A DNA stretch of 64,000 bases from a virus, in IMG/VR virus record IMGVR_UViG_3300027972_000007, positions 106,171 to 170,170 of that record; one strand, written 5' to 3'. Position numbers and translations under genes: made by a program. The notes beneath the pieces are model-generated. The model was not told where the DNA came from. It did no database searches and saw only the letters and a list, made by a program, of their open reading frames with translations. Within the stretch, counting starts at the first letter, position 1. The number at the start of each line of letters is the position of its first letter. Below are positions 1-64,000 of this stretch, piece after piece.

Positions 1-116
1 AGATTATTTTTTGGACTTTTTCGAGTAATAATAGTTACATTATGTCCTTTATTGATATATTTTTTGGCTAAATGTGAACCTATAAAACCTTTTCCGCCAG
101 TAATTAAAATATTCAT
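1..116 (-). CDS. NAD-dependent epimerase/dehydratase (partial, runs off the window)
   Basis: Own translation MNILITGGKGFIGSHLAKK has the Rossmann GxxGxxG motif; ATGA overlap with the upstream stop. Confidence 0.75.
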   Translation of the reverse strand, partial: MNILITGGKGFIGSHLAKKYINKGHNVTIITRKSPKNN

Positions 117-1492
117 TTTATCCACTCCTTCCCAACTTTCAAAAACGATTGTAAATCTTCCGGAGTACCTAATCCAAACATTTTTTCTACTGAATAGATT
201 TTAATTTTCTTTCCATCTTTTATCGCTTGATTAAAAACTGGACAAACATAATATTCATTATTAACTCTAATATTTTCTTTAATCATTTCTTCTGCATATT
301 TTACATAATCTTTTCCTCTACTCCAATAATAAATACCAACTGTTGCATTATCACTTATTGGTTTTTTCTCTGCAACTTCACTAACTATTCCATTTTCATC
401 AGCTTTAGCATAAGACCATTTTGGATGAACATTTTTGAATGTTAAAATTCCGCCATCTACTCTATTTTCTATCATATTATACATAAAATCGCTACTATCC
501 CAAACAATAAATTGATCTGAATTAGCAACAATTAAACTTTCATCATTATCAATATATTCTTTAGCTAATAACGTCGTACATGCAGCTCCTTCAGTAGTAT
601 CTTTAACTGTGATTATCTTACAGTTTGGGGCTAATATATTTAATAAATAATTCAAATTATATTTATTATAGTGTTCTTCTTTCACAATAAAGATATAATT
701 GGCGTCAATATCTAAATTATCGACGACAACTTGTATCATTGGTTTACCTAAAACGTCTATCAATGGTTTTGGAAAAGTATAATTGGCATCGATAAACCGT
801 TTCCCATCTCCTGCCATTGGTATTAAAATATTCATATTATCACCTTTCCATTTTTTTCTATTTTTCAAATTTTCTAACTTATTTATAAATCCAATTATAT
901 TTTTTCTATTAGTTTCTTCAATATTTTTTACAATAAATAAATTTGCTTTGCTTGCCATTGCAGAACTAACTCCTACTTTTGAATCTTCAATTATGACAGT
1001 TTCATCAGGCGAAACAGAACATGAAGTCATACATTTTAAATATATTTCACAATTTGGTTTAGGAGTTTTTACATCTTCATTACTCAAATAATCATCTATA
1101 AACTCAATTAAACCCAATTTTAATAAATATATTTTAGTTGTTTCACGAATAGAATTTGACGCGACCCAAATTTTTATATTTTTACTTTTTAATTCTTTAA
1201 ATAATTCAATTATTTCATTGTTTGGATGAATTAATGTTTTTATTTCATCAATAGTAAATTTTTGCTTATCATTCCAAATTTGTTGATATTTTGATTTAGG
1301 TAATTTTTTTGTTTTTGATAATATTTGCAACTTTTTATTTGTTGGTAATCCGTCAAAAATAGAAAGATGTTCAGCATAAGAAATTACATATTTTTTATTA
1401 ACTTTTTCTAATGCTTTGTTTAAAGCATTAAAATGAGCTTCTTTGCTCTTAACCAACACGCCGTCTAAATCAAAAATTATCAATTTTATCAT
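113..1492 (-). CDS. HAD phosphatase fused to a sugar-phosphate nucleotidyltransferase
   Basis: N-terminal FDLDGVL and IIEDS HAD motifs; C-terminal ILIPMAGDGKRF...PKPL, EKKP and GLGTPEDL nucleotidyltransferase motifs. Confidence 0.85.
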   Translation of the reverse strand: MIKLIIFDLDGVLVKSKEAHFNALNKALEKVNKKYVISYAEHLSIFDGLPTNKKLQILSKTKKLPKSKYQQIWNDKQKFTIDEIKTLIHPNNEIIELFKELKSKNIKIWVASNSIRETTKIYLLKLGLIEFIDDYLSNEDVKTPKPNCEIYLKCMTSCSVSPDETVIIEDSKVGVSSAMASKANLFIVKNIEETNRKNIIGFINKLENLKNRKKWKGDNMNILIPMAGDGKRFIDANYTFPKPLIDVLGKPMIQVVVDNLDIDANYIFIVKEEHYNKYNLNYLLNILAPNCKIITVKDTTEGAACTTLLAKEYIDNDESLIVANSDQFIVWDSSDFMYNMIENRVDGGILTFKNVHPKWSYAKADENGIVSEVAEKKPISDNATVGIYYWSRGKDYVKYAEEMIKENIRVNNEYYVCPVFNQAIKDGKKIKIYSVEKMFGLGTPEDLQSFLKVGKEWIK

Positions 1493-1493
1493 G

Positions 1494-1772
<279 letters not shown>

Positions 1773-2165
1773 TTATTTTATTTTTAATAAAATGTCGCAT
1801 TTATTGAGAGGCCAAATTTCTTTACAAACATTTGAAAGTCCTGTTTCGCAATTTGTTCCATCTATCCAAACTTCATAACTTTTTCCTGTATCTTCATCTA
1901 TTTCAGGTAAATTTTTTACATATTCCTTTAACTGTTTTATGGTTAATCCATTTTCATTAACTAATTTTTCATGTTTTTTGATAATAGAAACATTTTTTAA
2001 AATTGTAAAAAATTTCTGACCAAGAAAATCAACTTTTGTTACTGTTTTTAAATCGTCTCCAAAATTTCTTAAAACAAAATGTTCAAATTCATTTTCTGGG
2101 TATATTTCTATCGAATTTTCTACAAATAATTTATTTAATTCGCCGTTATGAAATGTAACTTTCAT
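1773..2165 (-). CDS. hypothetical protein
   Basis: ORF with an AAGGA RBS, packed in the operon. Confidence 0.55.
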   Translation of the reverse strand: MKVTFHNGELNKLFVENSIEIYPENEFEHFVLRNFGDDLKTVTKVDFLGQKFFTILKNVSIIKKHEKLVNENGLTIKQLKEYVKNLPEIDEDTGKSYEVWIDGTNCETGLSNVCKEIWPLNKCDILLKIK

Positions 2166-2177
2166 GTATCATTCCTT

Positions 2178-2801
2178 TCATAAACAATATTTCTTAACTA
2201 AATATAAAAATTTATCTGGCAATTTTTTATAACTTTTTTGAAATACTTCAGGCATTTCTCTAACAATTTCTTTTACTTCATATGGAGCTTTTTTATACCA
2301 TTTTCTTAACTCTCTAACTGAAGAAATAAAATATAGATATGCATTCATTTCTTGTATTTCTTTATTTATTTTAAATGGCAAATTATATTTTTTTATTAAA
2401 TCAATTACTCTTTTCTCGCAATCCAATTCCAATAATATATCTGTATCGATCATTAAATCAATTTCTTTTTTAGTAAAATTCTTTCCAGCGAGCCAATCAT
2501 CACTATTATATTGTCTCGAAATTTTATCATAATACTTCCAAATTTTATTCTTTTCTTTCCATTGCAAAAAATGACAATATTCATGAATAAAATTTTTATA
2601 CCACCGTAATACTGGTTTTCTAGTTCCTATAGTTAGAGTTTTTGCGTCGTCATCCCAACAAGCACTAGATTTTATACCGTTTTCGACAATAATTTTTTCT
2701 TTATTTTCAAAAATAACTTTACAATTATTTGTTAAAATATCAATTAAAATATGGCCTAAAAAGAATTTTTTATAAAAAGCGTCGAGGGATTTATTTTTCA
2801 T
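2178..2801 (-). CDS. putative zinc metallopeptidase (HExxH)
   Basis: FIHEYCH followed by a downstream ELDCE. Confidence 0.55.
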   Translation of the reverse strand: MKNKSLDAFYKKFFLGHILIDILTNNCKVIFENKEKIIVENGIKSSACWDDDAKTLTIGTRKPVLRWYKNFIHEYCHFLQWKEKNKIWKYYDKISRQYNSDDWLAGKNFTKKEIDLMIDTDILLELDCEKRVIDLIKKYNLPFKINKEIQEMNAYLYFISSVRELRKWYKKAPYEVKEIVREMPEVFQKSYKKLPDKFLYLVKKYCL

Positions 2802-2803
2802 AA

Positions 2804-3649
2804 TTAATAATTTTCAAATAAATAATCTACTTCAAAATGACATGAATTAACATCTAAATTATACAGATTCTTCGTACTAATTACAAAATTATTTATAAAC
2901 TTTTCGTTTAATGACTTTAATGAATAATCTTCTTTATTCCCACATACATTTTTAAAAACTGTTTGCGTTAAATTATTTGGTATTGATAGTGTTTTTGCTT
3001 TTTCAAAAAACAATATTTTTTCATTAAAATTCCATTTTAACTGATGCATACCTGATTCTAATGTATTTGGATTATTAAAAGATATTCTTTTTAAAATATT
3101 TTTCAATAAAATTGTTGTATAAATATGAGTATTAATACATGAAGGATACGACCAATCTGAATATTCAATTTTGCTATCTATTAAATATTGTTTCCAATTC
3201 CACGAATATGCCTGTTGATTACTATTAATTGAATGATATGTTTCAAAATATCTTGGAGGATCTGAATGTGTTTTGGAAGGGTATGAATAATTTAATGTTG
3301 GATGCATTCTTAATGATATACAATGTAATTTATCAAATTTTAAAAAATCTAAAAAACCAGAAATAGGAAAATTGCGTATAATAACTTCATCATCTACTAA
3401 AATGAGTGAATATTGTTCTTTAATATTATTTACATAATTTCTAAAATCATTAACAAAATTATTTTCGTTAATCCAATTTAAATTTGGATATTTAGATATA
3501 ATTTTATCATAACCAATTTTAAAATAATTATCAGAATATTTATATAAAATTCCTATATTTTTTAATTCTGTAAAATTATCATAAATTGATCTCAGCAATA
3601 AATCGAGCTGGCATGCACGATCTTTAGAAAAAATTAAACAATTTAACAT
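2804..3649 (-). CDS. putative glycosyltransferase (GT-A-like)
   Basis: IFSKDRACQLDLLLRS N-terminus, LVDD motif, NPNTLE. Confidence 0.6.
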   Translation of the reverse strand: MLNCLIFSKDRACQLDLLLRSIYDNFTELKNIGILYKYSDNYFKIGYDKIISKYPNLNWINENNFVNDFRNYVNNIKEQYSLILVDDEVIIRNFPISGFLDFLKFDKLHCISLRMHPTLNYSYPSKTHSDPPRYFETYHSINSNQQAYSWNWKQYLIDSKIEYSDWSYPSCINTHIYTTILLKNILKRISFNNPNTLESGMHQLKWNFNEKILFFEKAKTLSIPNNLTQTVFKNVCGNKEDYSLKSLNEKFINNFVISTKNLYNLDVNSCHFEVDYLFENY

Positions 3650-3733
3650 TATTTTTTACCTTTATGATGTTGCGGTTGGAATGCCAAATAAAATACAAAA
3701 TACTGACGATATAACCAACAAACAAAAACTCTA

Positions 3734-3934
3734 TCACTCGCATCTTTTGCCGTGGTAAAGCCTGCATTTGTTGCGCGATTTAGGAGGTTGCCTCCATAAT
3801 TTCAGCGGTGCGGGGCTTACGGCTATATAAGGGTGGCCGGATTCATACGCCAGCACGCCTTCCCGACTTCGAGCATATAGCAACCCCTGGCAGCCGTCAA
3901 CCCTAATGCTGTCTATCGCACAGCCTATAATCAT
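3734..3934 (-). CDS. cassette ORF, hypothetical
   Basis: GAGG RBS after core GTTGCGC at 3960; matching R'' GCGCAAC at 3770-3776. Confidence 0.5.
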   Translation of the reverse strand: MIIGCAIDSIRVDGCQGLLYARSREGVLAYESGHPYIAVSPAPLKLWRQPPKSRNKCRLYHGKRCE

Positions 3935-3953
3935 AAAAGCAACCTCTTATTTC

Positions 3954-4123
3954 GCGCAACGACTGGCTATGCCTGAAGTTGCCGCTTTACAATATCTAAC
4001 ATAGCTTTCGCGCCTGCCATATACCATCGTACTAACAGCGGATCATTATTTTTTCGCAAACCACCGGATAATTCTTCCTTATATTTGCTGAATAACGGCA
4101 ATTTTAGGCATGTTTTGTTGGTG
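3954..4123 (-). repeat. attC-like site
   Basis: Minus strand CACCAAC...ATGCCTAAAATTGCCG / CGGCAACTTCAGGCAT...GTTGCGC. Confidence 0.65.
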
Positions 4124-4278
4124 GATGGTTTATGGCATTCCTTAATGTAAGCACGAATGTACTTCCACGCTTCGGTTTGCCAACCATACAGTTTCGGTGG
4201 TAACATCGGACTATCACACACACTATCCATAACACAACAGGCATGTTCAATATTTGTATAAATTACAGATTCATTCAT
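3967..4278 (-). CDS. cassette ORF, hypothetical
   Basis: MNESVIY start overlaps (ATGA) the stop of 4275..4484; ends inside the attC-like site. Confidence 0.45.
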   Translation of the reverse strand: MNESVIYTNIEHACCVMDSVCDSPMLPPKLYGWQTEAWKYIRAYIKECHKPSTNKTCLKLPLFSKYKEELSGGLRKNNDPLLVRWYMAGAKAMLDIVKRQLQA

Positions 4279-4484
4279 TCGTGCCTCCAATGTAAAATTG
4301 CCAAAACTTTTCCGAGCGATTCTTTGGCACACTGAAGCATCTCACCTATAGTAATATTAGAAGCAGGCTCAAAAGCCAGTTGCTCATAATACCCACGATA
4401 TGAATGCGGCGAGTTAAACCCATTTGGAACAACAAGGTCGGCTTCCTCTTGTTCGAGACGAGAAATTAAACTTTGTAAATCCAT
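4275..4484 (-). CDS. cassette ORF, hypothetical (possibly truncated)
   Basis: AAGGA RBS; MDLQSLISRLE...SPHSYRGYYEQLAFEP. Confidence 0.55.
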   Translation of the reverse strand: MDLQSLISRLEQEEADLVVPNGFNSPHSYRGYYEQLAFEPASNITIGEMLQCAKESLGKVLAILHWRHE

Positions 4485-4537
4485 GTTTCTGTTCCTTTCT
4501 TGGCGCGGCATATAACTTAAAAAGTCAAGGCTATTGC

Positions 4538-4630
4538 GCCTAACGTTCTCAGCAACGGGTGCTGGAAACGCCTATAATAAAATCTAATCATTAATATCCT
4601 GCGTTTCTGGCATCCCTTGCTGTGTTGTGC
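4538..4630 (-). repeat. attC-like site
   Basis: Minus strand GCACAAC-ACAGCAAGGGATGCCAGAAACGC...GCGTTTCCAGCACCCGTTGCTG-AGAAC-GTTAGGC. Confidence 0.75.
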
Positions 4631-4763
4631 GAAGTTTGCGATGATTCCTTAATTTAGCCACCGCATAATCGTATGTATCGCACTTATCAACTTCAAAAAT
4701 CTTACATGGAAGCGTACACATTTTTTGGATGGGGCACTTTTGGCATAAAGAAACAAATGGCAT
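4584..4763 (-). CDS. cassette ORF, Cys-rich 59-aa hypothetical (not in the ORF track)
   Basis: GGAGG RBS; MPFVSLCQKCPIQKMCTLPCK; stop lies in the attC loop. Confidence 0.5.
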   Translation of the reverse strand: MPFVSLCQKCPIQKMCTLPCKIFEVDKCDTYDYAVAKLRNHRKLRTTQQGMPETQDIND

Positions 4764-4810
4764 AATACCTCCCTGCGGTGGCCTACTTATATATACTCAT
4801 CGCAAATTTT

Positions 4811-4885
4811 GCACAACGTCCGACAAATGGTGAAGTTTTTGTACTCAAAAATTTGCGGGTACTCCCCACCATTTGTTTGTTGTAC
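4811..4885 (-). repeat. attC-like site
   Basis: Minus strand GTACAAC-AAACAAATGGTG...CACCATTTGT-CGGAC-GTTGTGC. Confidence 0.8.
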
Positions 4886-4889
4886 GAAG

Positions 4890-5078
4890 TTAATTGGCGA
4901 CTCCGCTTTCTTCTGCCGCCACATCTTCGACGAACTCCGCCGAAGCGTCAGGATTTTTTTCAAGCTGCTTGATAGCGTTACAGAGTTGCTCTTTGCCAAT
5001 AGCCAACTGGAAACCAATACGCGCTTCGGTCAAATTGTGCCTTGCATTTTCGAGAACTTCCAAAACCGATAGAGACAT
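4890..5078 (-). CDS. cassette ORF, hypothetical
   Basis: AAGGA RBS; stops just before the R'' core. Confidence 0.55.
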   Translation of the reverse strand: MSLSVLEVLENARHNLTEARIGFQLAIGKEQLCNAIKQLEKNPDASAEFVEDVAAEESGVAN

Positions 5079-5130
5079 AACCGATCCTTTCTTTGTGGCG
5101 GCCTATAATAAAGACTCACCAATTAATTTT

Positions 5131-5272
5131 GTACAACGTTCTTCGCTACTGGTGCTGTTTGTGTGGACACTCGCCCACGTAAATACACGCCAGTTTATCA
5201 CCAACATTGCCTGTTGAATGCTCACACTCCGCACTATTGAGAGCACAAATGGCATCCATAGCGCTGTTGTGC
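5131..5272 (-). repeat. attC-like site
   Basis: Minus strand GCACAAC-AGCGCTATGGATGCCATTTGTG...CACAAACAGCACCAGTAGCG-AAGAAC-GTTGTAC. Confidence 0.75.
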
Positions 5273-5376
5273 GATATAAAATTTTTTTCAACAAGTATTA
5301 ATGCTTCTGTAACCTCTATTGAGTGTGGAAAAGGTATTGAATTTAATATTATATCATAAGCATCTTTATTAGTCAT
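5146..5376 (-). CDS. cassette ORF, hypothetical
   Basis: GGAG RBS then MTNKDAY; C-terminus is encoded through the attC-like site. Confidence 0.5.
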   Translation of the reverse strand: MTNKDAYDIILNSIPFPHSIEVTEALILVEKNFISHNSAMDAICALNSAECEHSTGNVGDKLACIYVGECPHKQHQ

Positions 5377-5402
5377 ATAATCTCCAGAAAAAATTTTATT
5401 GC

Positions 5403-5550
5403 GTACAACGTTCACCGCACTGCGCGAAGTTGCGCTAAAACTGCATTAAAATCATCATATTGAGCTAATGTTAATTTATCAGACAACTGTTGTTGTAAAG
5501 AAATTATTCACCGTTCAATAAAAGCAATTTTGTTGCTGCGGTTGTTGGCT
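5403..5550 (-). repeat. attC-like site
   Basis: Minus strand AGCCAAC-AACCGCAGCAACAAAATTGC...GCAACTTCGCGCAGTGCGGT-GAAC-GTTGTAC. Confidence 0.7.
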
Positions 5551-5750
5551 GTGCCCAGCCCACCTGCTACACCCCCGCTGTGCTGCGCTTCAATGTTTCC
5601 TTCTTGCCGGGCGATCTTCCAATCTTTTTCGTCAACAATAACGTGGCCTTCTGGTAAGTTTTTCTTAAACTCCATGCCCGGATGCCTGTGAAGAAACCCC
5701 ACCGTATCATTTACTGGATACCCCAAATATTCCTGCTTAAACACTTGCAT
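5508..5750 (-). CDS. cassette ORF, hypothetical
   Basis: AAGGAA RBS then MQVFKQE. Confidence 0.5.
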   Translation of the reverse strand: MQVFKQEYLGYPVNDTVGFLHRHPGMEFKKNLPEGHVIVDEKDWKIARQEGNIEAQHSGGVAGGLGTANNRSNKIAFIER

Positions 5751-5794
5751 AAAGTTCCTTTCTTTCGCCCGGCCTATAATCAGCGCAGCATTGC

Positions 5795-5953
5795 AGCCAA
5801 CGGATTGCAAAGGCATGAAGTTAAGCCCTATAAATAGGACAATAAATAACAGCTCCATGCCCTTTACAATTAAAACCATCCTTTTCACCAACAAAAAACT
5901 CGGAACATTCCTTATTATTACAAGGCTTAATTTTATTCTTTGTCGTGTTGGCT
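5795..5953 (-). repeat. attC-like site
   Basis: Minus strand AGCCAAC-ACGACAAAGAATAAAATTAAGCC...GGCTTAACTTCATGCCTTTGCA-ATCC-GTTGGCT. Confidence 0.7.
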
Positions 5954-6138
5954 GTGCCCTGCCCACCTGCTACGCCCCCGCTGTGCTGCGCTTCCACCTG
6001 CTCTTGTGCGGCGATCTTTTCTTGTATCAGTTTTGCTTTCCAAATTTCCAGAAGAGCAATAGATTCCGCAAAAGTATAATCACTCTTATAAACCTGCTGC
6101 CCATTAAATTCAACAATTGACATCGTTCTGGTCTTCAT
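5821..6138 (-). CDS. cassette ORF, hypothetical
   Basis: GAGGAG RBS then MKTRTMS. Confidence 0.55.
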   Translation of the reverse strand: MKTRTMSIVEFNGQQVYKSDYTFAESIALLEIWKAKLIQEKIAAQEQVEAQHSGGVAGGQGTANTTKNKIKPCNNKECSEFFVGEKDGFNCKGHGAVIYCPIYRA

Positions 6139-6217
6139 TTTTACTCCTCGCCGCACCTATAATCAGCGCAGCATTGCAGCCAACTATACAAAGTATGTAA
6201 TAACTATATATGTATAT

Positions 6218-6415
6218 CTATTTCTTCTTTTCATTATAACTCAATATATTATCAACATTTACATGCATTTCTTTTAACATTTTAATTGCTGCTTTTTCTA
6301 AAAAATATGATAATGAACCACAAGACTTTTTACAACCTAATTTTTTAGAATTTAAACAACAAGTTTCAGTTAATTTACTATTCCACATAATTGTTGTCGT
6401 TTTTTTATTTATCAT
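6218..6415 (-). CDS. small protein, possibly ribbon-helix-helix
   Basis: KTTTIMW...GSLSYFLEKAA pattern; lies downstream of a TTGACT promoter. Confidence 0.35.
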   Translation of the reverse strand: MINKKTTTIMWNSKLTETCCLNSKKLGCKKSCGSLSYFLEKAAIKMLKEMHVNVDNILSYNEKKK

Positions 6416-6422
6416 ATTTATA

Positions 6423-6451
6423 ATATATATTATAATAAGAAATAAGTCAAG
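6423..6451 (-). promoter_or_regulatory. sigma70-like promoter upstream of the cassette array
   Basis: TTGACT-N17-TATATT on the minus strand; CTTGACTT recurs near 4525, 10215 and 32838. Confidence 0.5.
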
Positions 6452-6462
6452 ATAAAAATAAA

Positions 6463-7281
6463 TTATTTTCGGATTAATGACGCTATAATATCGTCATTTA
6501 AAATTTCTATCTTAACCATAGTTGTTGACATTTCAACCCAATTAGCCTGTCCTGGTTGTATTATAACTGTTTTGCCAATATTAGTTTTCCATACGCCGGT
6601 AATAGAATAAGATTCATGAATGTGGCCACATAATACTAATAATGGTTGAGTTTTTTCTATCCACTTATATATTGATTTCGAACCGACTCGTTTGCCATTA
6701 GAACAAACATCTAATTCCAATCCATGTGGTGGCTGGTGAATAGACATTATAGTTTTATTATCAACATTTATTTTATCTAAATCTTCTTCTATAGTTGTTC
6801 TCTCTCTAAAATATTTTTCTACGTCGTTTATTATATAATAACCATTTTTATCAAAATCGCATGGCGTTCCAATATATGGTTCATTACATTTCCAACCAGA
6901 ATAATCTAATTTGCATGCTGCTTTTAATCCGAACGGGTAATCTAATACATAAGGATACGATTTAAAATCGTATTCGCCATAATTAAAATATTTCATTTCG
7001 TCTAATAATTTACCATATTTTCTGAAATTTTCTTTCCAAACATACAAATCATCATTACCGAAAGATGTAAGAATTTCTATATCATTTCTTTTGCATGTTG
7101 TATAAAAATTCTTTAAAAATCCTTTAATAAATTTCTTTTGAGTATTAAATATATCATTTCCTTTTGGCAATATATCTGCACCGAGATGAATTAAATTTAT
7201 CTCATTTTCAATAGCAAAATTAAAAACATTTTCATAATGTTTTTCTTTGCCGTGCAAATCTGTAGCATATAAAAATTTCAT
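6463..7281 (-). CDS. metallophosphoesterase (Icc-like)
   Basis: TDLHG, GADI, GNDD, HQPP and CGHIHE motifs. Confidence 0.85.
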   Translation of the reverse strand: MKFLYATDLHGKEKHYENVFNFAIENEINLIHLGADILPKGNDIFNTQKKFIKGFLKNFYTTCKRNDIEILTSFGNDDLYVWKENFRKYGKLLDEMKYFNYGEYDFKSYPYVLDYPFGLKAACKLDYSGWKCNEPYIGTPCDFDKNGYYIINDVEKYFRERTTIEEDLDKINVDNKTIMSIHQPPHGLELDVCSNGKRVGSKSIYKWIEKTQPLLVLCGHIHESYSITGVWKTNIGKTVIIQPGQANWVEMSTTMVKIEILNDDIIASLIRK

Positions 7282-8102
7282 AATTTTTTTAACAGATTAT
7301 CCCATAACCAATTTTCTGGTACTGTATATTTTTTTGCTTCTTCAAAATTTTCCTTAACATACTCTAATTTTTCATTATAATCTTTTTCGCTAATATTTTT
7401 TAAAATAACATCTAATTCATCTAATGTTCGAAAATGATAAAAACCATCTAAATTAAAAAATTTACCGATACTTGGGCAACCCCAATAAATAGGAATTACT
7501 CCTGTAACAAAACAATCAATAATTTTTTCAGTAAAATAATAATCAAAACTTCCATTTTCAACTACTATTTGATAACGATAATCTTTCAAAGCTTCCAACT
7601 TATACTCAATCTCTTTATATCCTCTTCCGGCAATAAAATCAATTTTATCTTTAAACTTTTCTATTATTTGATGTCTCAAAATATGACCGTCAGTATGTTT
7701 TTTATTACTAAAAATAACAGATAAATTTTTAGATTTTTCATATAATAACTGATCTTTTTCTTCAATCCAACAGCCTGAAGAAGGAATAAATTTAAAATTC
7801 ATTCCGCGCTTTAAAATATCTCTATTATACGTTAAAATATAGGTAAATTTTTGACTATTATTAAACAAAAAATCATAACCACTTCTATTAATATAAATCG
7901 GCTCAAAAATAGTTGCTATATTAATATCACTTTTATTATTAATAGTATCTATTTCATGAATATGATTGCCAGTAAAAAAAGTTATTTTTTGTTTTGTATC
8001 AGTTCGATTCCAGATAAAGTTTTTTGGAATAACTTTTAAATTGCCATTACTGATAGAATGTGTATGTGCAAAAGACGAATCTCTTAATCTTATTTCATTC
8101 AT
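7278..8102 (-). CDS. glycosyltransferase, GT10 (fucosyltransferase)-like
   Basis: YRYQIVVEN...YFTEKIIDCFVTGVIPIYWG. Confidence 0.8.
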   Translation of the reverse strand: MNEIRLRDSSFAHTHSISNGNLKVIPKNFIWNRTDTKQKITFFTGNHIHEIDTINNKSDINIATIFEPIYINRSGYDFLFNNSQKFTYILTYNRDILKRGMNFKFIPSSGCWIEEKDQLLYEKSKNLSVIFSNKKHTDGHILRHQIIEKFKDKIDFIAGRGYKEIEYKLEALKDYRYQIVVENGSFDYYFTEKIIDCFVTGVIPIYWGCPSIGKFFNLDGFYHFRTLDELDVILKNISEKDYNEKLEYVKENFEEAKKYTVPENWLWDNLLKKL

Positions 8103-8130
8103 GTTTATTCTACTTCTTTAATTAATATTA

Positions 8131-8325
8131 TTACTGGACTTTTATCGTAAAATCAACAATATTTATTTTCATATTTTTAATCTGGGATAACCACCAATTT
8201 ATCATTGTATCATATTCTTTATTACATTTATCGCATATATGATATGTTTTAATTCCGCGATAAAGAATCGATATATTTTTCTCCATTTTTCTTCCACAAC
8301 GATCACAAGTATAAGTTGCTGACAT
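8131..8325 (-). CDS. small zinc-finger protein
   Basis: CDRCG...CDKC; GGAGG RBS. Confidence 0.5.
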   Translation of the reverse strand: MSATYTCDRCGRKMEKNISILYRGIKTYHICDKCNKEYDTMINWWLSQIKNMKINIVDFTIKVQ

Positions 8326-8346
8326 TAAAAACCTCCTAATTCTAAT

Positions 8347-9063
8347 TTATTTCAATTCCATAATTCTTTTAAAACAATCGTGTTGCAACGATACATTAAC
8401 ATCATGGTCATTTAAATTAGTTTCCAAGTTATAAATATAATTAATATCTTCAGTATATAAAATTTTATCTTCTCCAGCCATTTCAATCATTGGAGTATAT
8501 ATAGCAGCATCGCCAGCCATTCGCCAATAATAATTTGTTACTGGGTCTATTAATTTTTGTTTATCGATTTTTCTGAAAAGAAATGCTTTAAATGTTCTTA
8601 AATGAGATGACGACCATGATAATTTTCTTAATTGATTAAATGGTTGCGGTTTTTTAGAAAAGCCTTTGATTATGCTATCCTTATTATTATATATTAAAAA
8701 TTGCCCGAATGTCATTAAAATATTATTTTTATAATAATTTACTATTCTATCAAAAACACTTTTATCATTTTCTGGCAACCAATCATCTAAATCAATAGAA
8801 ACACAAACATCATCATCTTTTATTTCAGGATTTTGTATTGTTTCATAATAATTGCCTGGTACATATAATTTTTTTGTATTACTGATTAAATTAAATCGTT
8901 TATCATTTTTAATTAAATCTTGCAAATACAATTGGCTTCCATCATTCGAACAATCATCACGAATATATGCTTTCCAATCGCCATAATTCTGGTTTAAAAT
9001 AGAATTTATGGTTCTATGAACGTATGAACTATAATTATAGCCGCATAAAATTAATCGTAACAT
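8347..9063 (-). CDS. glycosyltransferase family 2
   Basis: YN...SILNQNY...DDCSND and DLDD motifs; start moved to MLRLIL. Confidence 0.8.
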   Translation of the reverse strand: MLRLILCGYNYSSYVHRTINSILNQNYGDWKAYIRDDCSNDGSQLYLQDLIKNDKRFNLISNTKKLYVPGNYYETIQNPEIKDDDVCVSIDLDDWLPENDKSVFDRIVNYYKNNILMTFGQFLIYNNKDSIIKGFSKKPQPFNQLRKLSWSSSHLRTFKAFLFRKIDKQKLIDPVTNYYWRMAGDAAIYTPMIEMAGEDKILYTEDINYIYNLETNLNDHDVNVSLQHDCFKRIMELK

Positions 9064-9064
9064 T

Positions 9065-9238
9065 TTAATCCTTTTGAAAACAACCACGTAAAAAACTAAT
9101 AACACCGAAAAGTAGTGCTAAAATAATACCAATCGTCCAAATTCCACCCTTCGTTGTTGCCTTGGTAACAACTCGCCTTATACTTTTTCCTGCATTTTCA
9201 AATCCATTATTAATTTTATCAAATAATATTACATCCAT
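9065..9238 (-). CDS. small membrane protein (57 aa, not in the ORF track)
   Basis: GGAG RBS; own translation has the hydrophobic stretch GIWTIGIILALLFGVISFL. Confidence 0.5.
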   Translation of the reverse strand: MDVILFDKINNGFENAGKSIRRVVTKATTKGGIWTIGIILALLFGVISFLRGCFQKD

Positions 9239-9251
9239 AAATTAACTCCAT

Positions 9252-9443
9252 TTAATTCATTTTATCAAATAATATTTTTGCTTGTTCATATTCTTCTTTA
9301 GATACCATTTTTGGATTATTCATTCTTTCGATAATTTTTTTAGCATCTTTCCCTTTTACTAATAAATCATTTCTATTATTAATTAAAAATTTCAAAATAA
9401 TTAATAATAAAATTATCAAAATAATTTCAAATATTAAAATCAT
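9252..9443 (-). CDS. small membrane-anchored protein
   Basis: Hydrophobic N-terminus. Confidence 0.45.
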   Translation of the reverse strand: MILIFEIILIILLLIILKFLINNRNDLLVKGKDAKKIIERMNNPKMVSKEEYEQAKILFDKMN

Positions 9444-9634
9444 TCTACTAACAGATCATTTTCTTCTGCTCCGCCTTCTTCAATTTTATTAACCAAATCT
9501 AAAGGATTTTCTTGCCATTCATAACCACAATTTTTGCATTTTCTTATCATTTTTTCTGAATTTCTATCATATCTCGTAAAAGCATCATTAGCACCACATT
9601 TAATACAACCTGAAAAATTTGAAAATAATTTCAT
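9440..9634 (-). CDS. zinc-ribbon protein
   Basis: CIKCG...CKNCGYEW. Confidence 0.5.
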   Translation of the reverse strand: MKLFSNFSGCIKCGANDAFTRYDRNSEKMIRKCKNCGYEWQENPLDLVNKIEEGGAEENDLLVE

Positions 9635-9674
9635 TTATACCTCTTTTTATAAATAATTAAAAGGAGAAAAATAT

Positions 9675-9953
9675 ATGGAAAGTAATTTTAGTGCTGACGA
9701 AAATAAATCAAAATTAGCCGCAAATACTAATCTAGTTAAATCTAAAAGTTTTATACTTTTCACGCTTGACGATATTACTAAAAATATCTCTGTTAATTTA
9801 TATACTGATATGAATGCAATGGAATTTTCTGGTTTCATGCAATTCATAATTCGCAGCTGCGAAAATAGATTAGAGGAATTCATGAATGAAATAGAAAATA
9901 CTGACAAAGACGATGAAAACATAGACGACCTTGACACTGAAAATTTTAACTAA
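9675..9953 (+). CDS. acidic hypothetical protein, probably late-expressed
   Basis: AAGGAG RBS; T4 late-promoter consensus TATAAATA at 9648-9655. Confidence 0.55.
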   Translation: MESNFSADENKSKLAANTNLVKSKSFILFTLDDITKNISVNLYTDMNAMEFSGFMQFIIRSCENRLEEFMNEIENTDKDDENIDDLDTENFN

Positions 9954-10158
9954 TTTTATATTTTTTATTTGGGTTCGTTTTTCCTCTAAAAGAAAACAAT
10001 GGACATAAAGTCGACGAACAATCTTTTGGGTTTGCATCAGGCATACAATCTGAACACATCAACTTTATTGCTTTTCTTGGCGAAACAACCATTTCAAATG
10101 TTTCGCCATTAATTTGCACCTTCGTGAGTGGTTTTATTTTTTTAACTACATCTGGCAT
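9946..10158 (-). CDS. hypothetical Cys-rich protein
   Basis: KAIKLMCSDC...C...CPLFSFR. Confidence 0.5.
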   Translation of the reverse strand: MPDVVKKIKPLTKVQINGETFEMVVSPRKAIKLMCSDCMPDANPKDCSSTLCPLFSFRGKTNPNKKYKIS

Positions 10159-10219
10159 TTATTTCTCCCATTATATTTTTATACTATAAAATATATTAAT
10201 TAACATAAAAAGTCAAGGA

Positions 10220-10588
10220 TTATTTTTTATATATTTTTCTTTTAAATTCATTTCTATGTTTTGGGCAATATTTTGGATATATATAAGTTCCAGGAAAAAT
10301 CTTAATGAGAAATTGCTCTTTACAACATTCACAATTATAAATCAAAATTTGATTATCAATAAATGTATGTTTAATAATTTGATTATTTAATAATATATTT
10401 TCTTTAATTCCATTTAAATCTATTTTATGATAAATTTCATTTTTGAATTCTTTTGTTCTATGTTTTGGACAATATTTTGCTGCGGTATGCTTCGAGGTAA
10501 ATGTATTACCACAATTTGGATATATACACGTATATGATTTTTGTTTTCTTTCATGAACTTTTTTTGGTGTTTTCAATTTTATCTCCAA
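10220..10588 (-). CDS. zinc-finger protein with a duplicated KYCPKHR motif
   Basis: Two Cys-pair...YCPKHR modules. Confidence 0.5.
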   Translation of the reverse strand: MEIKLKTPKKVHERKQKSYTCIYPNCGNTFTSKHTAAKYCPKHRTKEFKNEIYHKIDLNGIKENILLNNQIIKHTFIDNQILIYNCECCKEQFLIKIFPGTYIYPKYCPKHRNEFKRKIYKK

Positions 10589-10604
10589 ATTTTTAATTGT
10601 GTTT

Positions 10605-11156
10605 CTACAATTTTACATTACAAATATTATCAACAACATTAATATTTTTATATTTTCTGGTATTATAATTATAACGTGTTTTTGAATTAGAAATCAGAAA
10701 AGTTTTAATACCTAAATCAACTGCAGATTTGCACTCTTTAGGATTATCGTCAATCCATATATCTAATTTTTCATTAATGAATTGAAATTTTTTTGGGCTG
10801 TCTGGATTAACAAAAATTATTTTATCAAATCTATCAAAATAATTATTCAGCATTCTTTTTGTATCTAATCTAACTCTCGAATCTCTTGCAGAAATAACAA
10901 CTAATGTATGTCCTTTTTTCTTCCACTCTTCTAATTTAGATTTAAGATTTTTAATTGGTTTAGTATATTTTTTGTTGCACATATAAATAGGATTTTTGTA
11001 TCTGCGAAATACTTCTTCTCTAATAACATCAGGCACGCCAGTTAAATCCCATTTAATAATATCTTTTTTAGTATAATTGTAACCATGTTCTTTTGAAACA
11101 CATTCAATTATATAATTATCAAACATGGTTCCATCAACGTCAATTCCAATAATCAT
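10605..11156 (-). CDS. 5'(3')-deoxyribonucleotidase, HAD family
   Basis: IGIDVDGT, ISAR and WIDDNP motifs. Confidence 0.75.
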   Translation of the reverse strand: MIIGIDVDGTMFDNYIIECVSKEHGYNYTKKDIIKWDLTGVPDVIREEVFRRYKNPIYMCNKKYTKPIKNLKSKLEEWKKKGHTLVVISARDSRVRLDTKRMLNNYFDRFDKIIFVNPDSPKKFQFINEKLDIWIDDNPKECKSAVDLGIKTFLISNSKTRYNYNTRKYKNINVVDNICNVKL

Positions 11157-11389
11157 TTTTTATCCTCGCGATCTCTAAACCATCTTTTACCTTCTTCATC
11201 GATTTCCATTCTAATATCTTCGCATGATAAATTTTCTATTGCTTGTGCATAATGAGAAAATGCTTTTATAAATATTTCACCACATCTACCATAACTTGAT
11301 AGTATATATTTAACATATTCGTATGCTAAATTAGGCACATCTGATATTGGCGCATTAATTAATTCTAATGCTCTTTGTTCAGCCTTCAT
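11153..11389 (-). CDS. hypothetical protein
   Basis: Packed in the operon with overlapping start/stop. Confidence 0.5.
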   Translation of the reverse strand: MKAEQRALELINAPISDVPNLAYEYVKYILSSYGRCGEIFIKAFSHYAQAIENLSCEDIRMEIDEEGKRWFRDREDKK

Positions 11390-11390
11390 T

Positions 11391-11663
11391 CTAATATGGG
11401 TCTCTTTCTCTCGTTAAGACTCTCGCTTGTTCTGTTAATGGCAGATTTTTTTTCCAAGCATGTTTACCATATTCGTTCATATAACACCATCCAACAATAT
11501 CGAATGATTGTCTTTGAGTGGAACAGACACGTTCTAATATTCCTTCATTACATTTTGGACATTTCAAATCTTTTGGTGGATGGAAATCTTCTGGTAATGA
11601 AAAACTATTATTATATTCTTTTTTAAAACCACATTTAGGACACAAATAATCGTGAAAAGCCAT
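11391..11663 (-). CDS. FmdB-like zinc-ribbon protein
   Basis: DYLCPKCG...CPKC...GW. Confidence 0.65.
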   Translation of the reverse strand: MAFHDYLCPKCGFKKEYNNSFSLPEDFHPPKDLKCPKCNEGILERVCSTQRQSFDIVGWCYMNEYGKHAWKKNLPLTEQARVLTRERDPY

Positions 11664-11794
11664 TCTAAAACTCCTTTATATAAACATTTCTTCACAGTAT
11701 ATATTTTTTGAATATTTATTTATTATACAAAATCTAAAAATTAAAAATAAAGCAATAAATAAACCAAATACAATTAAAAATATTCTTTTCATTT

Positions 11795-12196
11795 TTACCT
11801 CGTTTTCCCGTGTTCATACTTTTTAACTATTTTTTCTATCTGTTCTTTAGTTAAAATTTCTAAATATCCTGGTAATTCTTTTTCTCCAATTTCATAATAC
11901 TTCTTTATGCATTCTTTTTGTTCGTTATTAATTTCTTTTTCTTTTTTAATATACTTAAAAAACTGTTTTCTTTTGGGTAAAAATGAACGAAAAAATTCAT
12001 AATGAATATGATTTGGTATATTTTGAAACCTATTTATTTGATTTACTACTGGAACAAAAATATCAGTCATTGAAACAAAACGATTTATCATAAACTGCGA
12101 ATATTCTTTTCTAATTTCGTCATTATCGAAATCAAACATCTCTTTTGTTTCGGTCATGCCATTAAGAAAAGAAAAAATGTTAATTTTATTTTCCAT
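11795..12196 (-). CDS. clamp loader small subunit (T4 gp62-like)
   Basis: IFSFLN...YSQFMINRFVS...HYEFFRSFLPKRKQFFKYIK. Confidence 0.75.
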   Translation of the reverse strand: MENKINIFSFLNGMTETKEMFDFDNDEIRKEYSQFMINRFVSMTDIFVPVVNQINRFQNIPNHIHYEFFRSFLPKRKQFFKYIKKEKEINNEQKECIKKYYEIGEKELPGYLEILTKEQIEKIVKKYEHGKTR

Positions 12197-12218
12197 TAAA
12201 ATTCCTATTTTTTTAATT

Positions 12219-12572
12219 TTACCCTGAATAAGCAACAAATTTATTTCCACACGCATTACATTTTAAAATAATTTTATACACTCCATAATACGACGAAAAT
12301 TTTTGTGATTCGCCACATCTGCATACAATATCACAATTTTTGTCTTTTTGAAATTTAATATTAAATCTATCTTCTATATCATTCAATAATTTTTCATAAT
12401 ACACAAACCAATTACGTTGATGTTCAAAATACACTATTCTATTTTTTTCATAATTTGGTGCATAAATTAATCCGTGTATTTCATAAAAACGATATTCTTT
12501 AGTTTTATATTTTTCATTTAAACAATTTTTCAAATAATAATTCCAAATATCTTTTCTAAAAACTGGTTTCAT
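12219..12572 (-). CDS. hypothetical protein with a C-terminal zinc ribbon
   Basis: CRCG...CNACG. Confidence 0.45.
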   Translation of the reverse strand: MKPVFRKDIWNYYLKNCLNEKYKTKEYRFYEIHGLIYAPNYEKNRIVYFEHQRNWFVYYEKLLNDIEDRFNIKFQKDKNCDIVCRCGESQKFSSYYGVYKIILKCNACGNKFVAYSG

Positions 12573-12778
12573 ATTTTATCCTTATACTGATACATCCCTA
12601 AAAATCTTGGTAATTTTTCGTTACACCACTTTTTATATTCAACCATAGTGTCGAATATTCTTAAATTACAATCATCTAAAACTGGTCTATATGTTTTTAT
12701 ATACCCACTTTGAATTCTTTCTTTCATACTTCTCTGTAATGAAAGTTCGAATCTATTTATTTTTTCTTTGTCCAACAT
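12569..12778 (-). CDS. small protein coupled to the nucleotidyltransferase
   Basis: TYRPVLDD...FDTMVEYKKWCNEKLPRFLG; overlaps the end of the NTase gene. Confidence 0.55.
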   Translation of the reverse strand: MLDKEKINRFELSLQRSMKERIQSGYIKTYRPVLDDCNLRIFDTMVEYKKWCNEKLPRFLGMYQYKDKI

Positions 12779-13289
12779 ATCTTAAAAAATCCTCTAATTC
12801 ATCTATACTCAATATATCTTTTTTTCTATTTGCTGCCTTTTTACTTTTAATAATACCTTCTAAATTCAATAATGGGTATCCATCTTCAATAATTTTATAT
12901 CTTTTGGCATCGTCATAACTATTAAACCCATCTGGAGCAAAAACTATATCGAGTTGAAATGGTTTTTCGAACTGAATAAAATCTTTACCTCTAATTATAT
13001 CAAGTTCAGTTAAAGTACTAATATCAAAATTAAGTTTTTTTAATGCTTTTACTATTTTTTTATTATTTTCTAAATTTTTTTGAGGATATATATCAACATC
13101 TTGTGATGTATCTGGAAATCCTTGCATTATTGCTGCACCTTTTCCAATAAACATATATTCAATTTGTAATTTATTGAAAACTTTTTTAATTTTTTCAATA
13201 TTATTTACTATGTTATTTCTTTTATTTTCGAATAACCATTTTTTAAAATTCATGCTAATCTTCCATTGGCGAATTTTCGCTTCTATCAT
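12753..13289 (-). CDS. minimal nucleotidyltransferase (Pol beta superfamily)
   Basis: YMFIGKGAA...TSQDVDI...K...RKKD. Confidence 0.7.
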   Translation of the reverse strand: MIEAKIRQWKISMNFKKWLFENKRNNIVNNIEKIKKVFNKLQIEYMFIGKGAAIMQGFPDTSQDVDIYPQKNLENNKKIVKALKKLNFDISTLTELDIIRGKDFIQFEKPFQLDIVFAPDGFNSYDDAKRYKIIEDGYPLLNLEGIIKSKKAANRKKDILSIDELEDFLRYVGQRKNK

Positions 13290-13803
13290 CTAAATAATAT
13301 ACTAATTCATTAACTCTATTCATCCAACCATTTAAAAATACATTCAGTTTACTATTTTTCAAAACTATTTTTTCATAAAATTCTTTACGTAGTTTTATAT
13401 ATTTTATAATAATTTCATCTTCTTGATATTGTTTCATTTGTTGTAATGTTATATCTCCAATCAATCCATCATCTTTAGCGCCAATACATCTCTGTAATAA
13501 TTTATTAGCTTGTCTAACTCCTAAATTAACACAAGTATCGAAATGGAATATTGCAACTTCCGGTTCCATTTTATCGCATTTGCCTTTTAACCAATATAAT
13601 TGAAAATATATTGCACTAACTTCTAATTTAGTTATTTTTTTAACAGAATATGGTAATTGCCCTCTTTCTTTTCTAAATGAATCAAAAACGGATTGAGTAA
13701 TTCCATAGTTTGTTGGACCGCCAGAATCGTTGGGATTATTTGTATAACCACCTTCAAATTTTAAAACTAATTCTAATGCTTCTGCAAATATACTTTTTTT
13801 CAT
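13255..13803 (-). CDS. endolysin, GH108 lysozyme with a peptidoglycan-binding domain
   Basis: EGGYTNNPNDSGGPTNYGIT...FLNGWMNR. Confidence 0.9.
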   Translation of the reverse strand: MKKSIFAEALELVLKFEGGYTNNPNDSGGPTNYGITQSVFDSFRKERGQLPYSVKKITKLEVSAIYFQLYWLKGKCDKMEPEVAIFHFDTCVNLGVRQANKLLQRCIGAKDDGLIGDITLQQMKQYQEDEIIIKYIKLRKEFYEKIVLKNSKLNVFLNGWMNRVNELVYYLDDRSENSPMED

Positions 13804-13826
13804 AATAATTTCTCGTCATTAAAATA

Positions 13827-14087
13827 TTAATGCCCACAATATGGTAATCTTTCTCTATCTAATTTAGGTATTTTTTCTGCCCCAATTGGCTTTATTTTCA
13901 TTAAAGCATACCAATTATTTAATCCTAATGTTTTTTTAGATTCTATTACTGACAATTGGCGATGAACCTCATCATAATGATATCTACCGCAACATCTGCA
14001 TAAACCAGACCAGCCAGGATTAACAATAACTGAAGCGAAATAACAACATTTATTTGGTTTAACAAATACTGATTTTTCTTTTTTCAT
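13827..14087 (-). CDS. hypothetical protein
   Basis: Operon-packed ORF. Confidence 0.4.
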   Translation of the reverse strand: MKKEKSVFVKPNKCCYFASVIVNPGWSGLCRCCGRYHYDEVHRQLSVIESKKTLGLNNWYALMKIKPIGAEKIPKLDRERLPYCGH

Positions 14088-14827
14088 GATTTAACCTTCA
14101 AATTTTCAATTAATTGAATAGTAAAAGGAAACAGTATTCCTCTTTTAGTATATTTCTGTATTAATTTCTCTTTTCCTATTTTCCACTCGTCAGTTAATGA
14201 TCCTAATCCTTCGCTTTTATGCTTTACTAATATATCGGCAACTGCAACTTTATATTCGGTATTAATCAACATATCTAAACAAAAAGAAATATCATAAAAA
14301 TTAAAATCAAATTGTTCATCAAATCTCATTCCATCCTTTAATATTTTTCCTCTAATCATTAACATTAATCCATCACAACATATTACATTATCGCTATAAC
14401 CAATATTTCCCTTTATTAGATGTGTTTCTTCGTTATTGGAATGTTCTTGGACTATATGGCCAACTAATTTATCTGGCTCGTTAGCCCACCACATACAATT
14501 TTCTTTATATTCTAAACAACCAATAACTCCCAATAACCCAATTTTTGGATTACTGAAAACCATTTCAACTTTTTCTTCAAAACACTTATCTAATATTTCA
14601 ACATCGTTATGTACAAAAATAACAATATCATTATCATTTAAAGAATCTTTAATATGTTCGATTGCATCATTATATTTTTTTGTTAAAGTTAATGTTTCGC
14701 CTTCTTTATCAAAAACATCATAAGAAACAGTTTCTCTATTAGAAAAATATTTGCCAATATATTTTTCATATATTTCTTTATCGTCTTTATTTCTTGCAAT
14801 TACAAATTTTATCATATTCTCATTCAA
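14084..14827 (-). CDS. glycosyltransferase (GT2-like)
   Basis: YN...IFVHNDV, LGVIG, DGL, RFDE..FNFYD. Confidence 0.75.
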   Translation of the reverse strand: MNENMIKFVIARNKDDKEIYEKYIGKYFSNRETVSYDVFDKEGETLTLTKKYNDAIEHIKDSLNDNDIVIFVHNDVEILDKCFEEKVEMVFSNPKIGLLGVIGCLEYKENCMWWANEPDKLVGHIVQEHSNNEETHLIKGNIGYSDNVICCDGLMLMIRGKILKDGMRFDEQFDFNFYDISFCLDMLINTEYKVAVADILVKHKSEGLGSLTDEWKIGKEKLIQKYTKRGILFPFTIQLIENLKVKS

Positions 14828-15027
14828 TCCTTTTTACATAATTCTTTTTCTAAAAAAATATTTGCATTAACCCAATCATAGAAAATTTTTATGTCATGAA
14901 TTCCTTCACCTATAATTTTAATTGCTTGTTCGTAAGTAATTTTATATTTATAAGCAAATTGTTTCGTTTGTGTTATACCATAATTAATTTGATCTTCACT
15001 TAATTGTTTCATGATTACCTTAAACAC
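14824..15027 (-). CDS. hypothetical protein
   Basis: Operon-packed ORF. Confidence 0.4.
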   Translation of the reverse strand: MFKVIMKQLSEDQINYGITQTKQFAYKYKITYEQAIKIIGEGIHDIKIFYDWVNANIFLEKELCKKD

Positions 15028-15956
15028 TTCTGAAAAAATTCAATTAATGTAGCACAAAAATTAATTTCTTTGTCAATAACTATAGAATCCCAACGCATAC
15101 CTTCTGCAATAATAGATATTGCTTGCGCTCTTTTATCCTCTTTCAATCGAGGAATAATATTATCAAATATTAAACGATATAATTCACTATAATTCATACT
15201 CTTTTCTAATAGATATTTTCTTATTTTGGCATACTCAACATTCATAATCATATCGTAAAATTCGTCATTCACTGCTTGCATATCCAATATTTGTTCATTA
15301 ATACAATCATATATACTGGAAAATTGCTGTAATAGTTTTATCATTGAACGAATATCGGGATAATTTTTATCAATTATTTTATTGATAACTTCTTCTTTAT
15401 ATTCTACTTTTTTATACGAAAGAATTTCAGTTAATCTCTTCAAAATCTTAGGTTTCATTTCATCTACAACTTTTTTATCTGTCATATTGAAATCGACTAA
15501 TTCACATCTTGATTGAAGAGGATCAATTACTCTTGTAATTTGATTACATGTTAAAATAAATCTACACGTTTGATGAAATTCCTCTATAAATGCACGTAAT
15601 GCTTTTTGCATAGCTACATTAGAAGTAGAATCAATTTCGTCTAATATAACTACTTTCGGTTTTCCATTCAAACTTTTAACAGTCGCAAATTGTTTAACTT
15701 TATTTCGTATAGTATCAATACCAGTTTCTTCAGAAGCATTAATATAAATGAAATCGCAATCAATATCATTGCAAATTGCTTTAGCAGTAGTCGTCTTACC
15801 ACTTCCAGGCGAAACCGAAAAGAAGATCATATTCTTAATTTCTCTTGCTTCGATCATTTTTGAAAAATATATTTTCAATTTTCGAGGCAAAATAATATTT
15901 TTTATATTTTTAGGACGAAAATGTTCAACCCACAAAAAACAATCGTACTCTTTCAT
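15015..15956 (-). CDS. clamp loader AAA+ subunit (T4 gp44-like)
   Basis: LWVEHFRP, PGSGKTT, VILDEID, PLQSRC. Confidence 0.95.
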   Translation of the reverse strand: MKEYDCFLWVEHFRPKNIKNIILPRKLKIYFSKMIEAREIKNMIFFSVSPGSGKTTTAKAICNDIDCDFIYINASEETGIDTIRNKVKQFATVKSLNGKPKVVILDEIDSTSNVAMQKALRAFIEEFHQTCRFILTCNQITRVIDPLQSRCELVDFNMTDKKVVDEMKPKILKRLTEILSYKKVEYKEEVINKIIDKNYPDIRSMIKLLQQFSSIYDCINEQILDMQAVNDEFYDMIMNVEYAKIRKYLLEKSMNYSELYRLIFDNIIPRLKEDKRAQAISIIAEGMRWDSIVIDKEINFCATLIEFFQKCLR

Positions 15957-15957
15957 A

Positions 15958-16419
15958 TTATTTTCCTTTGCGTTTCATTTGTTTTCTTATTTGCTTTTTA
16001 TAAAATCTTCTCTGATTGCGGTTCATATTAATATTTAACCCCTGCAAATACTGTTTCTGTTTTTCAGAATCAGGAAAAATGCAACCACAAGCAAATGGTT
16101 CACCTGTAGTTGCAGACCTCCCCAACCATCCCCTACCCCCACATTTTCTACAACCTTTTTTTGGTTCTTTAATATTGATTCCATTTTTTTGTGCTATTAC
16201 TTTTATTATTTGATATGGATTTAAATTTTTCTTATCAACAATTTCTTTAGAATTTTGATCTAAATATTCTACATGTTCTTCGGGTACTTCGTATTCGTCT
16301 TGAAATTGATTTAAATCTGGCACTTTAACATCAAAACTATCAGAACTTGCAGAAATAACCTGTTCTTTATATAAATCATTTGGCGTTGCACTCAATAAAA
16401 TATTTTCTTGTTGTTCCAT
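15958..16419 (-). CDS. hypothetical protein with a DnaJ-like CxxCxGxG zinc motif
   Basis: CRKCGGRG...CGC. Confidence 0.5.
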   Translation of the reverse strand: MEQQENILLSATPNDLYKEQVISASSDSFDVKVPDLNQFQDEYEVPEEHVEYLDQNSKEIVDKKNLNPYQIIKVIAQKNGINIKEPKKGCRKCGGRGWLGRSATTGEPFACGCIFPDSEKQKQYLQGLNINMNRNQRRFYKKQIRKQMKRKGK

Positions 16420-16591
16420 TATTTATCCCTTTTCAATATACGAACCATCCATAAAGGTTTTATTACTTTAATTCTTTTAAATTTCTTCCATCTCTTTTGT
16501 TTTTCATTCAAATAAGTGTAAACAACATTTAAATCTTTTTTAGCTTGTTTACACTTATTTGAAATACTTTTTAAAATATCTTCAACCATTT

Positions 16592-17320
16592 TTACTCGTC
16601 TTTTTCTTCTTTTTCGCTACCTTCATTTAATGATGCCACAAAAACTTCAAGATTTACGTTTTCAGTATTATAGACGAATCTAACGATACCGTCAGATGCA
16701 ATATTAAGAGAATAATCATAATCGGGTATAAGTGTAAAAACTTTACTTGAAATGGTTATATTAAATCTCTTTTCTATACTTTTCTCCAACTTAAATTCAT
16801 CTTCCCATGAATTAGAATGTGAATCGTTAAAACATCTTATAGTAACATTATCGTTGTCAATTTTAAATGATACTTTTTCTGCTTTAATCAAACCAATCAT
16901 TTTCTTAACATTTCTCAAAATATCTTTATCGAGTTTCAATGTTACAAATTCTTGAGGGAATGTTATCTCTTTAGGGCCTTTCTGAATACTTTCAACATCA
17001 GACACTAGATATTTTACTTTTGATTTTTTAGAACAAATCAAAATCTTGTTTTCGTCTACTACCATACTCGGTTCGTCAAAAACGTTTAACAACTGATGAA
17101 ATTCTGGATAATTATAAATTGCTAATGCTTCATCACCAAAATCAAACGAATCTGATGTGGCTGAAAGTACATACGCAACAGTTACTGCCGGATCAGTTCT
17201 TTTAACAATAACTGATTTCGAATCATTTTTCTCAAAAATGATACTTGGGTTAATAGTTGTAAGATCATTAACCAAATTAAGAAAATCTTTCTTAAACTTC
17301 AAAGAATCAGACATAAACAA
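16592..17320 (-). CDS. sliding clamp (T4 gp45-like)
   Basis: INPSIIF, AIYNYPEF, LIPDYDY; close to gp44. Confidence 0.8.
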   Translation of the reverse strand: MFMSDSLKFKKDFLNLVNDLTTINPSIIFEKNDSKSVIVKRTDPAVTVAYVLSATSDSFDFGDEALAIYNYPEFHQLLNVFDEPSMVVDENKILICSKKSKVKYLVSDVESIQKGPKEITFPQEFVTLKLDKDILRNVKKMIGLIKAEKVSFKIDNDNVTIRCFNDSHSNSWEDEFKLEKSIEKRFNITISSKVFTLIPDYDYSLNIASDGIVRFVYNTENVNLEVFVASLNEGSEKEEKDE

Positions 17321-17340
17321 ACTCCTTATTTTAATTGTTT

Positions 17341-17460
17341 ATTATTTACTTGAAATATACCCTATTTAAACGTTTAAATACACCCTACAATTAAGGATAA
17401 TAGAAAAGTAATATCAAAGTACAACAAAAATTATCCTCAATTCTAGGTATGAAATAACGT
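17341..17460 (-). repeat. ~120-bp intergenic element, inverted copy of 60300-60419
   Basis: Hairpin AATTGAGGATAAT...ATTATCCTTAATT and palindrome TATTTAAACGTTTAAATA occur in both copies. Confidence 0.85.
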
Positions 17461-17465
17461 GTTTT

Positions 17466-18209
17466 TCAATCTATCATCATAATCTTGTATAATTCTTGGA
17501 TTTGACTTTCAATTTCAGTTTTTTTAGTAATTTCTGCAGCATCTAAACCATCGCCTATTCCCATTTTATTAGTCAATTTTTTATCTTCTTCTATCTTAAC
17601 TAATAAATCTGCTAATCTGTCTTTATAATCATTTCCTCTTTCATCCCAATCAATAAACAACTTCATTATCTGTAATGGTCTTGTCCAATATCCTTTTTTA
17701 TAATATTTACAAAATCTTAAAGCTGAAGAAACAGGACAGTGAATATTTTTAATTGCTAAAAATTGCATTTTTTCGTGTTCTGCAAAATCTTCGTCTGCTA
17801 TACATTCGTTTTCATTAATTATTGCAATACGAGTTACTGTAAAATCAAAATTTTCTAATATCTCTTCAACTGTACCGTTTGTTTTAACATGAAATTCTTC
17901 TTTAGGTTTTATTAAATTAACTTTCGGGCACGGATAAAAAGAAACTGACGGTTTAAATACTACTGATATTTCATTTTCGTGTTTATTTTCAAATTTATTT
18001 GAAGTTAAAATATTTTTCAGTTCATTAAATGTTTCTTCATCTTTGCAATAAATATCAACATCGTCAGTTTGAGCTACTTTTTTAGTAGTAGAACAACAAT
18101 ATCTTGCATAGCCGCCGCAAATATATGCATTCTTATCTTTCATTAATTCATACAACTTTTTAATTTCCGTAAAACCTCTTAATATTGGCAATTTAACAAA
18201 AGTGGTCAT
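17466..18209 (-). CDS. nucleotidyltransferase, CCA/poly(A) polymerase head-like
   Basis: YICGGYAR...DDVDIY...FDFTV. Confidence 0.7.
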   Translation of the reverse strand: MTTFVKLPILRGFTEIKKLYELMKDKNAYICGGYARYCCSTTKKVAQTDDVDIYCKDEETFNELKNILTSNKFENKHENEISVVFKPSVSFYPCPKVNLIKPKEEFHVKTNGTVEEILENFDFTVTRIAIINENECIADEDFAEHEKMQFLAIKNIHCPVSSALRFCKYYKKGYWTRPLQIMKLFIDWDERGNDYKDRLADLLVKIEEDKKLTNKMGIGDGLDAAEITKKTEIESQIQELYKIMMID

Positions 18210-19075
18210 TATTTCCTCAATTCTTCAAAATTTTTATATAATATTAACTCTAATTTCTTAATCTTTATTTTCAAATCTTCGAAACTACTAAATTTAAATC
18301 CTGCTGCCTTTGCATGTCCGCCGCCCCATTGTAATTTTTTTATTAATGTTCCAATATTCAAACTATCTACATTATGACGAATACTAACTGAATTTTGACT
18401 TTGACTTATTATAAAAATAATTTTATATCTCTGTTTCAAAAAATATTCTGCTAATTCATTATAAAATTTATCAGTATAAAACATTAAACCAAGTATAATT
18501 TCTGTTGGAAAAATTTCTAATTCATCTAATGCTTTTTGAAAACTCGCCTTTTCTTTCTGTATTAATTCTTTTTCAAAATCATTCCATTCAACTCTACCAT
18601 CTTTAAATTCCTGTCTAAATCTTTGAGGAAAATAATGCCAAAATAAAATATTCAATTCTTTTGATTTAAAATGATTATGAATCCACATATCATAATCGTT
18701 TGTTAAATGAACTAATTCATTAAATTTCGATAAATCAACTTTAAAATTCTTCTCTAAAAATAATTTTGTTAATTTTGCACCACAATATTTCTTTATTACA
18801 AATTTATTTATACTCGGATCGTGCCATTCAATAATCGATTCGTGATGATCTATTAAAATAATATTGTCAGATAAATAAATATTATCTCTATTTTCTGGAT
18901 GAATATCAGTCAAAAAAACTTTTTCATATTTACTATAATCTATTTTCTTTAATAAATCATCAAGAATACCAAATTTATAGCTAATATATTCAATATTAGG
19001 AAATACTTTTCCGAGAAGTATTTGGCACACTGTTCCGTCTAAATCATCGTGAGATATTGAAAGTATTGGTTTCAT
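18209..19075 (-). CDS. DHH/DHHA1 phosphoesterase
   Basis: SHDDLDG, TD, IDHH and GGGHAKAAG motifs. Confidence 0.9.
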   Translation of the reverse strand: MKPILSISHDDLDGTVCQILLGKVFPNIEYISYKFGILDDLLKKIDYSKYEKVFLTDIHPENRDNIYLSDNIILIDHHESIIEWHDPSINKFVIKKYCGAKLTKLFLEKNFKVDLSKFNELVHLTNDYDMWIHNHFKSKELNILFWHYFPQRFRQEFKDGRVEWNDFEKELIQKEKASFQKALDELEIFPTEIILGLMFYTDKFYNELAEYFLKQRYKIIFIISQSQNSVSIRHNVDSLNIGTLIKKLQWGGGHAKAAGFKFSSFEDLKIKIKKLELILYKNFEELRK

Positions 19076-20301
19076 TAAAATTGTGCAAACTTATTTAAAT
19101 TAGTTGTTACTTCTTCTTTACTGTTATCTATTTCTGATATAACATCCCTGTTTCTTAAAATAAAATTTAATGGGTCCTTTTCTTCAAATGCTCTATCAAT
19201 TAAATTAAAAATTATAAAATCTTTTGAATTAAAAACTGATTCATAAAGTTCTTTTTCATCTACATTAATGGTATTTTCCATAATATTTTTATAATCTAAA
19301 AATTTATATAAATTATGCATAGCAACATAATTATAAAAATCTATATTTAATCCCGTTCCTCTCTTACCAACAAATCCTAATAAATCAGAGAATTTCATCG
19401 CCTTACAAACTGGACACTGACAAGGCAAATTAACATCTAAATTAATTTTTCTCTTTTCTCTATTTATTTTGTTAGAAATACACATATATTTTATTCCGTC
19501 TCTACTACACAATAGGCCATATCTCCCAAAACCGGCAGAAATTGTAAATATTGATGAATCAAAAGAAATATTAATATTCAAACCCAAATCATTTAATTTC
19601 TTTTGTAAATAAAATATATAAGGTAAAGAAAATAATTTACTATATCCTAAAATATGTATTAAACATTGTTTATTATTATTCTTTTCAATTTCGCCTTTTG
19701 AAAACAAAAAGAAAAAACTATATAATATATAAAATAAATTAACTGAACAGCCACCCAATGCCCAACCACCAGCAAAAGAAAAATCTTTAACTGAATCATA
19801 CCACAAACTAATTTTTTCTTTATCTCTTCCATGTAATACATTTAAATATTTAGTTTTGCCTGTTTGTTTATTCTGAAAGTACTCGAAATTTTTTACACTA
19901 ATTTTTATTTTTTCTTTAAAGTGTTCGCTAAAATTTTTTTTCGAGTTTTCATTTGAAACATATGGTGGGAAATCTAAATTTATTGCATAATTTGTATTAT
20001 TTTCTAACCAATTAAATATTTTTCCTACTATATCATTTTCATATTTTAAAACGCCGGTCGCTAATTGAAACCCACCGCTATCTCCCAAAACAATATTTCT
20101 ATTCAAATCATAATTTAAATCTTTTTTTGTTTCTTTTTTATAATTATGCCCGGCAGAAATCAACAAATAATTATAATTAAAAACACTATCTTTTTCATAA
20201 ATTTTAAAACTTTTATTTGTATATTTATGAAATAAATTATCTTTGAACATCTTTAATTGTGGCACAAAATAAGCGGGAAAATAAATAGTTTTATTCATCA
20301 A
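19075..20301 (-). CDS. dpdA: TGT-fold transglycosylase, DpdA-like (inserts 7-deazaguanine into DNA)
   Basis: GDSGGFQ, LDFPP, LNVLHG, HILG, SFDSS, CQCPVC...HN; clustered with folE, queD and queE. Confidence 0.75.
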   Translation of the reverse strand: MMNKTIYFPAYFVPQLKMFKDNLFHKYTNKSFKIYEKDSVFNYNYLLISAGHNYKKETKKDLNYDLNRNIVLGDSGGFQLATGVLKYENDIVGKIFNWLENNTNYAINLDFPPYVSNENSKKNFSEHFKEKIKISVKNFEYFQNKQTGKTKYLNVLHGRDKEKISLWYDSVKDFSFAGGWALGGCSVNLFYILYSFFFLFSKGEIEKNNNKQCLIHILGYSKLFSLPYIFYLQKKLNDLGLNINISFDSSIFTISAGFGRYGLLCSRDGIKYMCISNKINREKRKINLDVNLPCQCPVCKAMKFSDLLGFVGKRGTGLNIDFYNYVAMHNLYKFLDYKNIMENTINVDEKELYESVFNSKDFIIFNLIDRAFEEKDPLNFILRNRDVISEIDNSKEEVTTNLNKFAQF

Positions 20302-21322
20302 TTACCTCAGTATATATATTATCAATTAAACAGTATTTTTCTTTTATAATTTCTATATTAGAAATCATCTGCAATAAATTTTGATCATAATTTAAAAATA
20401 ATTTTTTTATAAAATCTAATAATTTTTTCTTATTTTTTAAATAACTTATAAAATCAGTAGTCCAATTACTTGGATATCTAAAAATTCTATAATACATTTC
20501 TTCATAACTTAATCTATTAGGTAAAATTGGCAAAACATTTAAATATAATCCCTCAAAAGTTCCTATTCCCCATGTTTCTTGTAAATTAGCAGAAAATAAT
20601 AATTTACTTTTAGCTAATTCTCTATAATATTCATCTTTTTTATAATTTTTTTCTTGACAAAAATTACATTTGATGCCTATTTCATTCAATTCTTTTTCTA
20701 AATCTTTTAAAATTTCTGGTTGTTTTTCTTTACTCATTCTATGTGGAAAAATTATAATATCTTCCTTTTTAATATTTTTATATTTATCTAAATCTTCAAA
20801 TTTAAATGGCAACCCAGTTATAATAACTTTTTTTTCGAACTCGTAATTAAATTCTTTTAAAACCATCTCTTTATGATATTCAGTTGCGACAAATGATTTT
20901 TTTAATATATTAAAAATACTTTTTTCAAAATAATTATAATTCTTATAAAATTTTCCTAATAAATCATTTCTATCATAACTTCCTGCATGCCAAATTCCAT
21001 AAATACTAACTGGTATATTATTTAAATCGCTCATATACTTAAGAGCTATAATTCCGTAATGCCACGCGTCGTAAAATAAAAATTTATCATTTTCTTGAAT
21101 TTTATTCAATCTAAATAAATTACTAATTTTTATAATTTGTTCACTCTTCCAAATATTAGTAACATTAGGATTTAAAAAATTTTTATTATTAGTTTCTTCA
21201 TAGGTTATTCCGTCAATTTCAATTATATCAGTTCTTTTTTCAATAAAATATTCAAACACCCATTTTTTCCATTGAGAAGTATATCTTTTTTCGGAGGGTT
21301 CTAAAGTAATTAAATAAATCAT
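20291..21322 (-). CDS. GT-B glycosyltransferase
   Basis: WHAGSYD, FPHRMSKEKQP, LQETWGI..EG. Confidence 0.75.
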   Translation of the reverse strand: MIYLITLEPSEKRYTSQWKKWVFEYFIEKRTDIIEIDGITYEETNNKNFLNPNVTNIWKSEQIIKISNLFRLNKIQENDKFLFYDAWHYGIIALKYMSDLNNIPVSIYGIWHAGSYDRNDLLGKFYKNYNYFEKSIFNILKKSFVATEYHKEMVLKEFNYEFEKKVIITGLPFKFEDLDKYKNIKKEDIIIFPHRMSKEKQPEILKDLEKELNEIGIKCNFCQEKNYKKDEYYRELAKSKLLFSANLQETWGIGTFEGLYLNVLPILPNRLSYEEMYYRIFRYPSNWTTDFISYLKNKKKLLDFIKKLFLNYDQNLLQMISNIEIIKEKYCLIDNIYTEVIDE

Positions 21323-22221
21323 ATATAAAAATAACCTCTAATATAATTAAAATCTCTATTTAACCCAGCTTCAAATCCTTCTTTATATTCACTAAACATT
21401 TTAAATCCTTTAGACCAAAGTTCTTCAGTATTTAAAATATTATTTTTTATTAACTCCACCGACAATTCCATACTTTTAATAAAATCTGAATTTCTTGGAC
21501 TCGGCATTAAAATTGTGTGACATTTCCAACAATTTTCGAAAAAATTAGTTACAATATTTTCCTTAGGTGTACTTGCATAATTAATAATACCTTCATTTTT
21601 ACAAATGTTTGTTATTTTTTTAAAATTTTCCGCTTTAGAAGACAAATCTATAACATAATCATAACTATTTTCTTCAATATCTTCTATATTATTTAATTTT
21701 AAATTTAATTTACCCCAATTTTTTTTGTTGCTGCTCCCACAAATATCAATTTTTATTTTGAGAATTTTAGTGCAGTATTCCGCAATAATTAAAGACATAA
21801 ATCCAGAACCCACCAATAAAATATCTTTATTATTCTTATTATAATTTAAAGTTTTTTGCAATATATTTAATGCACATGCTACGGGCTGTATAATATATTT
21901 TTGATTTAATTCTGGGACTTTAACGAACTCGTTTTCTTTTGCAAAATAAAATTCAGAATAAGCTGGGTCAGAAATAGTTGAAACAAAATCTCCTTCTTTT
22001 ACATTTTTTATTTCTTTTCCCACACTAACTACTACACCCAACCCCTCATGCCCGAATTTACCTAAAAACATTGGTGTTTCAAAACCACCATATACTGCAA
22101 TATCTGAATTACAAATACCACAATATTTGGTTTGAATTTTTATTTCATTAGAATAGGCATTTCTTTCTTCATAATACCAACTATCTATATTTTTTTTACC
22201 AAAACTATGCAATATTTTCAT
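21319..22221 (-). CDS. Zn-dependent (MDR) alcohol/sugar dehydrogenase
   Basis: CGICNSD, GHEGLGVV, VGSGFM. Confidence 0.85.
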   Translation of the reverse strand: MKILHSFGKKNIDSWYYEERNAYSNEIKIQTKYCGICNSDIAVYGGFETPMFLGKFGHEGLGVVVSVGKEIKNVKEGDFVSTISDPAYSEFYFAKENEFVKVPELNQKYIIQPVACALNILQKTLNYNKNNKDILLVGSGFMSLIIAEYCTKILKIKIDICGSSNKKNWGKLNLKLNNIEDIEENSYDYVIDLSSKAENFKKITNICKNEGIINYASTPKENIVTNFFENCWKCHTILMPSPRNSDFIKSMELSVELIKNNILNTEELWSKGFKMFSEYKEGFEAGLNRDFNYIRGYFYI

Positions 22222-23551
22222 CTTTAATTCCTATAAATATTTCTTTTTTATTTTCTTTTATAAAATTAAATGTAATATTCTCTTTAATATAAAATCTATT
22301 TTTCAATTTATATATTTGCAAGAAATCACTTAAATAAGGTTCTCTATTTAATCGAGTAAAGAAATCTTTTAACTTCGTCCCACCATTTAATAAATATTTA
22401 TAAAACGCAGATTTATTATTTATTTCAATATTTTCTATATTTTTATTTCTTAAATTTAATAGATATTCCCCCCAATAATTTTTATCAATATTATTCAACT
22501 TAATTGAATTATTTAACAATGTATTTCTATCTATTGGCTCATTATAAAGATTAAATAAATCATCTACTACTTCTTCTCTATCTGTAACATTTACGAAACC
22601 ATCCCACATTTTCCACCAACCATATTCTTTCATTAATAAACAATGAATATATGGCATGCATTCTTTTATAACAATGCAATAAGCTTCTAATTTTGAAGGA
22701 TAAAATAAAACCTTACTATTAGATATAATATTAATTTTTTCTTGTTCATTTAAATTAGCATAAATTTCAAAATTATTATAATTTATTTCTTTAAATTTAT
22801 TTTTAAATTTAATCTTATTATTTTCTTTAGTAATAATTTTTATTTTATATTCACAATTATATTTTTTCTTTAATTTATTTATAACATCGAAAAAGAATAA
22901 AATATTTTTTCTATCGTCCCACCTTCCTATAAATAAAATTCCTTCATTTTCTGAAATATTTGGGTTATATTTTTCTTCATAAAGGATCGGAAGTACGATA
23001 CAATTTCCGTCTAATAATTTATTATTCAATTCACTTTGAGTAGCAAAATTTATACCAGGTAATAATTTCACATTTTTTAAAAAATCTATATATTGTTTAG
23101 AAAAAACATCTGTATTAGAATTATGTATTTCAGAATATTGAATAATTGAATGACAATGAGTATAATATAATACATGAATATATTTTTGCAAACCAAAATT
23201 TTGCACGCATAGAACAGATTCTACATCATTACAAATCAATAAATCAAAAATATTTTCCTTTAAAGATTCTGTAAAACTTTTTCTATAATTAATTACATTT
23301 TCGTATTGAATTCCTTCTTCAAATTGAAAAATTTGTCTATGTTCTGTTATTTTAATTGGATTTTCATTAAAATAGATATTTAAATCTTCTAAATTTAAAT
23401 CTTTTATTGAATTTTTAAAGGGCGAATTTACTATTAAACATATTCGCCAATTATATTCTTTAAAAATTTTTACACATGATAATAAAAATACTCCTATACC
23501 ACAAGGATAGAAAAATTTACTATCAAAAAATATTCCTACAGTCTTAACCAC
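22205..23551 (-). CDS. GT-B (GT4-like) glycosyltransferase
   Basis: LFIGRWDDRKN, YPSKLEAYCIVIKE. Confidence 0.75.
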   Translation of the reverse strand: MVKTVGIFFDSKFFYPCGIGVFLLSCVKIFKEYNWRICLIVNSPFKNSIKDLNLEDLNIYFNENPIKITEHRQIFQFEEGIQYENVINYRKSFTESLKENIFDLLICNDVESVLCVQNFGLQKYIHVLYYTHCHSIIQYSEIHNSNTDVFSKQYIDFLKNVKLLPGINFATQSELNNKLLDGNCIVLPILYEEKYNPNISENEGILFIGRWDDRKNILFFFDVINKLKKKYNCEYKIKIITKENNKIKFKNKFKEINYNNFEIYANLNEQEKINIISNSKVLFYPSKLEAYCIVIKECMPYIHCLLMKEYGWWKMWDGFVNVTDREEVVDDLFNLYNEPIDRNTLLNNSIKLNNIDKNYWGEYLLNLRNKNIENIEINNKSAFYKYLLNGGTKLKDFFTRLNREPYLSDFLQIYKLKNRFYIKENITFNFIKENKKEIFIGIKDENIA

Positions 23552-24446
23552 CTATTATCTCCAATATTTTTTTATCAATTTTTTGGTGATCGATATATTT
23601 TAATTTTGAAGGATAGATAATATCATCTATCATAATTTTATATACATAATCGGGGCACAAATCAAAAATATATTTAAATTTTGAATTGTCAGTAAATCCA
23701 ATATCAATTTCTCTTTTATCTTCTATATTATTTTGCCAGCAACTAATTAATGATATATTTATATTAAGATATTTCATTAAAATTATATTATAATCGTCTA
23801 CATCATATACACCATCTTTATTAATATTTCCATAATCGGTGTGTATAATTTCTTCTAATGAAAAATTATGACATTTATGATTTTTAATGATTTTTAATTT
23901 ATTTATATTATTTATTCCAATAATACCAAATAAAAAATGCAATAAATGAGGCATTAAATCATAAGAGACGCCGCCAAAAGCTAATTCTTTATTGGTAAAC
24001 CAACTGCCCGGGTATGGAATTCTATTTTTATTTAACCAATATAAATGTATATATTTTATACTATCTATTTTTTCAAAAATTATTTTATAAATATATTGTA
24101 ATTGATCCCTATACAAATTATTTTTAACCATTATCAATTTTTTACATTTTTTTGAGGCTTCATTCCAATCTTCTATATTTTTCAATCCCGGTTTTTCAAC
24201 TAAAATCACATTAGATATTTTACTCAATTTATAAATATACTCTTCATGCAAAAAATTAGGTAAAGATATTATACTTAAATCAATTTTATAATTTTCTTTT
24301 AAAAAATCTTCTATATTCAAAAAATCTGCGTTTTTATTTTTATCACTATCTATTGTAATAATATTATAATCTTTTTTTAGTAAAGAATAATATAATTTTC
24401 CAATTCCCAATCCGCAAATTAATATTTTTTTCTTACAAATATTCAT
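23544..24446 (-). CDS. Gfo/Idh/MocA-family oxidoreductase
   Basis: ICGLGIG, PNFLH, VEKPG, GGVSYDLMPH. Confidence 0.85.
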   Translation of the reverse strand: MNICKKKILICGLGIGKLYYSLLKKDYNIITIDSDKNKNADFLNIEDFLKENYKIDLSIISLPNFLHEEYIYKLSKISNVILVEKPGLKNIEDWNEASKKCKKLIMVKNNLYRDQLQYIYKIIFEKIDSIKYIHLYWLNKNRIPYPGSWFTNKELAFGGVSYDLMPHLLHFLFGIIGINNINKLKIIKNHKCHNFSLEEIIHTDYGNINKDGVYDVDDYNIILMKYLNINISLISCWQNNIEDKREIDIGFTDNSKFKYIFDLCPDYVYKIMIDDIIYPSKLKYIDHQKIDKKILEIIGG

Positions 24447-24768
24447 TCCTGCATCCATTTTCATTATCTTCACTAACTTCTATTATAATTGTTCTATCTG
24501 TGAACTTTTTTCTTATAATATTATATAGCCAATCAGCAATCATCTCACAAGATTTATTTTCCCACAATTTTTTTGGTTCTAATTTATGCTCAATAAAATT
24601 TTTGAATTGAAAAAATTCTATTTCCCTATCATCATGAAATACTTCTATATATACTTTAAAATAAAATATATGACGATGTTTATATTTTAAAAATTCAACA
24701 TCATTTTTTGCGTCTTTCCAAGAATGAAAGTTACTTTGTTGAGTGGTTACCCAAATATATGATTTCAT
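24433..24768 (-). CDS. T-fold QueD-like protein (DpdL-like candidate)
   Basis: LxxxHRHxF motif (FLKYKHRHIF), SCEMIA, VSEDNENG; directly after folE. Confidence 0.6.
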   Translation of the reverse strand: MKSYIWVTTQQSNFHSWKDAKNDVEFLKYKHRHIFYFKVYIEVFHDDREIEFFQFKNFIEHKLEPKKLWENKSCEMIADWLYNIIRKKFTDRTIIIEVSEDNENGCRNEYL

Positions 24769-24770
24769 AA

Positions 24771-25319
24771 TTATTCTTTTATTAAACTAAAAAACTCTGC
24801 TCTTGTATTATTATTAGTTTGAAAATTTCCCAATAATTTACTTGTTTTCATATACGAATTATGATTTCTAACTCCGCGCATTTTCATACATAAATGTTGT
24901 GCTTCAACTACTACTCCAACGCCTAATGGTTTTAATTCATCCATTATAGCTTCTGCTATTTGTGTAGTCATATTTTCTTGTATCTGTAATCTTCTTGCAA
25001 AAATTTCAACTAATCGTGCTAATTTTGACAATCCAACAACTTTTCCTTGTGGTAAATAACCAATATGACATTTTCCAAAAAAAGGTAACATGTGATGTTC
25101 ACACATTGAATAAAAATCAATATTATTACAAAATACCATTTCATCATTAGATGAATTAAATCTCGTACTTAAAATATCTTTTGGGTTCTGTTTATATCCC
25201 GAGAATAATTCGCTATATGATTTAATTACTCTATATGGCGTTTTAACTAAACCTTCTCTATTAGGGTCTTCGCCAATATATTCTAATAATTTTATAATAT
25301 GTTCTTCTGCGTTATTCAT
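24771..25319 (-). CDS. folE: GTP cyclohydrolase I
   Basis: [42 protein letters not shown]. Confidence 0.97.
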
Positions 25320-25331
25320 AATTATTCACCT

Positions 25332-25793
25332 TTAAATCATAAAATCTTCAAAATATTTTGTAATATATTTTTTAAAATCTTTTTTATTTACGCTATTCCA
25401 TTTGTCATAATATTGAACGATTCTATCAATATTTTCATCTATATCAATATTTTCATTTTCCCACGGAAACACCACCCAACCATATTTTTTGTGATCTTCA
25501 TTATTTTGTTTATCTATTAAAGCTTCAAATTTTGCATTAGGATATTTTTCTACCCATTTTTTCTTTGTATTGCCGCTGTCAACAATATCGTCGACGATCA
25601 AAATCTTATCGATTTCGTCGTGATTATAATATAAATCTAAATCATGGGAAATAGTTGGAAGATTTTTAAAACAACTGGCAAGAATCATTCCGCCTTTTGG
25701 AATACCAAAAACTAAATAGTCTCGGTATTCAATTTCTATTTTATAAACCCAATCAATTACTTCATCCCAAGTAACACAATATCTATTCTTCAA
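25332..25793 (-). CDS. type I phosphoribosyltransferase
   Basis: GIPKGG, LIVDDIVDSGNT, WVVFPWE; likely TTG start at 25793 after GAGGAG. Confidence 0.8.
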   Translation of the reverse strand: MKNRYCVTWDEVIDWVYKIEIEYRDYLVFGIPKGGMILASCFKNLPTISHDLDLYYNHDEIDKILIVDDIVDSGNTKKKWVEKYPNAKFEALIDKQNNEDHKKYGWVVFPWENENIDIDENIDRIVQYYDKWNSVNKKDFKKYITKYFEDFMI

Positions 25794-26271
25794 TTTTACT
25801 CTCCTCAAATGAAATAACATCAAATGCGTCTGCTTCACTTGTTCTCGCTGAAGAATTTTCAGTTTCCCATACTTCAGCATATGAAACAAATATCGTTCTT
25901 TTAGATTTATCATATTTAAAATCTGTTTTTAGCCAATCATCTGCTTTTTTAAATAATGCTCGGGCCATATTCTCTGCAGTTGGATTTCTTACCATTATAA
26001 TAACACGTTTAAAATTATTTTTAAAGAATTCTTTAACTGAATTTTCTTCTTTACTCCATAAAACAGTAGAATGATCGAATTTATCAACAAAATCTTTGAT
26101 GGGTTTTAATAATTTAAAATCAATTAACATGCCGTTTGATTGGTCGACATCACCATCTAAACCAATAACCCACTTATATGAATGACCGTGAATATTGAAT
26201 TTACATCTAGTAGAAAATGAATTTCTTACTATGTGAGCAGTTTCTGATTTGAAAATCTTTTGAATAGACAA
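25783..26271 (-). CDS. queD: 6-carboxytetrahydropterin synthase
   Basis: AH...C.FNIHGHSY, DF, FDH, NPTAENMA, VWET. Confidence 0.9.
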   Translation of the reverse strand: MSIQKIFKSETAHIVRNSFSTRCKFNIHGHSYKWVIGLDGDVDQSNGMLIDFKLLKPIKDFVDKFDHSTVLWSKEENSVKEFFKNNFKRVIIMVRNPTAENMARALFKKADDWLKTDFKYDKSKRTIFVSYAEVWETENSSARTSEADAFDVISFEESKIEE

Positions 26272-26300
26272 ACTAAAATCCTTTCACTTGTTCAATTATA

Positions 26301-26329
26301 AAAATAATAGATTTAAAAATAAAAACAAG
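26301..26329 (-). promoter_or_regulatory. conserved phage promoter-like motif
   Basis: CTTGTTTTTA...TAAATCWATTATTTT, one of six copies. Confidence 0.65.
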
Positions 26330-26353
26330 AGTTATTTTTTAATTATTTATAAT

Positions 26354-28483
26354 CTAAAGGTATTCTGCCATAATTTTATCTATATCAAAAGGCGTTATTC
26401 CTTTATCTACAGAAAAAATAATATCTGCTTTTTCCTTATCATTAACTATTTTTCCTCTACCTTTTGCATGCATATTAAATAAATCATACAAATTAGGTTT
26501 AACTAAATTAACCATTGCTTTACCCATTAATGCGGCACCTTTTGTATTCGTTTCATAACAATTAAAATTCGGACTCTTTTTTAATGCTAAATCTGTCCAT
26601 ATCATTTTTCTTTCAACTAAATCAAATATAAATGGTATGCAAATAGTAGTATCTGCAGATATATCAATTTTATCTTGTACGGTTTTTGGTTCAAATATTT
26701 CGCCTGAATTTGGCTTCTGTCTTATCATCCAACCCATAAAACATTCAGGTATAGTATTATACGGTTGATTTGTATAACAATATAAATTTGCCATTACATA
26801 ACGTATATCAGAATCAATAGCAGAAACTATATCAATATCAATAAATTCACAAGCCCCATTTGGAGCATTAGTTATATCGCCACTATGATATCCTCTAAAT
26901 GATGCACTTTTCAAATTCGTCCAACTAATAAATTCTTTGCTTTTCCAATTCTCATTAAATGTTGCTGCAGTTAAATCAATATCTACCCTATCAAACCCGC
27001 GCCAAATATAACCATTTTTGCTAATATTCTTCCACCAAAGAAAAAATCTTAACGTATTCCCTTCTGGAATATTTATTTTACTACCTCTCACAATAGTTCT
27101 TAATGCTTTGCTTGCAGATCTTTGTGAAAATGGCACTAAAAATTCTTTCAATTTTTCATCAATATATACATTTCCTAATTCAGATAAATTACTAAATTTT
27201 TTAATTAATGTTTTTTCACAAATAGAAACAACATCTTTGCATGTTTCTTCGTTTATTTTCTTTAAATTATTTTCTTCTAAATGACCTTTTGCAACATTCC
27301 CTTTAGGGAAGAATATTCTTTGTTCTGTATTTTTATTTCTATTTTTAAAATGCGAATGAACTTGAAGCAAAACTGGCGTTGAAATTTTGTTCGCAATATC
27401 TTCAAAATTTTCGAGAACTGAACTTCTATTACTGGTTAAACGCAATAAATGATCTAATTTACGAGCAAAATCGCCGGGTCTATTTTTCAAAATATTACTG
27501 GCTTCTTTAACATTATGATCTTTTAGTAATTTTTCAACTTTTGAATTAAATGTTTCAAATGGCTTATTATTTCTCAAAATATCAAAAGATTCATATACAT
27601 CTAAAAATTTGTTCTTATAATCACCAGGATGCAAATATTCTCCTAATTTAATCCATTGTGTTTTAAATCGTAGCATATCTTCAGTAATATTTCTGCATCC
27701 TTCTAATAGTGTTAATAATAATCTTCTTTCTTTTCTGCTAAATTTCTTAAATTTAGTATTTTTAGCTAAACTAATATCACCGTCAGACAATGAAACTGCA
27801 AATCTTAATACGTCAGTTGCTGTTTTAAAATATTTACATAAATATAATTCTCCGTGTTGCACATATTTAAGTAATAAATTGGCTAACAGAGCAACATTTT
27901 CTTTTAATGGTATACTTTCTGGCAAAAAATCTTTAATGTTTTTGCTATTTTCTTTTATAAACCATTCAACATCATTTTTATCGGTTTCAGACAGTGATGT
28001 TTTTGACGATAACAAATTAATACAAATTTGAAAAAATTCTTGTTCTGTTCCTAAATCAATAACTTTCAATTCTATATCATCCCGCAATCCTTCTCTTTTT
28101 TCCTTCTTATATTTTGGAAGAACTGATTGAATTTTTCCATCAGTAATATCAGAACACCATGTTGTTATATAATGGATATATGCATTTAAATATAATTCTA
28201 TTTCGCTCATTTCCATTACTTGTGTTGGGAAATTAGAATACATTGGATTGAATTTTTTATTTGCGCCAATATTTTTTCTTAAATTAGCAATTAAATTATT
28301 ATAGAAATTTGTTGCTTCAGAAGTTGAAAGTGTTCTTACTCTATTTAATAATTTTCTGGAAAAAACATAACCGAGTGATTCGATATTTTTCAATATAGTT
28401 GCTAAATATTGATTTGTTAATTTGAAATTACCTTTTTCAACAATAACTTTATTCTTTCTTCTCAACAAAATTAAATCATTCAT
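26354..28483 (-). CDS. 709-aa protein with a helical N-terminal region and a C-terminal TerD-like domain
   Basis: DIDLTA, HSGDITNAPNGACEFIDID TerD-like motifs; TATDVLR and RPGDFARKLDHLLR. Confidence 0.65.
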   Translation of the reverse strand: MNDLILLRRKNKVIVEKGNFKLTNQYLATILKNIESLGYVFSRKLLNRVRTLSTSEATNFYNNLIANLRKNIGANKKFNPMYSNFPTQVMEMSEIELYLNAYIHYITTWCSDITDGKIQSVLPKYKKEKREGLRDDIELKVIDLGTEQEFFQICINLLSSKTSLSETDKNDVEWFIKENSKNIKDFLPESIPLKENVALLANLLLKYVQHGELYLCKYFKTATDVLRFAVSLSDGDISLAKNTKFKKFSRKERRLLLTLLEGCRNITEDMLRFKTQWIKLGEYLHPGDYKNKFLDVYESFDILRNNKPFETFNSKVEKLLKDHNVKEASNILKNRPGDFARKLDHLLRLTSNRSSVLENFEDIANKISTPVLLQVHSHFKNRNKNTEQRIFFPKGNVAKGHLEENNLKKINEETCKDVVSICEKTLIKKFSNLSELGNVYIDEKLKEFLVPFSQRSASKALRTIVRGSKINIPEGNTLRFFLWWKNISKNGYIWRGFDRVDIDLTAATFNENWKSKEFISWTNLKSASFRGYHSGDITNAPNGACEFIDIDIVSAIDSDIRYVMANLYCYTNQPYNTIPECFMGWMIRQKPNSGEIFEPKTVQDKIDISADTTICIPFIFDLVERKMIWTDLALKKSPNFNCYETNTKGAALMGKAMVNLVKPNLYDLFNMHAKGRGKIVNDKEKADIIFSVDKGITPFDIDKIMAEYL

Positions 28484-28508
28484 ATCAAACTCCTCACAAA
28501 TAAAAAAT

Positions 28509-28735
28509 AAGGAAATTGGCAGTTCTAATTTCGTGGCAGCGCCGAAGCGCTTAAGATTTAGAAGGAAGAACCACCATAGCCTTTAAAGTTTATAAAAAAG
28601 AGGAAATTAACAAATCTAAGTTATAATAATAGTAGAGAAGGAAGATTTGTTATGGCCTCTATTATTTTCAGTAGGAAATAGATAAAACTATTAATACCAA
28701 ATTATTTATAGAAGGAAGTTTCATCATGGCCTACT
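28509..28735 (-). ncRNA. three tandem structured RNA-like units (28509-28583, 28599-28660, 28670-28735)
   Basis: Each unit reads GG-CYAT-[stem]-CTTCCTTCT-[variable loop]-AG-[stem']-ATTT-CC, with different but complementary stems. Confidence 0.65.
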
Positions 28736-28774
28736 TTATCTAACAAAAAGGAGAAAACAAATAACACCACATAT

Positions 28775-28804
28775 AAAATAATTGATTTATTTTTAAAAAA
28801 CAAG
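28775..28804 (-). promoter_or_regulatory. conserved phage promoter-like motif upstream of the RNA array and TerD-like gene
   Basis: CTTGTTTTTTAAAAATAAATCAATTATTTT. Confidence 0.65.
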
Positions 28805-29119
28805 TTATTTTTCAATTCTTTTTAATAATTCTTCTTTTCCCATAATGCCCATTTTTTCAATTAACTTATTAATATCAAATTTTCCATTCCAAAAAGATTC
28901 TACAAGAAAATCATAATCAACTTCTTCTTTTTCGTTGCTAAATAAATCTATTTCGTCTAATGCTAATTTTAAATCATCTTCATCAAAAAGAGATAAAATT
29001 TCACCAATTTCCATTTTACCTTCAAGATATTTAAAAATCTCTTCATTATCAATTTGTTCTAAAACTTCAATTGGATCTATATCTACTGTCGTGGAAATAT
29101 CTACATCGACGTTTCTCAT
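28805..29119 (-). CDS. acidic hypothetical protein
   Basis: TAATG overlap with queE. Confidence 0.5.
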   Translation of the reverse strand: MRNVDVDISTTVDIDPIEVLEQIDNEEIFKYLEGKMEIGEILSLFDEDDLKLALDEIDLFSNEKEEVDYDFLVESFWNGKFDINKLIEKMGIMGKEELLKRIEK

Positions 29120-29805
29120 TATACACCCCTTTCATTATCAAATAATAAACAGTGCAATCTACCAGAAATGTTCCAGCCATTATTTATGATTATTTTAAAA
29201 TGATCTCTTAATCTATCTAATATTTCGGCTCCCATTACTCCAACAGGTTGCATATATACTAATGCATCAGGAATAAAATATTTTTTTTGTAATTCTCTCA
29301 CATAATTAAAATCTTTATCGTCATAAAACAAAAATTTAACTATATAATTTAAACCTTGTTGATGACACTGTTGAATAAATATTGGATCTGTATTATGAAT
29401 TTTCTCTTGTTGAAAATTACCTTTCGGCGAAATATTAAATACCGTATTTCTATATGTCTTCAAATTTTTCAATGTTACTGAATCTATTATTTGAGTGCCG
29501 TTCGTTTCTATCTCATAAAATTTATTTAAATTTTCTACATAAGGAAACCACGAAAAAATTTCAAGTATTTTTTGGTAATTATTTTTAAGTAACGGCTCGC
29601 CGCCAGTAAATACTATATTAACTGAATCTTTTATTAACTTTTTCAATTTAACATCTGATATATCTTTAATATTTCCTTTTAATGCATAATTAGAATCACA
29701 ATTTTCACAAGACAAATTGCACGAAGGAAATCTAATAAATAATGAATTAGTGCCTTGATTGATTCCTTCTCCCTGAATTGATTTAAAACATTCTATTATT
29801 TTCAT
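29119..29805 (-). CDS. queE: 7-carboxy-7-deazaguanine synthase (radical SAM)
   Basis: FKSIQGEG, CNLSCENCDS, TGGEPL, IETNGT, SPK. Confidence 0.93.
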   Translation of the reverse strand: MKIIECFKSIQGEGINQGTNSLFIRFPSCNLSCENCDSNYALKGNIKDISDVKLKKLIKDSVNIVFTGGEPLLKNNYQKILEIFSWFPYVENLNKFYEIETNGTQIIDSVTLKNLKTYRNTVFNISPKGNFQQEKIHNTDPIFIQQCHQQGLNYIVKFLFYDDKDFNYVRELQKKYFIPDALVYMQPVGVMGAEILDRLRDHFKIIINNGWNISGRLHCLLFDNERGV

Positions 29806-30089
29806 TTTATTCTTATATCTTTTATTATTAAAGGTTTTTCTGGTAACGGTTGCCAATGCGTTGCTTTTTCTTCATACCAATTTCCATATTTTTTAAATTC
29901 ATTACGCTCACATGCATGATTACACGCATAATTTTTGAATATTTTTTTTCTAAAATCAAAAAGTGCTTCCCTCGGTTTATCTCCGCATTCTTCATCTTCT
30001 TTAGTATCGAAAATTAAAACTGGAACTCCATATTTCCCGGCATAAGGAGTTTTTCTATTTGGTAATATTTTTACGCTTATCCAACTCAT
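29802..30089 (-). CDS. DUF551-like phage protein
   Basis: WISVK.LP...THWQPLPEKP. Confidence 0.7.
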   Translation of the reverse strand: MSWISVKILPNRKTPYAGKYGVPVLIFDTKEDEECGDKPREALFDFRKKIFKNYACNHACERNEFKKYGNWYEEKATHWQPLPEKPLIIKDIRIK

Positions 30090-30095
30090 ATTATA

Positions 30096-30124
30096 AAAAT
30101 AATTGATTTAAATTTAAAAACAAG
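30096..30124 (-). promoter_or_regulatory. conserved phage promoter-like motif
   Basis: CTTGTTTTTAAATTTAAATCAATTATTTT. Confidence 0.65.
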
Positions 30125-30131
30125 ATTTATT

Positions 30132-30647
30132 TTAAAAATTATTCAATGCGTCGCAAATTTTTTTACATGAATCCGGTACACTCTTATCGTCTTTTAGATG
30201 CTCGCGACTTGCAGTATGAATATGATAACGTTCTACAGTATCGTATACATGCCAAGTTCTTCCGCCATCTTCATAATCAAAATGTTGAATTTCATATCTA
30301 TTTTTACATTTATTTGGGTTTAAAATATCGGGGCGATGACTTACAGAAAGAGATAATGAATCTAAATTTATACTCATTCGTGAATTTTGAGAACCACACC
30401 AGTGACATCTTCCATCTGCCTTTATTTGAATATCATGTAAATCATTTTTACAATTATCATTTTTATTTTTATTAATAATTTTCTTACGTTTTAATGCTCC
30501 TTGAGGAGCCTTCTCAAAATCTTCGTCTGTCATACACAATAAATCAGTCCAATGAAAATTAATATCTTCATAAATAAAGGATGATCCGTCAAATATCAAA
30601 CCCATTTCTTGAAGTTTTTTACTACGTTCTTTTGTTTTTTCATTCAT
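30132..30647 (-). CDS. hypothetical protein
   Basis: Operon-packed ORF. Confidence 0.5.
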   Translation of the reverse strand: MNEKTKERSKKLQEMGLIFDGSSFIYEDINFHWTDLLCMTDEDFEKAPQGALKRKKIINKNKNDNCKNDLHDIQIKADGRCHWCGSQNSRMSINLDSLSLSVSHRPDILNPNKCKNRYEIQHFDYEDGGRTWHVYDTVERYHIHTASREHLKDDKSVPDSCKKICDALNNF

Positions 30648-30648
30648 A

Positions 30649-31029
30649 TTATCCCCTTTTAACTGCTCTTTTAATACTCATAAATTTCTCTGCACTTACT
30701 GATTTTTCAGTACAGTAAACCTCCAAATAATCAAAAAATGGATCATTTTTTAATTTGTAATCTTTATATTTATCATAAAAACTACATAATTTCTGATAAT
30801 TATCTTTTGCTCCATTAACAAATTCTTTTATTATTTTTTTCTCACTATCGGAAATTACTCCGTCAGTGCTTGCTTTTTCTTTTTTTGTTATTTTTTTATT
30901 TTTATCAATAATTTTATCTATATTTTCTTGCAAATTATCATTAGTTTTAGTTTCTATATTATTTTCTTGTTTTTTTATAACTTTTACTTCTTCATCATTC
31001 ATTTTCATGAATTTTTCTAAATTTTTCAA
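30649..31029 (-). CDS. hypothetical protein
   Basis: Operon-packed ORF. Confidence 0.5.
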   Translation of the reverse strand: MKNLEKFMKMNDEEVKVIKKQENNIETKTNDNLQENIDKIIDKNKKITKKEKASTDGVISDSEKKIIKEFVNGAKDNYQKLCSFYDKYKDYKLKNDPFFDYLEVYCTEKSVSAEKFMSIKRAVKRG

Positions 31030-31334
31030 ATTTTACTCCCGTTCATTTTACCAAAAAATGTTATAATACTTCTATAATCTTCTGGAATATTTAATAAACA
31101 TTGTAATTTATTTCTTTCCCACAATAAATCAAAACTTCCATTTGGGCCCGGCAATATTTTTGGAGTATATAATATATTTCCTAAATTAACAAATAATTTT
31201 AAAAATGATTCCACTCTATCTAAAGTTTCTTTTTTATATTCTTTAGATCCTTCTCCATCCCAATTATCTTTATATTCTAAATATTTTTCTGCTTCTTTTA
31301 TTATTTTTTCTATATCGCTCAATAAAATTCCCAT
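31026..31334 (-). CDS. hypothetical protein
   Basis: AGGAG RBS; DNWDGEGS motif. Confidence 0.55.
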   Translation of the reverse strand: MGILLSDIEKIIKEAEKYLEYKDNWDGEGSKEYKKETLDRVESFLKLFVNLGNILYTPKILPGPNGSFDLLWERNKLQCLLNIPEDYRSIITFFGKMNGSKI

Positions 31335-31357
31335 ATTATTTTACTCCTATCTATATA

Positions 31358-32344
31358 TTAATAATTTTTTATTAATATTTTATCGCCTTTTTTTAATTTT
31401 TCGACTTTTTTCTTACCTTTTGGTGTAAAAATATTATGATTTTTTGTAATTCCTTCATGAAAACAAATATTTCCAAAATTATCTTCAATCGTATATAACT
31501 TTTTTGTATTTTTAATCACATTTTTAAATATTTTAGTTACTTTTTTATTTTCTATTTGTTTTGTCTTAAAATTATATGATTGAACTATATCACCCAATTT
31601 GACATTCTTTATTTTTTTAATGGTATCATCGCCCATTCTAACTGAAGAATCAGGATGAAAACACTCATCAATCAATAATCCTGCAAATCTTTGAAAAAAT
31701 CCAGATTCTTTATTTTGCAGAGTTTGCCATGTACAAATTAAAACTGGTTTTCGTTCGTCGTACTCTTGTCCACTAAATAGAGTACAGACATATTTATCTG
31801 CATCAACCCATCCATAATCTTTAAAGTCTGATAACATTTGAAGCGTAAGATTGGTAGTAGGAACTACCAATAAAACTTGTTTTTGCAATAATAAAAGGTA
31901 TCTAATTAAAACAAAAAGAACTAGACTTTTACCTGAACCCGTAGCACTTACTACCACCCCACGTTTATTCTTTACGGCTATTTTAAATGATTCATCCTGG
32001 TAATCTCTTAACTTAAATTTACTATCTGCAAATAATCTTCGTAAAAATTCATCTAATGTTGAAATCGATATATCATTTCTTATTTCATTAATATCAAATT
32101 TGGTTTCATATTGATATTCATTTTTAATACAAAATCTTTGAAATTCTTTATAAAATCCTATCGGCAACAAAGAATTTTTCATGTCATAAAACGATACTTT
32201 TCCATCCCATTTTTTCATTTTAACAAGAGGATTGAACCACCTATTTTCAATATAGCAAGAAAAATAATCCTTAATTTCTCTTTCTATATCATTATCAGTA
32301 TCCAATTTTAGAAAAATTTCATTATATTTGTATATGTTTATCAA
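31358..32344 (-). CDS. uvsW: UvsW helicase N-terminal part (227 aa) fused to the N-fragment of a split intein (101 aa)
   Basis: WDGK, LRDYQ, SATGSGKS, VVPT, LLIDE, then CFHPDSSV...ITKNH...LKKGDKI and stop. Confidence 0.9.
   Translation of the reverse strand: MINIYKYNEIFLKLDTDNDIEREIKDYFSCYIENRWFNPLVKMKKWDGKVSFYDMKNSLLPIGFYKEFQRFCIKNEYQYETKFDINEIRNDISISTLDEFLRRLFADSKFKLRDYQDESFKIAVKNKRGVVVSATGSGKSLVLFVLIRYLLLLQKQVLLVVPTTNLTLQMLSDFKDYGWVDADKYVCTLFSGQEYDERKPVLICTWQTLQNKESGFFQRFAGLLIDECFHPDSSVRMGDDTIKKIKNVKLGDIVQSYNFKTKQIENKKVTKIFKNVIKNTKKLYTIEDNFGNICFHEGITKNHNIFTPKGKKKVEKLKKGDKILIKNY
31361..31663 (-). other. split intein N-fragment (IntN)
   Basis: Block A Cys1 (CFHPDSSV), block B TxxH (TKNH), no endonuclease domain. 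Confidence 0.9.
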
Positions 32345-32755
32345 CTATATACCACCTTCAAGAAATTTACGATAATCAACATAATTTTTAATAGAAAATC
32401 CCATACTTTTCACTGCATCTAATACTTTTTCTAAATATTTGACAATCACCTCCTGGTCGTTAAAGTTCTTCATTAAAGAACACCACTTATCGTCTTTAAA
32501 TATATATGGTTCTATATCTGTTCTCTTATCTAATTTAAATTGATATTCATGTTTATAATAATGGTAAAGTTGGCCATATACCTTTTCTTTTTCTAAAGAC
32601 ATATTCCGAAATATTTTCAATTGTTCGGAAAAGATTTGACTATAATAAGAGTATAATTTTGGAACTATTAATGATTTATTTAAAACATTATTTTTATCTA
32701 TATTAACATCATCATTAACTTTTTCTTGTAATATTCGAAATTCTTTTTCATCCAT
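32345..32755 (-). CDS. uvsY: recombination mediator UvsY
   Basis: LYHYY...YLEKVLDAVKSMGFSIKNYVDYRKFLEG; next to uvsW as in T4-like phages. Confidence 0.8.
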   Translation of the reverse strand: MDEKEFRILQEKVNDDVNIDKNNVLNKSLIVPKLYSYYSQIFSEQLKIFRNMSLEKEKVYGQLYHYYKHEYQFKLDKRTDIEPYIFKDDKWCSLMKNFNDQEVIVKYLEKVLDAVKSMGFSIKNYVDYRKFLEGGI

Positions 32756-32759
32756 AATA

Positions 32760-33365
32760 CTATTACCTTTATTTTTTATTAAAGAATATTCTGAAGATTT
32801 TGGTTAATACTAATATAACTTATTTGCAGAAAAAAGTCAAGATAAAAATTAATTAAAAATTAATTATTGCTTGAGCGTAGCGAAAGCAATAATTAATTTT
32901 ACTTCGTAGTGTAGCGTAGAAGTTATAAATATACAATTTTGCAAATAAAATATTTAAATTTATAGTGAAAACAATAGATTTAGCAAAAATGAAAATAGTA
33001 TCCCCTTTTAAAATATATATAAATATATTAACTAAAATTTTGTAACTTCAAACTTTTATTTTGCAACAATAAACTTTTATCAAGTCTTTAAGTTAAATTG
33101 CTTTCGCTATGCTCAAGCAATTTATTTTTGTAAACAAAAATTATACCTTTCTATTTATTTTTGCAAGCAAAAGTTTATTCTATATTCTATATTCTTTATT
33201 CTGCATATTGTTTATACTCCTTATTCTGCAAATTATCTATATTCTTTATTTTGCTAACAACAAAAATAATTTTAATGTTTATTATAATACTTGTCTAATA
33301 CCGTTATAAGATTTTTATAATGGTTAAAATTCTTACAATAAAGTAAAAATTTTAAAATTAAATTT
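32760..33365. other. putative replication origin region
   Basis: ~600 bp non-coding and very AT-rich; hairpin at 32856-32900 with an inverted copy of its core at 33095-33123; TATATTCTTTATT repeats; near the strand switch. Confidence 0.45.
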
Positions 33366-33366
33366 T

Positions 33367-34317
33367 TTATAATTTAATTTTTTTAGCTAAAGTATTAAGA
33401 TAAGAGTTTTCAGTTAATTTTGGAAAAATATGTTTTTTACGCCAATCTGATGCATATTCAACATGTCTAGTTCCAAGACTAATTTGTTTATTTTTTTTAT
33501 CTTGTAGAAGACTATGTTCATGTTCTAAATTGGCCATTTTTTCCCAATAATTTATTAAAAATTTCTTATCATTATCGTCATAAAAATAATTACAATCATT
33601 ATATATTAATTTATTTAAAATATGTTCATTTAATTTGCTTGTAGTCGCATAATAATTTTTATAATAATAGTTTCCAGTACATATATTTAATTCATATTCT
33701 GTGTATTTTTTAAATGGTAATTCATCACTTTTAAAATAATTTTTACATTTTTGTCCAATAAAATATTTTGATATATTAGTGCAATCATTATATGATAGAT
33801 TTAAATCATTTCGTAATTCATATTTTGTTACCGGTGTATTATAGTATAATCTTGCTATTAATTCAGTAAATATAAAGTCTCTAAAATTTTTGTATTTTAA
33901 TTTTTTAAATTCATTAAATGTATGATTTTCATAAAGATATAGTTTTGAGTCATAAAAATTAAATATGTTACGATAACCAATTTTAATATTATAGTTTTTA
34001 GTTAGATCAAATATTGTTTTTGTTTGTGATTTTAATTGATATTCAAATTTGTTTTTTTCGATAAAATTAAATTTTGATAATAATTTTAAGTGTGATATAG
34101 TAGTTGGTGTTGAATGTTGATAATTAAATTTTTGTTGTTGAAATATTTTGATTTTTTTTGGATCGATGTTATTTTTTAAAAATATGCACGGTATATACGT
34201 ATCTAATATAGTATTTGGTAGATTTAGTTTATTGAACAATATAGGGAGATTAAAGAGTAATGGCTCTTTATCTTCATCTATTTGCTCTTTATAGTAAAAT
34301 TTATATTTTTCTGTCAT
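33367..34317 (-). CDS. hypothetical protein, possibly origin-binding
   Basis: Isolated 316-aa ORF flanked by long non-coding AT-rich DNA; HTH-like TKYELRNDLNLS. Confidence 0.45.
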   Translation of the reverse strand: MTEKYKFYYKEQIDEDKEPLLFNLPILFNKLNLPNTILDTYIPCIFLKNNIDPKKIKIFQQQKFNYQHSTPTTISHLKLLSKFNFIEKNKFEYQLKSQTKTIFDLTKNYNIKIGYRNIFNFYDSKLYLYENHTFNEFKKLKYKNFRDFIFTELIARLYYNTPVTKYELRNDLNLSYNDCTNISKYFIGQKCKNYFKSDELPFKKYTEYELNICTGNYYYKNYYATTSKLNEHILNKLIYNDCNYFYDDNDKKFLINYWEKMANLEHEHSLLQDKKNKQISLGTRHVEYASDWRKKHIFPKLTENSYLNTLAKKIKL

Positions 34318-34590
34318 TCGAAATTTCTTTTATAAATAGTTTTGAGGGACAGCCAACTTTACTGTCATTCAGTTGGTTTTTTGAACAAGTCGACATTCAG
34401 AATTACCTCACTTTTTAATTATTTATAACCGACGTTTTTAATTATTTATAATAACAATTTTTTTTTATCATTAAAATTTACTTTACATGTAATAATTTTC
34501 ATTATAATTTATTGATTTATATAGCGAAAATATTTTTTAAAAATAGTAAAAATATCTTAAATTCATACTAAAAATTAAATTTTACTTTTT

Positions 34591-34619
34591 AAAATAATTG
34601 ATTTAATTTTAAAAACAAG
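34591..34619 (-). promoter_or_regulatory. conserved phage promoter-like motif (leftward)
   Basis: CTTGTTTTTAAAATTAAATCAATTATTTT. Confidence 0.65.
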
Positions 34620-34938
34620 ATTTATTTTAAATTTATTATTTTTTGTTCTTTTCGTCTAATTTAATCTTCCACAATCTATGTGAGCATTTGGAAGGTTCTA
34701 TATATTCATCTTGTTTTTTATCTAATTTTGCTAATTCACACTCACCCAATTCATTTCTTGGGCAATTATCAATTTCACATTTTGAATTAGTAGTCATAAA
34801 AAATCCTTTTTATTTAATAAAATAATAGATTTAATCAATACTATTTTAATTATTTATAATTTCTATGAAAACAGGAAAATAATTTTATATAATAGTAATA
34901 ATGAGCATATATTATAATATAATAAAGTTTTAATTTTT

Positions 34939-34967
34939 CTTGTTTTTAAAATTAAATCAATTATTTT
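34939..34967 (+). promoter_or_regulatory. conserved phage promoter-like motif (rightward)
   Basis: Identical motif in the opposite orientation, upstream of the right-arm operon. Confidence 0.7.
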
Positions 34968-34991
34968 TTAATTATAAGAAAAGGAAAATAT

Positions 34992-35438
34992 ATGAAAAAT
35001 TATGCTGAACTTCATGATACTTTTTTGAAAAAAGTTAAAGAAAATTTGCCTGAATTAGAAGAAACTTTAAAAAGAGTAAGCGATCACTGGCATTATGAAG
35101 ATTTGATATATAGATTTTATCATTATTCATTTAAGGTTTTTTATATTCAATCAGAGACAGAAAAAATGTTAGAAGTATTAAAGAAGTTAAAACCTAACGA
35201 AAAATGTGAATTTAATGATTTTTTTAAACAGATAGTGATAGAGGGAGTGTGCAAACGTTTTAATTCAGATACAACTAATAAACATTGGTTAAAAGAAACG
35301 AAACCAATGTTAGAAGCATTTTTTCATTGCAAATATTTTATTGAAATGGCTGTTAAATATGGAAAAGAATTAGAAAAAGCGCCTGAATGCATGCCGTCTG
35401 GATGGGCTGGGTTGTTATATTTGTATAATTTGAGGTAA
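34992..35438 (+). CDS. hypothetical protein
   Basis: AAGGA RBS; YEDLIYRFYHYSFKVF...SGWAGLLYLYNLR. Confidence 0.6.
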   Translation: MKNYAELHDTFLKKVKENLPELEETLKRVSDHWHYEDLIYRFYHYSFKVFYIQSETEKMLEVLKKLKPNEKCEFNDFFKQIVIEGVCKRFNSDTTNKHWLKETKPMLEAFFHCKYFIEMAVKYGKELEKAPECMPSGWAGLLYLYNLR

Positions 35439-35440
35439 AC

Positions 35441-35977
35441 ATGAAAATAGAAAGTTTTGGAAATACTGCAAGAAAGAGTGATATTGTTTTAACGCCAGAA
35501 TTAATAGCGAAGGATATAATAGAATATTTTAAACCTTCAGGTATTATTTTAGACCCATGTCGAGGTATTAATGCAGTTTTTCATAAATATATGCCTATAG
35601 GTTCTCCATTTTGTGAAATTCAAGAAGGTATTAATTTTTTTGAATATAATAAATATGTTGATTGGATTATAGGTAATCCACCATATTCGATTTTTAGAGA
35701 ATGGATTACTCATAGTTTTAGTATTTCTAATAATATTGTTTATTTGCTGCCGATTCAATTAGTTTATAATCCGTTACTATTATTACGCGAAATATTTGAA
35801 TATGGCGGTATACCTCATATTAGATGGTATGATGTCGGATCGTATATTTTTTGGAGCCGTTCAAGAATTATAGTAGCAGTTTATTTTAAGAAAAATTATA
35901 AAGGTCCTACTTCGTGGAGTATAGTAAAAAATATATCACAAGATACAAAAATTAAATCATTTATTGAGATGGAATAA
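35441..35977 (+). CDS. N6-adenine DNA methyltransferase-like
   Basis: TP..IA, ILDPCRG, WIIGNPPYS. Confidence 0.7.
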   Translation: MKIESFGNTARKSDIVLTPELIAKDIIEYFKPSGIILDPCRGINAVFHKYMPIGSPFCEIQEGINFFEYNKYVDWIIGNPPYSIFREWITHSFSISNNIVYLLPIQLVYNPLLLLREIFEYGGIPHIRWYDVGSYIFWSRSRIIVAVYFKKNYKGPTSWSIVKNISQDTKIKSFIEME

Positions 35978-35979
35978 AT

Positions 35980-36213
35980 ATGGAAGAAATGAAAGATAAC
36001 TTTTTGGAATTTAGAAAAAATATTGATAATGTTATCACTTATTTAACTAATTTAAGGAATGAAATTAATAAAAATAACGCCAATTTAGTAGAAATATTTA
36101 TTTCAGAAAAACAAGAATCGGAACCGTTTTATAATTCGTATAATACAGTAACTGAATTTGAACCAATATGGAAAGAAAAAGAAATATTAATACGGGACTT
36201 TAGACGGGCATAA
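35980..36213 (+). CDS. hypothetical protein
   Basis: Operon-packed ORF. Confidence 0.45.
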   Translation: MEEMKDNFLEFRKNIDNVITYLTNLRNEINKNNANLVEIFISEKQESEPFYNSYNTVTEFEPIWKEKEILIRDFRRA

Positions 36214-36224
36214 GGATTTCAAAT

Positions 36225-38387
36225 ATGTACATTCATTTCGAGTATATTTCATTTAAAAATTTTCTAAGTTATCCTGCAACTGAAACTAAATTCGAATTTA
36301 AAAAAGGATTTAGTTTACTGACTGCAAAAAATGGCGAAGGAAAATCATCAGTTATTGACGCTTTATCATATAATCTTTTTGGCGAGCCATACAGAAAAAT
36401 TAAATTAGAAGAGCTTATTAATAGAACAAACCGTAAATGTCTTTATACTGAATCGCAATTTAGAATTAATAAAGATGTATATAAAATTATTCGAATGATG
36501 AAACCCGATAAATTAATTATAAAGAAGAACGATACTGAATTGGATATGTTATCGTCAAAGAAATTAATGCAGGAAGAAATTGATAAAATTCTTGGCATAG
36601 ATTATAAAATGTTTAAAAATGTTATTTCACTTGCTATTAACTATAATAAGCCGTTCTTAGAATTATCAAAGCAGGAAAAGAGAGAGATTATTGAATTGAT
36701 TTTTAATGTAGATATTTTTGGCGAAATGTTAAAAGTATTAAAAAAGAAAATATCAATACTTTCTACTGATGTTGAAATAGATAAAAATACAGTAAAAATA
36801 AAAGAAGATAATATAGTAGAAGAGAAGAAAAGAATTGGAAATTTGAAGAAAAGTAAAGAAAATTTTGAAAAGAAGAAGAAAGAAGAAATTGTTGATATTG
36901 AAGATGATATTGATAGAAAAATAGTAAGTATAGAAAAAACAAAACAAAAAATCGAAGAATTAAAAACATTATTAAAAAATATTAATGAATTGAATGAAAC
37001 AACTATTAAAGAATATGAACAAAAAATAATTGAAGAAACGAAAAAAATTGAAGATCAAACTAAAAAAGTAGAAGAAAATATAAGTAATGAAATTGTTGAA
37101 TATAATAAAAAAATAGAAAGTGTTAAAAGGGAAATACTTAATTTAGAAAATGAATTAACAGAAAAAATAGAAAAATTAAAAGAGAATTTAATTGAGTATG
37201 AAAAGGTAGACATTAACAAAGAATCAGAAATTTTAAAACAAATAAAAGTTAAGGAAAATGAAAGTTATTCATTAGAAAAAGACAAAATTAGAATAGGAAA
37301 GAAAGTAGATTTTTTTAAGAATAATGATATTTGTCCGGAATGTGAAGAAAAAATAAGTGAAGAAAAAAGGAATATTAAAATAGAAGAAAAAAATACTCAA
37401 ATAAAAGATATTTTGGAGAATATAAAAAATATTGGGGCAGAAGTCGATATATTAGAAAATAAGATAAAAATTATTAATGAAAAGAAGGTTTTAGAAAGTA
37501 ATGTGAAATTTGAAGAAACAAAAAAGAAAAATGATATTGAAAAATATGATAAATTAATAAAAGAATATAGTGATAAGATATTATTTTTAAACCAATCATT
37601 AGAGAATAAAATTCAAAATATAAAATTATCTTCTAAAGTAAAAGATTATGGGCACGAAATTGATAAATTAAAACAAAACGTAAAGAAAAAAGAAGTCGAT
37701 TCTCAAATACAATTAGAAGAGAAAAATATTGAAAATAATTTATTGAATATTGAAAGTTTAAAAGTTAAAAAAGTTAATGAAGAAAAAAGAGAATTTGATG
37801 TTAATATTGTTGAAATAGAAAAAGAATTTGAAATTAAATGTGATGAATACAAAAATTTATATACTAAATATAAGAGTAATTCTGATCATTTAGATAACTG
37901 CAATATAGCAAAAGAATTATTGTCAGAAAAAGGAATTAAGGCATATTTCTTTAAGAAATTAATACCAATCCTTAATCATAAAGTTAATGGTTATTTAGGT
38001 AAATTTGATTTACCAGTATGTATAGTTTTTTCGGAAGAGATGGAAGAAAAAATTTCTACTTTAGACGGAAGAGAATCGAGTATTAATTATTTTAGTTTTT
38101 CTGCAGGAGAAAGAAAGAGAATAGATTTAAGTATATTATTTAGTTTTATCGATACTATGAAATTAATATCTAATTGGCAGTGTAATATTTATTTTCTCGA
38201 CGAAGTGTTAGATTCAGGTATTGATTCAGATGGGTTAGAAAGTCTTATAAATAATTTAAAGGAGATGTCAGTCAATTCAAAAGATATTGCTATTTATTTA
38301 ATTAGCCATAAACTGCAAGATGATTCAATTTTTGACAATGTAATTAAGGTAGAAAAAGAATTAGGATTTTCAAAAATAATTTTTTAA
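36225..38387 (+). CDS. recombination ATPase subunit (T4 gp46/SbcC/Rad50-like)
   Basis: FKNFLSY, NGEGKS, CPEC zinc hook, FSAGERKRIDL, LDEVLDS, ISH. Confidence 0.95.
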   Translation: MYIHFEYISFKNFLSYPATETKFEFKKGFSLLTAKNGEGKSSVIDALSYNLFGEPYRKIKLEELINRTNRKCLYTESQFRINKDVYKIIRMMKPDKLIIKKNDTELDMLSSKKLMQEEIDKILGIDYKMFKNVISLAINYNKPFLELSKQEKREIIELIFNVDIFGEMLKVLKKKISILSTDVEIDKNTVKIKEDNIVEEKKRIGNLKKSKENFEKKKKEEIVDIEDDIDRKIVSIEKTKQKIEELKTLLKNINELNETTIKEYEQKIIEETKKIEDQTKKVEENISNEIVEYNKKIESVKREILNLENELTEKIEKLKENLIEYEKVDINKESEILKQIKVKENESYSLEKDKIRIGKKVDFFKNNDICPECEEKISEEKRNIKIEEKNTQIKDILENIKNIGAEVDILENKIKIINEKKVLESNVKFEETKKKNDIEKYDKLIKEYSDKILFLNQSLENKIQNIKLSSKVKDYGHEIDKLKQNVKKKEVDSQIQLEEKNIENNLLNIESLKVKKVNEEKREFDVNIVEIEKEFEIKCDEYKNLYTKYKSNSDHLDNCNIAKELLSEKGIKAYFFKKLIPILNHKVNGYLGKFDLPVCIVFSEEMEEKISTLDGRESSINYFSFSAGERKRIDLSILFSFIDTMKLISNWQCNIYFLDEVLDSGIDSDGLESLINNLKEMSVNSKDIAIYLISHKLQDDSIFDNVIKVEKELGFSKIIF

Positions 38388-38394
38388 AGGAATT

Positions 38395-38994
38395 ATGATG
38401 TTTAGAAATATTGTTAGAAGAATAGAAAGATTATTTCAGAGAATATTTAGAGGATGGGATGATAGTGATTTGTGGAGTATCGATTATTCATTTTCTAAAT
38501 GGTTTTTGAAACTATATAATAAAGATTTTAAATTTAGATTTATATTTGTGGAATCATTTAAAGCATTCAATTTAGTATTAAATGAAAGTTATTTAGATTA
38601 TATAGGAATAGATGATTATAAAAGATTATTAGAAGAAAGAGAAAAAGAAATTGATAAAGGGATTAATGAATTAGTAACAAACTATTTTCTTTGGCAAGAA
38701 TATGGTATAGTTGATTGGTTATTACCGAGGTTGAAAAGATTTAGAGAAATGACTAATGGATATCCGACAATAATACCTATAAGTATGAGGTATAAAGATT
38801 TAAAATTAGACGATAAAAAAGAACAAGAATTGACTGAAATGGGATTTAAACAATGGAAACAAATATTAGATAAAATGATTTTAGCATTAGAATTATTAAA
38901 TGAAGAGTTTTATTATTGCGATCCAGTAAAATTAAGAAATGTTAGAAAAGGATTGCAATATTTTAGAAAATATTTTAGAGCATTATGTGATTGA
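38395..38994 (+). CDS. hypothetical phage protein
   Basis: RGWDDSDLWSID, LPRLKRFRE, WKQILDKM. Confidence 0.55.
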   Translation: MMFRNIVRRIERLFQRIFRGWDDSDLWSIDYSFSKWFLKLYNKDFKFRFIFVESFKAFNLVLNESYLDYIGIDDYKRLLEEREKEIDKGINELVTNYFLWQEYGIVDWLLPRLKRFREMTNGYPTIIPISMRYKDLKLDDKKEQELTEMGFKQWKQILDKMILALELLNEEFYYCDPVKLRNVRKGLQYFRKYFRALCD

Positions 38995-39000
38995 GGTATT

Positions 39001-39453
39001 ATGTCTGAATATGTAAATAATGATGATTTTTATTTATTAATAAAAGAGTATCGTAGAACTAAATCTAAAAAAAATTATGAACAAATAGGAAAGATTTTTT
39101 TAGAAATAGTTAATCATTTATTATATAGCCCCCGTTTCATCAATTATGATGATAATATTAAAACTAATATTGTTTCTGATGCGTGTTGGTTTATGGTAAA
39201 ATATATGGATAATTTTGATAGTGAACAATATTCAAATCCATTTTCATATTTTACTACATGTGCGTGGAACGCCGTATTAGCTAATATTAATAAGTTCCAT
39301 AAAACACATAGAACCACAATTTCTTTAAATTCTATGGATAATTTAAATGAAACAGATTCGGTTAATGTAGATTATAATGAAACGTATAAAGTTGATGAAG
39401 ACTTTGTTGAAAATGAAATTAAAAAATATATTTCTCATTATTATAAAACATAG
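39001..39453 (+). CDS. late-transcription sigma factor (T4 gp55-like)
   Basis: YVNNDDF, PRFINY, NFD...NPFSYFT; near gp46/gp47. Confidence 0.8.
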   Translation: MSEYVNNDDFYLLIKEYRRTKSKKNYEQIGKIFLEIVNHLLYSPRFINYDDNIKTNIVSDACWFMVKYMDNFDSEQYSNPFSYFTTCAWNAVLANINKFHKTHRTTISLNSMDNLNETDSVNVDYNETYKVDEDFVENEIKKYISHYYKT

Positions 39454-39527
39454 CAGGGTGGACTGGATGAGGTACCAGCTCAGCCTCATAAGCTGAATTA
39501 AGTGAGTTCGAGTCTCACCCCCTGCTA
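39452..39527 (+). tRNA. tRNA with CAT anticodon (Met or Ile2)
   Basis: Acceptor AGCAGGG/CCCTGCT, anticodon arm TCAGC-CTCATAA-GCTGA, T arm GTGAG-TTCGAGT-CTCAC. Confidence 0.85.
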
Positions 39528-39549
39528 CCTTATTCTGAAGGAGTTGAAA

Positions 39550-40596
39550 GTGAAAGTTGGTTTAATTGCAGATTTGCATTTCGGTATTCATAAATCTTCC
39601 AATATTTTTTTAGATTCACAATTAAAATATTTTAATGACGAATTTATTCCTTATCTAAAAAATAATACTATTAATGATGTGTTTATTTTAGGAGATATTT
39701 TTGATAATAGAAATTCAATTAATGTAAAAATTATTAATGAAGTATATCATTTATTCGATGAATTATCAAAAGTTAGTAAATTATATATTCTAATTGGCAA
39801 TCACGATATGTATTTGAAAACTAATAATGATATTCATTCGTTGAAGTTTTTAAAGAAATTTGAAAATATAAAACTAATCGATGATAAAGAAATAATAGAG
39901 ATAAACGATAAAAAAATATTATTATCTTCGTGGCAAATAGACGAGAATGATTTTACAAAATATCTGAATAATGTAACTGCAGATTATTGTTTTGGCCATT
40001 TCGATATAAATGGTTTTAAGATGAATAAATTTAAGAATTGCGATATGGGATTTAATGATAAAATTTTTCATAGATTTAAAAAAGTTTTTAGTGGCCATTA
40101 TCATTTAAGAAGTAGTCAAACCAAGAATAATACAGAAATAATATATGTTGGAACACCATATTCTTTTACACGAGATGATATTAATGAAGAAAAAGGATTT
40201 TGTGTATTAGATTTAGAAAAAGATAATTATGAATTTATAAATAATAAAAATAGTATTAAGTTTATTCTTATAAAATACCCAACAGAGATCAATAAAGATT
40301 TAATCAAAAATAATATAGTAGACGTTCAAGTTGAATATAATGATAAGTATAATGAAGCAGATTTTCAAAATTATTTGCAAAAAATAGAAACTTTTTCGCC
40401 TATTAGTGTGAGTACGAAATTAATTAATAATTTTTTAACTGGCGATGAAATAAAAAATGTAGAAGAATACAAAACAACTGATATATTGTCATTAATTGAT
40501 CAATATATTATGGGATTGGATATTAATAATAAAGAGAAAATAGAAAGAATAATTCATGAATTATATGAAGAAGTGAAAGTGAGTACGGTAAAATGA
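39550..40596 (+). CDS. recombination nuclease subunit (T4 gp47/SbcD/Mre11-like)
   Basis: ADLHFG, LGDIFDNR, GNHD, FSGHYH; GTG start at 39550 after AAGGAG. Confidence 0.93.
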   Translation: MKVGLIADLHFGIHKSSNIFLDSQLKYFNDEFIPYLKNNTINDVFILGDIFDNRNSINVKIINEVYHLFDELSKVSKLYILIGNHDMYLKTNNDIHSLKFLKKFENIKLIDDKEIIEINDKKILLSSWQIDENDFTKYLNNVTADYCFGHFDINGFKMNKFKNCDMGFNDKIFHRFKKVFSGHYHLRSSQTKNNTEIIYVGTPYSFTRDDINEEKGFCVLDLEKDNYEFINNKNSIKFILIKYPTEINKDLIKNNIVDVQVEYNDKYNEADFQNYLQKIETFSPISVSTKLINNFLTGDEIKNVEEYKTTDILSLIDQYIMGLDINNKEKIERIIHELYEEVKVSTVK

Positions 40597-40931
40597 AAAA
40601 TGAAGTTTTTATAAAAGAATTTAATAAAATTGCAAAAGCAGTAAATGATATCGCAAAAGAAAAAGGTTGGTGGAATGGTGATAGAAATGACGGCGAATTG
40701 ATTGCACTTATGCATTCAGAGTTATCTGAGTGTTTGGAAGGAATGAGGCACAATAATCCTCAATCTGATCATATTTTAAATTTTACAATCGTGGAAGAAG
40801 AATTAGCAGATGTTATTATTAGAATTATGGATTTTGCAGCACAGAGAAAATATAAAGTAGCAGAAGCTTTAATGGAAAAAATAAATTTCAATAAAAGTAG
40901 AGAGTATAAACACGGTGGCAAGAAATTTTAA
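40593..40931 (+). CDS. MazG-like NTP pyrophosphohydrolase
   Basis: LMHSELSECLE, EELADVIIRIMD. Confidence 0.85.
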   Translation: MKNEVFIKEFNKIAKAVNDIAKEKGWWNGDRNDGELIALMHSELSECLEGMRHNNPQSDHILNFTIVEEELADVIIRIMDFAAQRKYKVAEALMEKINFNKSREYKHGGKKF

Positions 40932-40948
40932 ATTAAAGGATAAATAAT

Positions 40949-41347
40949 ATGTCTGAAGAAAAACAAATTATACAATATGACCCGTCGAAATTAATGGAAA
41001 TGGTGAGAGATAGGATACGGGCAACGTATGTATCATTGATACCTGAAGAACAATGGTCACAGATGGTCAAGAAAGAGATTGATGCGTTTTTTGTAGAACG
41101 CGAGGGTTATAGAAATTATGAACGGATGTCTAATTTTAAACAGGTAGTTTATGGCGAATTAGAGAAAAAAGCAAAGGAAATTGCAAAGCAATATCTTGAT
41201 TCTATTTCTTCTAATGATTGGGAAGGAAATGTTCTAAAACCGAGTGATTTCGTGAAAGAACTATTTGCCGAACATGCAGGAAAAATACTTTTAAGTACTC
41301 TTGGTAATATGGTTCAACAAGCAGTTAATAACTCAAAACAATATTAG
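40949..41347 (+). CDS. hypothetical protein
   Basis: AAGGA RBS. Confidence 0.55.
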   Translation: MSEEKQIIQYDPSKLMEMVRDRIRATYVSLIPEEQWSQMVKKEIDAFFVEREGYRNYERMSNFKQVVYGELEKKAKEIAKQYLDSISSNDWEGNVLKPSDFVKELFAEHAGKILLSTLGNMVQQAVNNSKQY

Positions 41348-41357
41348 AGGATAAATA

Positions 41358-42566
41358 ATGAATTACGGATCACTGACAAGCAATTTAGAAGAGTTTAAAA
41401 AACAACTGACAGAAGGTAAAAAATTTACTCCGCAAGTTCAACAACAAATTGTTAGAGTAACTAAGAATTTGATCTGTGCGGTGCCGAGTGACTACAGCGG
41501 CTGCGGTTTCATAAGATGTCACTGGCCATTAGGATATCTCAATTCAGTTTTCGGTAAATCACAAAAATTACAAACAGTTGTTATGCCATTTTTCTGCACG
41601 CAAGAAGATATTTTAGTTAAAACCAGATCAATATTTTTACAAAGGACAATGAATCCAATTCTCGTACCGATGGTTATGCGTTATAAAGAAATTCAGAAAA
41701 AATTAAAATTTAAAATGATTTATGATATTGATGATTTTATTTGGAAGGGAAATAATATAGGAGAAGATATTCCAGATTATAATTTTGGAGGAGAAAAATT
41801 TGACGATAATGCAAGAAATGCATGTAATCAGATAATGAGTCTTTGTGATATTATTTGTGTTTCATCAGAATTTTTAAAAAAATATATAACAGAAACAATC
41901 AAAATAAAAAATGAAATTAGAGTTATTCAAAATACTGTTCCAATGTTTTTTTGGGGTAATAAAAGAAAAGAACCCATAAAAGAAAGAATTAAAAAGCCTA
42001 AAATAATATGGACGGCATCGCCAACTCACTGGCACGAAGTTAAAAAATTGAAAGGCGACATGGATAATGCGTGGTGTGAATATATCATCAAAAATGTTAA
42101 AGAAAATAAAATAGATTTTGCTATAATGGGATGTGAAAGTGCGCCTTTCTTTTTTAAAGAATTAGAAGGCAGAAGTAATTTTCATACTATTGGATGGGTT
42201 ATTTCTTATAAATATCATTTACCTGTTTTAGAATACGGTGCAGATTTTGCAATTGGGCCTTTAGTACCAAATTATTTCAATTATTCTAAAAGTTGTATTA
42301 AAATGCAAGAGTCGTATGCTTCAGGGTCAGTTTTTATTGGAAGTACGTTTAATAATGGTTTTCCTTCTCCTTATGATGAAGGAATGGTAACTATACCTCA
42401 TAATTGTTTAGTTAAAGATATTGAAGATTGTATTGAAAGATTGAGTGAACCGAAAGAGTATAATACAATTCTGGAAAATCAATACAAAATGATGCACGAA
42501 AAAGGTTGGTATTTAGAATCTGCTAAATATGTTAATAAATTAGTTGAGTTATTTTTTAAAAAATAA
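41358..42566 (+). CDS. GT-B glycosyltransferase
   Basis: SGCGFIRC.WP, LQR, YDIDD, PL..NYFNYSKSCIK..E. Confidence 0.7.
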   Translation: MNYGSLTSNLEEFKKQLTEGKKFTPQVQQQIVRVTKNLICAVPSDYSGCGFIRCHWPLGYLNSVFGKSQKLQTVVMPFFCTQEDILVKTRSIFLQRTMNPILVPMVMRYKEIQKKLKFKMIYDIDDFIWKGNNIGEDIPDYNFGGEKFDDNARNACNQIMSLCDIICVSSEFLKKYITETIKIKNEIRVIQNTVPMFFWGNKRKEPIKERIKKPKIIWTASPTHWHEVKKLKGDMDNAWCEYIIKNVKENKIDFAIMGCESAPFFFKELEGRSNFHTIGWVISYKYHLPVLEYGADFAIGPLVPNYFNYSKSCIKMQESYASGSVFIGSTFNNGFPSPYDEGMVTIPHNCLVKDIEDCIERLSEPKEYNTILENQYKMMHEKGWYLESAKYVNKLVELFFKK

Positions 42567-42571
42567 TTTAT

Positions 42572-42608
42572 CTTGTTTTTAAAATTAAATCTATTATTTT
42601 TATAAATA
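42572..42608 (+). promoter_or_regulatory. conserved promoter-like motif plus late TATAAATA upstream of DNA polymerase
   Basis: CTTGTTTTTAAAATTAAATCTATTATTTT then TATAAATA. Confidence 0.6.
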
Positions 42609-42621
42609 GAAAAGGCAAAAA

Positions 42622-45183
42622 ATGTTATATTTATCAATTAATTACGATTTTTTTAATAATAAAGTTTATCACAAATATATTGATAACGAAGGTAAGAGAA
42701 AGAGTGAGATAGTTTCTCCAGAAATAGAATATTATATTTTTGACAAAACAGGAAAATCTAATATAAAAGATATTTATGGAAATAGTGTTATTAGAAAAAC
42801 TACAGATGAATATAATAAATTAAAAAGTGTTTTAGATAGTGGCGCAGAATGTTGTGAAGCTGATTTACCTGGTGAATTGAAGTTTTTAAATAAGATTTAT
42901 TTAGATGAAAAGATCGAGTTCGAACAAGAAAATTTTAATATATGTAAAATTGATATAGAAGTTAAAAGTCCCGATGAATTTCCTTCTCCTGCAGATGCAA
43001 AAAAATATCCAATTAATTTAATTTCAGTTAAAATTAATGGCGAAATGACAACTTTTGGTATAGAGGAATATACTGGCGATAAAGTAAAAAATTATTATTA
43101 TATACCAGAAGAAAAGACTATGTTAGAAGAGTTTGTAGATTTTTTTAGAAAGAAAAAAATTGATATTTTAACCGGTTGGTATATCAATCAATTCGATATA
43201 CCATATTTAGTTAATAGATGTAAACATTTAAATATTGATTATACAAGATTATCGCCATTTAATGTAGTTAATGAAAAGAAAAAGTTTAGCGAGTATGTTA
43301 TATTTGGTATTTCACAATTAGATTATATTGATTTATATAAAAAATTTACTTATGGAAGCAGGGAATCTTATTCGTTGCATTCTATAAGTATGTTAGAATT
43401 GCAAGAAGGAAAATTAAAATTAGAAGGTTCTGTTAATAATGAATGGCAATACAATTGGAATAATTTTGTTGAATATAATGTTCAGGACGTTAATTTAGTT
43501 GATAAATTAGATCATAAATTGCGTTTTATTGAATTAGCTTTGATTATGTCGTTTGATGCATTAATTCCTTTTGAAAATATTTTTTCTACATTGCCATTAC
43601 ATACTGGTTATATTTTGAGATATTTACATAAAAATAATATGGTAATGCCTCAAAAGAAAAAGCAAGAAGACGAAAAATATCCAGGTGCGTATGTTTTTGC
43701 TGAACCAGGTATATATAAAAATATAATTAGTTATGACGTAGAGAGTGAATATCCTTCGATGATTATGCGTTATAATATATCGCCAGAAACTTTAAGAAAA
43801 GATCCAAAAGATTTTACTAATTTAATTTCAACCCCTCTATCAGAATATAAAAAATGGGAAACAGTAGATGGGCTTAAAGAATATGGCGGGATTTATTATG
43901 ATGGAAGTAAAAAAGGAGTGTTAAATTCAATTACTGAAGAAGTTTTTGCCGAAAGAAAGAAATTAAATTTAAAAAAAGAAATATGCAAATATAAATCTAA
44001 AAATAAAGAAATTGAAGAAATTGCAAAAATATTAAATATTGATAAAAATAGAATATTAGAATTATATAAAGAAATTGAAGAAGAAAGAGGCAATTCTAAT
44101 TTATATGATGTTAGACAAAAAGCAAGAAAAATACAATTAAATTCTTTATATGGCGCTATAGCTAATAGACATTTTCATTTATATAATATTCATAATGTTA
44201 TTACAATTACATTAGGCGGACAGACTTTGATAAAATATTTAGTGAATAATATTAATGATTATTTGCGAAATTATTTTTATAAAAATAAGAAATATTTTAG
44301 TGTAATAGACGAAAAAAATAAATTAGTTAAACCTATATCAGTTGTTATCGATACGGATTCGATTTATTTGTGCCTTAATGAAGTTATAGAAAAGTTAGGA
44401 TTGAAATTTAGTAATGACGATGAATTTAGAAATTGGGCTTTGAATTTTGACAGAGAATTTTTGTCACCATTTTTTAAAAAAATATTAGATATTGATGCAG
44501 GAAAATATAATGTAGAATCTATTATAAATTTTAAGCGCGAAAAAATTATTAGTGATATGATAGTTATAGCCAAGAAAAGATATATAAATTTTGTAACAGA
44601 CGAAAAAGGTCATAAATTCGACGAGCCTGAAATTAGCAGTACTGGAGTTGAGATTGTTAGAACAGATACGCCTAAGTTTTGTAGAGAAAAAATAAAAGAA
44701 ACAGTACAAAAAATTATTAATTCTAATAAAGACGAAACTATAGAATTAATGAAGAAAATTTATAAGGAGTTTAAAAGTTCTAATGTTGGCGATATTGCTA
44801 ATCCAACAGGAATTTCAGATTATAAAAAATATGCCAAATCTATGGAATTTTATGAAAAGAATGGTTTACAGTATCCAAAAGCATGCCCGATTCATGTACG
44901 TGCAGCTATTAATTATAATTATTTAATAGATAAATACAAGTTGAAATTACAAAGAATTTCTAATGGTACTAAAATGAGATATTTATATGTTTCTGAACAA
45001 AATGAATTGAATAATAATGCTATAGGATTTATTGGCGAGTATCCAGAGAAATTTAAAGAAATTTTTAGAGTTGACTATAAAGTACAGTGGGAAAAAACAT
45101 TTCAAAATGTTATTCAAAGGATTTTTGATGCTATAGGTTGGGGAGCTATTTCATTAGAAAATTCATTAAAAAAATGGTTTTAA
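42622..45183 (+). CDS. family B DNA polymerase (T4 gp43-like)
   Basis: DIEV, FDIPYL, YNVQD exonuclease motifs; DVESEYPS, KIQLNSLYG, DTDS, KKRY; C-terminal SLKKWF clamp motif. Confidence 0.97.
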   Translation: MLYLSINYDFFNNKVYHKYIDNEGKRKSEIVSPEIEYYIFDKTGKSNIKDIYGNSVIRKTTDEYNKLKSVLDSGAECCEADLPGELKFLNKIYLDEKIEFEQENFNICKIDIEVKSPDEFPSPADAKKYPINLISVKINGEMTTFGIEEYTGDKVKNYYYIPEEKTMLEEFVDFFRKKKIDILTGWYINQFDIPYLVNRCKHLNIDYTRLSPFNVVNEKKKFSEYVIFGISQLDYIDLYKKFTYGSRESYSLHSISMLELQEGKLKLEGSVNNEWQYNWNNFVEYNVQDVNLVDKLDHKLRFIELALIMSFDALIPFENIFSTLPLHTGYILRYLHKNNMVMPQKKKQEDEKYPGAYVFAEPGIYKNIISYDVESEYPSMIMRYNISPETLRKDPKDFTNLISTPLSEYKKWETVDGLKEYGGIYYDGSKKGVLNSITEEVFAERKKLNLKKEICKYKSKNKEIEEIAKILNIDKNRILELYKEIEEERGNSNLYDVRQKARKIQLNSLYGAIANRHFHLYNIHNVITITLGGQTLIKYLVNNINDYLRNYFYKNKKYFSVIDEKNKLVKPISVVIDTDSIYLCLNEVIEKLGLKFSNDDEFRNWALNFDREFLSPFFKKILDIDAGKYNVESIINFKREKIISDMIVIAKKRYINFVTDEKGHKFDEPEISSTGVEIVRTDTPKFCREKIKETVQKIINSNKDETIELMKKIYKEFKSSNVGDIANPTGISDYKKYAKSMEFYEKNGLQYPKACPIHVRAAINYNYLIDKYKLKLQRISNGTKMRYLYVSEQNELNNNAIGFIGEYPEKFKEIFRVDYKVQWEKTFQNVIQRIFDAIGWGAISLENSLKKWF

Positions 45184-45198
45184 TTAATAGGAGGATTA

Positions 45199-46215
45199 AT
45201 GAGTAAAAATTCATTACTTGATAGAATATTAGAAACGTCAAAATCACCATATAAAAATTTGCTGTGCGATTCTGAAATTTTTAAAGGAACAGAATCTATT
45301 CCTACTTCAATACCAATGTTGAATGTAGCATTATCGAGTCAAATTGATGGTGGATTGACTCATGGAATTACTATGATTGCAGGTGATACAAAAAGATTTA
45401 AGACACTATTTGGTTTGCATTTAATGTCTGCGTTTCAGAAGAAATACAAAGACGGTGTATGTATTTTTTATGATACAGAAGCGGGAATTACAGAGCGGTA
45501 TATAGAAAATGCCGAAGTTGATTGGAAGAAAGTTATTCATATTCCAGTTAATTCAATTGAAATATTAAAAACAGAACTTATAAATCAAATAGAACTTATC
45601 AAAGCCAATAAAAATAAAAATGATAAGGTTTTTATTTTTATTGATTCAATTGGAAATTTAGCGTCTAAAAAAGAAATTGATGATGCTATAAAAGGCGATA
45701 TTAAAGTTGATATGACAAGAGCAAAACAGTTAAAATCATTGTTTAGAATTATAACAATGGATATTAATCTTTTGAAAATACCTTTAGTTTGTATTAATCA
45801 TACGTATAAATCACAAGATTTTATTCAACAAGATATTGTTGGAGGTGGATCGGGCGGGCAATTGGCTAGTGACACAATCTGGATTATAAGTAGAAAACAA
45901 GAAAAAGACGGCGATGAAATAGTAGGATATGATTTTTTCATTAATGTTTGGAAATCAAGAACAGTTAAAGAAAAAATATCAAAAATTCCTATTAGAGTTT
46001 TTTGGAAAGATGGAATTCATAAATTTAGTGGGTTATCTGATTTAGCAATAGAATTGGGTGTTGTTGAAAAGACAAAAGAAGAAAAAGAAAAAGTTTTAAA
46101 ATTTGAAGATAAAATAGTTTCAGTAGATGCCGAAGATATGAATGCAGATTTTTGGAATTACGTATTAGAAAAATCAAATCTTAAGCAATTAATTAATGAA
46201 AAATACCGAATTTAA
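45199..46215 (+). CDS. uvsX: RecA-like recombinase UvsX
   Basis: LNVALS, GDTKRFKT, YDTE, IDSIGNLASKKE, DMTRAKQLKSLFR. Confidence 0.95.
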   Translation: MSKNSLLDRILETSKSPYKNLLCDSEIFKGTESIPTSIPMLNVALSSQIDGGLTHGITMIAGDTKRFKTLFGLHLMSAFQKKYKDGVCIFYDTEAGITERYIENAEVDWKKVIHIPVNSIEILKTELINQIELIKANKNKNDKVFIFIDSIGNLASKKEIDDAIKGDIKVDMTRAKQLKSLFRIITMDINLLKIPLVCINHTYKSQDFIQQDIVGGGSGGQLASDTIWIISRKQEKDGDEIVGYDFFINVWKSRTVKEKISKIPIRVFWKDGIHKFSGLSDLAIELGVVEKTKEEKEKVLKFEDKIVSVDAEDMNADFWNYVLEKSNLKQLINEKYRI

Positions 46216-46227
46216 AGGGCGTGATTT

Positions 46228-47607
46228 ATCGATCCGATTTTCTTTGAAAAAGTTCTTTTAAAATTCATTATATTAGATGAAAAAGTAAGAGGGAAAGTTC
46301 TTCCTTTTGTACCTATAAAGATTTTTGATGACCCACAGTGTAAAAGTTTATTAAAAATTATTTATAAGTTTCAAAAAGAGTATAAGAAATTTCCTTCTAT
46401 TAAAGAACTTAAATTACTTATAAAAGATTCGAATATTCTTGATCGATTAGAATCAGTTTTGAATACTGATACAAAAGAATATGAGAATGAATTTCTTCTA
46501 AAAGAATTAGAAGATAATTTTAGAGTTAAGCTAATTTTTAATGAATTTGCTAATGGCGTTGAACAATTAAAGGAAGGCGAAGTTGATAAGATAAGTATTG
46601 TTGCTGATGAAATTAAAAAAATAACTTCATTTACATTCGATACTAAAATAGGATTAAATCTTTTTTCGAAAGACGGTTTAGATAGAATTTATCAGCACAT
46701 TCATTCAAATAATATAGTTGTGCCAACAGGAATTAAAGAGTTTGATAGTAAAATACAAGGCGGTTTTCATAAAAAGTCTGTCAGTGTTATATTAGCAGAA
46801 GGTGGTAAAGGAAAAACTCTTATATTGTGTGCATTTTCAGCAAATATGATTTTACAGAATTATAAAGTGCTATATATAACATTAGAATTGAGTGAAGAGT
46901 ATATAGGAGAGAGAATAATACAGAATATTTTTAATGTAGAACAAACAGATTTGAAAGGTTTATCGAAAGAATCATTGTTTAATAAGTTTGAAAAAGTTAA
47001 AAGCGGCATTCAAGATAAGTTAATAATAAAAAAATATCCCGCCGGTGTTTTAAATGTTAATATGGTAAAAAGTTTAATGCGAGAATTAGAAGGAAAATTG
47101 AAATTTGAACCTGATATAGTAATGATAGATTATTTGGGTTTGTTTGCGGCATTGGGAGCAGGTAAAGATGCAGGTAGCAACGAAAAAGGTATAGCTAAAT
47201 GCCAAGAATTAGAGGCTTTTGCTGACGAATATAATTTACCAGTGGTTGTTCCAGCACAAAGTAATAGATCTGGTTATGGTTCTTCTTCTTTAAACCCCAA
47301 AAATATTGCTGATGCCATTGGTATATTTACGGAAACTGATTTGGTTGTTGGAGTAACGCAAACAGAAGAACAACGAGAATTAGCAATACCGGTTTATTCT
47401 TGGAGCATAATGAAAAATAGATTTGGTTTAAATATGCAAGATTTGAGTGTTGGTGTTAATTATGATAAGATGAAATTAATTAATTTGGATAGCCATGAAG
47501 TTACTCAAGAAATGGATAAAATAGAAGCAGAAAAAATAAAAAATATAGTTTCAGATAAAGATTTTAAACAAGACGACAAGATGAAAGATATTATAAAATG
47601 GAGTTAA
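46228..47607 (+). CDS. replicative helicase (T4 gp41/DnaB-like), probably with a non-canonical start
   Basis: GGKGKT, YITLE, IDYL, QSNR, KNRFG; frame stays open 77 codons upstream of the annotated TTG at 46459. Confidence 0.9.
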   Translation: MDPIFFEKVLLKFIILDEKVRGKVLPFVPIKIFDDPQCKSLLKIIYKFQKEYKKFPSIKELKLLIKDSNILDRLESVLNTDTKEYENEFLLKELEDNFRVKLIFNEFANGVEQLKEGEVDKISIVADEIKKITSFTFDTKIGLNLFSKDGLDRIYQHIHSNNIVVPTGIKEFDSKIQGGFHKKSVSVILAEGGKGKTLILCAFSANMILQNYKVLYITLELSEEYIGERIIQNIFNVEQTDLKGLSKESLFNKFEKVKSGIQDKLIIKKYPAGVLNVNMVKSLMRELEGKLKFEPDIVMIDYLGLFAALGAGKDAGSNEKGIAKCQELEAFADEYNLPVVVPAQSNRSGYGSSSLNPKNIADAIGIFTETDLVVGVTQTEEQRELAIPVYSWSIMKNRFGLNMQDLSVGVNYDKMKLINLDSHEVTQEMDKIEAEKIKNIVSDKDFKQDDKMKDIIKWS

Positions 47608-47608
47608 T

Positions 47609-47953
47609 ATGACTGACCACTTGTTTTGGGAAATAAGAAGAAGAGAATTTTATAGTTGTTTGGAAGGAATAAATGATTTTTCAATTAAAACTTTAAAAAA
47701 TATTTTTCCAAATAAATCAGTTAATCTCGCGTATAAGGAAGATTTTAATTTTATATTGAGGCATTTAAAAAAGAATGACGAATTTGATTTAATCGATTCC
47801 ATTACTTATATAGAAGAAGATTTAACAAACATGAAAAATATAATGTTAATTTTAGACGGAGAATCGATGGAAATAATAAGAAAAGAATTAGCTAAAAAAT
47901 ATCATAAAAAAATAGAAAAAAGTAAATTAGAACAGTTTTTAAAGTTTTTGTAA
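47609..47953 (+). CDS. hypothetical protein, possibly a gp33-like late co-activator
   Basis: Size and weak LIDSITYIEE pattern. Confidence 0.35.
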   Translation: MTDHLFWEIRRREFYSCLEGINDFSIKTLKNIFPNKSVNLAYKEDFNFILRHLKKNDEFDLIDSITYIEEDLTNMKNIMLILDGESMEIIRKELAKKYHKKIEKSKLEQFLKFL

Positions 47954-47954
47954 T

Positions 47955-48761
47955 ATGAAAAATATAAATGATTTTGTAAATAAGATAATTTGTGGTGATT
48001 GTCTGGAAGTAATGAAAGAAATTCCGGATAAGAGTATTGATATGATACTTCAAGACCCGCCTTATTTTTCTATAGCATGCGAGTGGGAATGGGATATCAT
48101 GACTAAAATAGAAGAATTATGGGCGGAATGGAAGAGAATTATTAAAGATAATGGCGCAATAGTAATGACAGCATCTCAACCATTTACAAGTAAATTAATT
48201 ATGAGTAATTTGGATATGTTTAAGTATGAGTTGATATGGGATAAAAGAAGAGGGTTCGAACCACAGTTGGCTATGATAAGACCTCAAAAAAGTCACGAAA
48301 ATATATTGATATTTTGTAAAGGTAAAACTACTTATAACCCACAAAAAACAATATTAGATAAATTGGATAGAAGAATTGGGAGTGGTAGAAGAAATAATAG
48401 GATAGATGGAACTGGGCATAATTTACTTTCGTCAATAAGTTCTGGCGAAAAGGAATATAAAGATAGATTTTCATTAAGTATACAGTTTTTTGGAAATGCA
48501 AATCAAAAAGATAAACAGCATCCCACTCAAAAACCATTATTACTTTTTGAATATTTAATTAAAACTTACACAAATGAATGCAATATTGTATTTGATGGTT
48601 TCTGCGGTTCAGGAACAACCGCAGTTGCATGTCATAATTTAAATAGAAATTTTATATGTATAGATAAAGAAGAAAAGTATATAGAAATATCAAATCAAAG
48701 ATATGATAAGGCAGTTAAAGAAAAATTACCATCTATTAATTTAAAAACTTGGATAAAATGA
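47955..48761 (+). CDS. DNA methyltransferase, beta class (DPPY, likely m6A)
   Basis: DPPY, HPTQKP, DGFCGSGTT. Confidence 0.9.
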   Translation: MKNINDFVNKIICGDCLEVMKEIPDKSIDMILQDPPYFSIACEWEWDIMTKIEELWAEWKRIIKDNGAIVMTASQPFTSKLIMSNLDMFKYELIWDKRRGFEPQLAMIRPQKSHENILIFCKGKTTYNPQKTILDKLDRRIGSGRRNNRIDGTGHNLLSSISSGEKEYKDRFSLSIQFFGNANQKDKQHPTQKPLLLFEYLIKTYTNECNIVFDGFCGSGTTAVACHNLNRNFICIDKEEKYIEISNQRYDKAVKEKLPSINLKTWIK

Positions 48762-49549
48762 AAAATATATCTGAATTTGTAAATAAGATAATTTGTGGTG
48801 ATTGTCTGGAAGTAATGAAAGAAATTCCGGATAATTCTATAGATTTAGTTGTTACAAGTCCGCCATACAATATTGGGATTGATTATGATAGTTGTAATGA
48901 TTCATTATTGTGGCATAAATATTATAGACAATGTGAAAAATGGATGGAACAACTATATAAAGTTTTAAAAGATGATGGAAGATTTGTTTTAAACCATTAT
49001 TTATCGTTAGGTACTTCAGAAAAAAGATCTGCTCCTTTAATGGAATTAAATCATAGAGCTTGTGATTTAGGATTTAAACATCATTCTGTAGCATTATGGA
49101 TGGATTATACTATTTGTGCTCCAACTGCATGGGGAAGCTGGATGTCTGCAAGTGCGCCTTATATAAATTCGCCAATTGAAGGAATTTTAATATTATATAA
49201 AAATAGTTGGAAAAAACATGAAAAAGGTATTAGTGATATATCAAAAAATGATTTTATTAATTTAACTCATGGAAAATGGAATATTAAAACTGAAACAAAA
49301 GGGCTAACTAAAGCCAATTTCAGTATTGATTTGGCGAATAAATGTATTCAATTACTTTCTTATAAAAATGATATAATTTTAGACCCATTTATGGGTTCGG
49401 GCACAACAGCTGTTTCTTGTATTAAGAATGATAGAAGATATATTGGTATAGAGATAAGTCAAAATTATTGTAATATCGCCGAAGAAAGAATTAAGAAATT
49501 AGAACCGGAAATTGAAAGTAAAAAGAATTTAAGTAAATGGATAATGTAA
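48758..49549 (+). CDS. DNA methyltransferase, beta class (SPPY, likely m4C)
   Basis: TSPPY, DPFMGSGTT. Confidence 0.9.
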   Translation: MKNISEFVNKIICGDCLEVMKEIPDNSIDLVVTSPPYNIGIDYDSCNDSLLWHKYYRQCEKWMEQLYKVLKDDGRFVLNHYLSLGTSEKRSAPLMELNHRACDLGFKHHSVALWMDYTICAPTAWGSWMSASAPYINSPIEGILILYKNSWKKHEKGISDISKNDFINLTHGKWNIKTETKGLTKANFSIDLANKCIQLLSYKNDIILDPFMGSGTTAVSCIKNDRRYIGIEISQNYCNIAEERIKKLEPEIESKKNLSKWIM

Positions 49550-50116
49550 ATGGAATCATCAGTTATTAGAGTATTTTCAATTATTAGTAATATTAGGGAA
49601 TCTTTGAAGAAGAATAAAGAAATAGATATAGATAGATTAGTTTTTTTTAAAAGACTGGAAAGGATGCATGATTTTTTAAAAAAACATTATAAAAGAATTT
49701 ATAACGAAATAGAAAATTCTTTTTATACGTATGTTGATTTGAAATTGTTTTGTTATCATCAAATTATTCTTAATGATAGAGTTAAAGAACAAGATATTAA
49801 TCAAAAGAATGTTTTAGCAATAAAAGAAGAATATACAGAAAAAAATATAGAATTTAATAAAAAGGTATTGATAGCAATTGATAATAAAATGAGATTGGGT
49901 TCATTGAAAAAATATTTTATGATACGCAGTAATGGAATTTCATTGATTTATGAATTAATTAAGATTAAACGTTATATTAGTGTATATTTTTGGATTTTGA
50001 ATGATAAATTTTTTAAAGCTCATTTAGATGAAAGTGCTGAACATTTGAAATTTAGAAATAGTTGTATTTTATTTAAAAAACAAATTAAACTTTTTGAAAG
50101 GAGTTTATATGTCTAA
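49550..50116 (+). CDS. hypothetical protein (position resembles the gp59 helicase loader)
   Basis: Directly upstream of gp32; no clear motif. Confidence 0.4.
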   Translation: MESSVIRVFSIISNIRESLKKNKEIDIDRLVFFKRLERMHDFLKKHYKRIYNEIENSFYTYVDLKLFCYHQIILNDRVKEQDINQKNVLAIKEEYTEKNIEFNKKVLIAIDNKMRLGSLKKYFMIRSNGISLIYELIKIKRYISVYFWILNDKFFKAHLDESAEHLKFRNSCILFKKQIKLFERSLYV

Positions 50117-51056
50117 ATTAATGGATTTTGATTGGGGAGCTATTCAGAAAGGATTAGTATCTCAACAAGAAAAGAAAAAAGAGTATAAGAAGGATGAAAG
50201 ATTTTATACTCCAGATAAAGAGAAGGACGGGACTTTTCAGGGTACGATAAGATTTTTGCCTCCAAAAACTAAAAGTGGGTTGCCAGTCGTAAAAGTTTAT
50301 AACCACAATTTTGATTTTAATGGGAAATATATAAATGAAAATTGTCCAACCACTATAGGCAAGGAATGTCCAATTTGTAAAGCTAATGGAGAATTGTGGA
50401 ATTCAGGAAAACAAGATTTGGCTCGTCATCGTAAACGGAAGATAACGTATTTTAGCAACATTATAGTTGTTAAAGATGCCAAAAATGAGAAGAATGAAGG
50501 CAAGGTTTTTCTTTTTAGATATGGTGAAAAAATTCATAATATTATCATGGAGGCAATTGCTCCGAGTGATAAGGATGAAAAGCCAATTAATGTTTTTGAT
50601 TATTTAAAGGGTTGCGATTTTAAACTAAATTTATATGTCGAAGAAGTTTTGAATAAAATTTCTAATAAGAAGGACGTTTTTACTCAATTTGATAAGTGTA
50701 AATTTAGAAATTCTTCGGAGTTGTTTGACGGAAATGAAGAAAAGATTCTTAAGGTCCACGAACAAATATATGAATTGGATGATTTTATAAACCCAAGTAA
50801 TTTTAAAACATACGAAGAAATAGACGCAAGGTTTCAGAAAGTTCTTGGCGCAGCACCTAAAATTATAGTTAATGAAGAAAAGAAAGAAGAAAAAGTAATT
50901 GATATTCAACCAGAAAAAGTAATTGATATTCAACTAGAAAAAGTTACTGTTAAATTAGATAAAGAAGAAATTAAAGAAAAGGAGGTTGAAGATTTAGATT
51001 TGAATATTATTGATGATGACGACGATTTTATTAAGAAAGTTCGCGAGGGTAAGTAG
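50109..51056 (+). CDS. single-stranded DNA-binding protein (T4 gp32-like)
   Basis: DERFY, IRFLP, ENCPTTIGKECPIC, NEGKVFLFRYG, acidic tail. Confidence 0.95.
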   Translation: MSKLMDFDWGAIQKGLVSQQEKKKEYKKDERFYTPDKEKDGTFQGTIRFLPPKTKSGLPVVKVYNHNFDFNGKYINENCPTTIGKECPICKANGELWNSGKQDLARHRKRKITYFSNIIVVKDAKNEKNEGKVFLFRYGEKIHNIIMEAIAPSDKDEKPINVFDYLKGCDFKLNLYVEEVLNKISNKKDVFTQFDKCKFRNSSELFDGNEEKILKVHEQIYELDDFINPSNFKTYEEIDARFQKVLGAAPKIIVNEEKKEEKVIDIQPEKVIDIQLEKVTVKLDKEEIKEKEVEDLDLNIIDDDDDFIKKVREGK

Positions 51057-52063
51057 TGGAAAATAATTCACTGCTCAAAAAATATTTAGGAATTGTTCTT
51101 TCAACTTATTTCCCCGAAACTACTCAACACGATCAGGGAAATAAGTTTAATTTTCGCTGCAATATTTGCGGTGATAGTAAACAATCTAAGAAAAAGAAAA
51201 GAGGATGGTTATTATTATATAAAGGTACTTGGATTTTTAAATGTTGGAATTGTCCTACTCCAACGATGCTTGCAAAACAATGGTTAAAAATTTATTTCCC
51301 AGAATTTTATAGTATGTATATAAAAGAAATTTTGCAAACCGATGGGATAAAAAAACCAGAAAATGTAACAAAACAGATAATATTCGATGTTAAAGAGAAA
51401 GGTATAGAAGTCGATCAGTTACAGTATTTTATACCTTTCTCTAATGTTGATTTTAAATCTGAAAATTTTAAAATAGCATTAAAGATTTTGCAAGATAGAA
51501 GAATTCCAAAATACGTTTATAAAGATTGGTTTTTTTGTTTTGATAATAAATTTAGGGATAGAATTATTATACCTATTTATGATAAGGATAATAAAATTAT
51601 TTATTGGCAAGGCAGGACTATATTTAAGAATTTTGAGCCTAAATATATGAATTGTTCAGTTAATAAAACTAAAGTTATATTATCACAATTAGAAAAAGTA
51701 AATAAACAAAAACCAATATTAGTTTTTGAGGGATATATTGATTCTATTTTTGCTGATAATTCTATTAATGTTTTAGGTTATAATTTTGGTAAAGATGTTG
51801 AGAGAGAATTAGATAAATTGCAGTGTTATTATGTGATTGATTTTGAAACTGTAGAAGAAACTAAAAAAAGAATTTTAGAATTATTGCAAAAAGGGAAATA
51901 CATATTTAATTGGAAAAGATTTTTAAAATATAATAATATACCATTTAGAAAAAAATGGGATTTTAATGATTTATATATTTATATGAATAGAGATAAAAAT
52001 TTTACTTTTGAAGAATTGAAATGTTGGTTTACCAATAATTGGTTCGATAAAATTTATTTTTAA
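51056..52063 (+). CDS. DNA primase (T4 gp61-like)
   Basis: NFRCNICGDS zinc finger, RIIIP, WQGR, FEGYIDS, DFND. Confidence 0.92.
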   Translation: MENNSLLKKYLGIVLSTYFPETTQHDQGNKFNFRCNICGDSKQSKKKKRGWLLLYKGTWIFKCWNCPTPTMLAKQWLKIYFPEFYSMYIKEILQTDGIKKPENVTKQIIFDVKEKGIEVDQLQYFIPFSNVDFKSENFKIALKILQDRRIPKYVYKDWFFCFDNKFRDRIIIPIYDKDNKIIYWQGRTIFKNFEPKYMNCSVNKTKVILSQLEKVNKQKPILVFEGYIDSIFADNSINVLGYNFGKDVERELDKLQCYYVIDFETVEETKKRILELLQKGKYIFNWKRFLKYNNIPFRKKWDFNDLYIYMNRDKNFTFEELKCWFTNNWFDKIYF

Positions 52064-52074
52064 AAGGATAAAAT

Positions 52075-53028
52075 ATGAAAAAAATATTGCAGATCGATGG
52101 CGGCGGCCTGAAAGGTATAATACCGGCAATTATATTAGAAAATTTTGAAAAGAAAATTGGTAAACAGTGTTGTGACGTTTTCGATCTTATTTGTGGTACT
52201 TCTACTGGCGCTGTTATTGGTGGCGTTTTAGCATCAGGCGTTACGCCCGCGAGTACCATTAAAAAAATGTATGTTGAAAAAGTACCAAAATTATTTACTC
52301 CGAGAGTACCATTATTTCCATTTTTAGGAACTTTATTTAAAGGTTCAAAATATGATAAAGAGGAATTTATAGAATTGATAAAAAAATATACTGGCCATAA
52401 AAAAATGAAAGATGCTAATACATTGTTTATGGCAACCACTATGAATTTATGTTCCGGTAGAACTCATTTTATTTATTCAGACGACGCGTATGAGAAAGAT
52501 TACTATATATGGGAAATAATATCTTGGTCTGCTTTATCTGCAGCAGCATATTTTGGTAAAATAAATGTGCCGGGATTTATATGGGATGATTTTTTGCCTG
52601 ACGGGTCTGTTATAGAAGATATAAAAGGCGGAGTTTTTCAGGATGGAGGTCAAGGAATAAATAATTGTACTTTAGGAACAGCGACGCTTATTTCTGTTGC
52701 TAAAAAATGGTTCGATGAAGGCGTAGTAATTTTATCTATAGGATGCGGTGATTATCATAAAGCAGAAACATATGAAGAAGCATCTAAAACCGGTTGGTTA
52801 GGCCAAGTAGTAGATTTTTTTACACAGGCAAGAAATGAAGCACAAATAACGCAATATATGGCATCAAGATATATTTCAATAACAAGAAAAGAAAATTATA
52901 CTTTAGTAAGAGTAAATTGTTTTATGCCAAAAAAAGCTGATACATTGGACGGAGTAAAATATGTCGATACTTATCAAACACTCGGCAATCAATTAAAAGA
53001 TTCGATACCGTTTGAATTATTTAAATAG
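52075..53028 (+). CDS. patatin-like phospholipase
   Basis: DGGGLKG, GTSTG, DGG. Confidence 0.9.
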   Translation: MKKILQIDGGGLKGIIPAIILENFEKKIGKQCCDVFDLICGTSTGAVIGGVLASGVTPASTIKKMYVEKVPKLFTPRVPLFPFLGTLFKGSKYDKEEFIELIKKYTGHKKMKDANTLFMATTMNLCSGRTHFIYSDDAYEKDYYIWEIISWSALSAAAYFGKINVPGFIWDDFLPDGSVIEDIKGGVFQDGGQGINNCTLGTATLISVAKKWFDEGVVILSIGCGDYHKAETYEEASKTGWLGQVVDFFTQARNEAQITQYMASRYISITRKENYTLVRVNCFMPKKADTLDGVKYVDTYQTLGNQLKDSIPFELFK

Positions 53029-53039
53029 AGGAGATTAAG

Positions 53040-53663
53040 ATGAAAATTATTAAACCAAGTTTTGAAATTATGGATAACGTTGATGGAATTAAGTTATTAA
53101 AAAACATTGAGAGATATGGCAGAATATGTTATAAGACAGAAGGAAAAATAACAGAAGAATCTTATAAAGAGTTTGTTAAAAAAAGAATAGATGAAGGACA
53201 TGAAGCAATTATTGAACACGAAAAAATTACAGTAATAATAACTTGTGATAGAGGAGTAACACACGAAATTGTAAGACACAGAATAGCAAGTTATTCGCAA
53301 GAATCGACTCGTTATTGTAATTATTCTAATGATATTTTTGGAAATGAAATAACAGTTATTGAACCGTTTTTTCTTGTAGATAAGCCATTACCTTATAAAA
53401 TTTGGGAACACTCTTGTTTATATAGTGAAGTAAAATATTTCGATTTATTAAATGCAGGATCGACGGCACAAGAGGCAAGATCAGTTTTGCCTAATTCTTT
53501 AAAAACCGAAATAGTAGTTACAATGAATTTAAGAGAGTGGAGACATTTTTTTAAATTAAGAACAGCCAAATCAGCTCACCCACAAATGAGAGAAATTACT
53601 ATTCCAATGCTGGCTAAATTTAAAGAATTAATTCCAATCATTTTTGATAATATTAATAATTAG
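53040..53663 (+). CDS. thyX: flavin-dependent thymidylate synthase
   Basis: GHEAIIEH, RGVTHEIVRHRIASYSQESTRY. Confidence 0.97.
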   Translation: MKIIKPSFEIMDNVDGIKLLKNIERYGRICYKTEGKITEESYKEFVKKRIDEGHEAIIEHEKITVIITCDRGVTHEIVRHRIASYSQESTRYCNYSNDIFGNEITVIEPFFLVDKPLPYKIWEHSCLYSEVKYFDLLNAGSTAQEARSVLPNSLKTEIVVTMNLREWRHFFKLRTAKSAHPQMREITIPMLAKFKELIPIIFDNINN

Positions 53664-53669
53664 GGGGGT

Positions 53670-53942
53670 GTGTTTATGATAAGTAAAAAAACTTGGCAAG
53701 AATTTAGAAATACTGGTTTATTATTTTTTATAAATCAGATACTTCATGTTTTTGGATGGGCTATTGTAGTTGCTTTTAAAAATTATGATAGTGAAAAAGA
53801 TGAAGGAGAAATAAATGATGTTTATCCTGCAAGAGTTACATTTCGCGGATTTGGAGAAAAATCAATAGATAAAGGTTATAAAGCAATTTCAAAATTTATG
53901 AAAGATAATGCAGATGAATTATTGAAAGAGGCAAACGAATAA
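53670..53942 (+). CDS. hypothetical phage protein
   Basis: WQEFRNTGLLFFINQILHVFGW...RVTFRGF. Confidence 0.6.
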   Translation: MFMISKKTWQEFRNTGLLFFINQILHVFGWAIVVAFKNYDSEKDEGEINDVYPARVTFRGFGEKSIDKGYKAISKFMKDNADELLKEANE

Positions 53943-54523
53943 TGAAATTTTTAGGTATAGATAGTAGTTCGAAAAGTACTGGTTGGGCATTAATAGAAGA
54001 TAAAAAACTTATAGAATATGGTAAAATTAATCCAACTGATATTTCGTCTTATTGCCAAAAATTAAATCTATTTTATGTTGAAATTGGTAAAATATTTGAA
54101 AGATTCAGACCAGATAAAATAGCTATAGAAGAAACTGTTTTTGTAAGAAATTCAAAATCTTTTCGAGTATTAGCGAGGATACATGGAGTAATTTTATTGG
54201 CAGTTTATCAATATTTAAATGAAGAACCAGTATTATATGAGCCATCTAAATGGAAAAAAATGTTAGATGATTGCAATGGTTCAGCTAAAAAATATGAAAT
54301 ACAATTATCTGTTTGTAAAATTTATAATTTAATGAAAATAGAAAAAATTCAATCATATTTGAAAAGAGCTGAAAGTATAAAAAATGATAGTAAATTGAAT
54401 AAAAAAGAAAAGAATAAATTATTTGATCAATTGAGTATTGAAATTTATTCAGAAAGTGGAATTAATAATGATATTGCCGATGCTATTGGTATAACTACAG
54501 TTTTAGAAAAGGAGTTGAAATGA
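53942..54523 (+). CDS. RuvC-like Holliday junction resolvase
   Basis: LGIDSSSKSTGW, IAIEE, PSKWKK, DIADAIGI. Confidence 0.8.
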   Translation: MKFLGIDSSSKSTGWALIEDKKLIEYGKINPTDISSYCQKLNLFYVEIGKIFERFRPDKIAIEETVFVRNSKSFRVLARIHGVILLAVYQYLNEEPVLYEPSKWKKMLDDCNGSAKKYEIQLSVCKIYNLMKIEKIQSYLKRAESIKNDSKLNKKEKNKLFDQLSIEIYSESGINNDIADAIGITTVLEKELK

Positions 54524-54726
54524 TAACCAGAACTATATTAGATGTTTTGAAAGAATATATTGATGCTAAAATTAATTTAGAAAGATATTGTGATGCCGAC
54601 GATTCTAACGATTTTAAAGAAGCAGACGAAAGATTGGAAAAAGCAGAAAAAGTATTAGAAGAAGCAAATGAAAGATTTATAATTATAGCTAAACAAATTG
54701 ATGAAAGGATTAAAGATGGAAAGTAA
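54520..54726 (+). CDS. hypothetical protein
   Basis: Operon-packed ORF. Confidence 0.45.
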   Translation: MITRTILDVLKEYIDAKINLERYCDADDSNDFKEADERLEKAEKVLEEANERFIIIAKQIDERIKDGK

Positions 54727-55648
54727 TTTATCAAATTTTATGCAAATTGAAAAGGCTAAGAATAAAATTTTAATTTTTGATTTTCATAATTTATGTTATC
54801 GAACTATTTTTGTAGCAGCAAATGAATTTAGAAATAATCAAACAAAAGTTTTTGATAGAGATCCCGAAATGAAGGATTTATATCAATATTGGAAACATAT
54901 AGTTTTAAATGCATTTTTTTATAATAGTTTAGAAAAAAATCCAAGTAAAATTATTATTGCAGTAGATGAAAGGAATAGTTGGAGAAAAAAAGTATATTCT
55001 GGTTATAAAGAAAATAGAGCTAAAAGTAGAGAAGATTCGCTGGTAGATTTTGGAACGTTTTTTCCAATAATGAATGAGTTTATAAATAATTTAAAAGAGA
55101 TGTTTCCGAATGTTTATATTCTCAAAGTAAATGAATGTGAAGCTGATGATATTATAGCAGTTTTAACAGCAGAATTAGCAAAAGACGATAATCGTATTGA
55201 ATTAATTAGTACAGATAAAGATTTTTATCAACTTCACAAATTTAAAAATTTTAAACAGTTTAATCCCATCAAAAAAGAATATGTAGTTTCAATGAATCCC
55301 AAAAAAGATTTAGAAGTAAAAATTTTAACGGGCGATAAGGGAGACGATATTCCAGCAGTTAGAGAACGTTTAGGAGAAAAAACTGCAGAGAAATTATTAA
55401 ATGAGGGATTAGAAGAATTATTACAAGACGAAGTTGTAAAAAAGAATTTTATTAGAAATAGAGAATTAATAGATTTTGATTATATACCGGCAAATTTAAA
55501 GGAAAAAATTATTCAAGAATATAAAAATTATCCTTTGAATACTATGGATAGAAGTATTATTTGGGCTTGGTTATTAAGAGAAAAATTAAAAAAATTAGCA
55601 GACGAATTTCAAAAATTTGTTTTGTTGTTTAATAATTTGAACTCATAA
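54716..55648 (+). CDS. rnh: T4 RNase H-like 5'-3' exonuclease
   Basis: SWRK..Y..YK.NR, EADDIIA, STDKDF, GDKGDDIP. Confidence 0.92.
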   Translation: MESNLSNFMQIEKAKNKILIFDFHNLCYRTIFVAANEFRNNQTKVFDRDPEMKDLYQYWKHIVLNAFFYNSLEKNPSKIIIAVDERNSWRKKVYSGYKENRAKSREDSLVDFGTFFPIMNEFINNLKEMFPNVYILKVNECEADDIIAVLTAELAKDDNRIELISTDKDFYQLHKFKNFKQFNPIKKEYVVSMNPKKDLEVKILTGDKGDDIPAVRERLGEKTAEKLLNEGLEELLQDEVVKKNFIRNRELIDFDYIPANLKEKIIQEYKNYPLNTMDRSIIWAWLLREKLKKLADEFQKFVLLFNNLNS

Positions 55649-55703
55649 CATATTAGTAATATGCCGTTATTTATTCTTATAATAATAAAATATTAATAGT
55701 GAA

Positions 55704-56156
55704 ATGACAGAACACAATTTTTTTAATGTAGCAAATAAATCGAAATTTCTTGGTTCTTCTAATCCCATTTATCGTTCGTCGTGGGAAAAAAGAATAATGA
55801 CATTTTGTGATATTAATGAACGAGTGAAAAGATGGGGTTATGAATATGTTACTATACCATATTATGGCGGCGATGGTAAACAGCATCGGTATATTATAGA
55901 TTTTTATATAGAAATTTTAGATAATAGTAATAAATTACGAAAATGTTTGGTTGAAGTGAAGCCAATGAAAGATTCAGTTAAACCTAAACCGCCAAAAGTT
56001 AATAATAGAAAAGCAATGTTTCGATATATTTACGAATTAAATACTTTTAAGAAAAATACTAATAAATGGAATGCGGCAAGAATGTTTTGTGAAAGTAAAA
56101 ATTTAGAATTTCATGTTTTAACTGAAGCTACAATTAAAAGATTTGGTGCTCTATAA
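55704..56156 (+). CDS. head completion nuclease (T4 gp4/TnsA-like)
   Basis: YRSSWE, IPY...HRYIIDF, VEVKP, KWNAA. Confidence 0.88.
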   Translation: MTEHNFFNVANKSKFLGSSNPIYRSSWEKRIMTFCDINERVKRWGYEYVTIPYYGGDGKQHRYIIDFYIEILDNSNKLRKCLVEVKPMKDSVKPKPPKVNNRKAMFRYIYELNTFKKNTNKWNAARMFCESKNLEFHVLTEATIKRFGAL

Positions 56157-56341
56157 TGTTTAATATTTCTCAGGCAGTCAATAAAAAAACTAGTAGAATG
56201 AATATAGGAGAAATTAAGGATGCTATTAAATTAGTAAAAGAAGTTATTGATAATGATAATTTTCAATATGATAAAAAATTGTTTAGAGATAGAATGGACG
56301 AACTTGTAGAACAATTAAAGATAAGAGAGGAAAGAATGTAA
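56156..56341 (+). CDS. hypothetical protein
   Basis: TAATG-coupled on both sides. Confidence 0.5.
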   Translation: MFNISQAVNKKTSRMNIGEIKDAIKLVKEVIDNDNFQYDKKLFRDRMDELVEQLKIREERM

Positions 56342-58089
56342 TGAATAATATAGTGGAGGATTATGTAGATAATAATGATTGGAGGGTAAAAGAAAATGCT
56401 AATGTTGGTTATTCATTGGGCGGTTTAATTCTACATAATAGCGGCGCATTAACAGCTAATTATTGGTTATATGAGATTTATGATAAAAAGATTAGAGATT
56501 ATCATAAAAAAGGTTATTTTCATATTCATGATTTATCGATGCTTTCGACCTACTGCTGCGGGTGGAGTTTGAGAGATTTAATTTATAAAGGATTGTGCGG
56601 CGTAGAAAATAAAGTATCATCAAAACCACCAAAACATTTACATAGTTTATGTCAAACAATAATTAATTTTTTTGGTGTGATGCAAAACGAGTCCGCAGGC
56701 GCACAAGCTTTTAGTTCTTTCGATACATATTTAGCACCTTTTGTTAGAGAAGATAAGTTAAAATTTGAAGAAGTTAAACAGTGTATTCAATCATTTATTT
56801 TTGGTGTCAATGTGGCTTCGAGATGGGGTTCACAGAGTCCTTTTACTAATATTACTATAGATTGGAAAGTTCCAAATGATTTGAAAGATCAACATGCTAT
56901 AGTTGCAGGAAAGGATTTAAAAACTACATATTCAGATTATCAAGAAGAGATGGATATAATTAATAAAGCATTGATAGAAATTATGATTGAAGGAGACGCT
57001 AATGGAAGAATCTTTAATTATCCAATAATTACATATAATATAACAAAAGATTTTGATTGGAATTCACATAATGCAAATTTGCTTTTTAAAATGGCAGGTA
57101 AATATGGACAATGTTATTTTGCTAATTTTATTCATAGCGACTTAGACCCATCGGATATTCGCTCCATGTGCTGCAGGCTTAGACTCGATAAGAGAGAGTT
57201 AGTAAGAAGAGCTGGTGGATTATTTGGTGCGGGTGAATTAACGGGCAGCGTTGGCGTAGTTACACTCAATATGCCGCGTATTGGTTATACAGCAAAAAAT
57301 AAAGAAGAATATTTTAGTTTATTATCAGAAACTATGGATATTGCTAAAAATTCATTAGAATTAAAAAGAGAGGCTTTAAATGATTTTTTAAATAGAGGTT
57401 TATATCCTTATATTAGAAATTATTTAAAAAATTGGAATAATCATTTTTCAACGATTGGTTTGGTTGGAATGAATGAGTCAGTTTTAAATTTTCTAAAAAA
57501 AGATTTAACGCACGAAGATTCTATAAATTTTACTCTCGAAGTATTAGATTTTATGAATAAGAAATTATCAGATTATCAAGAAAAGACAGGTAATTTATAT
57601 AACCTCGAAGCATCACCGGCGGAGGGAACAAGTTATAGATTAGCAAGAATTGATAAAAAAAGATATAAAAATATTATTCAATCAGGAGATGGCGAGCCAT
57701 ATTACACTAATTCAACACAATTACCAGTTAATTGGTCAGATGATTTGTTTGCTTCATTAGATATACAAGATAGAATTCAGGTTAAGTATACTGGGGGAAC
57801 TGTATTTCATTGTTTTTTGGGTGAAGCAATTGATGATTTTGTTACTGTTAGAAATTTAGTGAAAAAAATAGCAAATAATTATAAAATTCCTTATTTTACT
57901 ATAAGTCCAGTATTTTCTACTTGTAAAGATCATGGGTATTTAAAAGGCGAACATTTTAATTGTCCGAATTGCGGTGGAAAGACTGAAATTTATTCGAGAA
58001 TTGTAGGATATTATAGACCACTTGAAAATTGGAATAGCGGCAAAAAATCCGAATATTCTAAAAGAAAAAGTTTTAAATTGAAGGAATAG
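56341..58089 (+). CDS. nrdD: anaerobic (class III) ribonucleotide reductase, no ATP cone
   Basis: DWRVKENAN, HIHDL, SMCCRL, PAEGTSYR, CxxH..CxxC, YSRIVGYYRP glycyl loop. Confidence 0.96.
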   Translation: MNNIVEDYVDNNDWRVKENANVGYSLGGLILHNSGALTANYWLYEIYDKKIRDYHKKGYFHIHDLSMLSTYCCGWSLRDLIYKGLCGVENKVSSKPPKHLHSLCQTIINFFGVMQNESAGAQAFSSFDTYLAPFVREDKLKFEEVKQCIQSFIFGVNVASRWGSQSPFTNITIDWKVPNDLKDQHAIVAGKDLKTTYSDYQEEMDIINKALIEIMIEGDANGRIFNYPIITYNITKDFDWNSHNANLLFKMAGKYGQCYFANFIHSDLDPSDIRSMCCRLRLDKRELVRRAGGLFGAGELTGSVGVVTLNMPRIGYTAKNKEEYFSLLSETMDIAKNSLELKREALNDFLNRGLYPYIRNYLKNWNNHFSTIGLVGMNESVLNFLKKDLTHEDSINFTLEVLDFMNKKLSDYQEKTGNLYNLEASPAEGTSYRLARIDKKRYKNIIQSGDGEPYYTNSTQLPVNWSDDLFASLDIQDRIQVKYTGGTVFHCFLGEAIDDFVTVRNLVKKIANNYKIPYFTISPVFSTCKDHGYLKGEHFNCPNCGGKTEIYSRIVGYYRPLENWNSGKKSEYSKRKSFKLKE

Positions 58090-58090
58090 A

Positions 58091-58207
58091 ATGTTAAATA
58101 CTATTACGGTTGAAAAATTACATTCAAGGGATTATAGAGGGAATGTTTATAATCTTGAAGTAGAAGATAATCATAATTATTTTGTTGATGATATTTTAGT
58201 TTCAAAT
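58091..58207 (+). other. split intein C-fragment (IntC)
   Basis: Block F VYNLEV..NHNY, terminal Asn at 58205-58207, Cys+1 at 58208-58210. Confidence 0.9.
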
Positions 58208-59056
58208 TGTCATGGAGCCAAATCTTATGAAGTTAATAAAATAGGAAAACGTTGTATTAATGCAGATTATAGATTTGGTTTTACTGGTACATTATCAGAT
58301 TCAAAAATTGATAATATGAATATTCAGGCAGTATTAGGAGAAAAAATCTTCGATTTAAAACCAAAAGAATTAATTGAAAAAGGAGTTTTATCAAATGTAC
58401 TTATTGCAAATATTATTTTGAAGTACCCAGAAAATATTTGTTTAGAATTTAAGCCTAAAGTATTTATGATTAACGGTAAAAAAACTATAATAAGGAAATC
58501 TTATATAGAAGAACTCGATTATTTGTATGAAAAGTATGAACATAGAAATAAGATATTAAAGTGGATTTTTAGTAAAATTAAGGATGGAGAAAATTCATTA
58601 ATTCTTGTTAGAAAAATAGAGCATTTAAAAAAGGTTGAGGAATTTTTAATAAATAATTTAGAGAAGGGTAAATATAAAATTTTTGTTGTATATGGAGAGA
58701 CAAAAGCTGCAGAAAGAGAACGTATAAGAAAATTAATGGAAAGTGAAAGTAATATGATTATCGTTTCAAATTTTGCAGTTTTTAAAATGGGTATTAATAT
58801 TAAGAAATTAATGAATGTGGTTTTATATTCTTCTCTAAAAAGCGATATTAGCATTCCACAGGCCATTGGGCGTTCCCTTCGTGCTCATTCTGAAAAAGTA
58901 AAAGCAGTTATATGGGATGTTGTAGACGATCTCAGAATTAAGAAATTTAAAAATTATTGTTTTGTTCATTTTTTAAGAAGGTTAGAATTATATAAAAAAT
59001 ATAATTTCGATTATATAACTAAAGAATTAGAAATTAATAAAATAAAGGAGCTATAA
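58091..59056 (+). CDS. uvsW: split intein C-fragment (39 aa) fused to the UvsW helicase C-terminal part (282 aa)
   Basis: VYNLEVEDNHNYFVDDILVSN|C, then HGAKS, RFGFTGT, GINIKKL, QAIGRSLR, WDVVDD. Confidence 0.9.
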   Translation: MLNTITVEKLHSRDYRGNVYNLEVEDNHNYFVDDILVSNCHGAKSYEVNKIGKRCINADYRFGFTGTLSDSKIDNMNIQAVLGEKIFDLKPKELIEKGVLSNVLIANIILKYPENICLEFKPKVFMINGKKTIIRKSYIEELDYLYEKYEHRNKILKWIFSKIKDGENSLILVRKIEHLKKVEEFLINNLEKGKYKIFVVYGETKAAERERIRKLMESESNMIIVSNFAVFKMGINIKKLMNVVLYSSLKSDISIPQAIGRSLRAHSEKVKAVIWDVVDDLRIKKFKNYCFVHFLRRLELYKKYNFDYITKELEINKIKEL

Positions 59057-60298
59057 ATGATTTGCAAATATTGTAATTCAGAAAATGTTATTAAAAAAGG
59101 GTTTAAGAATAAAAAACAAGTATTTTTATGCAAATTATGTGGAAGAAAATTTACAGAAACGAAGTCATTTAAAAATGATGTAATTATACAGCCAAAACAT
59201 AATAAAGTCGAATTCGAGCAGAGTGGCAATAAAGCAGTTGGTACAGTAACATTAATTAAAAAACCAAAAACTTTAGATGAAATTTTATCGTTATTTGATA
59301 TTGATTTAAAAATATGGAAAGTGAATCGTTTTTGTGTTAATAGTTGGGATGTTACAAATGGAGCAGGCGAAACATATACGAATTATCAAGTAAAGGTTTG
59401 GCTTGATAGAATTCAAGATACTTTCAATTATGAATTAATAAAGAATGAGTTTATAGAGTTAGCGAAAAAATATGTACCAACATATAAGAAAATAAAATAT
59501 AGTGAAAAATGTGATGAAAAGAATTTATTGGAAATTAATATTGCAGATTTGCATTTAGGAAAACTTTGTTGGCATGGAGAAACGGGTGAAAATTTTGATA
59601 CAAAAATTGCTCAAGAAAGATTTTTAAATATATTGAAACAATTAATTGAAAGAGTTAAATTTTTTGATTATGAAAGAATTTTATTTCCAGTGGGTAATGA
59701 TTTTTTTAATAGTGATAATTTATTTAATTCAACAACAGCAGGAACACCTCAGGACGATGATTTAAGATGGCAAAAATTATATAAAATCGGAAGGGAATTA
59801 TTAATAAGAGCAATAGATTATTTGAGATTATATGCACCAGTTGATGTGGTAGTAATTCAAGGCAATCACGATTTTCAGCGAATGTATTATTTGGGTGATT
59901 CATTATCGCTTTGGTATAGTCGTTGTGATGATGTTACAGTAAATAATGAACCAAAGACCAGAAAATATTATAAATACGGTAAAGTATTATTAGGGTTTGC
60001 TCATGGAAGTGACGAAAAATTTAAAGAACTTCCGTTAATTATGGCGCAAGAGGCTTCCGATTTATGGAGTGATACGAAATATAGAGAAGTTCATATTGGT
60101 CATTTTCATCATAAGAAAGTAATGAATTTTCTAGAATCAGAAGATTTTAAAGGAATTATGATTAGACAAATGAGTTCTATTACTGGCATAGATGCTTGGC
60201 ATGCTAAAAAAGGTTTTGTCGGGAATATAAAAGCAGCTAATGCATTTTTATGGAATGAGGATAATGGTTTAATTGCTATTTTTGAAGCTAATGTATGA
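59057..60298 (+). CDS. metallophosphoesterase with an N-terminal zinc ribbon
   Basis: CKYC...CKLCGRKF; ADLHLGK, GNDFF, GNHD, HG, GHFHH. Confidence 0.8.
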   Translation: MICKYCNSENVIKKGFKNKKQVFLCKLCGRKFTETKSFKNDVIIQPKHNKVEFEQSGNKAVGTVTLIKKPKTLDEILSLFDIDLKIWKVNRFCVNSWDVTNGAGETYTNYQVKVWLDRIQDTFNYELIKNEFIELAKKYVPTYKKIKYSEKCDEKNLLEINIADLHLGKLCWHGETGENFDTKIAQERFLNILKQLIERVKFFDYERILFPVGNDFFNSDNLFNSTTAGTPQDDDLRWQKLYKIGRELLIRAIDYLRLYAPVDVVVIQGNHDFQRMYYLGDSLSLWYSRCDDVTVNNEPKTRKYYKYGKVLLGFAHGSDEKFKELPLIMAQEASDLWSDTKYREVHIGHFHHKKVMNFLESEDFKGIMIRQMSSITGIDAWHAKKGFVGNIKAANAFLWNEDNGLIAIFEANV

Positions 60299-60299
60299 T

Positions 60300-60419
60300 A
60301 CGTTATTTAGCATCTAGAATTGAGGATAATTTTTAATGTACTTTGATATTACTTTCCAATTATCCTCAATTGTAGGGTGTATTTAAACGTTTAAATAGTA
60401 TAGATTTTAGGTAAATAAT
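60300..60419 (+). repeat. ~120-bp intergenic element, inverted copy of 17341-17460
   Basis: Direct alignment with the reverse complement of 17341-17460. Confidence 0.85.
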
Positions 60420-60442
60420 AAATAATTTAAAAGGATTGGAAT

Positions 60443-60763
60443 ATGAGTAAGAGTTTTTTAGATTATTTGAAGGACGAACAGGGTAAAAAATGGAATAAAA
60501 TAGTTAAAAAGCTAGAAAAAAAGATTAATGATATAGGGGTTCCAATTTTAAGAAAAGAAGCAATAAATATTTCCGATAAAATACTCGAACATGCAGAAAA
60601 TGAAAGAAATGTTTCATTAAAAGAAGAGCAGAAGAATAGTTTAAATCCATTAGAACACGCTATGTTAATTTATGAAGGTTTAGGAAAAACGTCGAAAGGT
60701 AGAGGAACTATTATTAGTGATGATATGAATGATCCTTTAGCACATGCTGCTATGTTATTATGA
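60443..60763 (+). CDS. hypothetical protein
   Basis: AAGGA RBS; repeated PLxHA motif. Confidence 0.55.
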   Translation: MSKSFLDYLKDEQGKKWNKIVKKLEKKINDIGVPILRKEAINISDKILEHAENERNVSLKEEQKNSLNPLEHAMLIYEGLGKTSKGRGTIISDDMNDPLAHAAMLL

Positions 60764-60795
60764 AAATTTGAATGATAATTTTAATTTTTGTTTTG

Positions 60796-60832
60796 AAAAA
60801 GGTTTGTTGTGAATAATGACAAACCTTTTTTT
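60796..60832 (+). terminator. rho-independent terminator
   Basis: AAAAAGGTTTGT...ACAAACC followed by TTTTTTT. Confidence 0.75.
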
Positions 60833-60837
60833 GTTTT

Positions 60838-60845
60838 ATAAATAA
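60838..60845 (+). promoter_or_regulatory. T4-type late promoter
   Basis: TATAAATA directly after the terminator and upstream of structural genes. Confidence 0.65.
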
Positions 60846-60879
60846 TTAAAAATAGAAAAATTAGATAGGAGAAATAAAA

Positions 60880-61302
60880 ATGAGCAACATCGTATGTAAC
60901 GAGTGGAAGCAAAAGGTTAATACTTCATCATTATCTGCAGATACTTATAATGTGGCATTAGTAACAAGTGCAATTACATTGAGTTCTGATGATCAGATAA
61001 GAGAAGTAACAAGTTGGTCACAATTATCTGCTATGGAAGTTGTTGGTACTGGTTATGTTGCTGGGGGAAAAGCATTATCTGGTGTTACTATAACTAAAAA
61101 TTCTACAACCGATAAAGGTATTTTTGATGCTGACGATTTAACATGGACAGGCACTACATTATCTGCAGTTCGAGCAGCAATTATTTATAAAAGTACTGGA
61201 GCACCAGTAGCAGGTAAAGTTGATTTCGGAGTTAATAAAACGACATCAAGTGCGTCGTTTATTATAAATTGGAATGCAAATGGAATTTTGGTAATTAATT
61301 AG
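60880..61302 (+). CDS. virion structural protein
   Basis: GTGYVAGG, FDADDLTW, DFG, INWNANGI. Confidence 0.6.
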   Translation: MSNIVCNEWKQKVNTSSLSADTYNVALVTSAITLSSDDQIREVTSWSQLSAMEVVGTGYVAGGKALSGVTITKNSTTDKGIFDADDLTWTGTTLSAVRAAIIYKSTGAPVAGKVDFGVNKTTSSASFIINWNANGILVIN

Positions 61303-61315
61303 AAAAGATTATTAA

Positions 61316-62020
61316 ATGACAACTTATAACCAATATTCAGATTTGCCGAATAGTGAATATTTTAAAAAAAATAGTTCTCGTTATAATAATGAACGTGAAT
61401 TTTACGATTTATTATTAACCGAGGCATATAATAAATTTGGTATTTCATTAGTTTATTATACCACGACATACGATACATCTTATAATAAAATTTTTGCAGA
61501 AGATGGAAATAGATTTTTTGTAAGAAAATTTGATATAATGGGTTTTTGTGAAATACCAAAAGAAATGCAATATTGGAATAATTTTGGGATTGAAGATTTA
61601 GATATTTTCCCTATTTTTGTTAGCAAAAGGCATTTTTATAGAGCATCGAGAGTTAGTAATAATACAGCATATACACCTAAAGTTGGTGATGTTATTGAAA
61701 TTTTATATAAAATAATGGATCATGATACAAATTTATATACTAATCATAGTAGATTTTATGAAATAATTGATATAGGTCAAGAAGATGGAATGTTTTTACA
61801 GCAAAAACATACATGGACTTTTATGGTTAGAATATATCGAGATACTCATGTTTTATTGAGTGCATCAACTTCAGCAACAATGACAAATTTGGATGATTAT
61901 ACTAATAAAGATGATGATATTTTTAGTTTGAGTGCTGATATCGATACAGCAAAAAATGATATACTTTATGATAAACCAGATACGGAAACAGGTCAAGATT
62001 CGATTTTTGGTGATTGGTAG
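61316..62020 (+). CDS. neck protein (T4 gp14-like)
   Basis: L..EAY..FG...YY, IFAED, FGIE, PKVGDVI, FYEI, C-terminal FGDW. Confidence 0.7.
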   Translation: MTTYNQYSDLPNSEYFKKNSSRYNNEREFYDLLLTEAYNKFGISLVYYTTTYDTSYNKIFAEDGNRFFVRKFDIMGFCEIPKEMQYWNNFGIEDLDIFPIFVSKRHFYRASRVSNNTAYTPKVGDVIEILYKIMDHDTNLYTNHSRFYEIIDIGQEDGMFLQQKHTWTFMVRIYRDTHVLLSASTSATMTNLDDYTNKDDDIFSLSADIDTAKNDILYDKPDTETGQDSIFGDW

Positions 62021-62115
62021 AAATTGATTATTATATTTGCAACGAAGGGGTATATGGTATGATTAAAATACTTAAAGTAGAAAGTCTTACTTATTGACCA
62101 GGGTGAGGAGTAATT

Positions 62116-62769
62116 ATGATTAACACAAAATACAGTTACAATGGTGGTATAAAAGCCACCGAACTGAATGCCGTCCAAAGAAAGTATGATCTTTTGGTAG
62201 AGGCGAGGATTGCACTTTATAAAACAGGGATGAAGTCAAGTGCAGATCAAAAGCTGCTTCGAGCTGATTTGTCTGCCTTGCGTATTGCCTGCAATGCAGA
62301 GCAGAATAAACTTCGCACGTTTAAACGTCAGACTTTTCTTGACCGCCCTGCTTCAGAGTTTAACGATACCGAAATAGAAGGTTCTTGTTTCTATCAGGAT
62401 AAACCGTATTCTGATGTTTTTCCTCCTGATATAAAAAATGTTGTATTCAGGAACTGCAATCTTGATAATTGTAATATTCCAATAGGTGCGACAGTAAACG
62501 GAGGGACAAACAAGCACTATAAAACGATGAACGATCAGGAATATTGGATTTTAGATAAACAAGGGAATCCCATTGAACCGAGAGATGCTGCAAGTTTTGA
62601 CAAGTGCGGGTTGAGTAAAGACCCAAAGGATATACCGGTTGAAAAAATTGCCGAACCAATAACGTATACGAATGATCCCAAAAAAATAGAACGGGATAAA
62701 ATTAATTCCTTTCTTGCAGACCCCGAAAAAGTAAAAGCAGCAGCACTTGCAGAGAAAGGAGTTAAGTAA
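62116..62769 (+). CDS. hypothetical protein in a GC-richer module
   Basis: GAGGAG RBS; FRNCNLDNC. Confidence 0.55.
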   Translation: MINTKYSYNGGIKATELNAVQRKYDLLVEARIALYKTGMKSSADQKLLRADLSALRIACNAEQNKLRTFKRQTFLDRPASEFNDTEIEGSCFYQDKPYSDVFPPDIKNVVFRNCNLDNCNIPIGATVNGGTNKHYKTMNDQEYWILDKQGNPIEPRDAASFDKCGLSKDPKDIPVEKIAEPITYTNDPKKIERDKINSFLADPEKVKAAALAEKGVK

Positions 62770-62771
62770 AT

Positions 62772-63788
62772 ATGGCTATCAATTCATATCTTCACGTTAC
62801 TCCTGCTGGTGCAGGAACAAAAGATGGGACTACATGGGCAAAGGCGATGGGAGAGGCTGAATTTGAAGCGCACCTTGAAGGAACGGTTGTTGCAGGAGAC
62901 GTTTATTTTGTAAAGGAAGGAACGTATACCCTTGACAGTGCTATTGATTCTTCCGCAAGAGACGGGACGGCTACCGCTCCAATTGTTATAATAGGGGTTA
63001 AATCAGCTACAACAAACGAAGGGGCAAACGTAGCGTATTCCGATTGGGCAACGGGAGCAAACAGACCGTTTTTTGATTGTGCTACTTATCAATTTTCCGT
63101 TGGAGATTATTATGTAATACGAAATATTGATTTTCAAGGTGAAGCGAGCAATATGGTTAGTGCGGGAATTTCGTGTGTAATTGCTAATTGCAAATTCGAT
63201 CAAGACTATGCGTCGTCCGCTGCAAGATATTCATTATATGTACTTAATTATTGTATAATAATTGGCTGTGAGTTTTTATCTACAAAATGTAACGGAGTGA
63301 TGTTGTACAATGGAGGTTGCAGGGTTTTATATTGTTATTTTCACGATATGCCGGATACTACCGGCGGGTTGGCGCTTCGGTGTGATGCTGCTTTTGAGAC
63401 AATTGCATATAATATCTTTGATACCGTATATGTTGGAATATATACTGGCGGTTACCATTACCATAGTTTCATTAACAACACCTTTTACGAGGCAGCTACC
63501 GGTATTAGTGGCGCGGATAGCAATACGTGTTTAACATTAAACACTATATTTAGCGATTGTGATACCGATGCTATTAAATGGCTAACACAAACCGATATAA
63601 ATTTATTCTGGAATAACAACTTTTATAATAACGGTGATGATTTTGATGGGGTTGACGAAACTACTGTATTTCAGGATTACGCAAAAGTGTCAGGTGATCC
63701 CAAGTTTACGACCGCTGGTAGTGACTTTTCTCTTGATACCGGGAGTCCTTGTCTACAAACTGGCATGAGCATAGAGTTAGGCGTATAG
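62772..63788 (+). CDS. parallel beta-helix protein (tail fibre/tailspike-like)
   Basis: DGTTWAKA, VKEGTY, NNTF repeats, DPKF...DFSL..GSPC. Confidence 0.7.
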   Translation: MAINSYLHVTPAGAGTKDGTTWAKAMGEAEFEAHLEGTVVAGDVYFVKEGTYTLDSAIDSSARDGTATAPIVIIGVKSATTNEGANVAYSDWATGANRPFFDCATYQFSVGDYYVIRNIDFQGEASNMVSAGISCVIANCKFDQDYASSAARYSLYVLNYCIIIGCEFLSTKCNGVMLYNGGCRVLYCYFHDMPDTTGGLALRCDAAFETIAYNIFDTVYVGIYTGGYHYHSFINNTFYEAATGISGADSNTCLTLNTIFSDCDTDAIKWLTQTDINLFWNNNFYNNGDDFDGVDETTVFQDYAKVSGDPKFTTAGSDFSLDTGSPCLQTGMSIELGV

Positions 63789-63789
63789 C

Positions 63790-64000
63790 ATGGCAGCTGG
63801 AATGAACATTGGGGCGTGGCAGGGCGGTGTCGGCGTTCCTGGCATGAATATTGGGGCGTGGCAGGGGATTGTAGATGGAGGAGATTCAACAAGCCCAAGT
63901 TTAAGCGAATCAGCAAGCGAATCTGCAAGCCCAAGTTTAAGCGAATCAGCAAGCGAATCTGCAAGCCCAAGTTTAAGCGAATCAGCAAGCGAATCAGCAA
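63790..64000 (+). CDS. Ser-rich repeat protein (partial)
   Basis: Own translation MAAGMNIGAWQGGVGVPGMNIGAWQG...(SPSLSESASESA)n. Confidence 0.7.
   Translation, partial: MAAGMNIGAWQGGVGVPGMNIGAWQGIVDGGDSTSPSLSESASESASPSLSESASESASPSLSESASESA
63891..64000 (+). repeat. 36-bp tandem repeat
   Basis: AAGCCCAAGTTTAAGCGAATCAGCAAGCGAATCTGC, about 3 copies, continuing past the window edge. Confidence 0.9.

Follow-up and report, generated by a model that had tools for sequence, protein, structure and literature searches.

Integrons are regarded as bacterial devices, and attC clusters found in phages are read as stray bacterial cassettes. Such clusters were published for phages in 2023 and the CALINs (integron cassette arrays that lack an integrase) of virulent phages recombine with IntI1 (Qi et al. 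2023, PMC9892861). In canonical attC sites, the extrahelical bases belong to the L'' arm, the 5' arm of the coding (top) strand, opposite the cleaved R', and the unpaired central spacer counts 5-6 nt per arm (PMC5027507). Sedentary chromosomal integrons (e.g. those with the Vibrio VCRs) carry families of hairpins with conserved ends and variable middles next to unrelated ORFs (PMC5027507). T4-type phages also possess PeSL cassettes, small ORFan genes that are shuffled as modules through repeated, conserved stem-loop and promoter motifs and that form mini-circles; PeSLs consist of a conserved sigma-70 promoter and a terminator, and recombine by homology (PMC2839356, PMC4122927).

We analysed a 64,000-nt stretch of DNA (the window; positions 106,171 to 170,170 of IMG/VR record IMGVR_UViG_3300027972_000007) from a T4-like phage with a genome GC content of about 24-27.7%. 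A 2.4-kb island (3770-6184) stands out at 40-47% GC (43% overall) between flanks of 21-27%, in agreement with the sequence-only reading, which had noticed a GC-richer island of short co-oriented ORFs. It is made of seven minus-strand units in one orientation (Table 1). Every unit begins with GTTxxxx and an exact complement, xxxxAAC, precedes the hairpin; the R'' of cassette 3 has one mismatch, and the R''-like motif of cassette 6 disagrees with the start of that cassette. On the plus strand the two core forms alternate from 3770 to 6178, each at the lower coordinate given for it in Table 1, and every core was recovered where the sequence-only reading had placed it. Scored with a weight matrix for the R' junction, the seven island sites reach 14-24 on the minus strand; elsewhere on both strands of the 170-kb genome only two matches reached 14 or more, both in or near ordinary genes. 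Other GC-rich islands of the genome were also considered as second arrays and discarded; the two weak motif matches lie in the major capsid gene. Comparison of the cassette proteins with Pfam, PHROGs and Atlas did not reveal a function.

Table 1. Features of the cassette array and its upstream promoter, in the order of the minus strand (window coordinates).
Feature	Position	Strand	R'	ORF	R''	Hairpin	Remarks
Sigma-70-like promoter	6422..6450	-					TTGACT, 17 nt, TATATT
Cassette 1	5801..6184	-	GTTGGCT 6184-6178	6138-5821	AGCCAAC 5953-5947	5953-5795	5'UTR contains ATTATAGG; hairpin interior encodes a Cys-rich C-terminal tail
Cassette 2	5409..5800	-	GTTGGCT 5801-5795	5750-5508	AGCCAAC 5550-5544	5550-5403	'A10'-family hairpin (1 nt, 6-bp L box, 4 nt); in-frame nonsense codon within tail
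Cassette 3	5137..5408	-	GTTGTAC 5409-5403	5376-5146	GCACAAC 5272-5266	5272-5131	AT-rich ORF body (25% GC); inverted repeat
Cassette 4	4817..5136	-	GTTGTAC 5137-5131	5078-4890	GTACAAC 4885-4879	4885-4811	75-nt stem-loop (2 nt, 10-bp L box, 5 nt)
Cassette 5	4544..4816	-	GTTGTGC 4817-4811	4763-4584	GCACAAC 4630-4624	4630-4538	bulged G on 3' arm
Cassette 6, decayed and fused	3960..4543	-	GTTAGGC 4544-4538	4484-4275 and 4278-3967, overlapping	R''-like CACCAAC 4123-4117	4123-3954, weak	first ORF: truncated phrog_12889-family protein; hairpin spacing deviant
Terminal unit	3770..3959	-	GTTGCGC 3960-3954		GCGCAAC 3776-3770		inverted repeat; contains ATTATAGG

The cassettes themselves appear to lack promoters, as no promoter-like site above background was found at the cassette starts. 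The sole sigma-70-like site above background lies upstream of the array; it precedes a 65-aa AT-rich phage ORF (6415-6218), after which the array begins, and it coincides with the promoter previously proposed at ~6430. This promoter likely drives the cassettes, the array being transcribed from upstream. An alternative in which R' serves as a -35 box and the TTATAGG motif as a -10 box was rejected, because their spacing varies from 15 to 24 nt across the cassette 5'UTRs. TTATAGG is array-specific and not spread genome-wide.

The six hairpins that the sequence-only reading had listed as complete did not fold equally well. Two of them, 4811-4885 and 4538-4630, are indeed clean stem-loops (z -3 to -6.6), the former containing the one terminator-like stem; the other four are intermediate or weak. 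At 5403-5550 the fold is intermediate (z -2.3 to -3.3), and an R and an L box can be clearly made out at the foot of the stem; 3954-4123, 5131-5272 and 5795-5953 pair at the foot too, but their interiors are weak (z about -0.8 to -3) and ORFs traverse them. Many ORFs are in fact translated through the hairpin. In the 'A10' family, of which we collected 11 variants attached to unrelated ORFs, the ends are conserved and the variable middle is a reading frame in phase with the upstream ORF, with a TGA within the spacer, 3 nt before R'. The tail of cassette 1 is kept in the related locus L002 with seven synonymous and three non-synonymous codon changes, and compensatory changes are found in the L002 version of the cassette 4 hairpin. 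Moreover, pairing extends past the core: the cassette ends add ~20 bp in two helices that flank an internal loop with TTATAGG (z -4.4, -8.4 and -9.3 for cassettes 1, 4 and 5), and this pairing of the 5'UTR with the 3' end of the cassette covaries. A RiPP leader/core reading of the common segment 'EAQHSGGVAGG' was dropped, since the segment is the covarying 3' pairing partner of the 5'UTR. The terminal unit, in which no convincing ORF was found and after which the hairpin is absent, also has a strong end-to-end fold (z -4.3). A scan of the island and three related loci against Rfam returned no meaningful match (E up to 10 for the island).

With a crossover at G|TT, R'' is expected to match the start of its own cassette, a rule that the sequence-only reading had read from the letters of the island. 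We defined R'' independently from the hairpin in 28 cassettes of the window and related loci and compared the four variable bases. Complementarity to the cassette's own start was perfect in 16 of the 28 (mean 3.3 of 4), versus 2 of 28 for the adjacent downstream R' (mean 1.8 of 4), and it spans more than ten different cores. The rule is thus upheld.

All six window sites and 31 related ones have AAC (R'') and GTT (R') at the foot of an imperfect hairpin in which R and L boxes are present, the RRRY part of GTTRRRY being kept loosely (consensus GTTGKNY in these arrays). Most of the 31 non-redundant hairpins share one layout: core, 1-2 nt, 5-6-bp L box, 3'-arm bulge, 4-5 nt, core. This geometry recurs with at least nine L-box sequences that are unrelated to one another; one hairpin geometry is kept across unrelated sequence families. 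Nearly every site has its bulged bases (1-3 nt, often G) on the coding strand's 3' arm. As an orientation control, the aadA1 attC of R100 was run through the same script and showed both bulges on the 5' arm. On the 5' arm the spacer has 1-2 nt, on the 3' arm 4-5 nt. In the strict sense, the sites are therefore not the integron-type attC sites of the sequence-only reading: their asymmetry mirrors that of canonical attC, and the spacer is much shorter on one arm.

CALINs, including those of virulent phages (PMC9892861), otherwise share several features with these arrays. Both consist of small ORFs that lack promoters and point the same way, and behind each ORF stands an imperfect hairpin whose core is xxxxAAC/GTTxxxx; in both, units meet at G|TT, R'' complements the first bases of the cassette and no integrase is nearby, and DNA methyltransferase-like genes occur in the related arrays. 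The arrays described here differ in their mirrored bulges and long spacer, in the 1-2-nt spacer arm, in the extra end pairing and in hairpin interiors that are often coding; a bacterial counterpart of the phage-array cassettes was also not found with two probes. Sedentary chromosomal integrons likewise have hairpin families with conserved ends and variable middles on unrelated ORFs, but here the arrays are short (4-7 units) and lie in phages, the platform (intI, attI) is absent and the middle is an ORF.

Related arrays were found in at least five other phage backbones; the order and context of identical cassettes vary among them. The mutually unrelated backbones with an array, one co-oriented array each, are G000 (the phage of the window; Gp23), G001, G002, the complete 48.9-kb phage G003, L022 (PolA) and L001 (ligase); G000, G001 and G002 have only array parts and pentapeptide-repeat ORFs as common proteins. 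Methyltransferase-like, MazG-like and PAPS-reductase-like genes belong to the cargo of the related arrays. Three cassettes, P, Q and S, are ordered P-Q in L015 and (P)-S-Q-P in L017 at 99.7-100% identity. Every break between these two loci falls at ...G|TTGnnn, and the P, Q and S hairpins have only about CGTTG in common. In L003 and L006 one cassette (99.8% identity) stands behind different hairpins, and L010 and L022 have a common unit with different neighbours on both sides. Cassettes move as units of an ORF and its downstream site, with junctions at G|TT between unrelated hairpins, a pattern in line with site-specific shuffling as in integrons. The converse unit, a hairpin with the ORF downstream of it, is what the mirrored geometry would lead one to expect of an IntI-like enzyme; it is ruled out by the L015/L017 adjacencies. 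The sequence-only reading had called for a comparison of cassette order and would have been refuted by a fixed one; instead, the related arrays are reordered cassette by cassette and swap contexts precisely at G|TT.

Some exchanges break within linkers or on the R'' side, not at R'. For example, the exchange between L013 and L021 breaks inside a conserved linker, and a near-identical 78-nt hairpin has unrelated flanks on both sides; homologous or copy-choice recombination would leave such breaks. The hairpin of cassette 4 is 98.7% identical to one in phage G001, with unrelated flanks, and the 5' and 3' end modules of cassettes are common block-wise, independent of the ORF body. By blastn, the island matched none of 50,697 phage records. 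Since no relatives of the flanking phosphoesterase were found in viral contigs, a comparison of sister phages at the locus was impossible. Homologues of the phrog_12889 family on long contigs sit in ordinary packed early operons, arrays being absent; an integrase near one of these homologues is unconnected with any array.

Profile searches for tyrosine, serine and Y1 recombinases (PF00589, PF00239, PF01797) found none in G000 (74% complete), G001, G002 or G003, and the intI profile (TIGR02249) was equally absent from G000. Tested as a complete integron, G000 has an upstream promoter and no detected intI. The sequence-only description of an array of promoter-less mobile cassettes with attC-like hairpins and no integrase is supported. 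Its further proposals fared less well. No observation favours capture from a host integron: two probes, the 27-mer conserved in the hairpin and a protein module of one cassette, had no match in about 185,000 prokaryote species genomes, and the cassettes recur among phages unrelated to one another. Nor is active shuffling supported for this phage, in whose copy one cassette is fused by a deletion, a tail is interrupted by a nonsense codon and the end lacks a core. These defects fit a decaying orphan; the array copy in this phage looks like an acquired one, read from one upstream promoter.

Could the island be ordinary DNA? Weak folding in three of the six window hairpins and the terminator-like stem within 4811-4885 are what would be expected of chance palindromes or intergenic terminators in an immobile, GC-rich foreign operon. 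However, this account is already contradicted by a motif confined to the island, by cores complementary across cassettes and by the same elements reordered in other phages, and we find it hardly credible. It is also quite improbable that the array is a classical CALIN, in which canonical attC cassettes are taken from a bacterial integron and recombined by the IntI of the host, as the sequence-only reading had proposed. AAC/GTT cores, R and L boxes, bulged bases, own-start complementarity, the one textbook GTTAGGC core and the recombination of virulent-phage CALINs with IntI1 (PMC9892861) all speak for such an origin. They are opposed by the bulges and long spacer on the crossover-side arm, where attC has them on the opposite arm (PMC5027507), by spacers of 1-2 and 4-5 nt instead of 5-6 nt per arm, by hairpins traversed by ORFs, by the absence of IntI from G000 and by the zero matches of both probes in prokaryotes.

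A shuffling process akin to that of PeSLs, requiring no dedicated enzyme, is less improbable, and still we judge it unlikely. Hairpins and end pairing would then be mainly RNA or transcription signals, such as terminators or stems for processing or stability, and mosaics would be a by-product of the phage's homologous recombination or of hairpin-stalled template switching at short conserved blocks. Small ORFan genes, repeated stem-loops and modular shuffling in a T4-like phage recall PeSLs (PMC2839356, PMC4122927). The L013/L021 exchange shows that homologous exchange in conserved linkers occurs in these arrays too, end modules are shared independently of the ORF body, a single array can hold several 'A10'-family hairpins, a complete phage (G003) has no recombinase, and the covarying pairing between 5'UTR and 3' end could serve the mRNA. 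On the other hand, the P/Q/S permutation joins hairpins with only about 5 nt in common, too little for homologous recombination, and the cores covary with their own start whereas an RNA hairpin model would select for adjacent pairing. Moreover, spacer lengths and bulge position are kept across unrelated sequences, and unlike PeSLs the stem-loops lack a sigma-70 promoter and are unrelated to one another in sequence, with junctions at a core of 3-4 nt.

We favour, as reasonably probable, the reading of the island as a horizontally acquired seven-cassette array of a phage-borne, integron-like system, probably inactive in this phage. As the same cassettes occur in different orders in unrelated phages, the array would work like a bacterial integron. 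On the coding strand, a cassette opens with the TT of GTTxxxx, followed by a short 5'UTR (with TTATAGG and a ribosome site), a small ORF, the exact complement xxxxAAC and an imperfect hairpin; its last base is the G of the next GTT. A structure-specific recombinase may act on folded single strands and cut in the AAC/GTT core, which would release the cassette as a circle with R'' paired to the re-formed R'. Circles or excision events are not visible in assemblies. The enzyme could come in trans from the host or from some other element and, given sites that mirror attC, would not be a classical IntI. Homologous recombination within conserved linkers may add a second layer of mosaicism, and in this phage the cassettes would be transcribed from the promoter at 6450-6422. 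Against the integron-like reading we count the apparent absence of a recombinase, the failed attC geometry and the linker and R''-side breaks. Tentatively, the system may be a phage-specific counterpart of the integron, with mirror-image sites, hairpins that also serve as exchangeable C-terminal tails, joined in phase at the AAC codon, zipped ends and a non-IntI recombinase (host Xer-like or of a new family). An excised single strand would take the shape of a dumbbell, its ends being zipped into a long stem.

The cassettes, the hairpin families and their reshuffling were observed only among phages, of very different types. Phage-only cassettes and mirrored sites point to a separate network for the exchange of phage accessory genes, and the mirrored design of the sites points to a recombinase that reads folded DNA differently. 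The identical, reordered cassettes and the sites of fixed geometry make up a concrete test set for the search for this enzyme and for the question of translated hairpins. If true, a phage-specific system would move accessory genes between unrelated phages rather than from one bacterium to another.

The array lies in the final 64 kb of a 170,170-bp IMG/VR virus record (completeness 74%) from a T4-like phage, hereafter G000, with a gene for a T4-type major capsid protein (Gp23, E 5e-78). GC content is 40-47% in the island versus 27.7% genome-wide, and every plausible ORF is on the minus strand, where we also found all the cores named in the sequence-only reading. On this strand each unit runs from a GTTxxxx core (R') through a leader of 20-50 nt, in most cases carrying (A/T)TTATAGG and a ribosome site, to a small ORF, the reverse complement xxxxAAC (R'') and a segment reaching the next GTTxxxx. 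Both strands of the whole genome were scanned with a weight matrix built from 20 R' junctions. At a threshold of 14, seven island sites (scores 14-24) and two matches elsewhere were recovered; two weaker matches near the genome 5' end fall within the capsid gene. Because the sites are so concentrated, the array is real and not a chance pattern.

Coordinates of the array, related loci and the phages that carry them
Record	Position (nt) or size	Feature	Remark
Window	3650-6200	GC-rich island
Window	4538-4630; 4811-4885	hairpins	clean DNA fold
Window	5403-5550	hairpin	intermediate
Window	3954-4123; 5131-5272; 5795-5953	hairpins	paired base, weakly folded interior
Window	4891-4814	hairpin region (78 nt)	shared with G001
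Window	5273-5402	cassette 3 body	low GC
Window	3770-3960	terminal unit
Window	6450-6422	sigma-70-like promoter	upstream of array
Window	3925-3932; 4571-4578; 5102-5109; 5773-5780; 6156-6163	(A/T)TTATAGG	+ strand CCTATAAT
G000 genome	7-585; 55440-55973	pentapeptide-repeat ORFs
L025	7503-7925	pentapeptide-repeat ORF
L015	780-880	hairpin of cassette P	reverse-complemented orientation
L015	128-826 (-)	accessory-type gene
L020	211-954 (-)	accessory-type gene
L016	733-1464 (-)	accessory-type gene
L002	3-557 (+)	accessory-type gene
L010	10650-11180 (-)	palindromic non-coding region
G001	49.7 kb	phage	phrog_675 terminase
G002	32 kb	phage	phrog_283 capsid
G003	48.9 kb	phage	complete genome, terminal repeats
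L022		phage contig	family A polymerase, AAA_24, Gp157
L001		phage contig	ATP-dependent ligase

Related contigs carry the same cassettes in other arrangements. Cassettes P and Q are 99.7-100% identical between contigs L015 and L017 and stand in reversed order (...P, Q, GTTGCAT... in L015; (P), S, Q, P, GTTGTAT... in L017); each break falls at ...CG/TTGnnn, the slash marking the junction, and P, Q and S have mutually unrelated hairpins. Likewise, L003 and L006 have one cassette in common (99.8%) with different hairpins ahead of it, L010 and L022 one unit with different neighbours on either side, and L015, L017 and L020 an ORF-hairpin pair that is followed by a different partner in each. In every case the ORF kept its downstream hairpin, and it was the hairpin and the next ORF whose adjacency varied; on this comparison, the unit and the crossover position are those of an integron cassette. 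We also compared the four variable bases of R'', defined independently from the L-box register, in 28 cassettes: they perfectly complement the cassette's own start in 16 and the adjacent R' in 2, as the sequence-only reading had proposed. That reading took a fixed gene order in relatives as evidence against itself, and L015 and L017 differ in order with breaks at G/TT. Cassette-precise reordering and own-start complementarity thus favour mobility.

The six hairpins of the earlier description stood in part when folded as DNA: two are clean (z -3 to -6.6) and one intermediate, but three are paired at the base and weak inside. Of 31 non-redundant elements taken from the window and from related loci, most share one layout on the coding strand: xxxxAAC, 1-2 nt, a 5-6-bp L helix, a variable interior, a bulge (1-3 nt, often G) on the 3' arm, the returning L helix, a 4-5-nt spacer, typically GAAC or AAAC, and GTTxxxx. 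L-box sequences show no relationship between hairpin families; within a 75-nt family the L box varies by compensatory double substitutions (ACAAATGGTG/CACCATTTGT versus AGCAATGGTG/CACCATTGCT).

In integrons, the attC bottom strand runs 5'-R'(RYYYAAC) to R''(GTTRRRY)-3' and is cleaved within the AAC of R'; it has an unpaired central spacer of 5-6 nt per arm, and its extrahelical bases lie beside L'', on the 5' arm of the coding strand (PMC5027507). A control attC (aadA1, plasmid R100), folded with the script used for the phage sites, placed both bulges on the coding-strand 5' arm, at positions 16 and 23, matching the publication. In contrast, the phage sites carry bulge and long spacer on the 3' arm and are thus mirror images of attC relative to the ORF. 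Since the crossover is at R' and the bulges are on the R' arm, they are also mirrored relative to the crossover point, and hence to the chemistry, so that the published strand rules predict cutting by an IntI at their other end. The proposal of integron-type cassettes is therefore partly supported: mobile cassettes, unit and crossover stand, but the sites are mirrored.

Three further features are not known from integrons: paired cassette ends, translated hairpins and an array-concentrated motif. Pairing extends past the core, between the first 40 nt downstream of R' and the last 60 nt upstream of R'' (z < -2 in 28/36 cassettes, mean z -5), as a helix of about 10 bp, an internal loop with about 12 nt per side, the 5' side including TTATAGG, and a second helix of 8-10 bp immediately before the ribosome site. 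The end helices covary, one ORF family having TGCTGCGCT:AGCGCAGCA in the window and TGCCGCACCG:CGGTGCGGCA in L003; in an excised single-stranded circle they would lengthen the hairpin into a long stem. ORFs continue through the hairpins. Members of the 'A10' hairpin family have invariant DNA-level ends around some 70 variable nt; in 10/10 variants from outside the window the frame stays open and in phase, running from the AAC codon until a TGA within the spacer. Between the tail coded by 5795-5953 and its relative in L002 there are 7 synonymous and 3 non-synonymous codon differences, besides an indel of two codons. Several such tails are Cys-rich. An independent ORF of 33 codons, encoding a hydrophobic peptide, lies in the loop of the cassette P hairpin and overlaps the upstream stop with its start codon (ATGA); hairpin interiors can thus carry mini-genes of their own. 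On the coding strand (A/T)TTATAGG occurs in cassette leaders and some hairpin loops, always immediately ahead of a GC-rich helix strand; in G001 and G002 TTATAGG occurs solely in the arrays, and in G000 it is concentrated at the array. Virulent phages with CALINs that IntI1 recombines were reported in 2023 (PMC9892861); in the literature we found no account of mirrored sites, of pairing between cassette ends or of translation through hairpins.

Some exchanges have breakpoints away from R'. Between L013 and L021 the breakpoint is within a conserved linker; cassette 1 shares its 5' and 3' end modules with L001 and L022 and its ORF body with L003 and L006; and a 78-nt hairpin region is 98.7% identical to its G001 counterpart between unrelated flanks. 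Given such breakpoints in conserved blocks, homologous or copy-choice recombination contributes to the mosaicism, as in the PeSLs of T4-type phages, which likewise exchange in conserved blocks (PMC2839356). This process cannot account for the P/Q/S joins. For site-specific exchange, no encoded recombinase was found: TIGR02249 had no match in G000 (74% complete), and PF00589, PF00239 and PF01797 none in G000, G001, G002 or the complete G003. A recombinase, if there is one, would therefore work in trans. Neither a conserved hairpin 27-mer nor the cassette-1 protein module was found in about 185,000 prokaryote species, one genome each.

Homologues of the first-cassette protein have modules swapped at cores. 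Their contigs, together with pattern and viral-contig scans, yielded about 20 further loci, nearly all of which, when long enough to tell, have 2-7 co-oriented R' junctions. The phages carrying them are unrelated, with one array each in G001 and G002, and the proteins common to G000, G001 and G002 are array parts and pentapeptide-repeat ORFs only. The latter are the sole non-array similarity between G002 and G000; in G002 one lies immediately downstream of the array. In related arrays, genes in larger cassettes or next to them code for C5-methylase-like (weak match), PAPS-reductase-like, MazG-type pyrophosphohydrolase and MT-A70 methyltransferase products, functions typical of phage accessory or counter-defence genes. 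In L010, about 500 nt of GC-rich, highly palindromic, non-coding DNA with no match in Rfam separate a thioredoxin gene from the first cassette and could be a structured RNA or part of an array platform.

In G000 itself, the 'A10' tail contains a nonsense codon, and in cassette 6, which breaks own-start complementarity, a second ORF is fused to a truncated protein of a family common among phage early genes. The terminal unit has a proper R' and R'' and a ATTATAGG motif, with no hairpin after it and neither ribosome site nor believable ORF. It folds along its whole length (-37.7 kcal/mol, z -4.3) and may represent either a cassette for a non-coding RNA or a remnant. A sigma-70-like promoter, predicted earlier at about 6430, is indeed present, upstream of the array only. 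From these features we read the island as an acquired orphan array that is decaying and probably still expressed. A second assembly of G000 is identical, and no sister phage was found by blastn of the island against 50,697 phage records or among flanking-phosphoesterase relatives in viral contigs. The body of cassette 3, by direct count, has about 25% GC, like the phage itself, between neighbours of 40-50%, and retains its matched ends together with a terminal inverted repeat of 22 nt. This composition hints at past activity in an AT-rich lineage and suggests that cassette 3 was formed in, or exchanged among, AT-rich phages.

Follow-up and report, generated by a model that had tools for sequence, protein, structure and literature searches.

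The window, a 64,000-nt stretch of DNA from an uncultured T4-like phage, carries two separate genes, each encoding part of a UvsW-type repair helicase together with part of an intein. The first lies at 31358–32344 on the minus strand and encodes 328 aa, comprising an N-terminal extein and an N-terminal intein fragment (IntN). The N-extein (31664–32344, minus strand; 227 aa) includes a UvsW_N domain and helicase motifs I, Ia and II, and its last residues are LLIDE. IntN follows directly (31361–31663, minus strand; 101 aa); it begins CFHPD, the first residue being Cys1, has ITKNH as its block B T-x-x-H, carries a net charge of +14 and is closed by a stop codon at 31358–31360 (minus strand). The gene has a TTG start preceded by a ribosome-binding site, GAAGGTGG, with the stop codon of uvsY immediately upstream. 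uvsY itself (32345–32755, minus strand; PF11056, E 8.7e-14) is directly upstream of the N half and is probably co-transcribed with it. uvsY is the ancestral neighbour of uvsW, and the two genes are also adjacent in Campylobacter phage Los1 and in contigs L092, L093, L098 and L124.

The second gene is separated from the first by 25.7 kb and lies on the opposite strand, in a divergent arm. It occupies 58091–59056 (plus strand) and encodes 321 aa, comprising a C-terminal intein fragment (IntC) and the C-extein. IntC (58091–58207, plus strand; 39 aa) contains blocks F and G (NLEVEDNHNYF...LVSN), has a net charge of -4 and terminates NHNYFVDDILVSN, with Asn39 as its last residue and Ser as the penultimate one. 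Its ATG is 1 nt past the stop codon of nrdD, with GAAGGAA as the ribosome-binding site; both half genes directly adjoin the gene upstream and are served by good ribosome-binding sites. The C-extein (58208–59056, plus strand; 282 aa plus stop) starts CHGAKS, of which Cys+1 and His are the second part of a DECH box, and runs from motif III (GFTGT) to motif VI (QAIGRSLR). Directly upstream of the C half is nrdD, encoding an anaerobic ribonucleotide reductase (56341–58089, plus strand; PF13597, E 1e-186), and directly downstream is the gene for a 413-aa protein with a Zn-ribbon and a metallophosphatase domain (59057–60298, plus strand; 'DNA repair exonuclease', phrog_704).

In Pfam searches the N gene matched UvsW_N (PF21241, E 9e-11), ResIII/DEAD and Hint, and the C gene matched Helicase_C. 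With phmmer against the PDB, the N gene matched residues 11–235 of T4 UvsW (2oca; E 2.5e-26) and the C gene residues 231–501 (E 2.3e-27). Between them, the two genes encode a UvsW_N domain, two RecA-like domains and motifs I–VI, colinear with T4 UvsW, as expected of a UvsW helicase. On T4 UvsW the exteins meet exactly at DE/CH, with nothing missing or duplicated, so splicing would restore the DECH box; the joined exteins would amount to 227 + 282 = 509 aa, compared with the 510 aa of the T4 UvsW chain. The initial annotation had given the positions and content of both ORFs, and had expected joined exteins of about the size of T4 UvsW with a DE/CH junction; translation, Pfam and phmmer bear it out on each of these points.

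The Pfam Intein_splicing profile aligned over its positions 3–94 on the N gene and 122–155 on the C gene. IntN and IntC are complementary because they cover separate parts of this profile, from which positions 95–121, the linker, alone are missing. Single Pfam intein matches fall under the curated cut-offs, and significance was taken from family profiles. The IntN family profile matched residues ~5–96 of the solved DnaB, gp41-1, Npu DnaE and NrdJ-1 inteins, with E values from 4e-10 to 7e-6 (gp41-1 1e-7; NrdJ-1 7e-6; Npu DnaE 3e-6), and the IntC family profile matched the Spl DnaX, DnaB, NrdJ-1 and Npu IntC chains over their last ~30 residues (E 2.6e-7). Homology to solved inteins was found over both lobes of the HINT domain. 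As sequence comparisons, the ORF and intein matches are far beyond chance, and the earlier call of a genuine split intein at UvsW motif II is upheld by both the Intein_splicing profile and the solved inteins.

Several features of a class-1 intein are present: Cys1 directly after LLIDE, the block B T-x-x-H, and a terminal Asn followed by Cys+1. The intein is encoded by two ORFs with their own start and stop codons and is broken between blocks B and F; the canonical split site of inteins is the loop normally occupied by a homing-endonuclease domain. Among relatives, C1, T73 and H76 of IntN are invariant (11 sequences), as are N27, N29, V37, S38 and N39 of IntC (20–23 sequences), and VSN/CH, with N39 and C+1, is invariant in 23 C halves. 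Identity to the nearest relative is 72% for IntN and 80% for the N-extein; the intein is therefore under constraint. We consider it very probable that the two ORFs together make up a single uvsW gene, interrupted by a class-1 intein with the canonical split, and that their products would be joined by trans-splicing.

The penultimate intein residue is Ser38 in place of the usual His, and is invariant in the relatives, whereas the allele of Salmonella phage S16 and Proteus phage PM2 has His. A penultimate His is common in class-1 inteins but not universal. Its replacement by Ser would fit an alternative in which the intein pieces are a non-covalent dimerisation module and UvsW functions as two unligated chains. 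Phage enzymes in pieces can function in this way; Aeh1 NrdA, split by mobE, reportedly does. However, Cys1, the block B Thr and His, the terminal Asn and Cys+1 are all invariant in 20+ diverged sequences, and docking alone is disfavoured because it would not require invariant splicing residues. The break also falls inside the DECH box, which must be continuous. We regard a non-covalent UvsW as distinctly unlikely; most likely, the intein would join the UvsW halves after translation.

The separation of the halves is not peculiar to the window. Five independent contigs have the C half in the same context (the window, L007, L095, L096 and a 115-kb NCBI contig), and this context is held down to 42–56% extein identity. 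The C half directly follows nrdD in all of these except L095, which has a class II RNR-like gene at that position, and the 413-aa exonuclease-like gene is directly 3′ of the C half in all relatives with the scattered layout. No N half was found within 7–21 kb of the C half. Four contigs have the N half beside uvsY (the window, L006, L124 and the 115-kb NCBI contig), the NCBI contig being the relative that carries both halves. The conserved junctions run from nrdD through the C half to the exonuclease-like gene, and from uvsY through the N half to a radical-SAM region, and nrdD is a conserved new neighbour of the C half. What is conserved in relatives is the gene context of each half; the exact distance and strands are those of the window. 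In a tree of C-exteins, five of five mapped scattered forms fall in one clade (SH-aLRT 95), requiring one change. The arrangement is thus of the DnaE type, with halves at separate loci and a layout kept within a clade.

Given that the viral contig containing the window is metagenomic, has a tandem repeat at its end and is an estimated 74% complete, the scattered layout might be an artefact of assembly or of a chimeric contig, with the true halves adjacent. However, the same junctions occur in independent ENA, Logan, NCBI and JGI assemblies, and each half is within 0–23 bp of its neighbours, which leaves no space for a lost partner. An artefact is extremely improbable, and the layout withstands the misassembly that the initial annotation had named as a way in which it could fail. 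The other such possibility, a different partner for each half, likewise found no support: the 170-kb contig (estimated 74% complete) contains no second partner and no further uvsW or intein piece. A scan of genome contigs returned unrelated intein matches only, and IMG/VR held no close relative, the best match being 43% identical and contiguous.

In the window, no homing endonuclease gene adjoins either half, in agreement with the earlier description, which had also placed the halves in divergent arms: the neighbours are uvsY and a 102-aa ORF on the N side and nrdD and the exonuclease-like gene on the C side. A TnsA-like gene at 55704–56156, one gene upstream of the C half, was considered as a homing-endonuclease remnant and rejected. 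It shares a catalytic core with the endonucleases of S16 and contig L093 (E about 1e-7), but it is an ortholog of gp4 rather than a remnant, because it matches the T4 gp4 head-completion family (phrog_218, E 1e-41) over its full length and follows rnh in all relatives. The missing endonuclease and the separation of the halves could follow a loss of function, in which case the halves would be decaying remnants of a fractured gene in a phage without a working UvsW. We judge this very improbable, given that neither ORF is disrupted and no helicase motif is missing, that the halves are conserved at 42–86% identity in five or more further contigs of the same layout, and that both are tightly coupled to the genes upstream.

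The initial annotation overstated the degree of novelty: the same allele, at the same DE/CH site, occurs as an ordinary fractured gene in the cultured T4-like phages S16 and PM2 and in a number of metagenomic contigs. Adjacent pairs of the IntN/IntC type were found in S16, PM2 and contigs L016, L092–L094, L097 and L098, in each case with the two halves on one strand and an endonuclease gene between them; the halves in the window have no such arrangement. Relatives P0090 and P0091 have a contiguous cis mini-intein, with a linker where the split pieces have a gap. S16 (gp114, gp114.1 and gp115), PM2 (gp180–182) and the metagenomic phages share with the window the host protein UvsW, the DE/CH site and the canonical split. 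The inteins are homologous (IntN 33–34% identical over 97 residues; IntC 57% over the last 21 residues) and the pieces are similar in size (97–98 aa, plus about 35 aa as measured in PM2). In these phages, however, both halves sit side by side on a single strand, flanking a gene for a 291-aa TnsA-like endonuclease. The intein of S16 ends in AHN and has an acidic IntN (-7) and a basic IntC (+5), whereas the window intein ends VSN and has the opposite polarity. GenBank labels the S16 and PM2 genes 'DNA helicase' and 'hypothetical protein' only. The scattered layout alone sets the uvsW of the window apart from the known fractured uvsW genes.

Fractured genes were described by Dassa et al. 2009 (gp41-1 to -8, NrdJ-1, IMPDH-1, NrdA, DnaE, ligase and terminase; PMC2677866), and UvsW is absent from the eight enzyme types of that study (PMC2677866). 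The window genes resemble that set in being phage-type replication/repair genes with split inteins of ~90–105 aa plus 35–40 aa, and two of its inteins, gp41-1 and NrdJ-1, are detectable homologues of the window IntN. A pair of 101 + 39 aa is of the usual split-intein size, and 'compact', as it had been called, does not describe it. The defining feature of the loci of Dassa et al. 2009, an endonuclease gene flanked by the two halves, is however lacking in the window. A closer parallel in layout is the cyanobacterial split DnaE (Ssp/Npu), with dnaE-n and dnaE-c at separate loci (PMC2677866). Both are naturally split class-1 inteins with the halves of an essential DNA-metabolism enzyme at separate loci and no endonuclease, and each layout is kept through a clade, as if from one breaking event. 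Unlike DnaE, the window system involves another host protein and another intein family (the Npu DnaE profile match reaches only E 3e-6) and is carried by a phage genome, not by a bacterial chromosome; cis and fractured intermediate stages of the same allele are still present in relatives. Among open-access papers, none was found that links 'split intein' to UvsW. The new element is a scattered, endonuclease-free, DnaE-like stage for UvsW; the mechanism of trans-splicing is already known.

For UvsW joined by trans-splicing, the N half would be translated alone from the uvsY operon in the leftward arm, and the C half alone from the nrdD operon within a rightward replication and recombination module. 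The basic IntN and acidic IntC would then associate and fold into one HINT domain, and standard protein trans-splicing by Cys1, the block B Thr and His, Asn39 and Cys+1 would yield a UvsW of 509 aa with an unbroken DECH box, releasing both intein pieces. As to history, the order of events that we infer would begin with a contiguous uvsW beside uvsY, which an intein with its endonuclease would have invaded. A fractured gene, consisting of an N half, a TnsA-like endonuclease gene and a C half, would have followed; in the scattered clade the endonuclease gene would have been lost and the C half moved once to the nrdD locus, both halves then being kept by selection. One inversion alone, broken between the two halves, was considered and rejected by reasoning, as it does not yield the gene orientations that are observed.

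T4 UvsW switches replication from origin R-loops to recombination. The placement of the halves in divergent arms might act as a post-translational AND-gate, with active UvsW formed only when the uvsY and nrdD/replication operons are both expressed; the initial annotation had likewise proposed that active helicase depends on expression of both arms. We consider this unlikely; if true, trans-splicing would determine when replication makes this switch. The window DNA is 25% GC. In DNA of this composition, a scan for sigma-70-type promoters gave fewer sites than in shuffled sequence, and the T4 late motif TATAAATA occurred 39 times where 30 ± 6 occurrences were expected, neither of which has a bearing on timing.

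The window adds a natural split pair of 101 + 39 aa, with Cys at +1, a Ser-Asn C-terminus and a strongly basic IntN with an acidic IntC, that is predicted to splice. As a side reading, its charge polarity, reversed relative to the S16 allele (+14/-4 versus -7/+5), may make the pair orthogonal, and together with the charge-reversed S16 counterpart it is a candidate orthogonal ligation tool. For annotation, half-genes of ~320 aa labelled 'DNA helicase' should be recognised as uvsW halves whose partner may be tens of kilobases away. Relatives show one intein allele at each of four stages of the proposed pathway: absent, as a contiguous mini-intein, in a fractured gene whose halves flank an endonuclease gene, and as scattered halves without one. 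This provides a comparative system for the origin and fixation of the DnaE-type arrangement, which has so far been inferred mostly from its end state.

The uvsW gene of this T4-like phage lies in two pieces. On the minus strand, a 328-aa ORF (31358–32344) encodes a UvsW_N domain and helicase motifs I to II, ending in LLIDE; this is followed by Cys-Phe-His-Pro-Asp and a further 96 residues, including ITKNH, before the stop codon. On the plus strand, a 321-aa ORF (58091–59056) opens with 39 residues whose end is NHNYFVDDILVSN, and continues with CHGAKS, GFTGT and the rest of the motifs up to QAIGRSLR. Pfam detected UvsW_N (E 9e-11), ResIII/DEAD and Hint in the N-half ORF, and Helicase_C in the C-half ORF. 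When compared with PDB using phmmer, the N-half ORF aligned with residues 11–235 of T4 UvsW (2oca) and the C-half ORF with residues 231–501, both alignments ending or beginning at the T4 sequence NDECH. Joining the exteins (227 + 282) restores DE-CH and gives 509 aa, as compared with 510 aa in the T4 chain. The initial annotation had proposed a UvsW split by a trans-splicing intein, and its ORFs, piece sizes and joined length were all borne out by the ORF listing, Pfam and the phmmer comparison.

The flanking pieces have the properties of an intein. Since positions 3–94 of the Pfam Intein_splicing model are matched by the N-half ORF and positions 122–155 by the separate C-half ORF, the N-terminal (IntN) and C-terminal (IntC) pieces are complementary. 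We built profiles from 11 IntN and 20 IntC pieces. C1, T73 and H76 are invariant in 11/11 IntN pieces, and N27, N29, V37, S38 and N39 in 20/20 IntC pieces. The IntN profile matched the solved DnaB mini-inteins (E 4e-10), gp41-1 (E 1e-7), Npu DnaE (E 3e-6) and NrdJ-1 (E 7e-6), always over residues ~5–96; the IntC profile matched the last ~30 residues of the Spl DnaX, DnaB, NrdJ-1 and gp41-1 inteins, as well as free Npu IntC chains. Given the regions covered by the two profiles, the break is at the canonical split site. The active site differs from the textbook form only at the penultimate residue, where Ser replaces His and is fixed in the whole family. Judged by sequence, the pieces form a real intein. 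IntN is strongly basic (net charge +14) and IntC acidic (−4), charges that would fit electrostatic pairing. In Salmonella phage S16 the polarity is the opposite (IntN −7, IntC +5) and the intein ends in AHN rather than VSN, and the two pairs may be orthogonal.

The window is the final 64 kb of a 170,170-bp IMG/VR viral contig (GC 27.7%, completeness estimated at 74%), whose genes run divergently from a point at about 34.5 kb, where the GC skew also changes sign. The N half directly follows uvsY without a spacer, the uvsY TAG stop leading into a TTG start with GAAGGTGG upstream of it. The C half starts 1 nt past the nrdD stop, with its own ribosome-binding site, and closes a rightward replication and recombination module (gp46, gp47, DNA polymerase, UvsX, gp41-like helicase, gp32, primase, ThyX, RuvC, RNase H and gp4). 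Directly 3′ of it is a gene (59057–60298, plus strand; phrog_704, E 7e-78) for a 413-aa ‘DNA repair exonuclease’ whose metallophosphatase body is preceded by an N-terminal CxxC...CxxC zinc ribbon; this is a second Mre11/SbcD-like protein besides gp47 (39502–40596). The window's single detected tRNA, a tRNA-Met (CAT; 39452–39529), overlaps the GTG start given for the gp47 ORF, whose true start is probably further downstream. The contig ends (about 63700–64000) within a tandem array of ~36-nt units that would encode Ser/Glu/Ala/Pro-rich repeats; GC climbs to 0.41 in 62–64 kb, and this array is probably where the assembly broke. BLAST of four segments against all contig ORFs and a PF14890 search found no second uvsW or further intein piece in the contig.

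The same scattered layout, with halves at separate loci lacking an endonuclease, occurs in relatives. In L007 (a 152-kb ENA scaffold), the loci L095 and L096, and a 115-kb NCBI contig (GCA_024449895.1), the C half follows an RNR gene and small ORFs, and precedes a ~400-aa exonuclease-like gene; no N-extein or IntN was found within the 7–21 kb covered at these four loci. The RNR gene is nrdD, except in L095, where it is class II-like. The exonuclease-like gene is directly downstream of the C half in every scattered-layout relative, with a NUMOD3-like ORF inserted ahead of it in L095. Conversely, the N half lies between uvsY and a radical-SAM region, without a C half, in L006, L124 and the NCBI contig; the last has a single N half (P0004) and a single C half (P0049), >10 kb apart. 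The radical-SAM gene of L124 (2656–3483) has its own contiguous mini-intein, ending VHN|C, and the N half in the NCBI contig is followed, 1.4 kb downstream, by an IS605 OrfB/TnpB-like gene (locus coordinates 12345–13466; 373 aa).

We considered that the halves might assemble only non-covalently, that they might be decaying remnants, or that the layout might be an assembly artefact. All three are disfavoured by catalytic residues that do not vary, by ORFs that are both intact and conserved, and by independent assemblies that repeatedly gave the same junctions. Purely non-covalent assembly is unlikely, decay still more so, and an artefact is the least credible of the three. Very probably, the halves would be translated independently, IntN and IntC would associate, and standard class-1 trans-splicing would yield the 509-aa UvsW. 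As far as sequence comparison indicates, we consider the finding real and well supported and the split uvsW likely functional.

Other states of the gene are found among its relatives. The common one is an intein-less contiguous uvsW adjoining uvsY, as in Campylobacter phage Los1 and at the majority of the 80 loci inspected in IMG/VR. Fractured genes comprise, next to one another on one strand, an N half with IntN, a 250–300-aa ORF, and IntC with the C half; they occur in the cultured phages S16 (gp114/gp114.1/gp115) and Proteus phage PM2, and in metagenomic loci L016, L092, L093/94, L097 and L098. GenBank labels the S16 and PM2 halves only ‘DNA helicase’; PHROGs families for the halves (phrog_16259 and phrog_9690) were each matched almost full length, including the intein pieces. 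L098 (1030–5294) has its uvsW broken into three or more pieces: a 90-aa UvsW_N ORF, a 275-aa unknown ORF among others, a ResIII + IntN ORF, a 116-aa ORF, and IntC with the C half. The intervening ORFs are mutually homologous (S16 versus L093, E 6e-22) and have a TnsA-like PD-(D/E)xK core, to which L097 adds NUMOD3. The window's 150-aa T4 gp4 head-completion ortholog (55704–56156, plus strand; phrog_218, E 1e-41) also carries a TnsA-like PD-(D/E)xK nuclease domain (PF08722, E 1e-19), and shares the catalytic core RSSWE ... IIDF ... EVKP with these homing endonucleases (E ~1e-7), which may thus have arisen as a family from a phage core gene or have a common origin with one.

Contiguous inteins complete the range. 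Two related SF2 helicases (P0090 and P0091) are interrupted at the same DE|CH site by a 164–200-aa mini-intein of the same type; the P0090 linker has an extra Cys-x2-Cys ... His insert where other forms have the split or endonuclease. A 1389-aa SNF2 helicase ORF (L002, 8096–12265) has two LAGLIDADG-bearing inteins, the second being the closest IMG/VR relative of the window intein (IntN 37% identical; last 20 IntC residues 75%). Insertions of ~1 kb, which may be introns or other inteins, interrupt an otherwise contiguous uvsW elsewhere in L049 (798–2498) and L072 (1541–3831), one near N-extein residue 139 and the other between residue 194 and the C-extein.

In a quick IQ-TREE phylogeny of 44 C-exteins, a single clade of 11 entries (SH-aLRT 95) contained all five of the scattered forms that were mapped; the scattered state required one change, as compared with a mean of 4.8 in label shuffles. 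Fractured forms are spread across the tree and need four changes, and the nearest outgroups of the scattered clade include intein-less forms and fractured L097. The tree fits one relocation in the ancestor of the scattered clade; because the search was short and the tree is unrooted, the order of events is one that we infer. A single inversion fails to give the observed gene orientations. Extein identity within the clade falls to about 42–56%, which argues that both halves have been kept by selection.

Trans-splicing as such is already known. The two DnaE halves are encoded at separate loci without an endonuclease, in a layout that is fixed in a clade (PMC2677866), and the uvsW arrangement is functionally the same; it appears to descend from the fractured genes of phages described by Dassa et al. 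2009 (PMC2677866), whose listed host proteins do not include UvsW. We found no combination of ‘split intein’ with UvsW in the open-access literature. What makes the scattered uvsW valuable is a new split-intein pair whose charge polarity is reversed, together with a complete evolutionary series for one intein allele.
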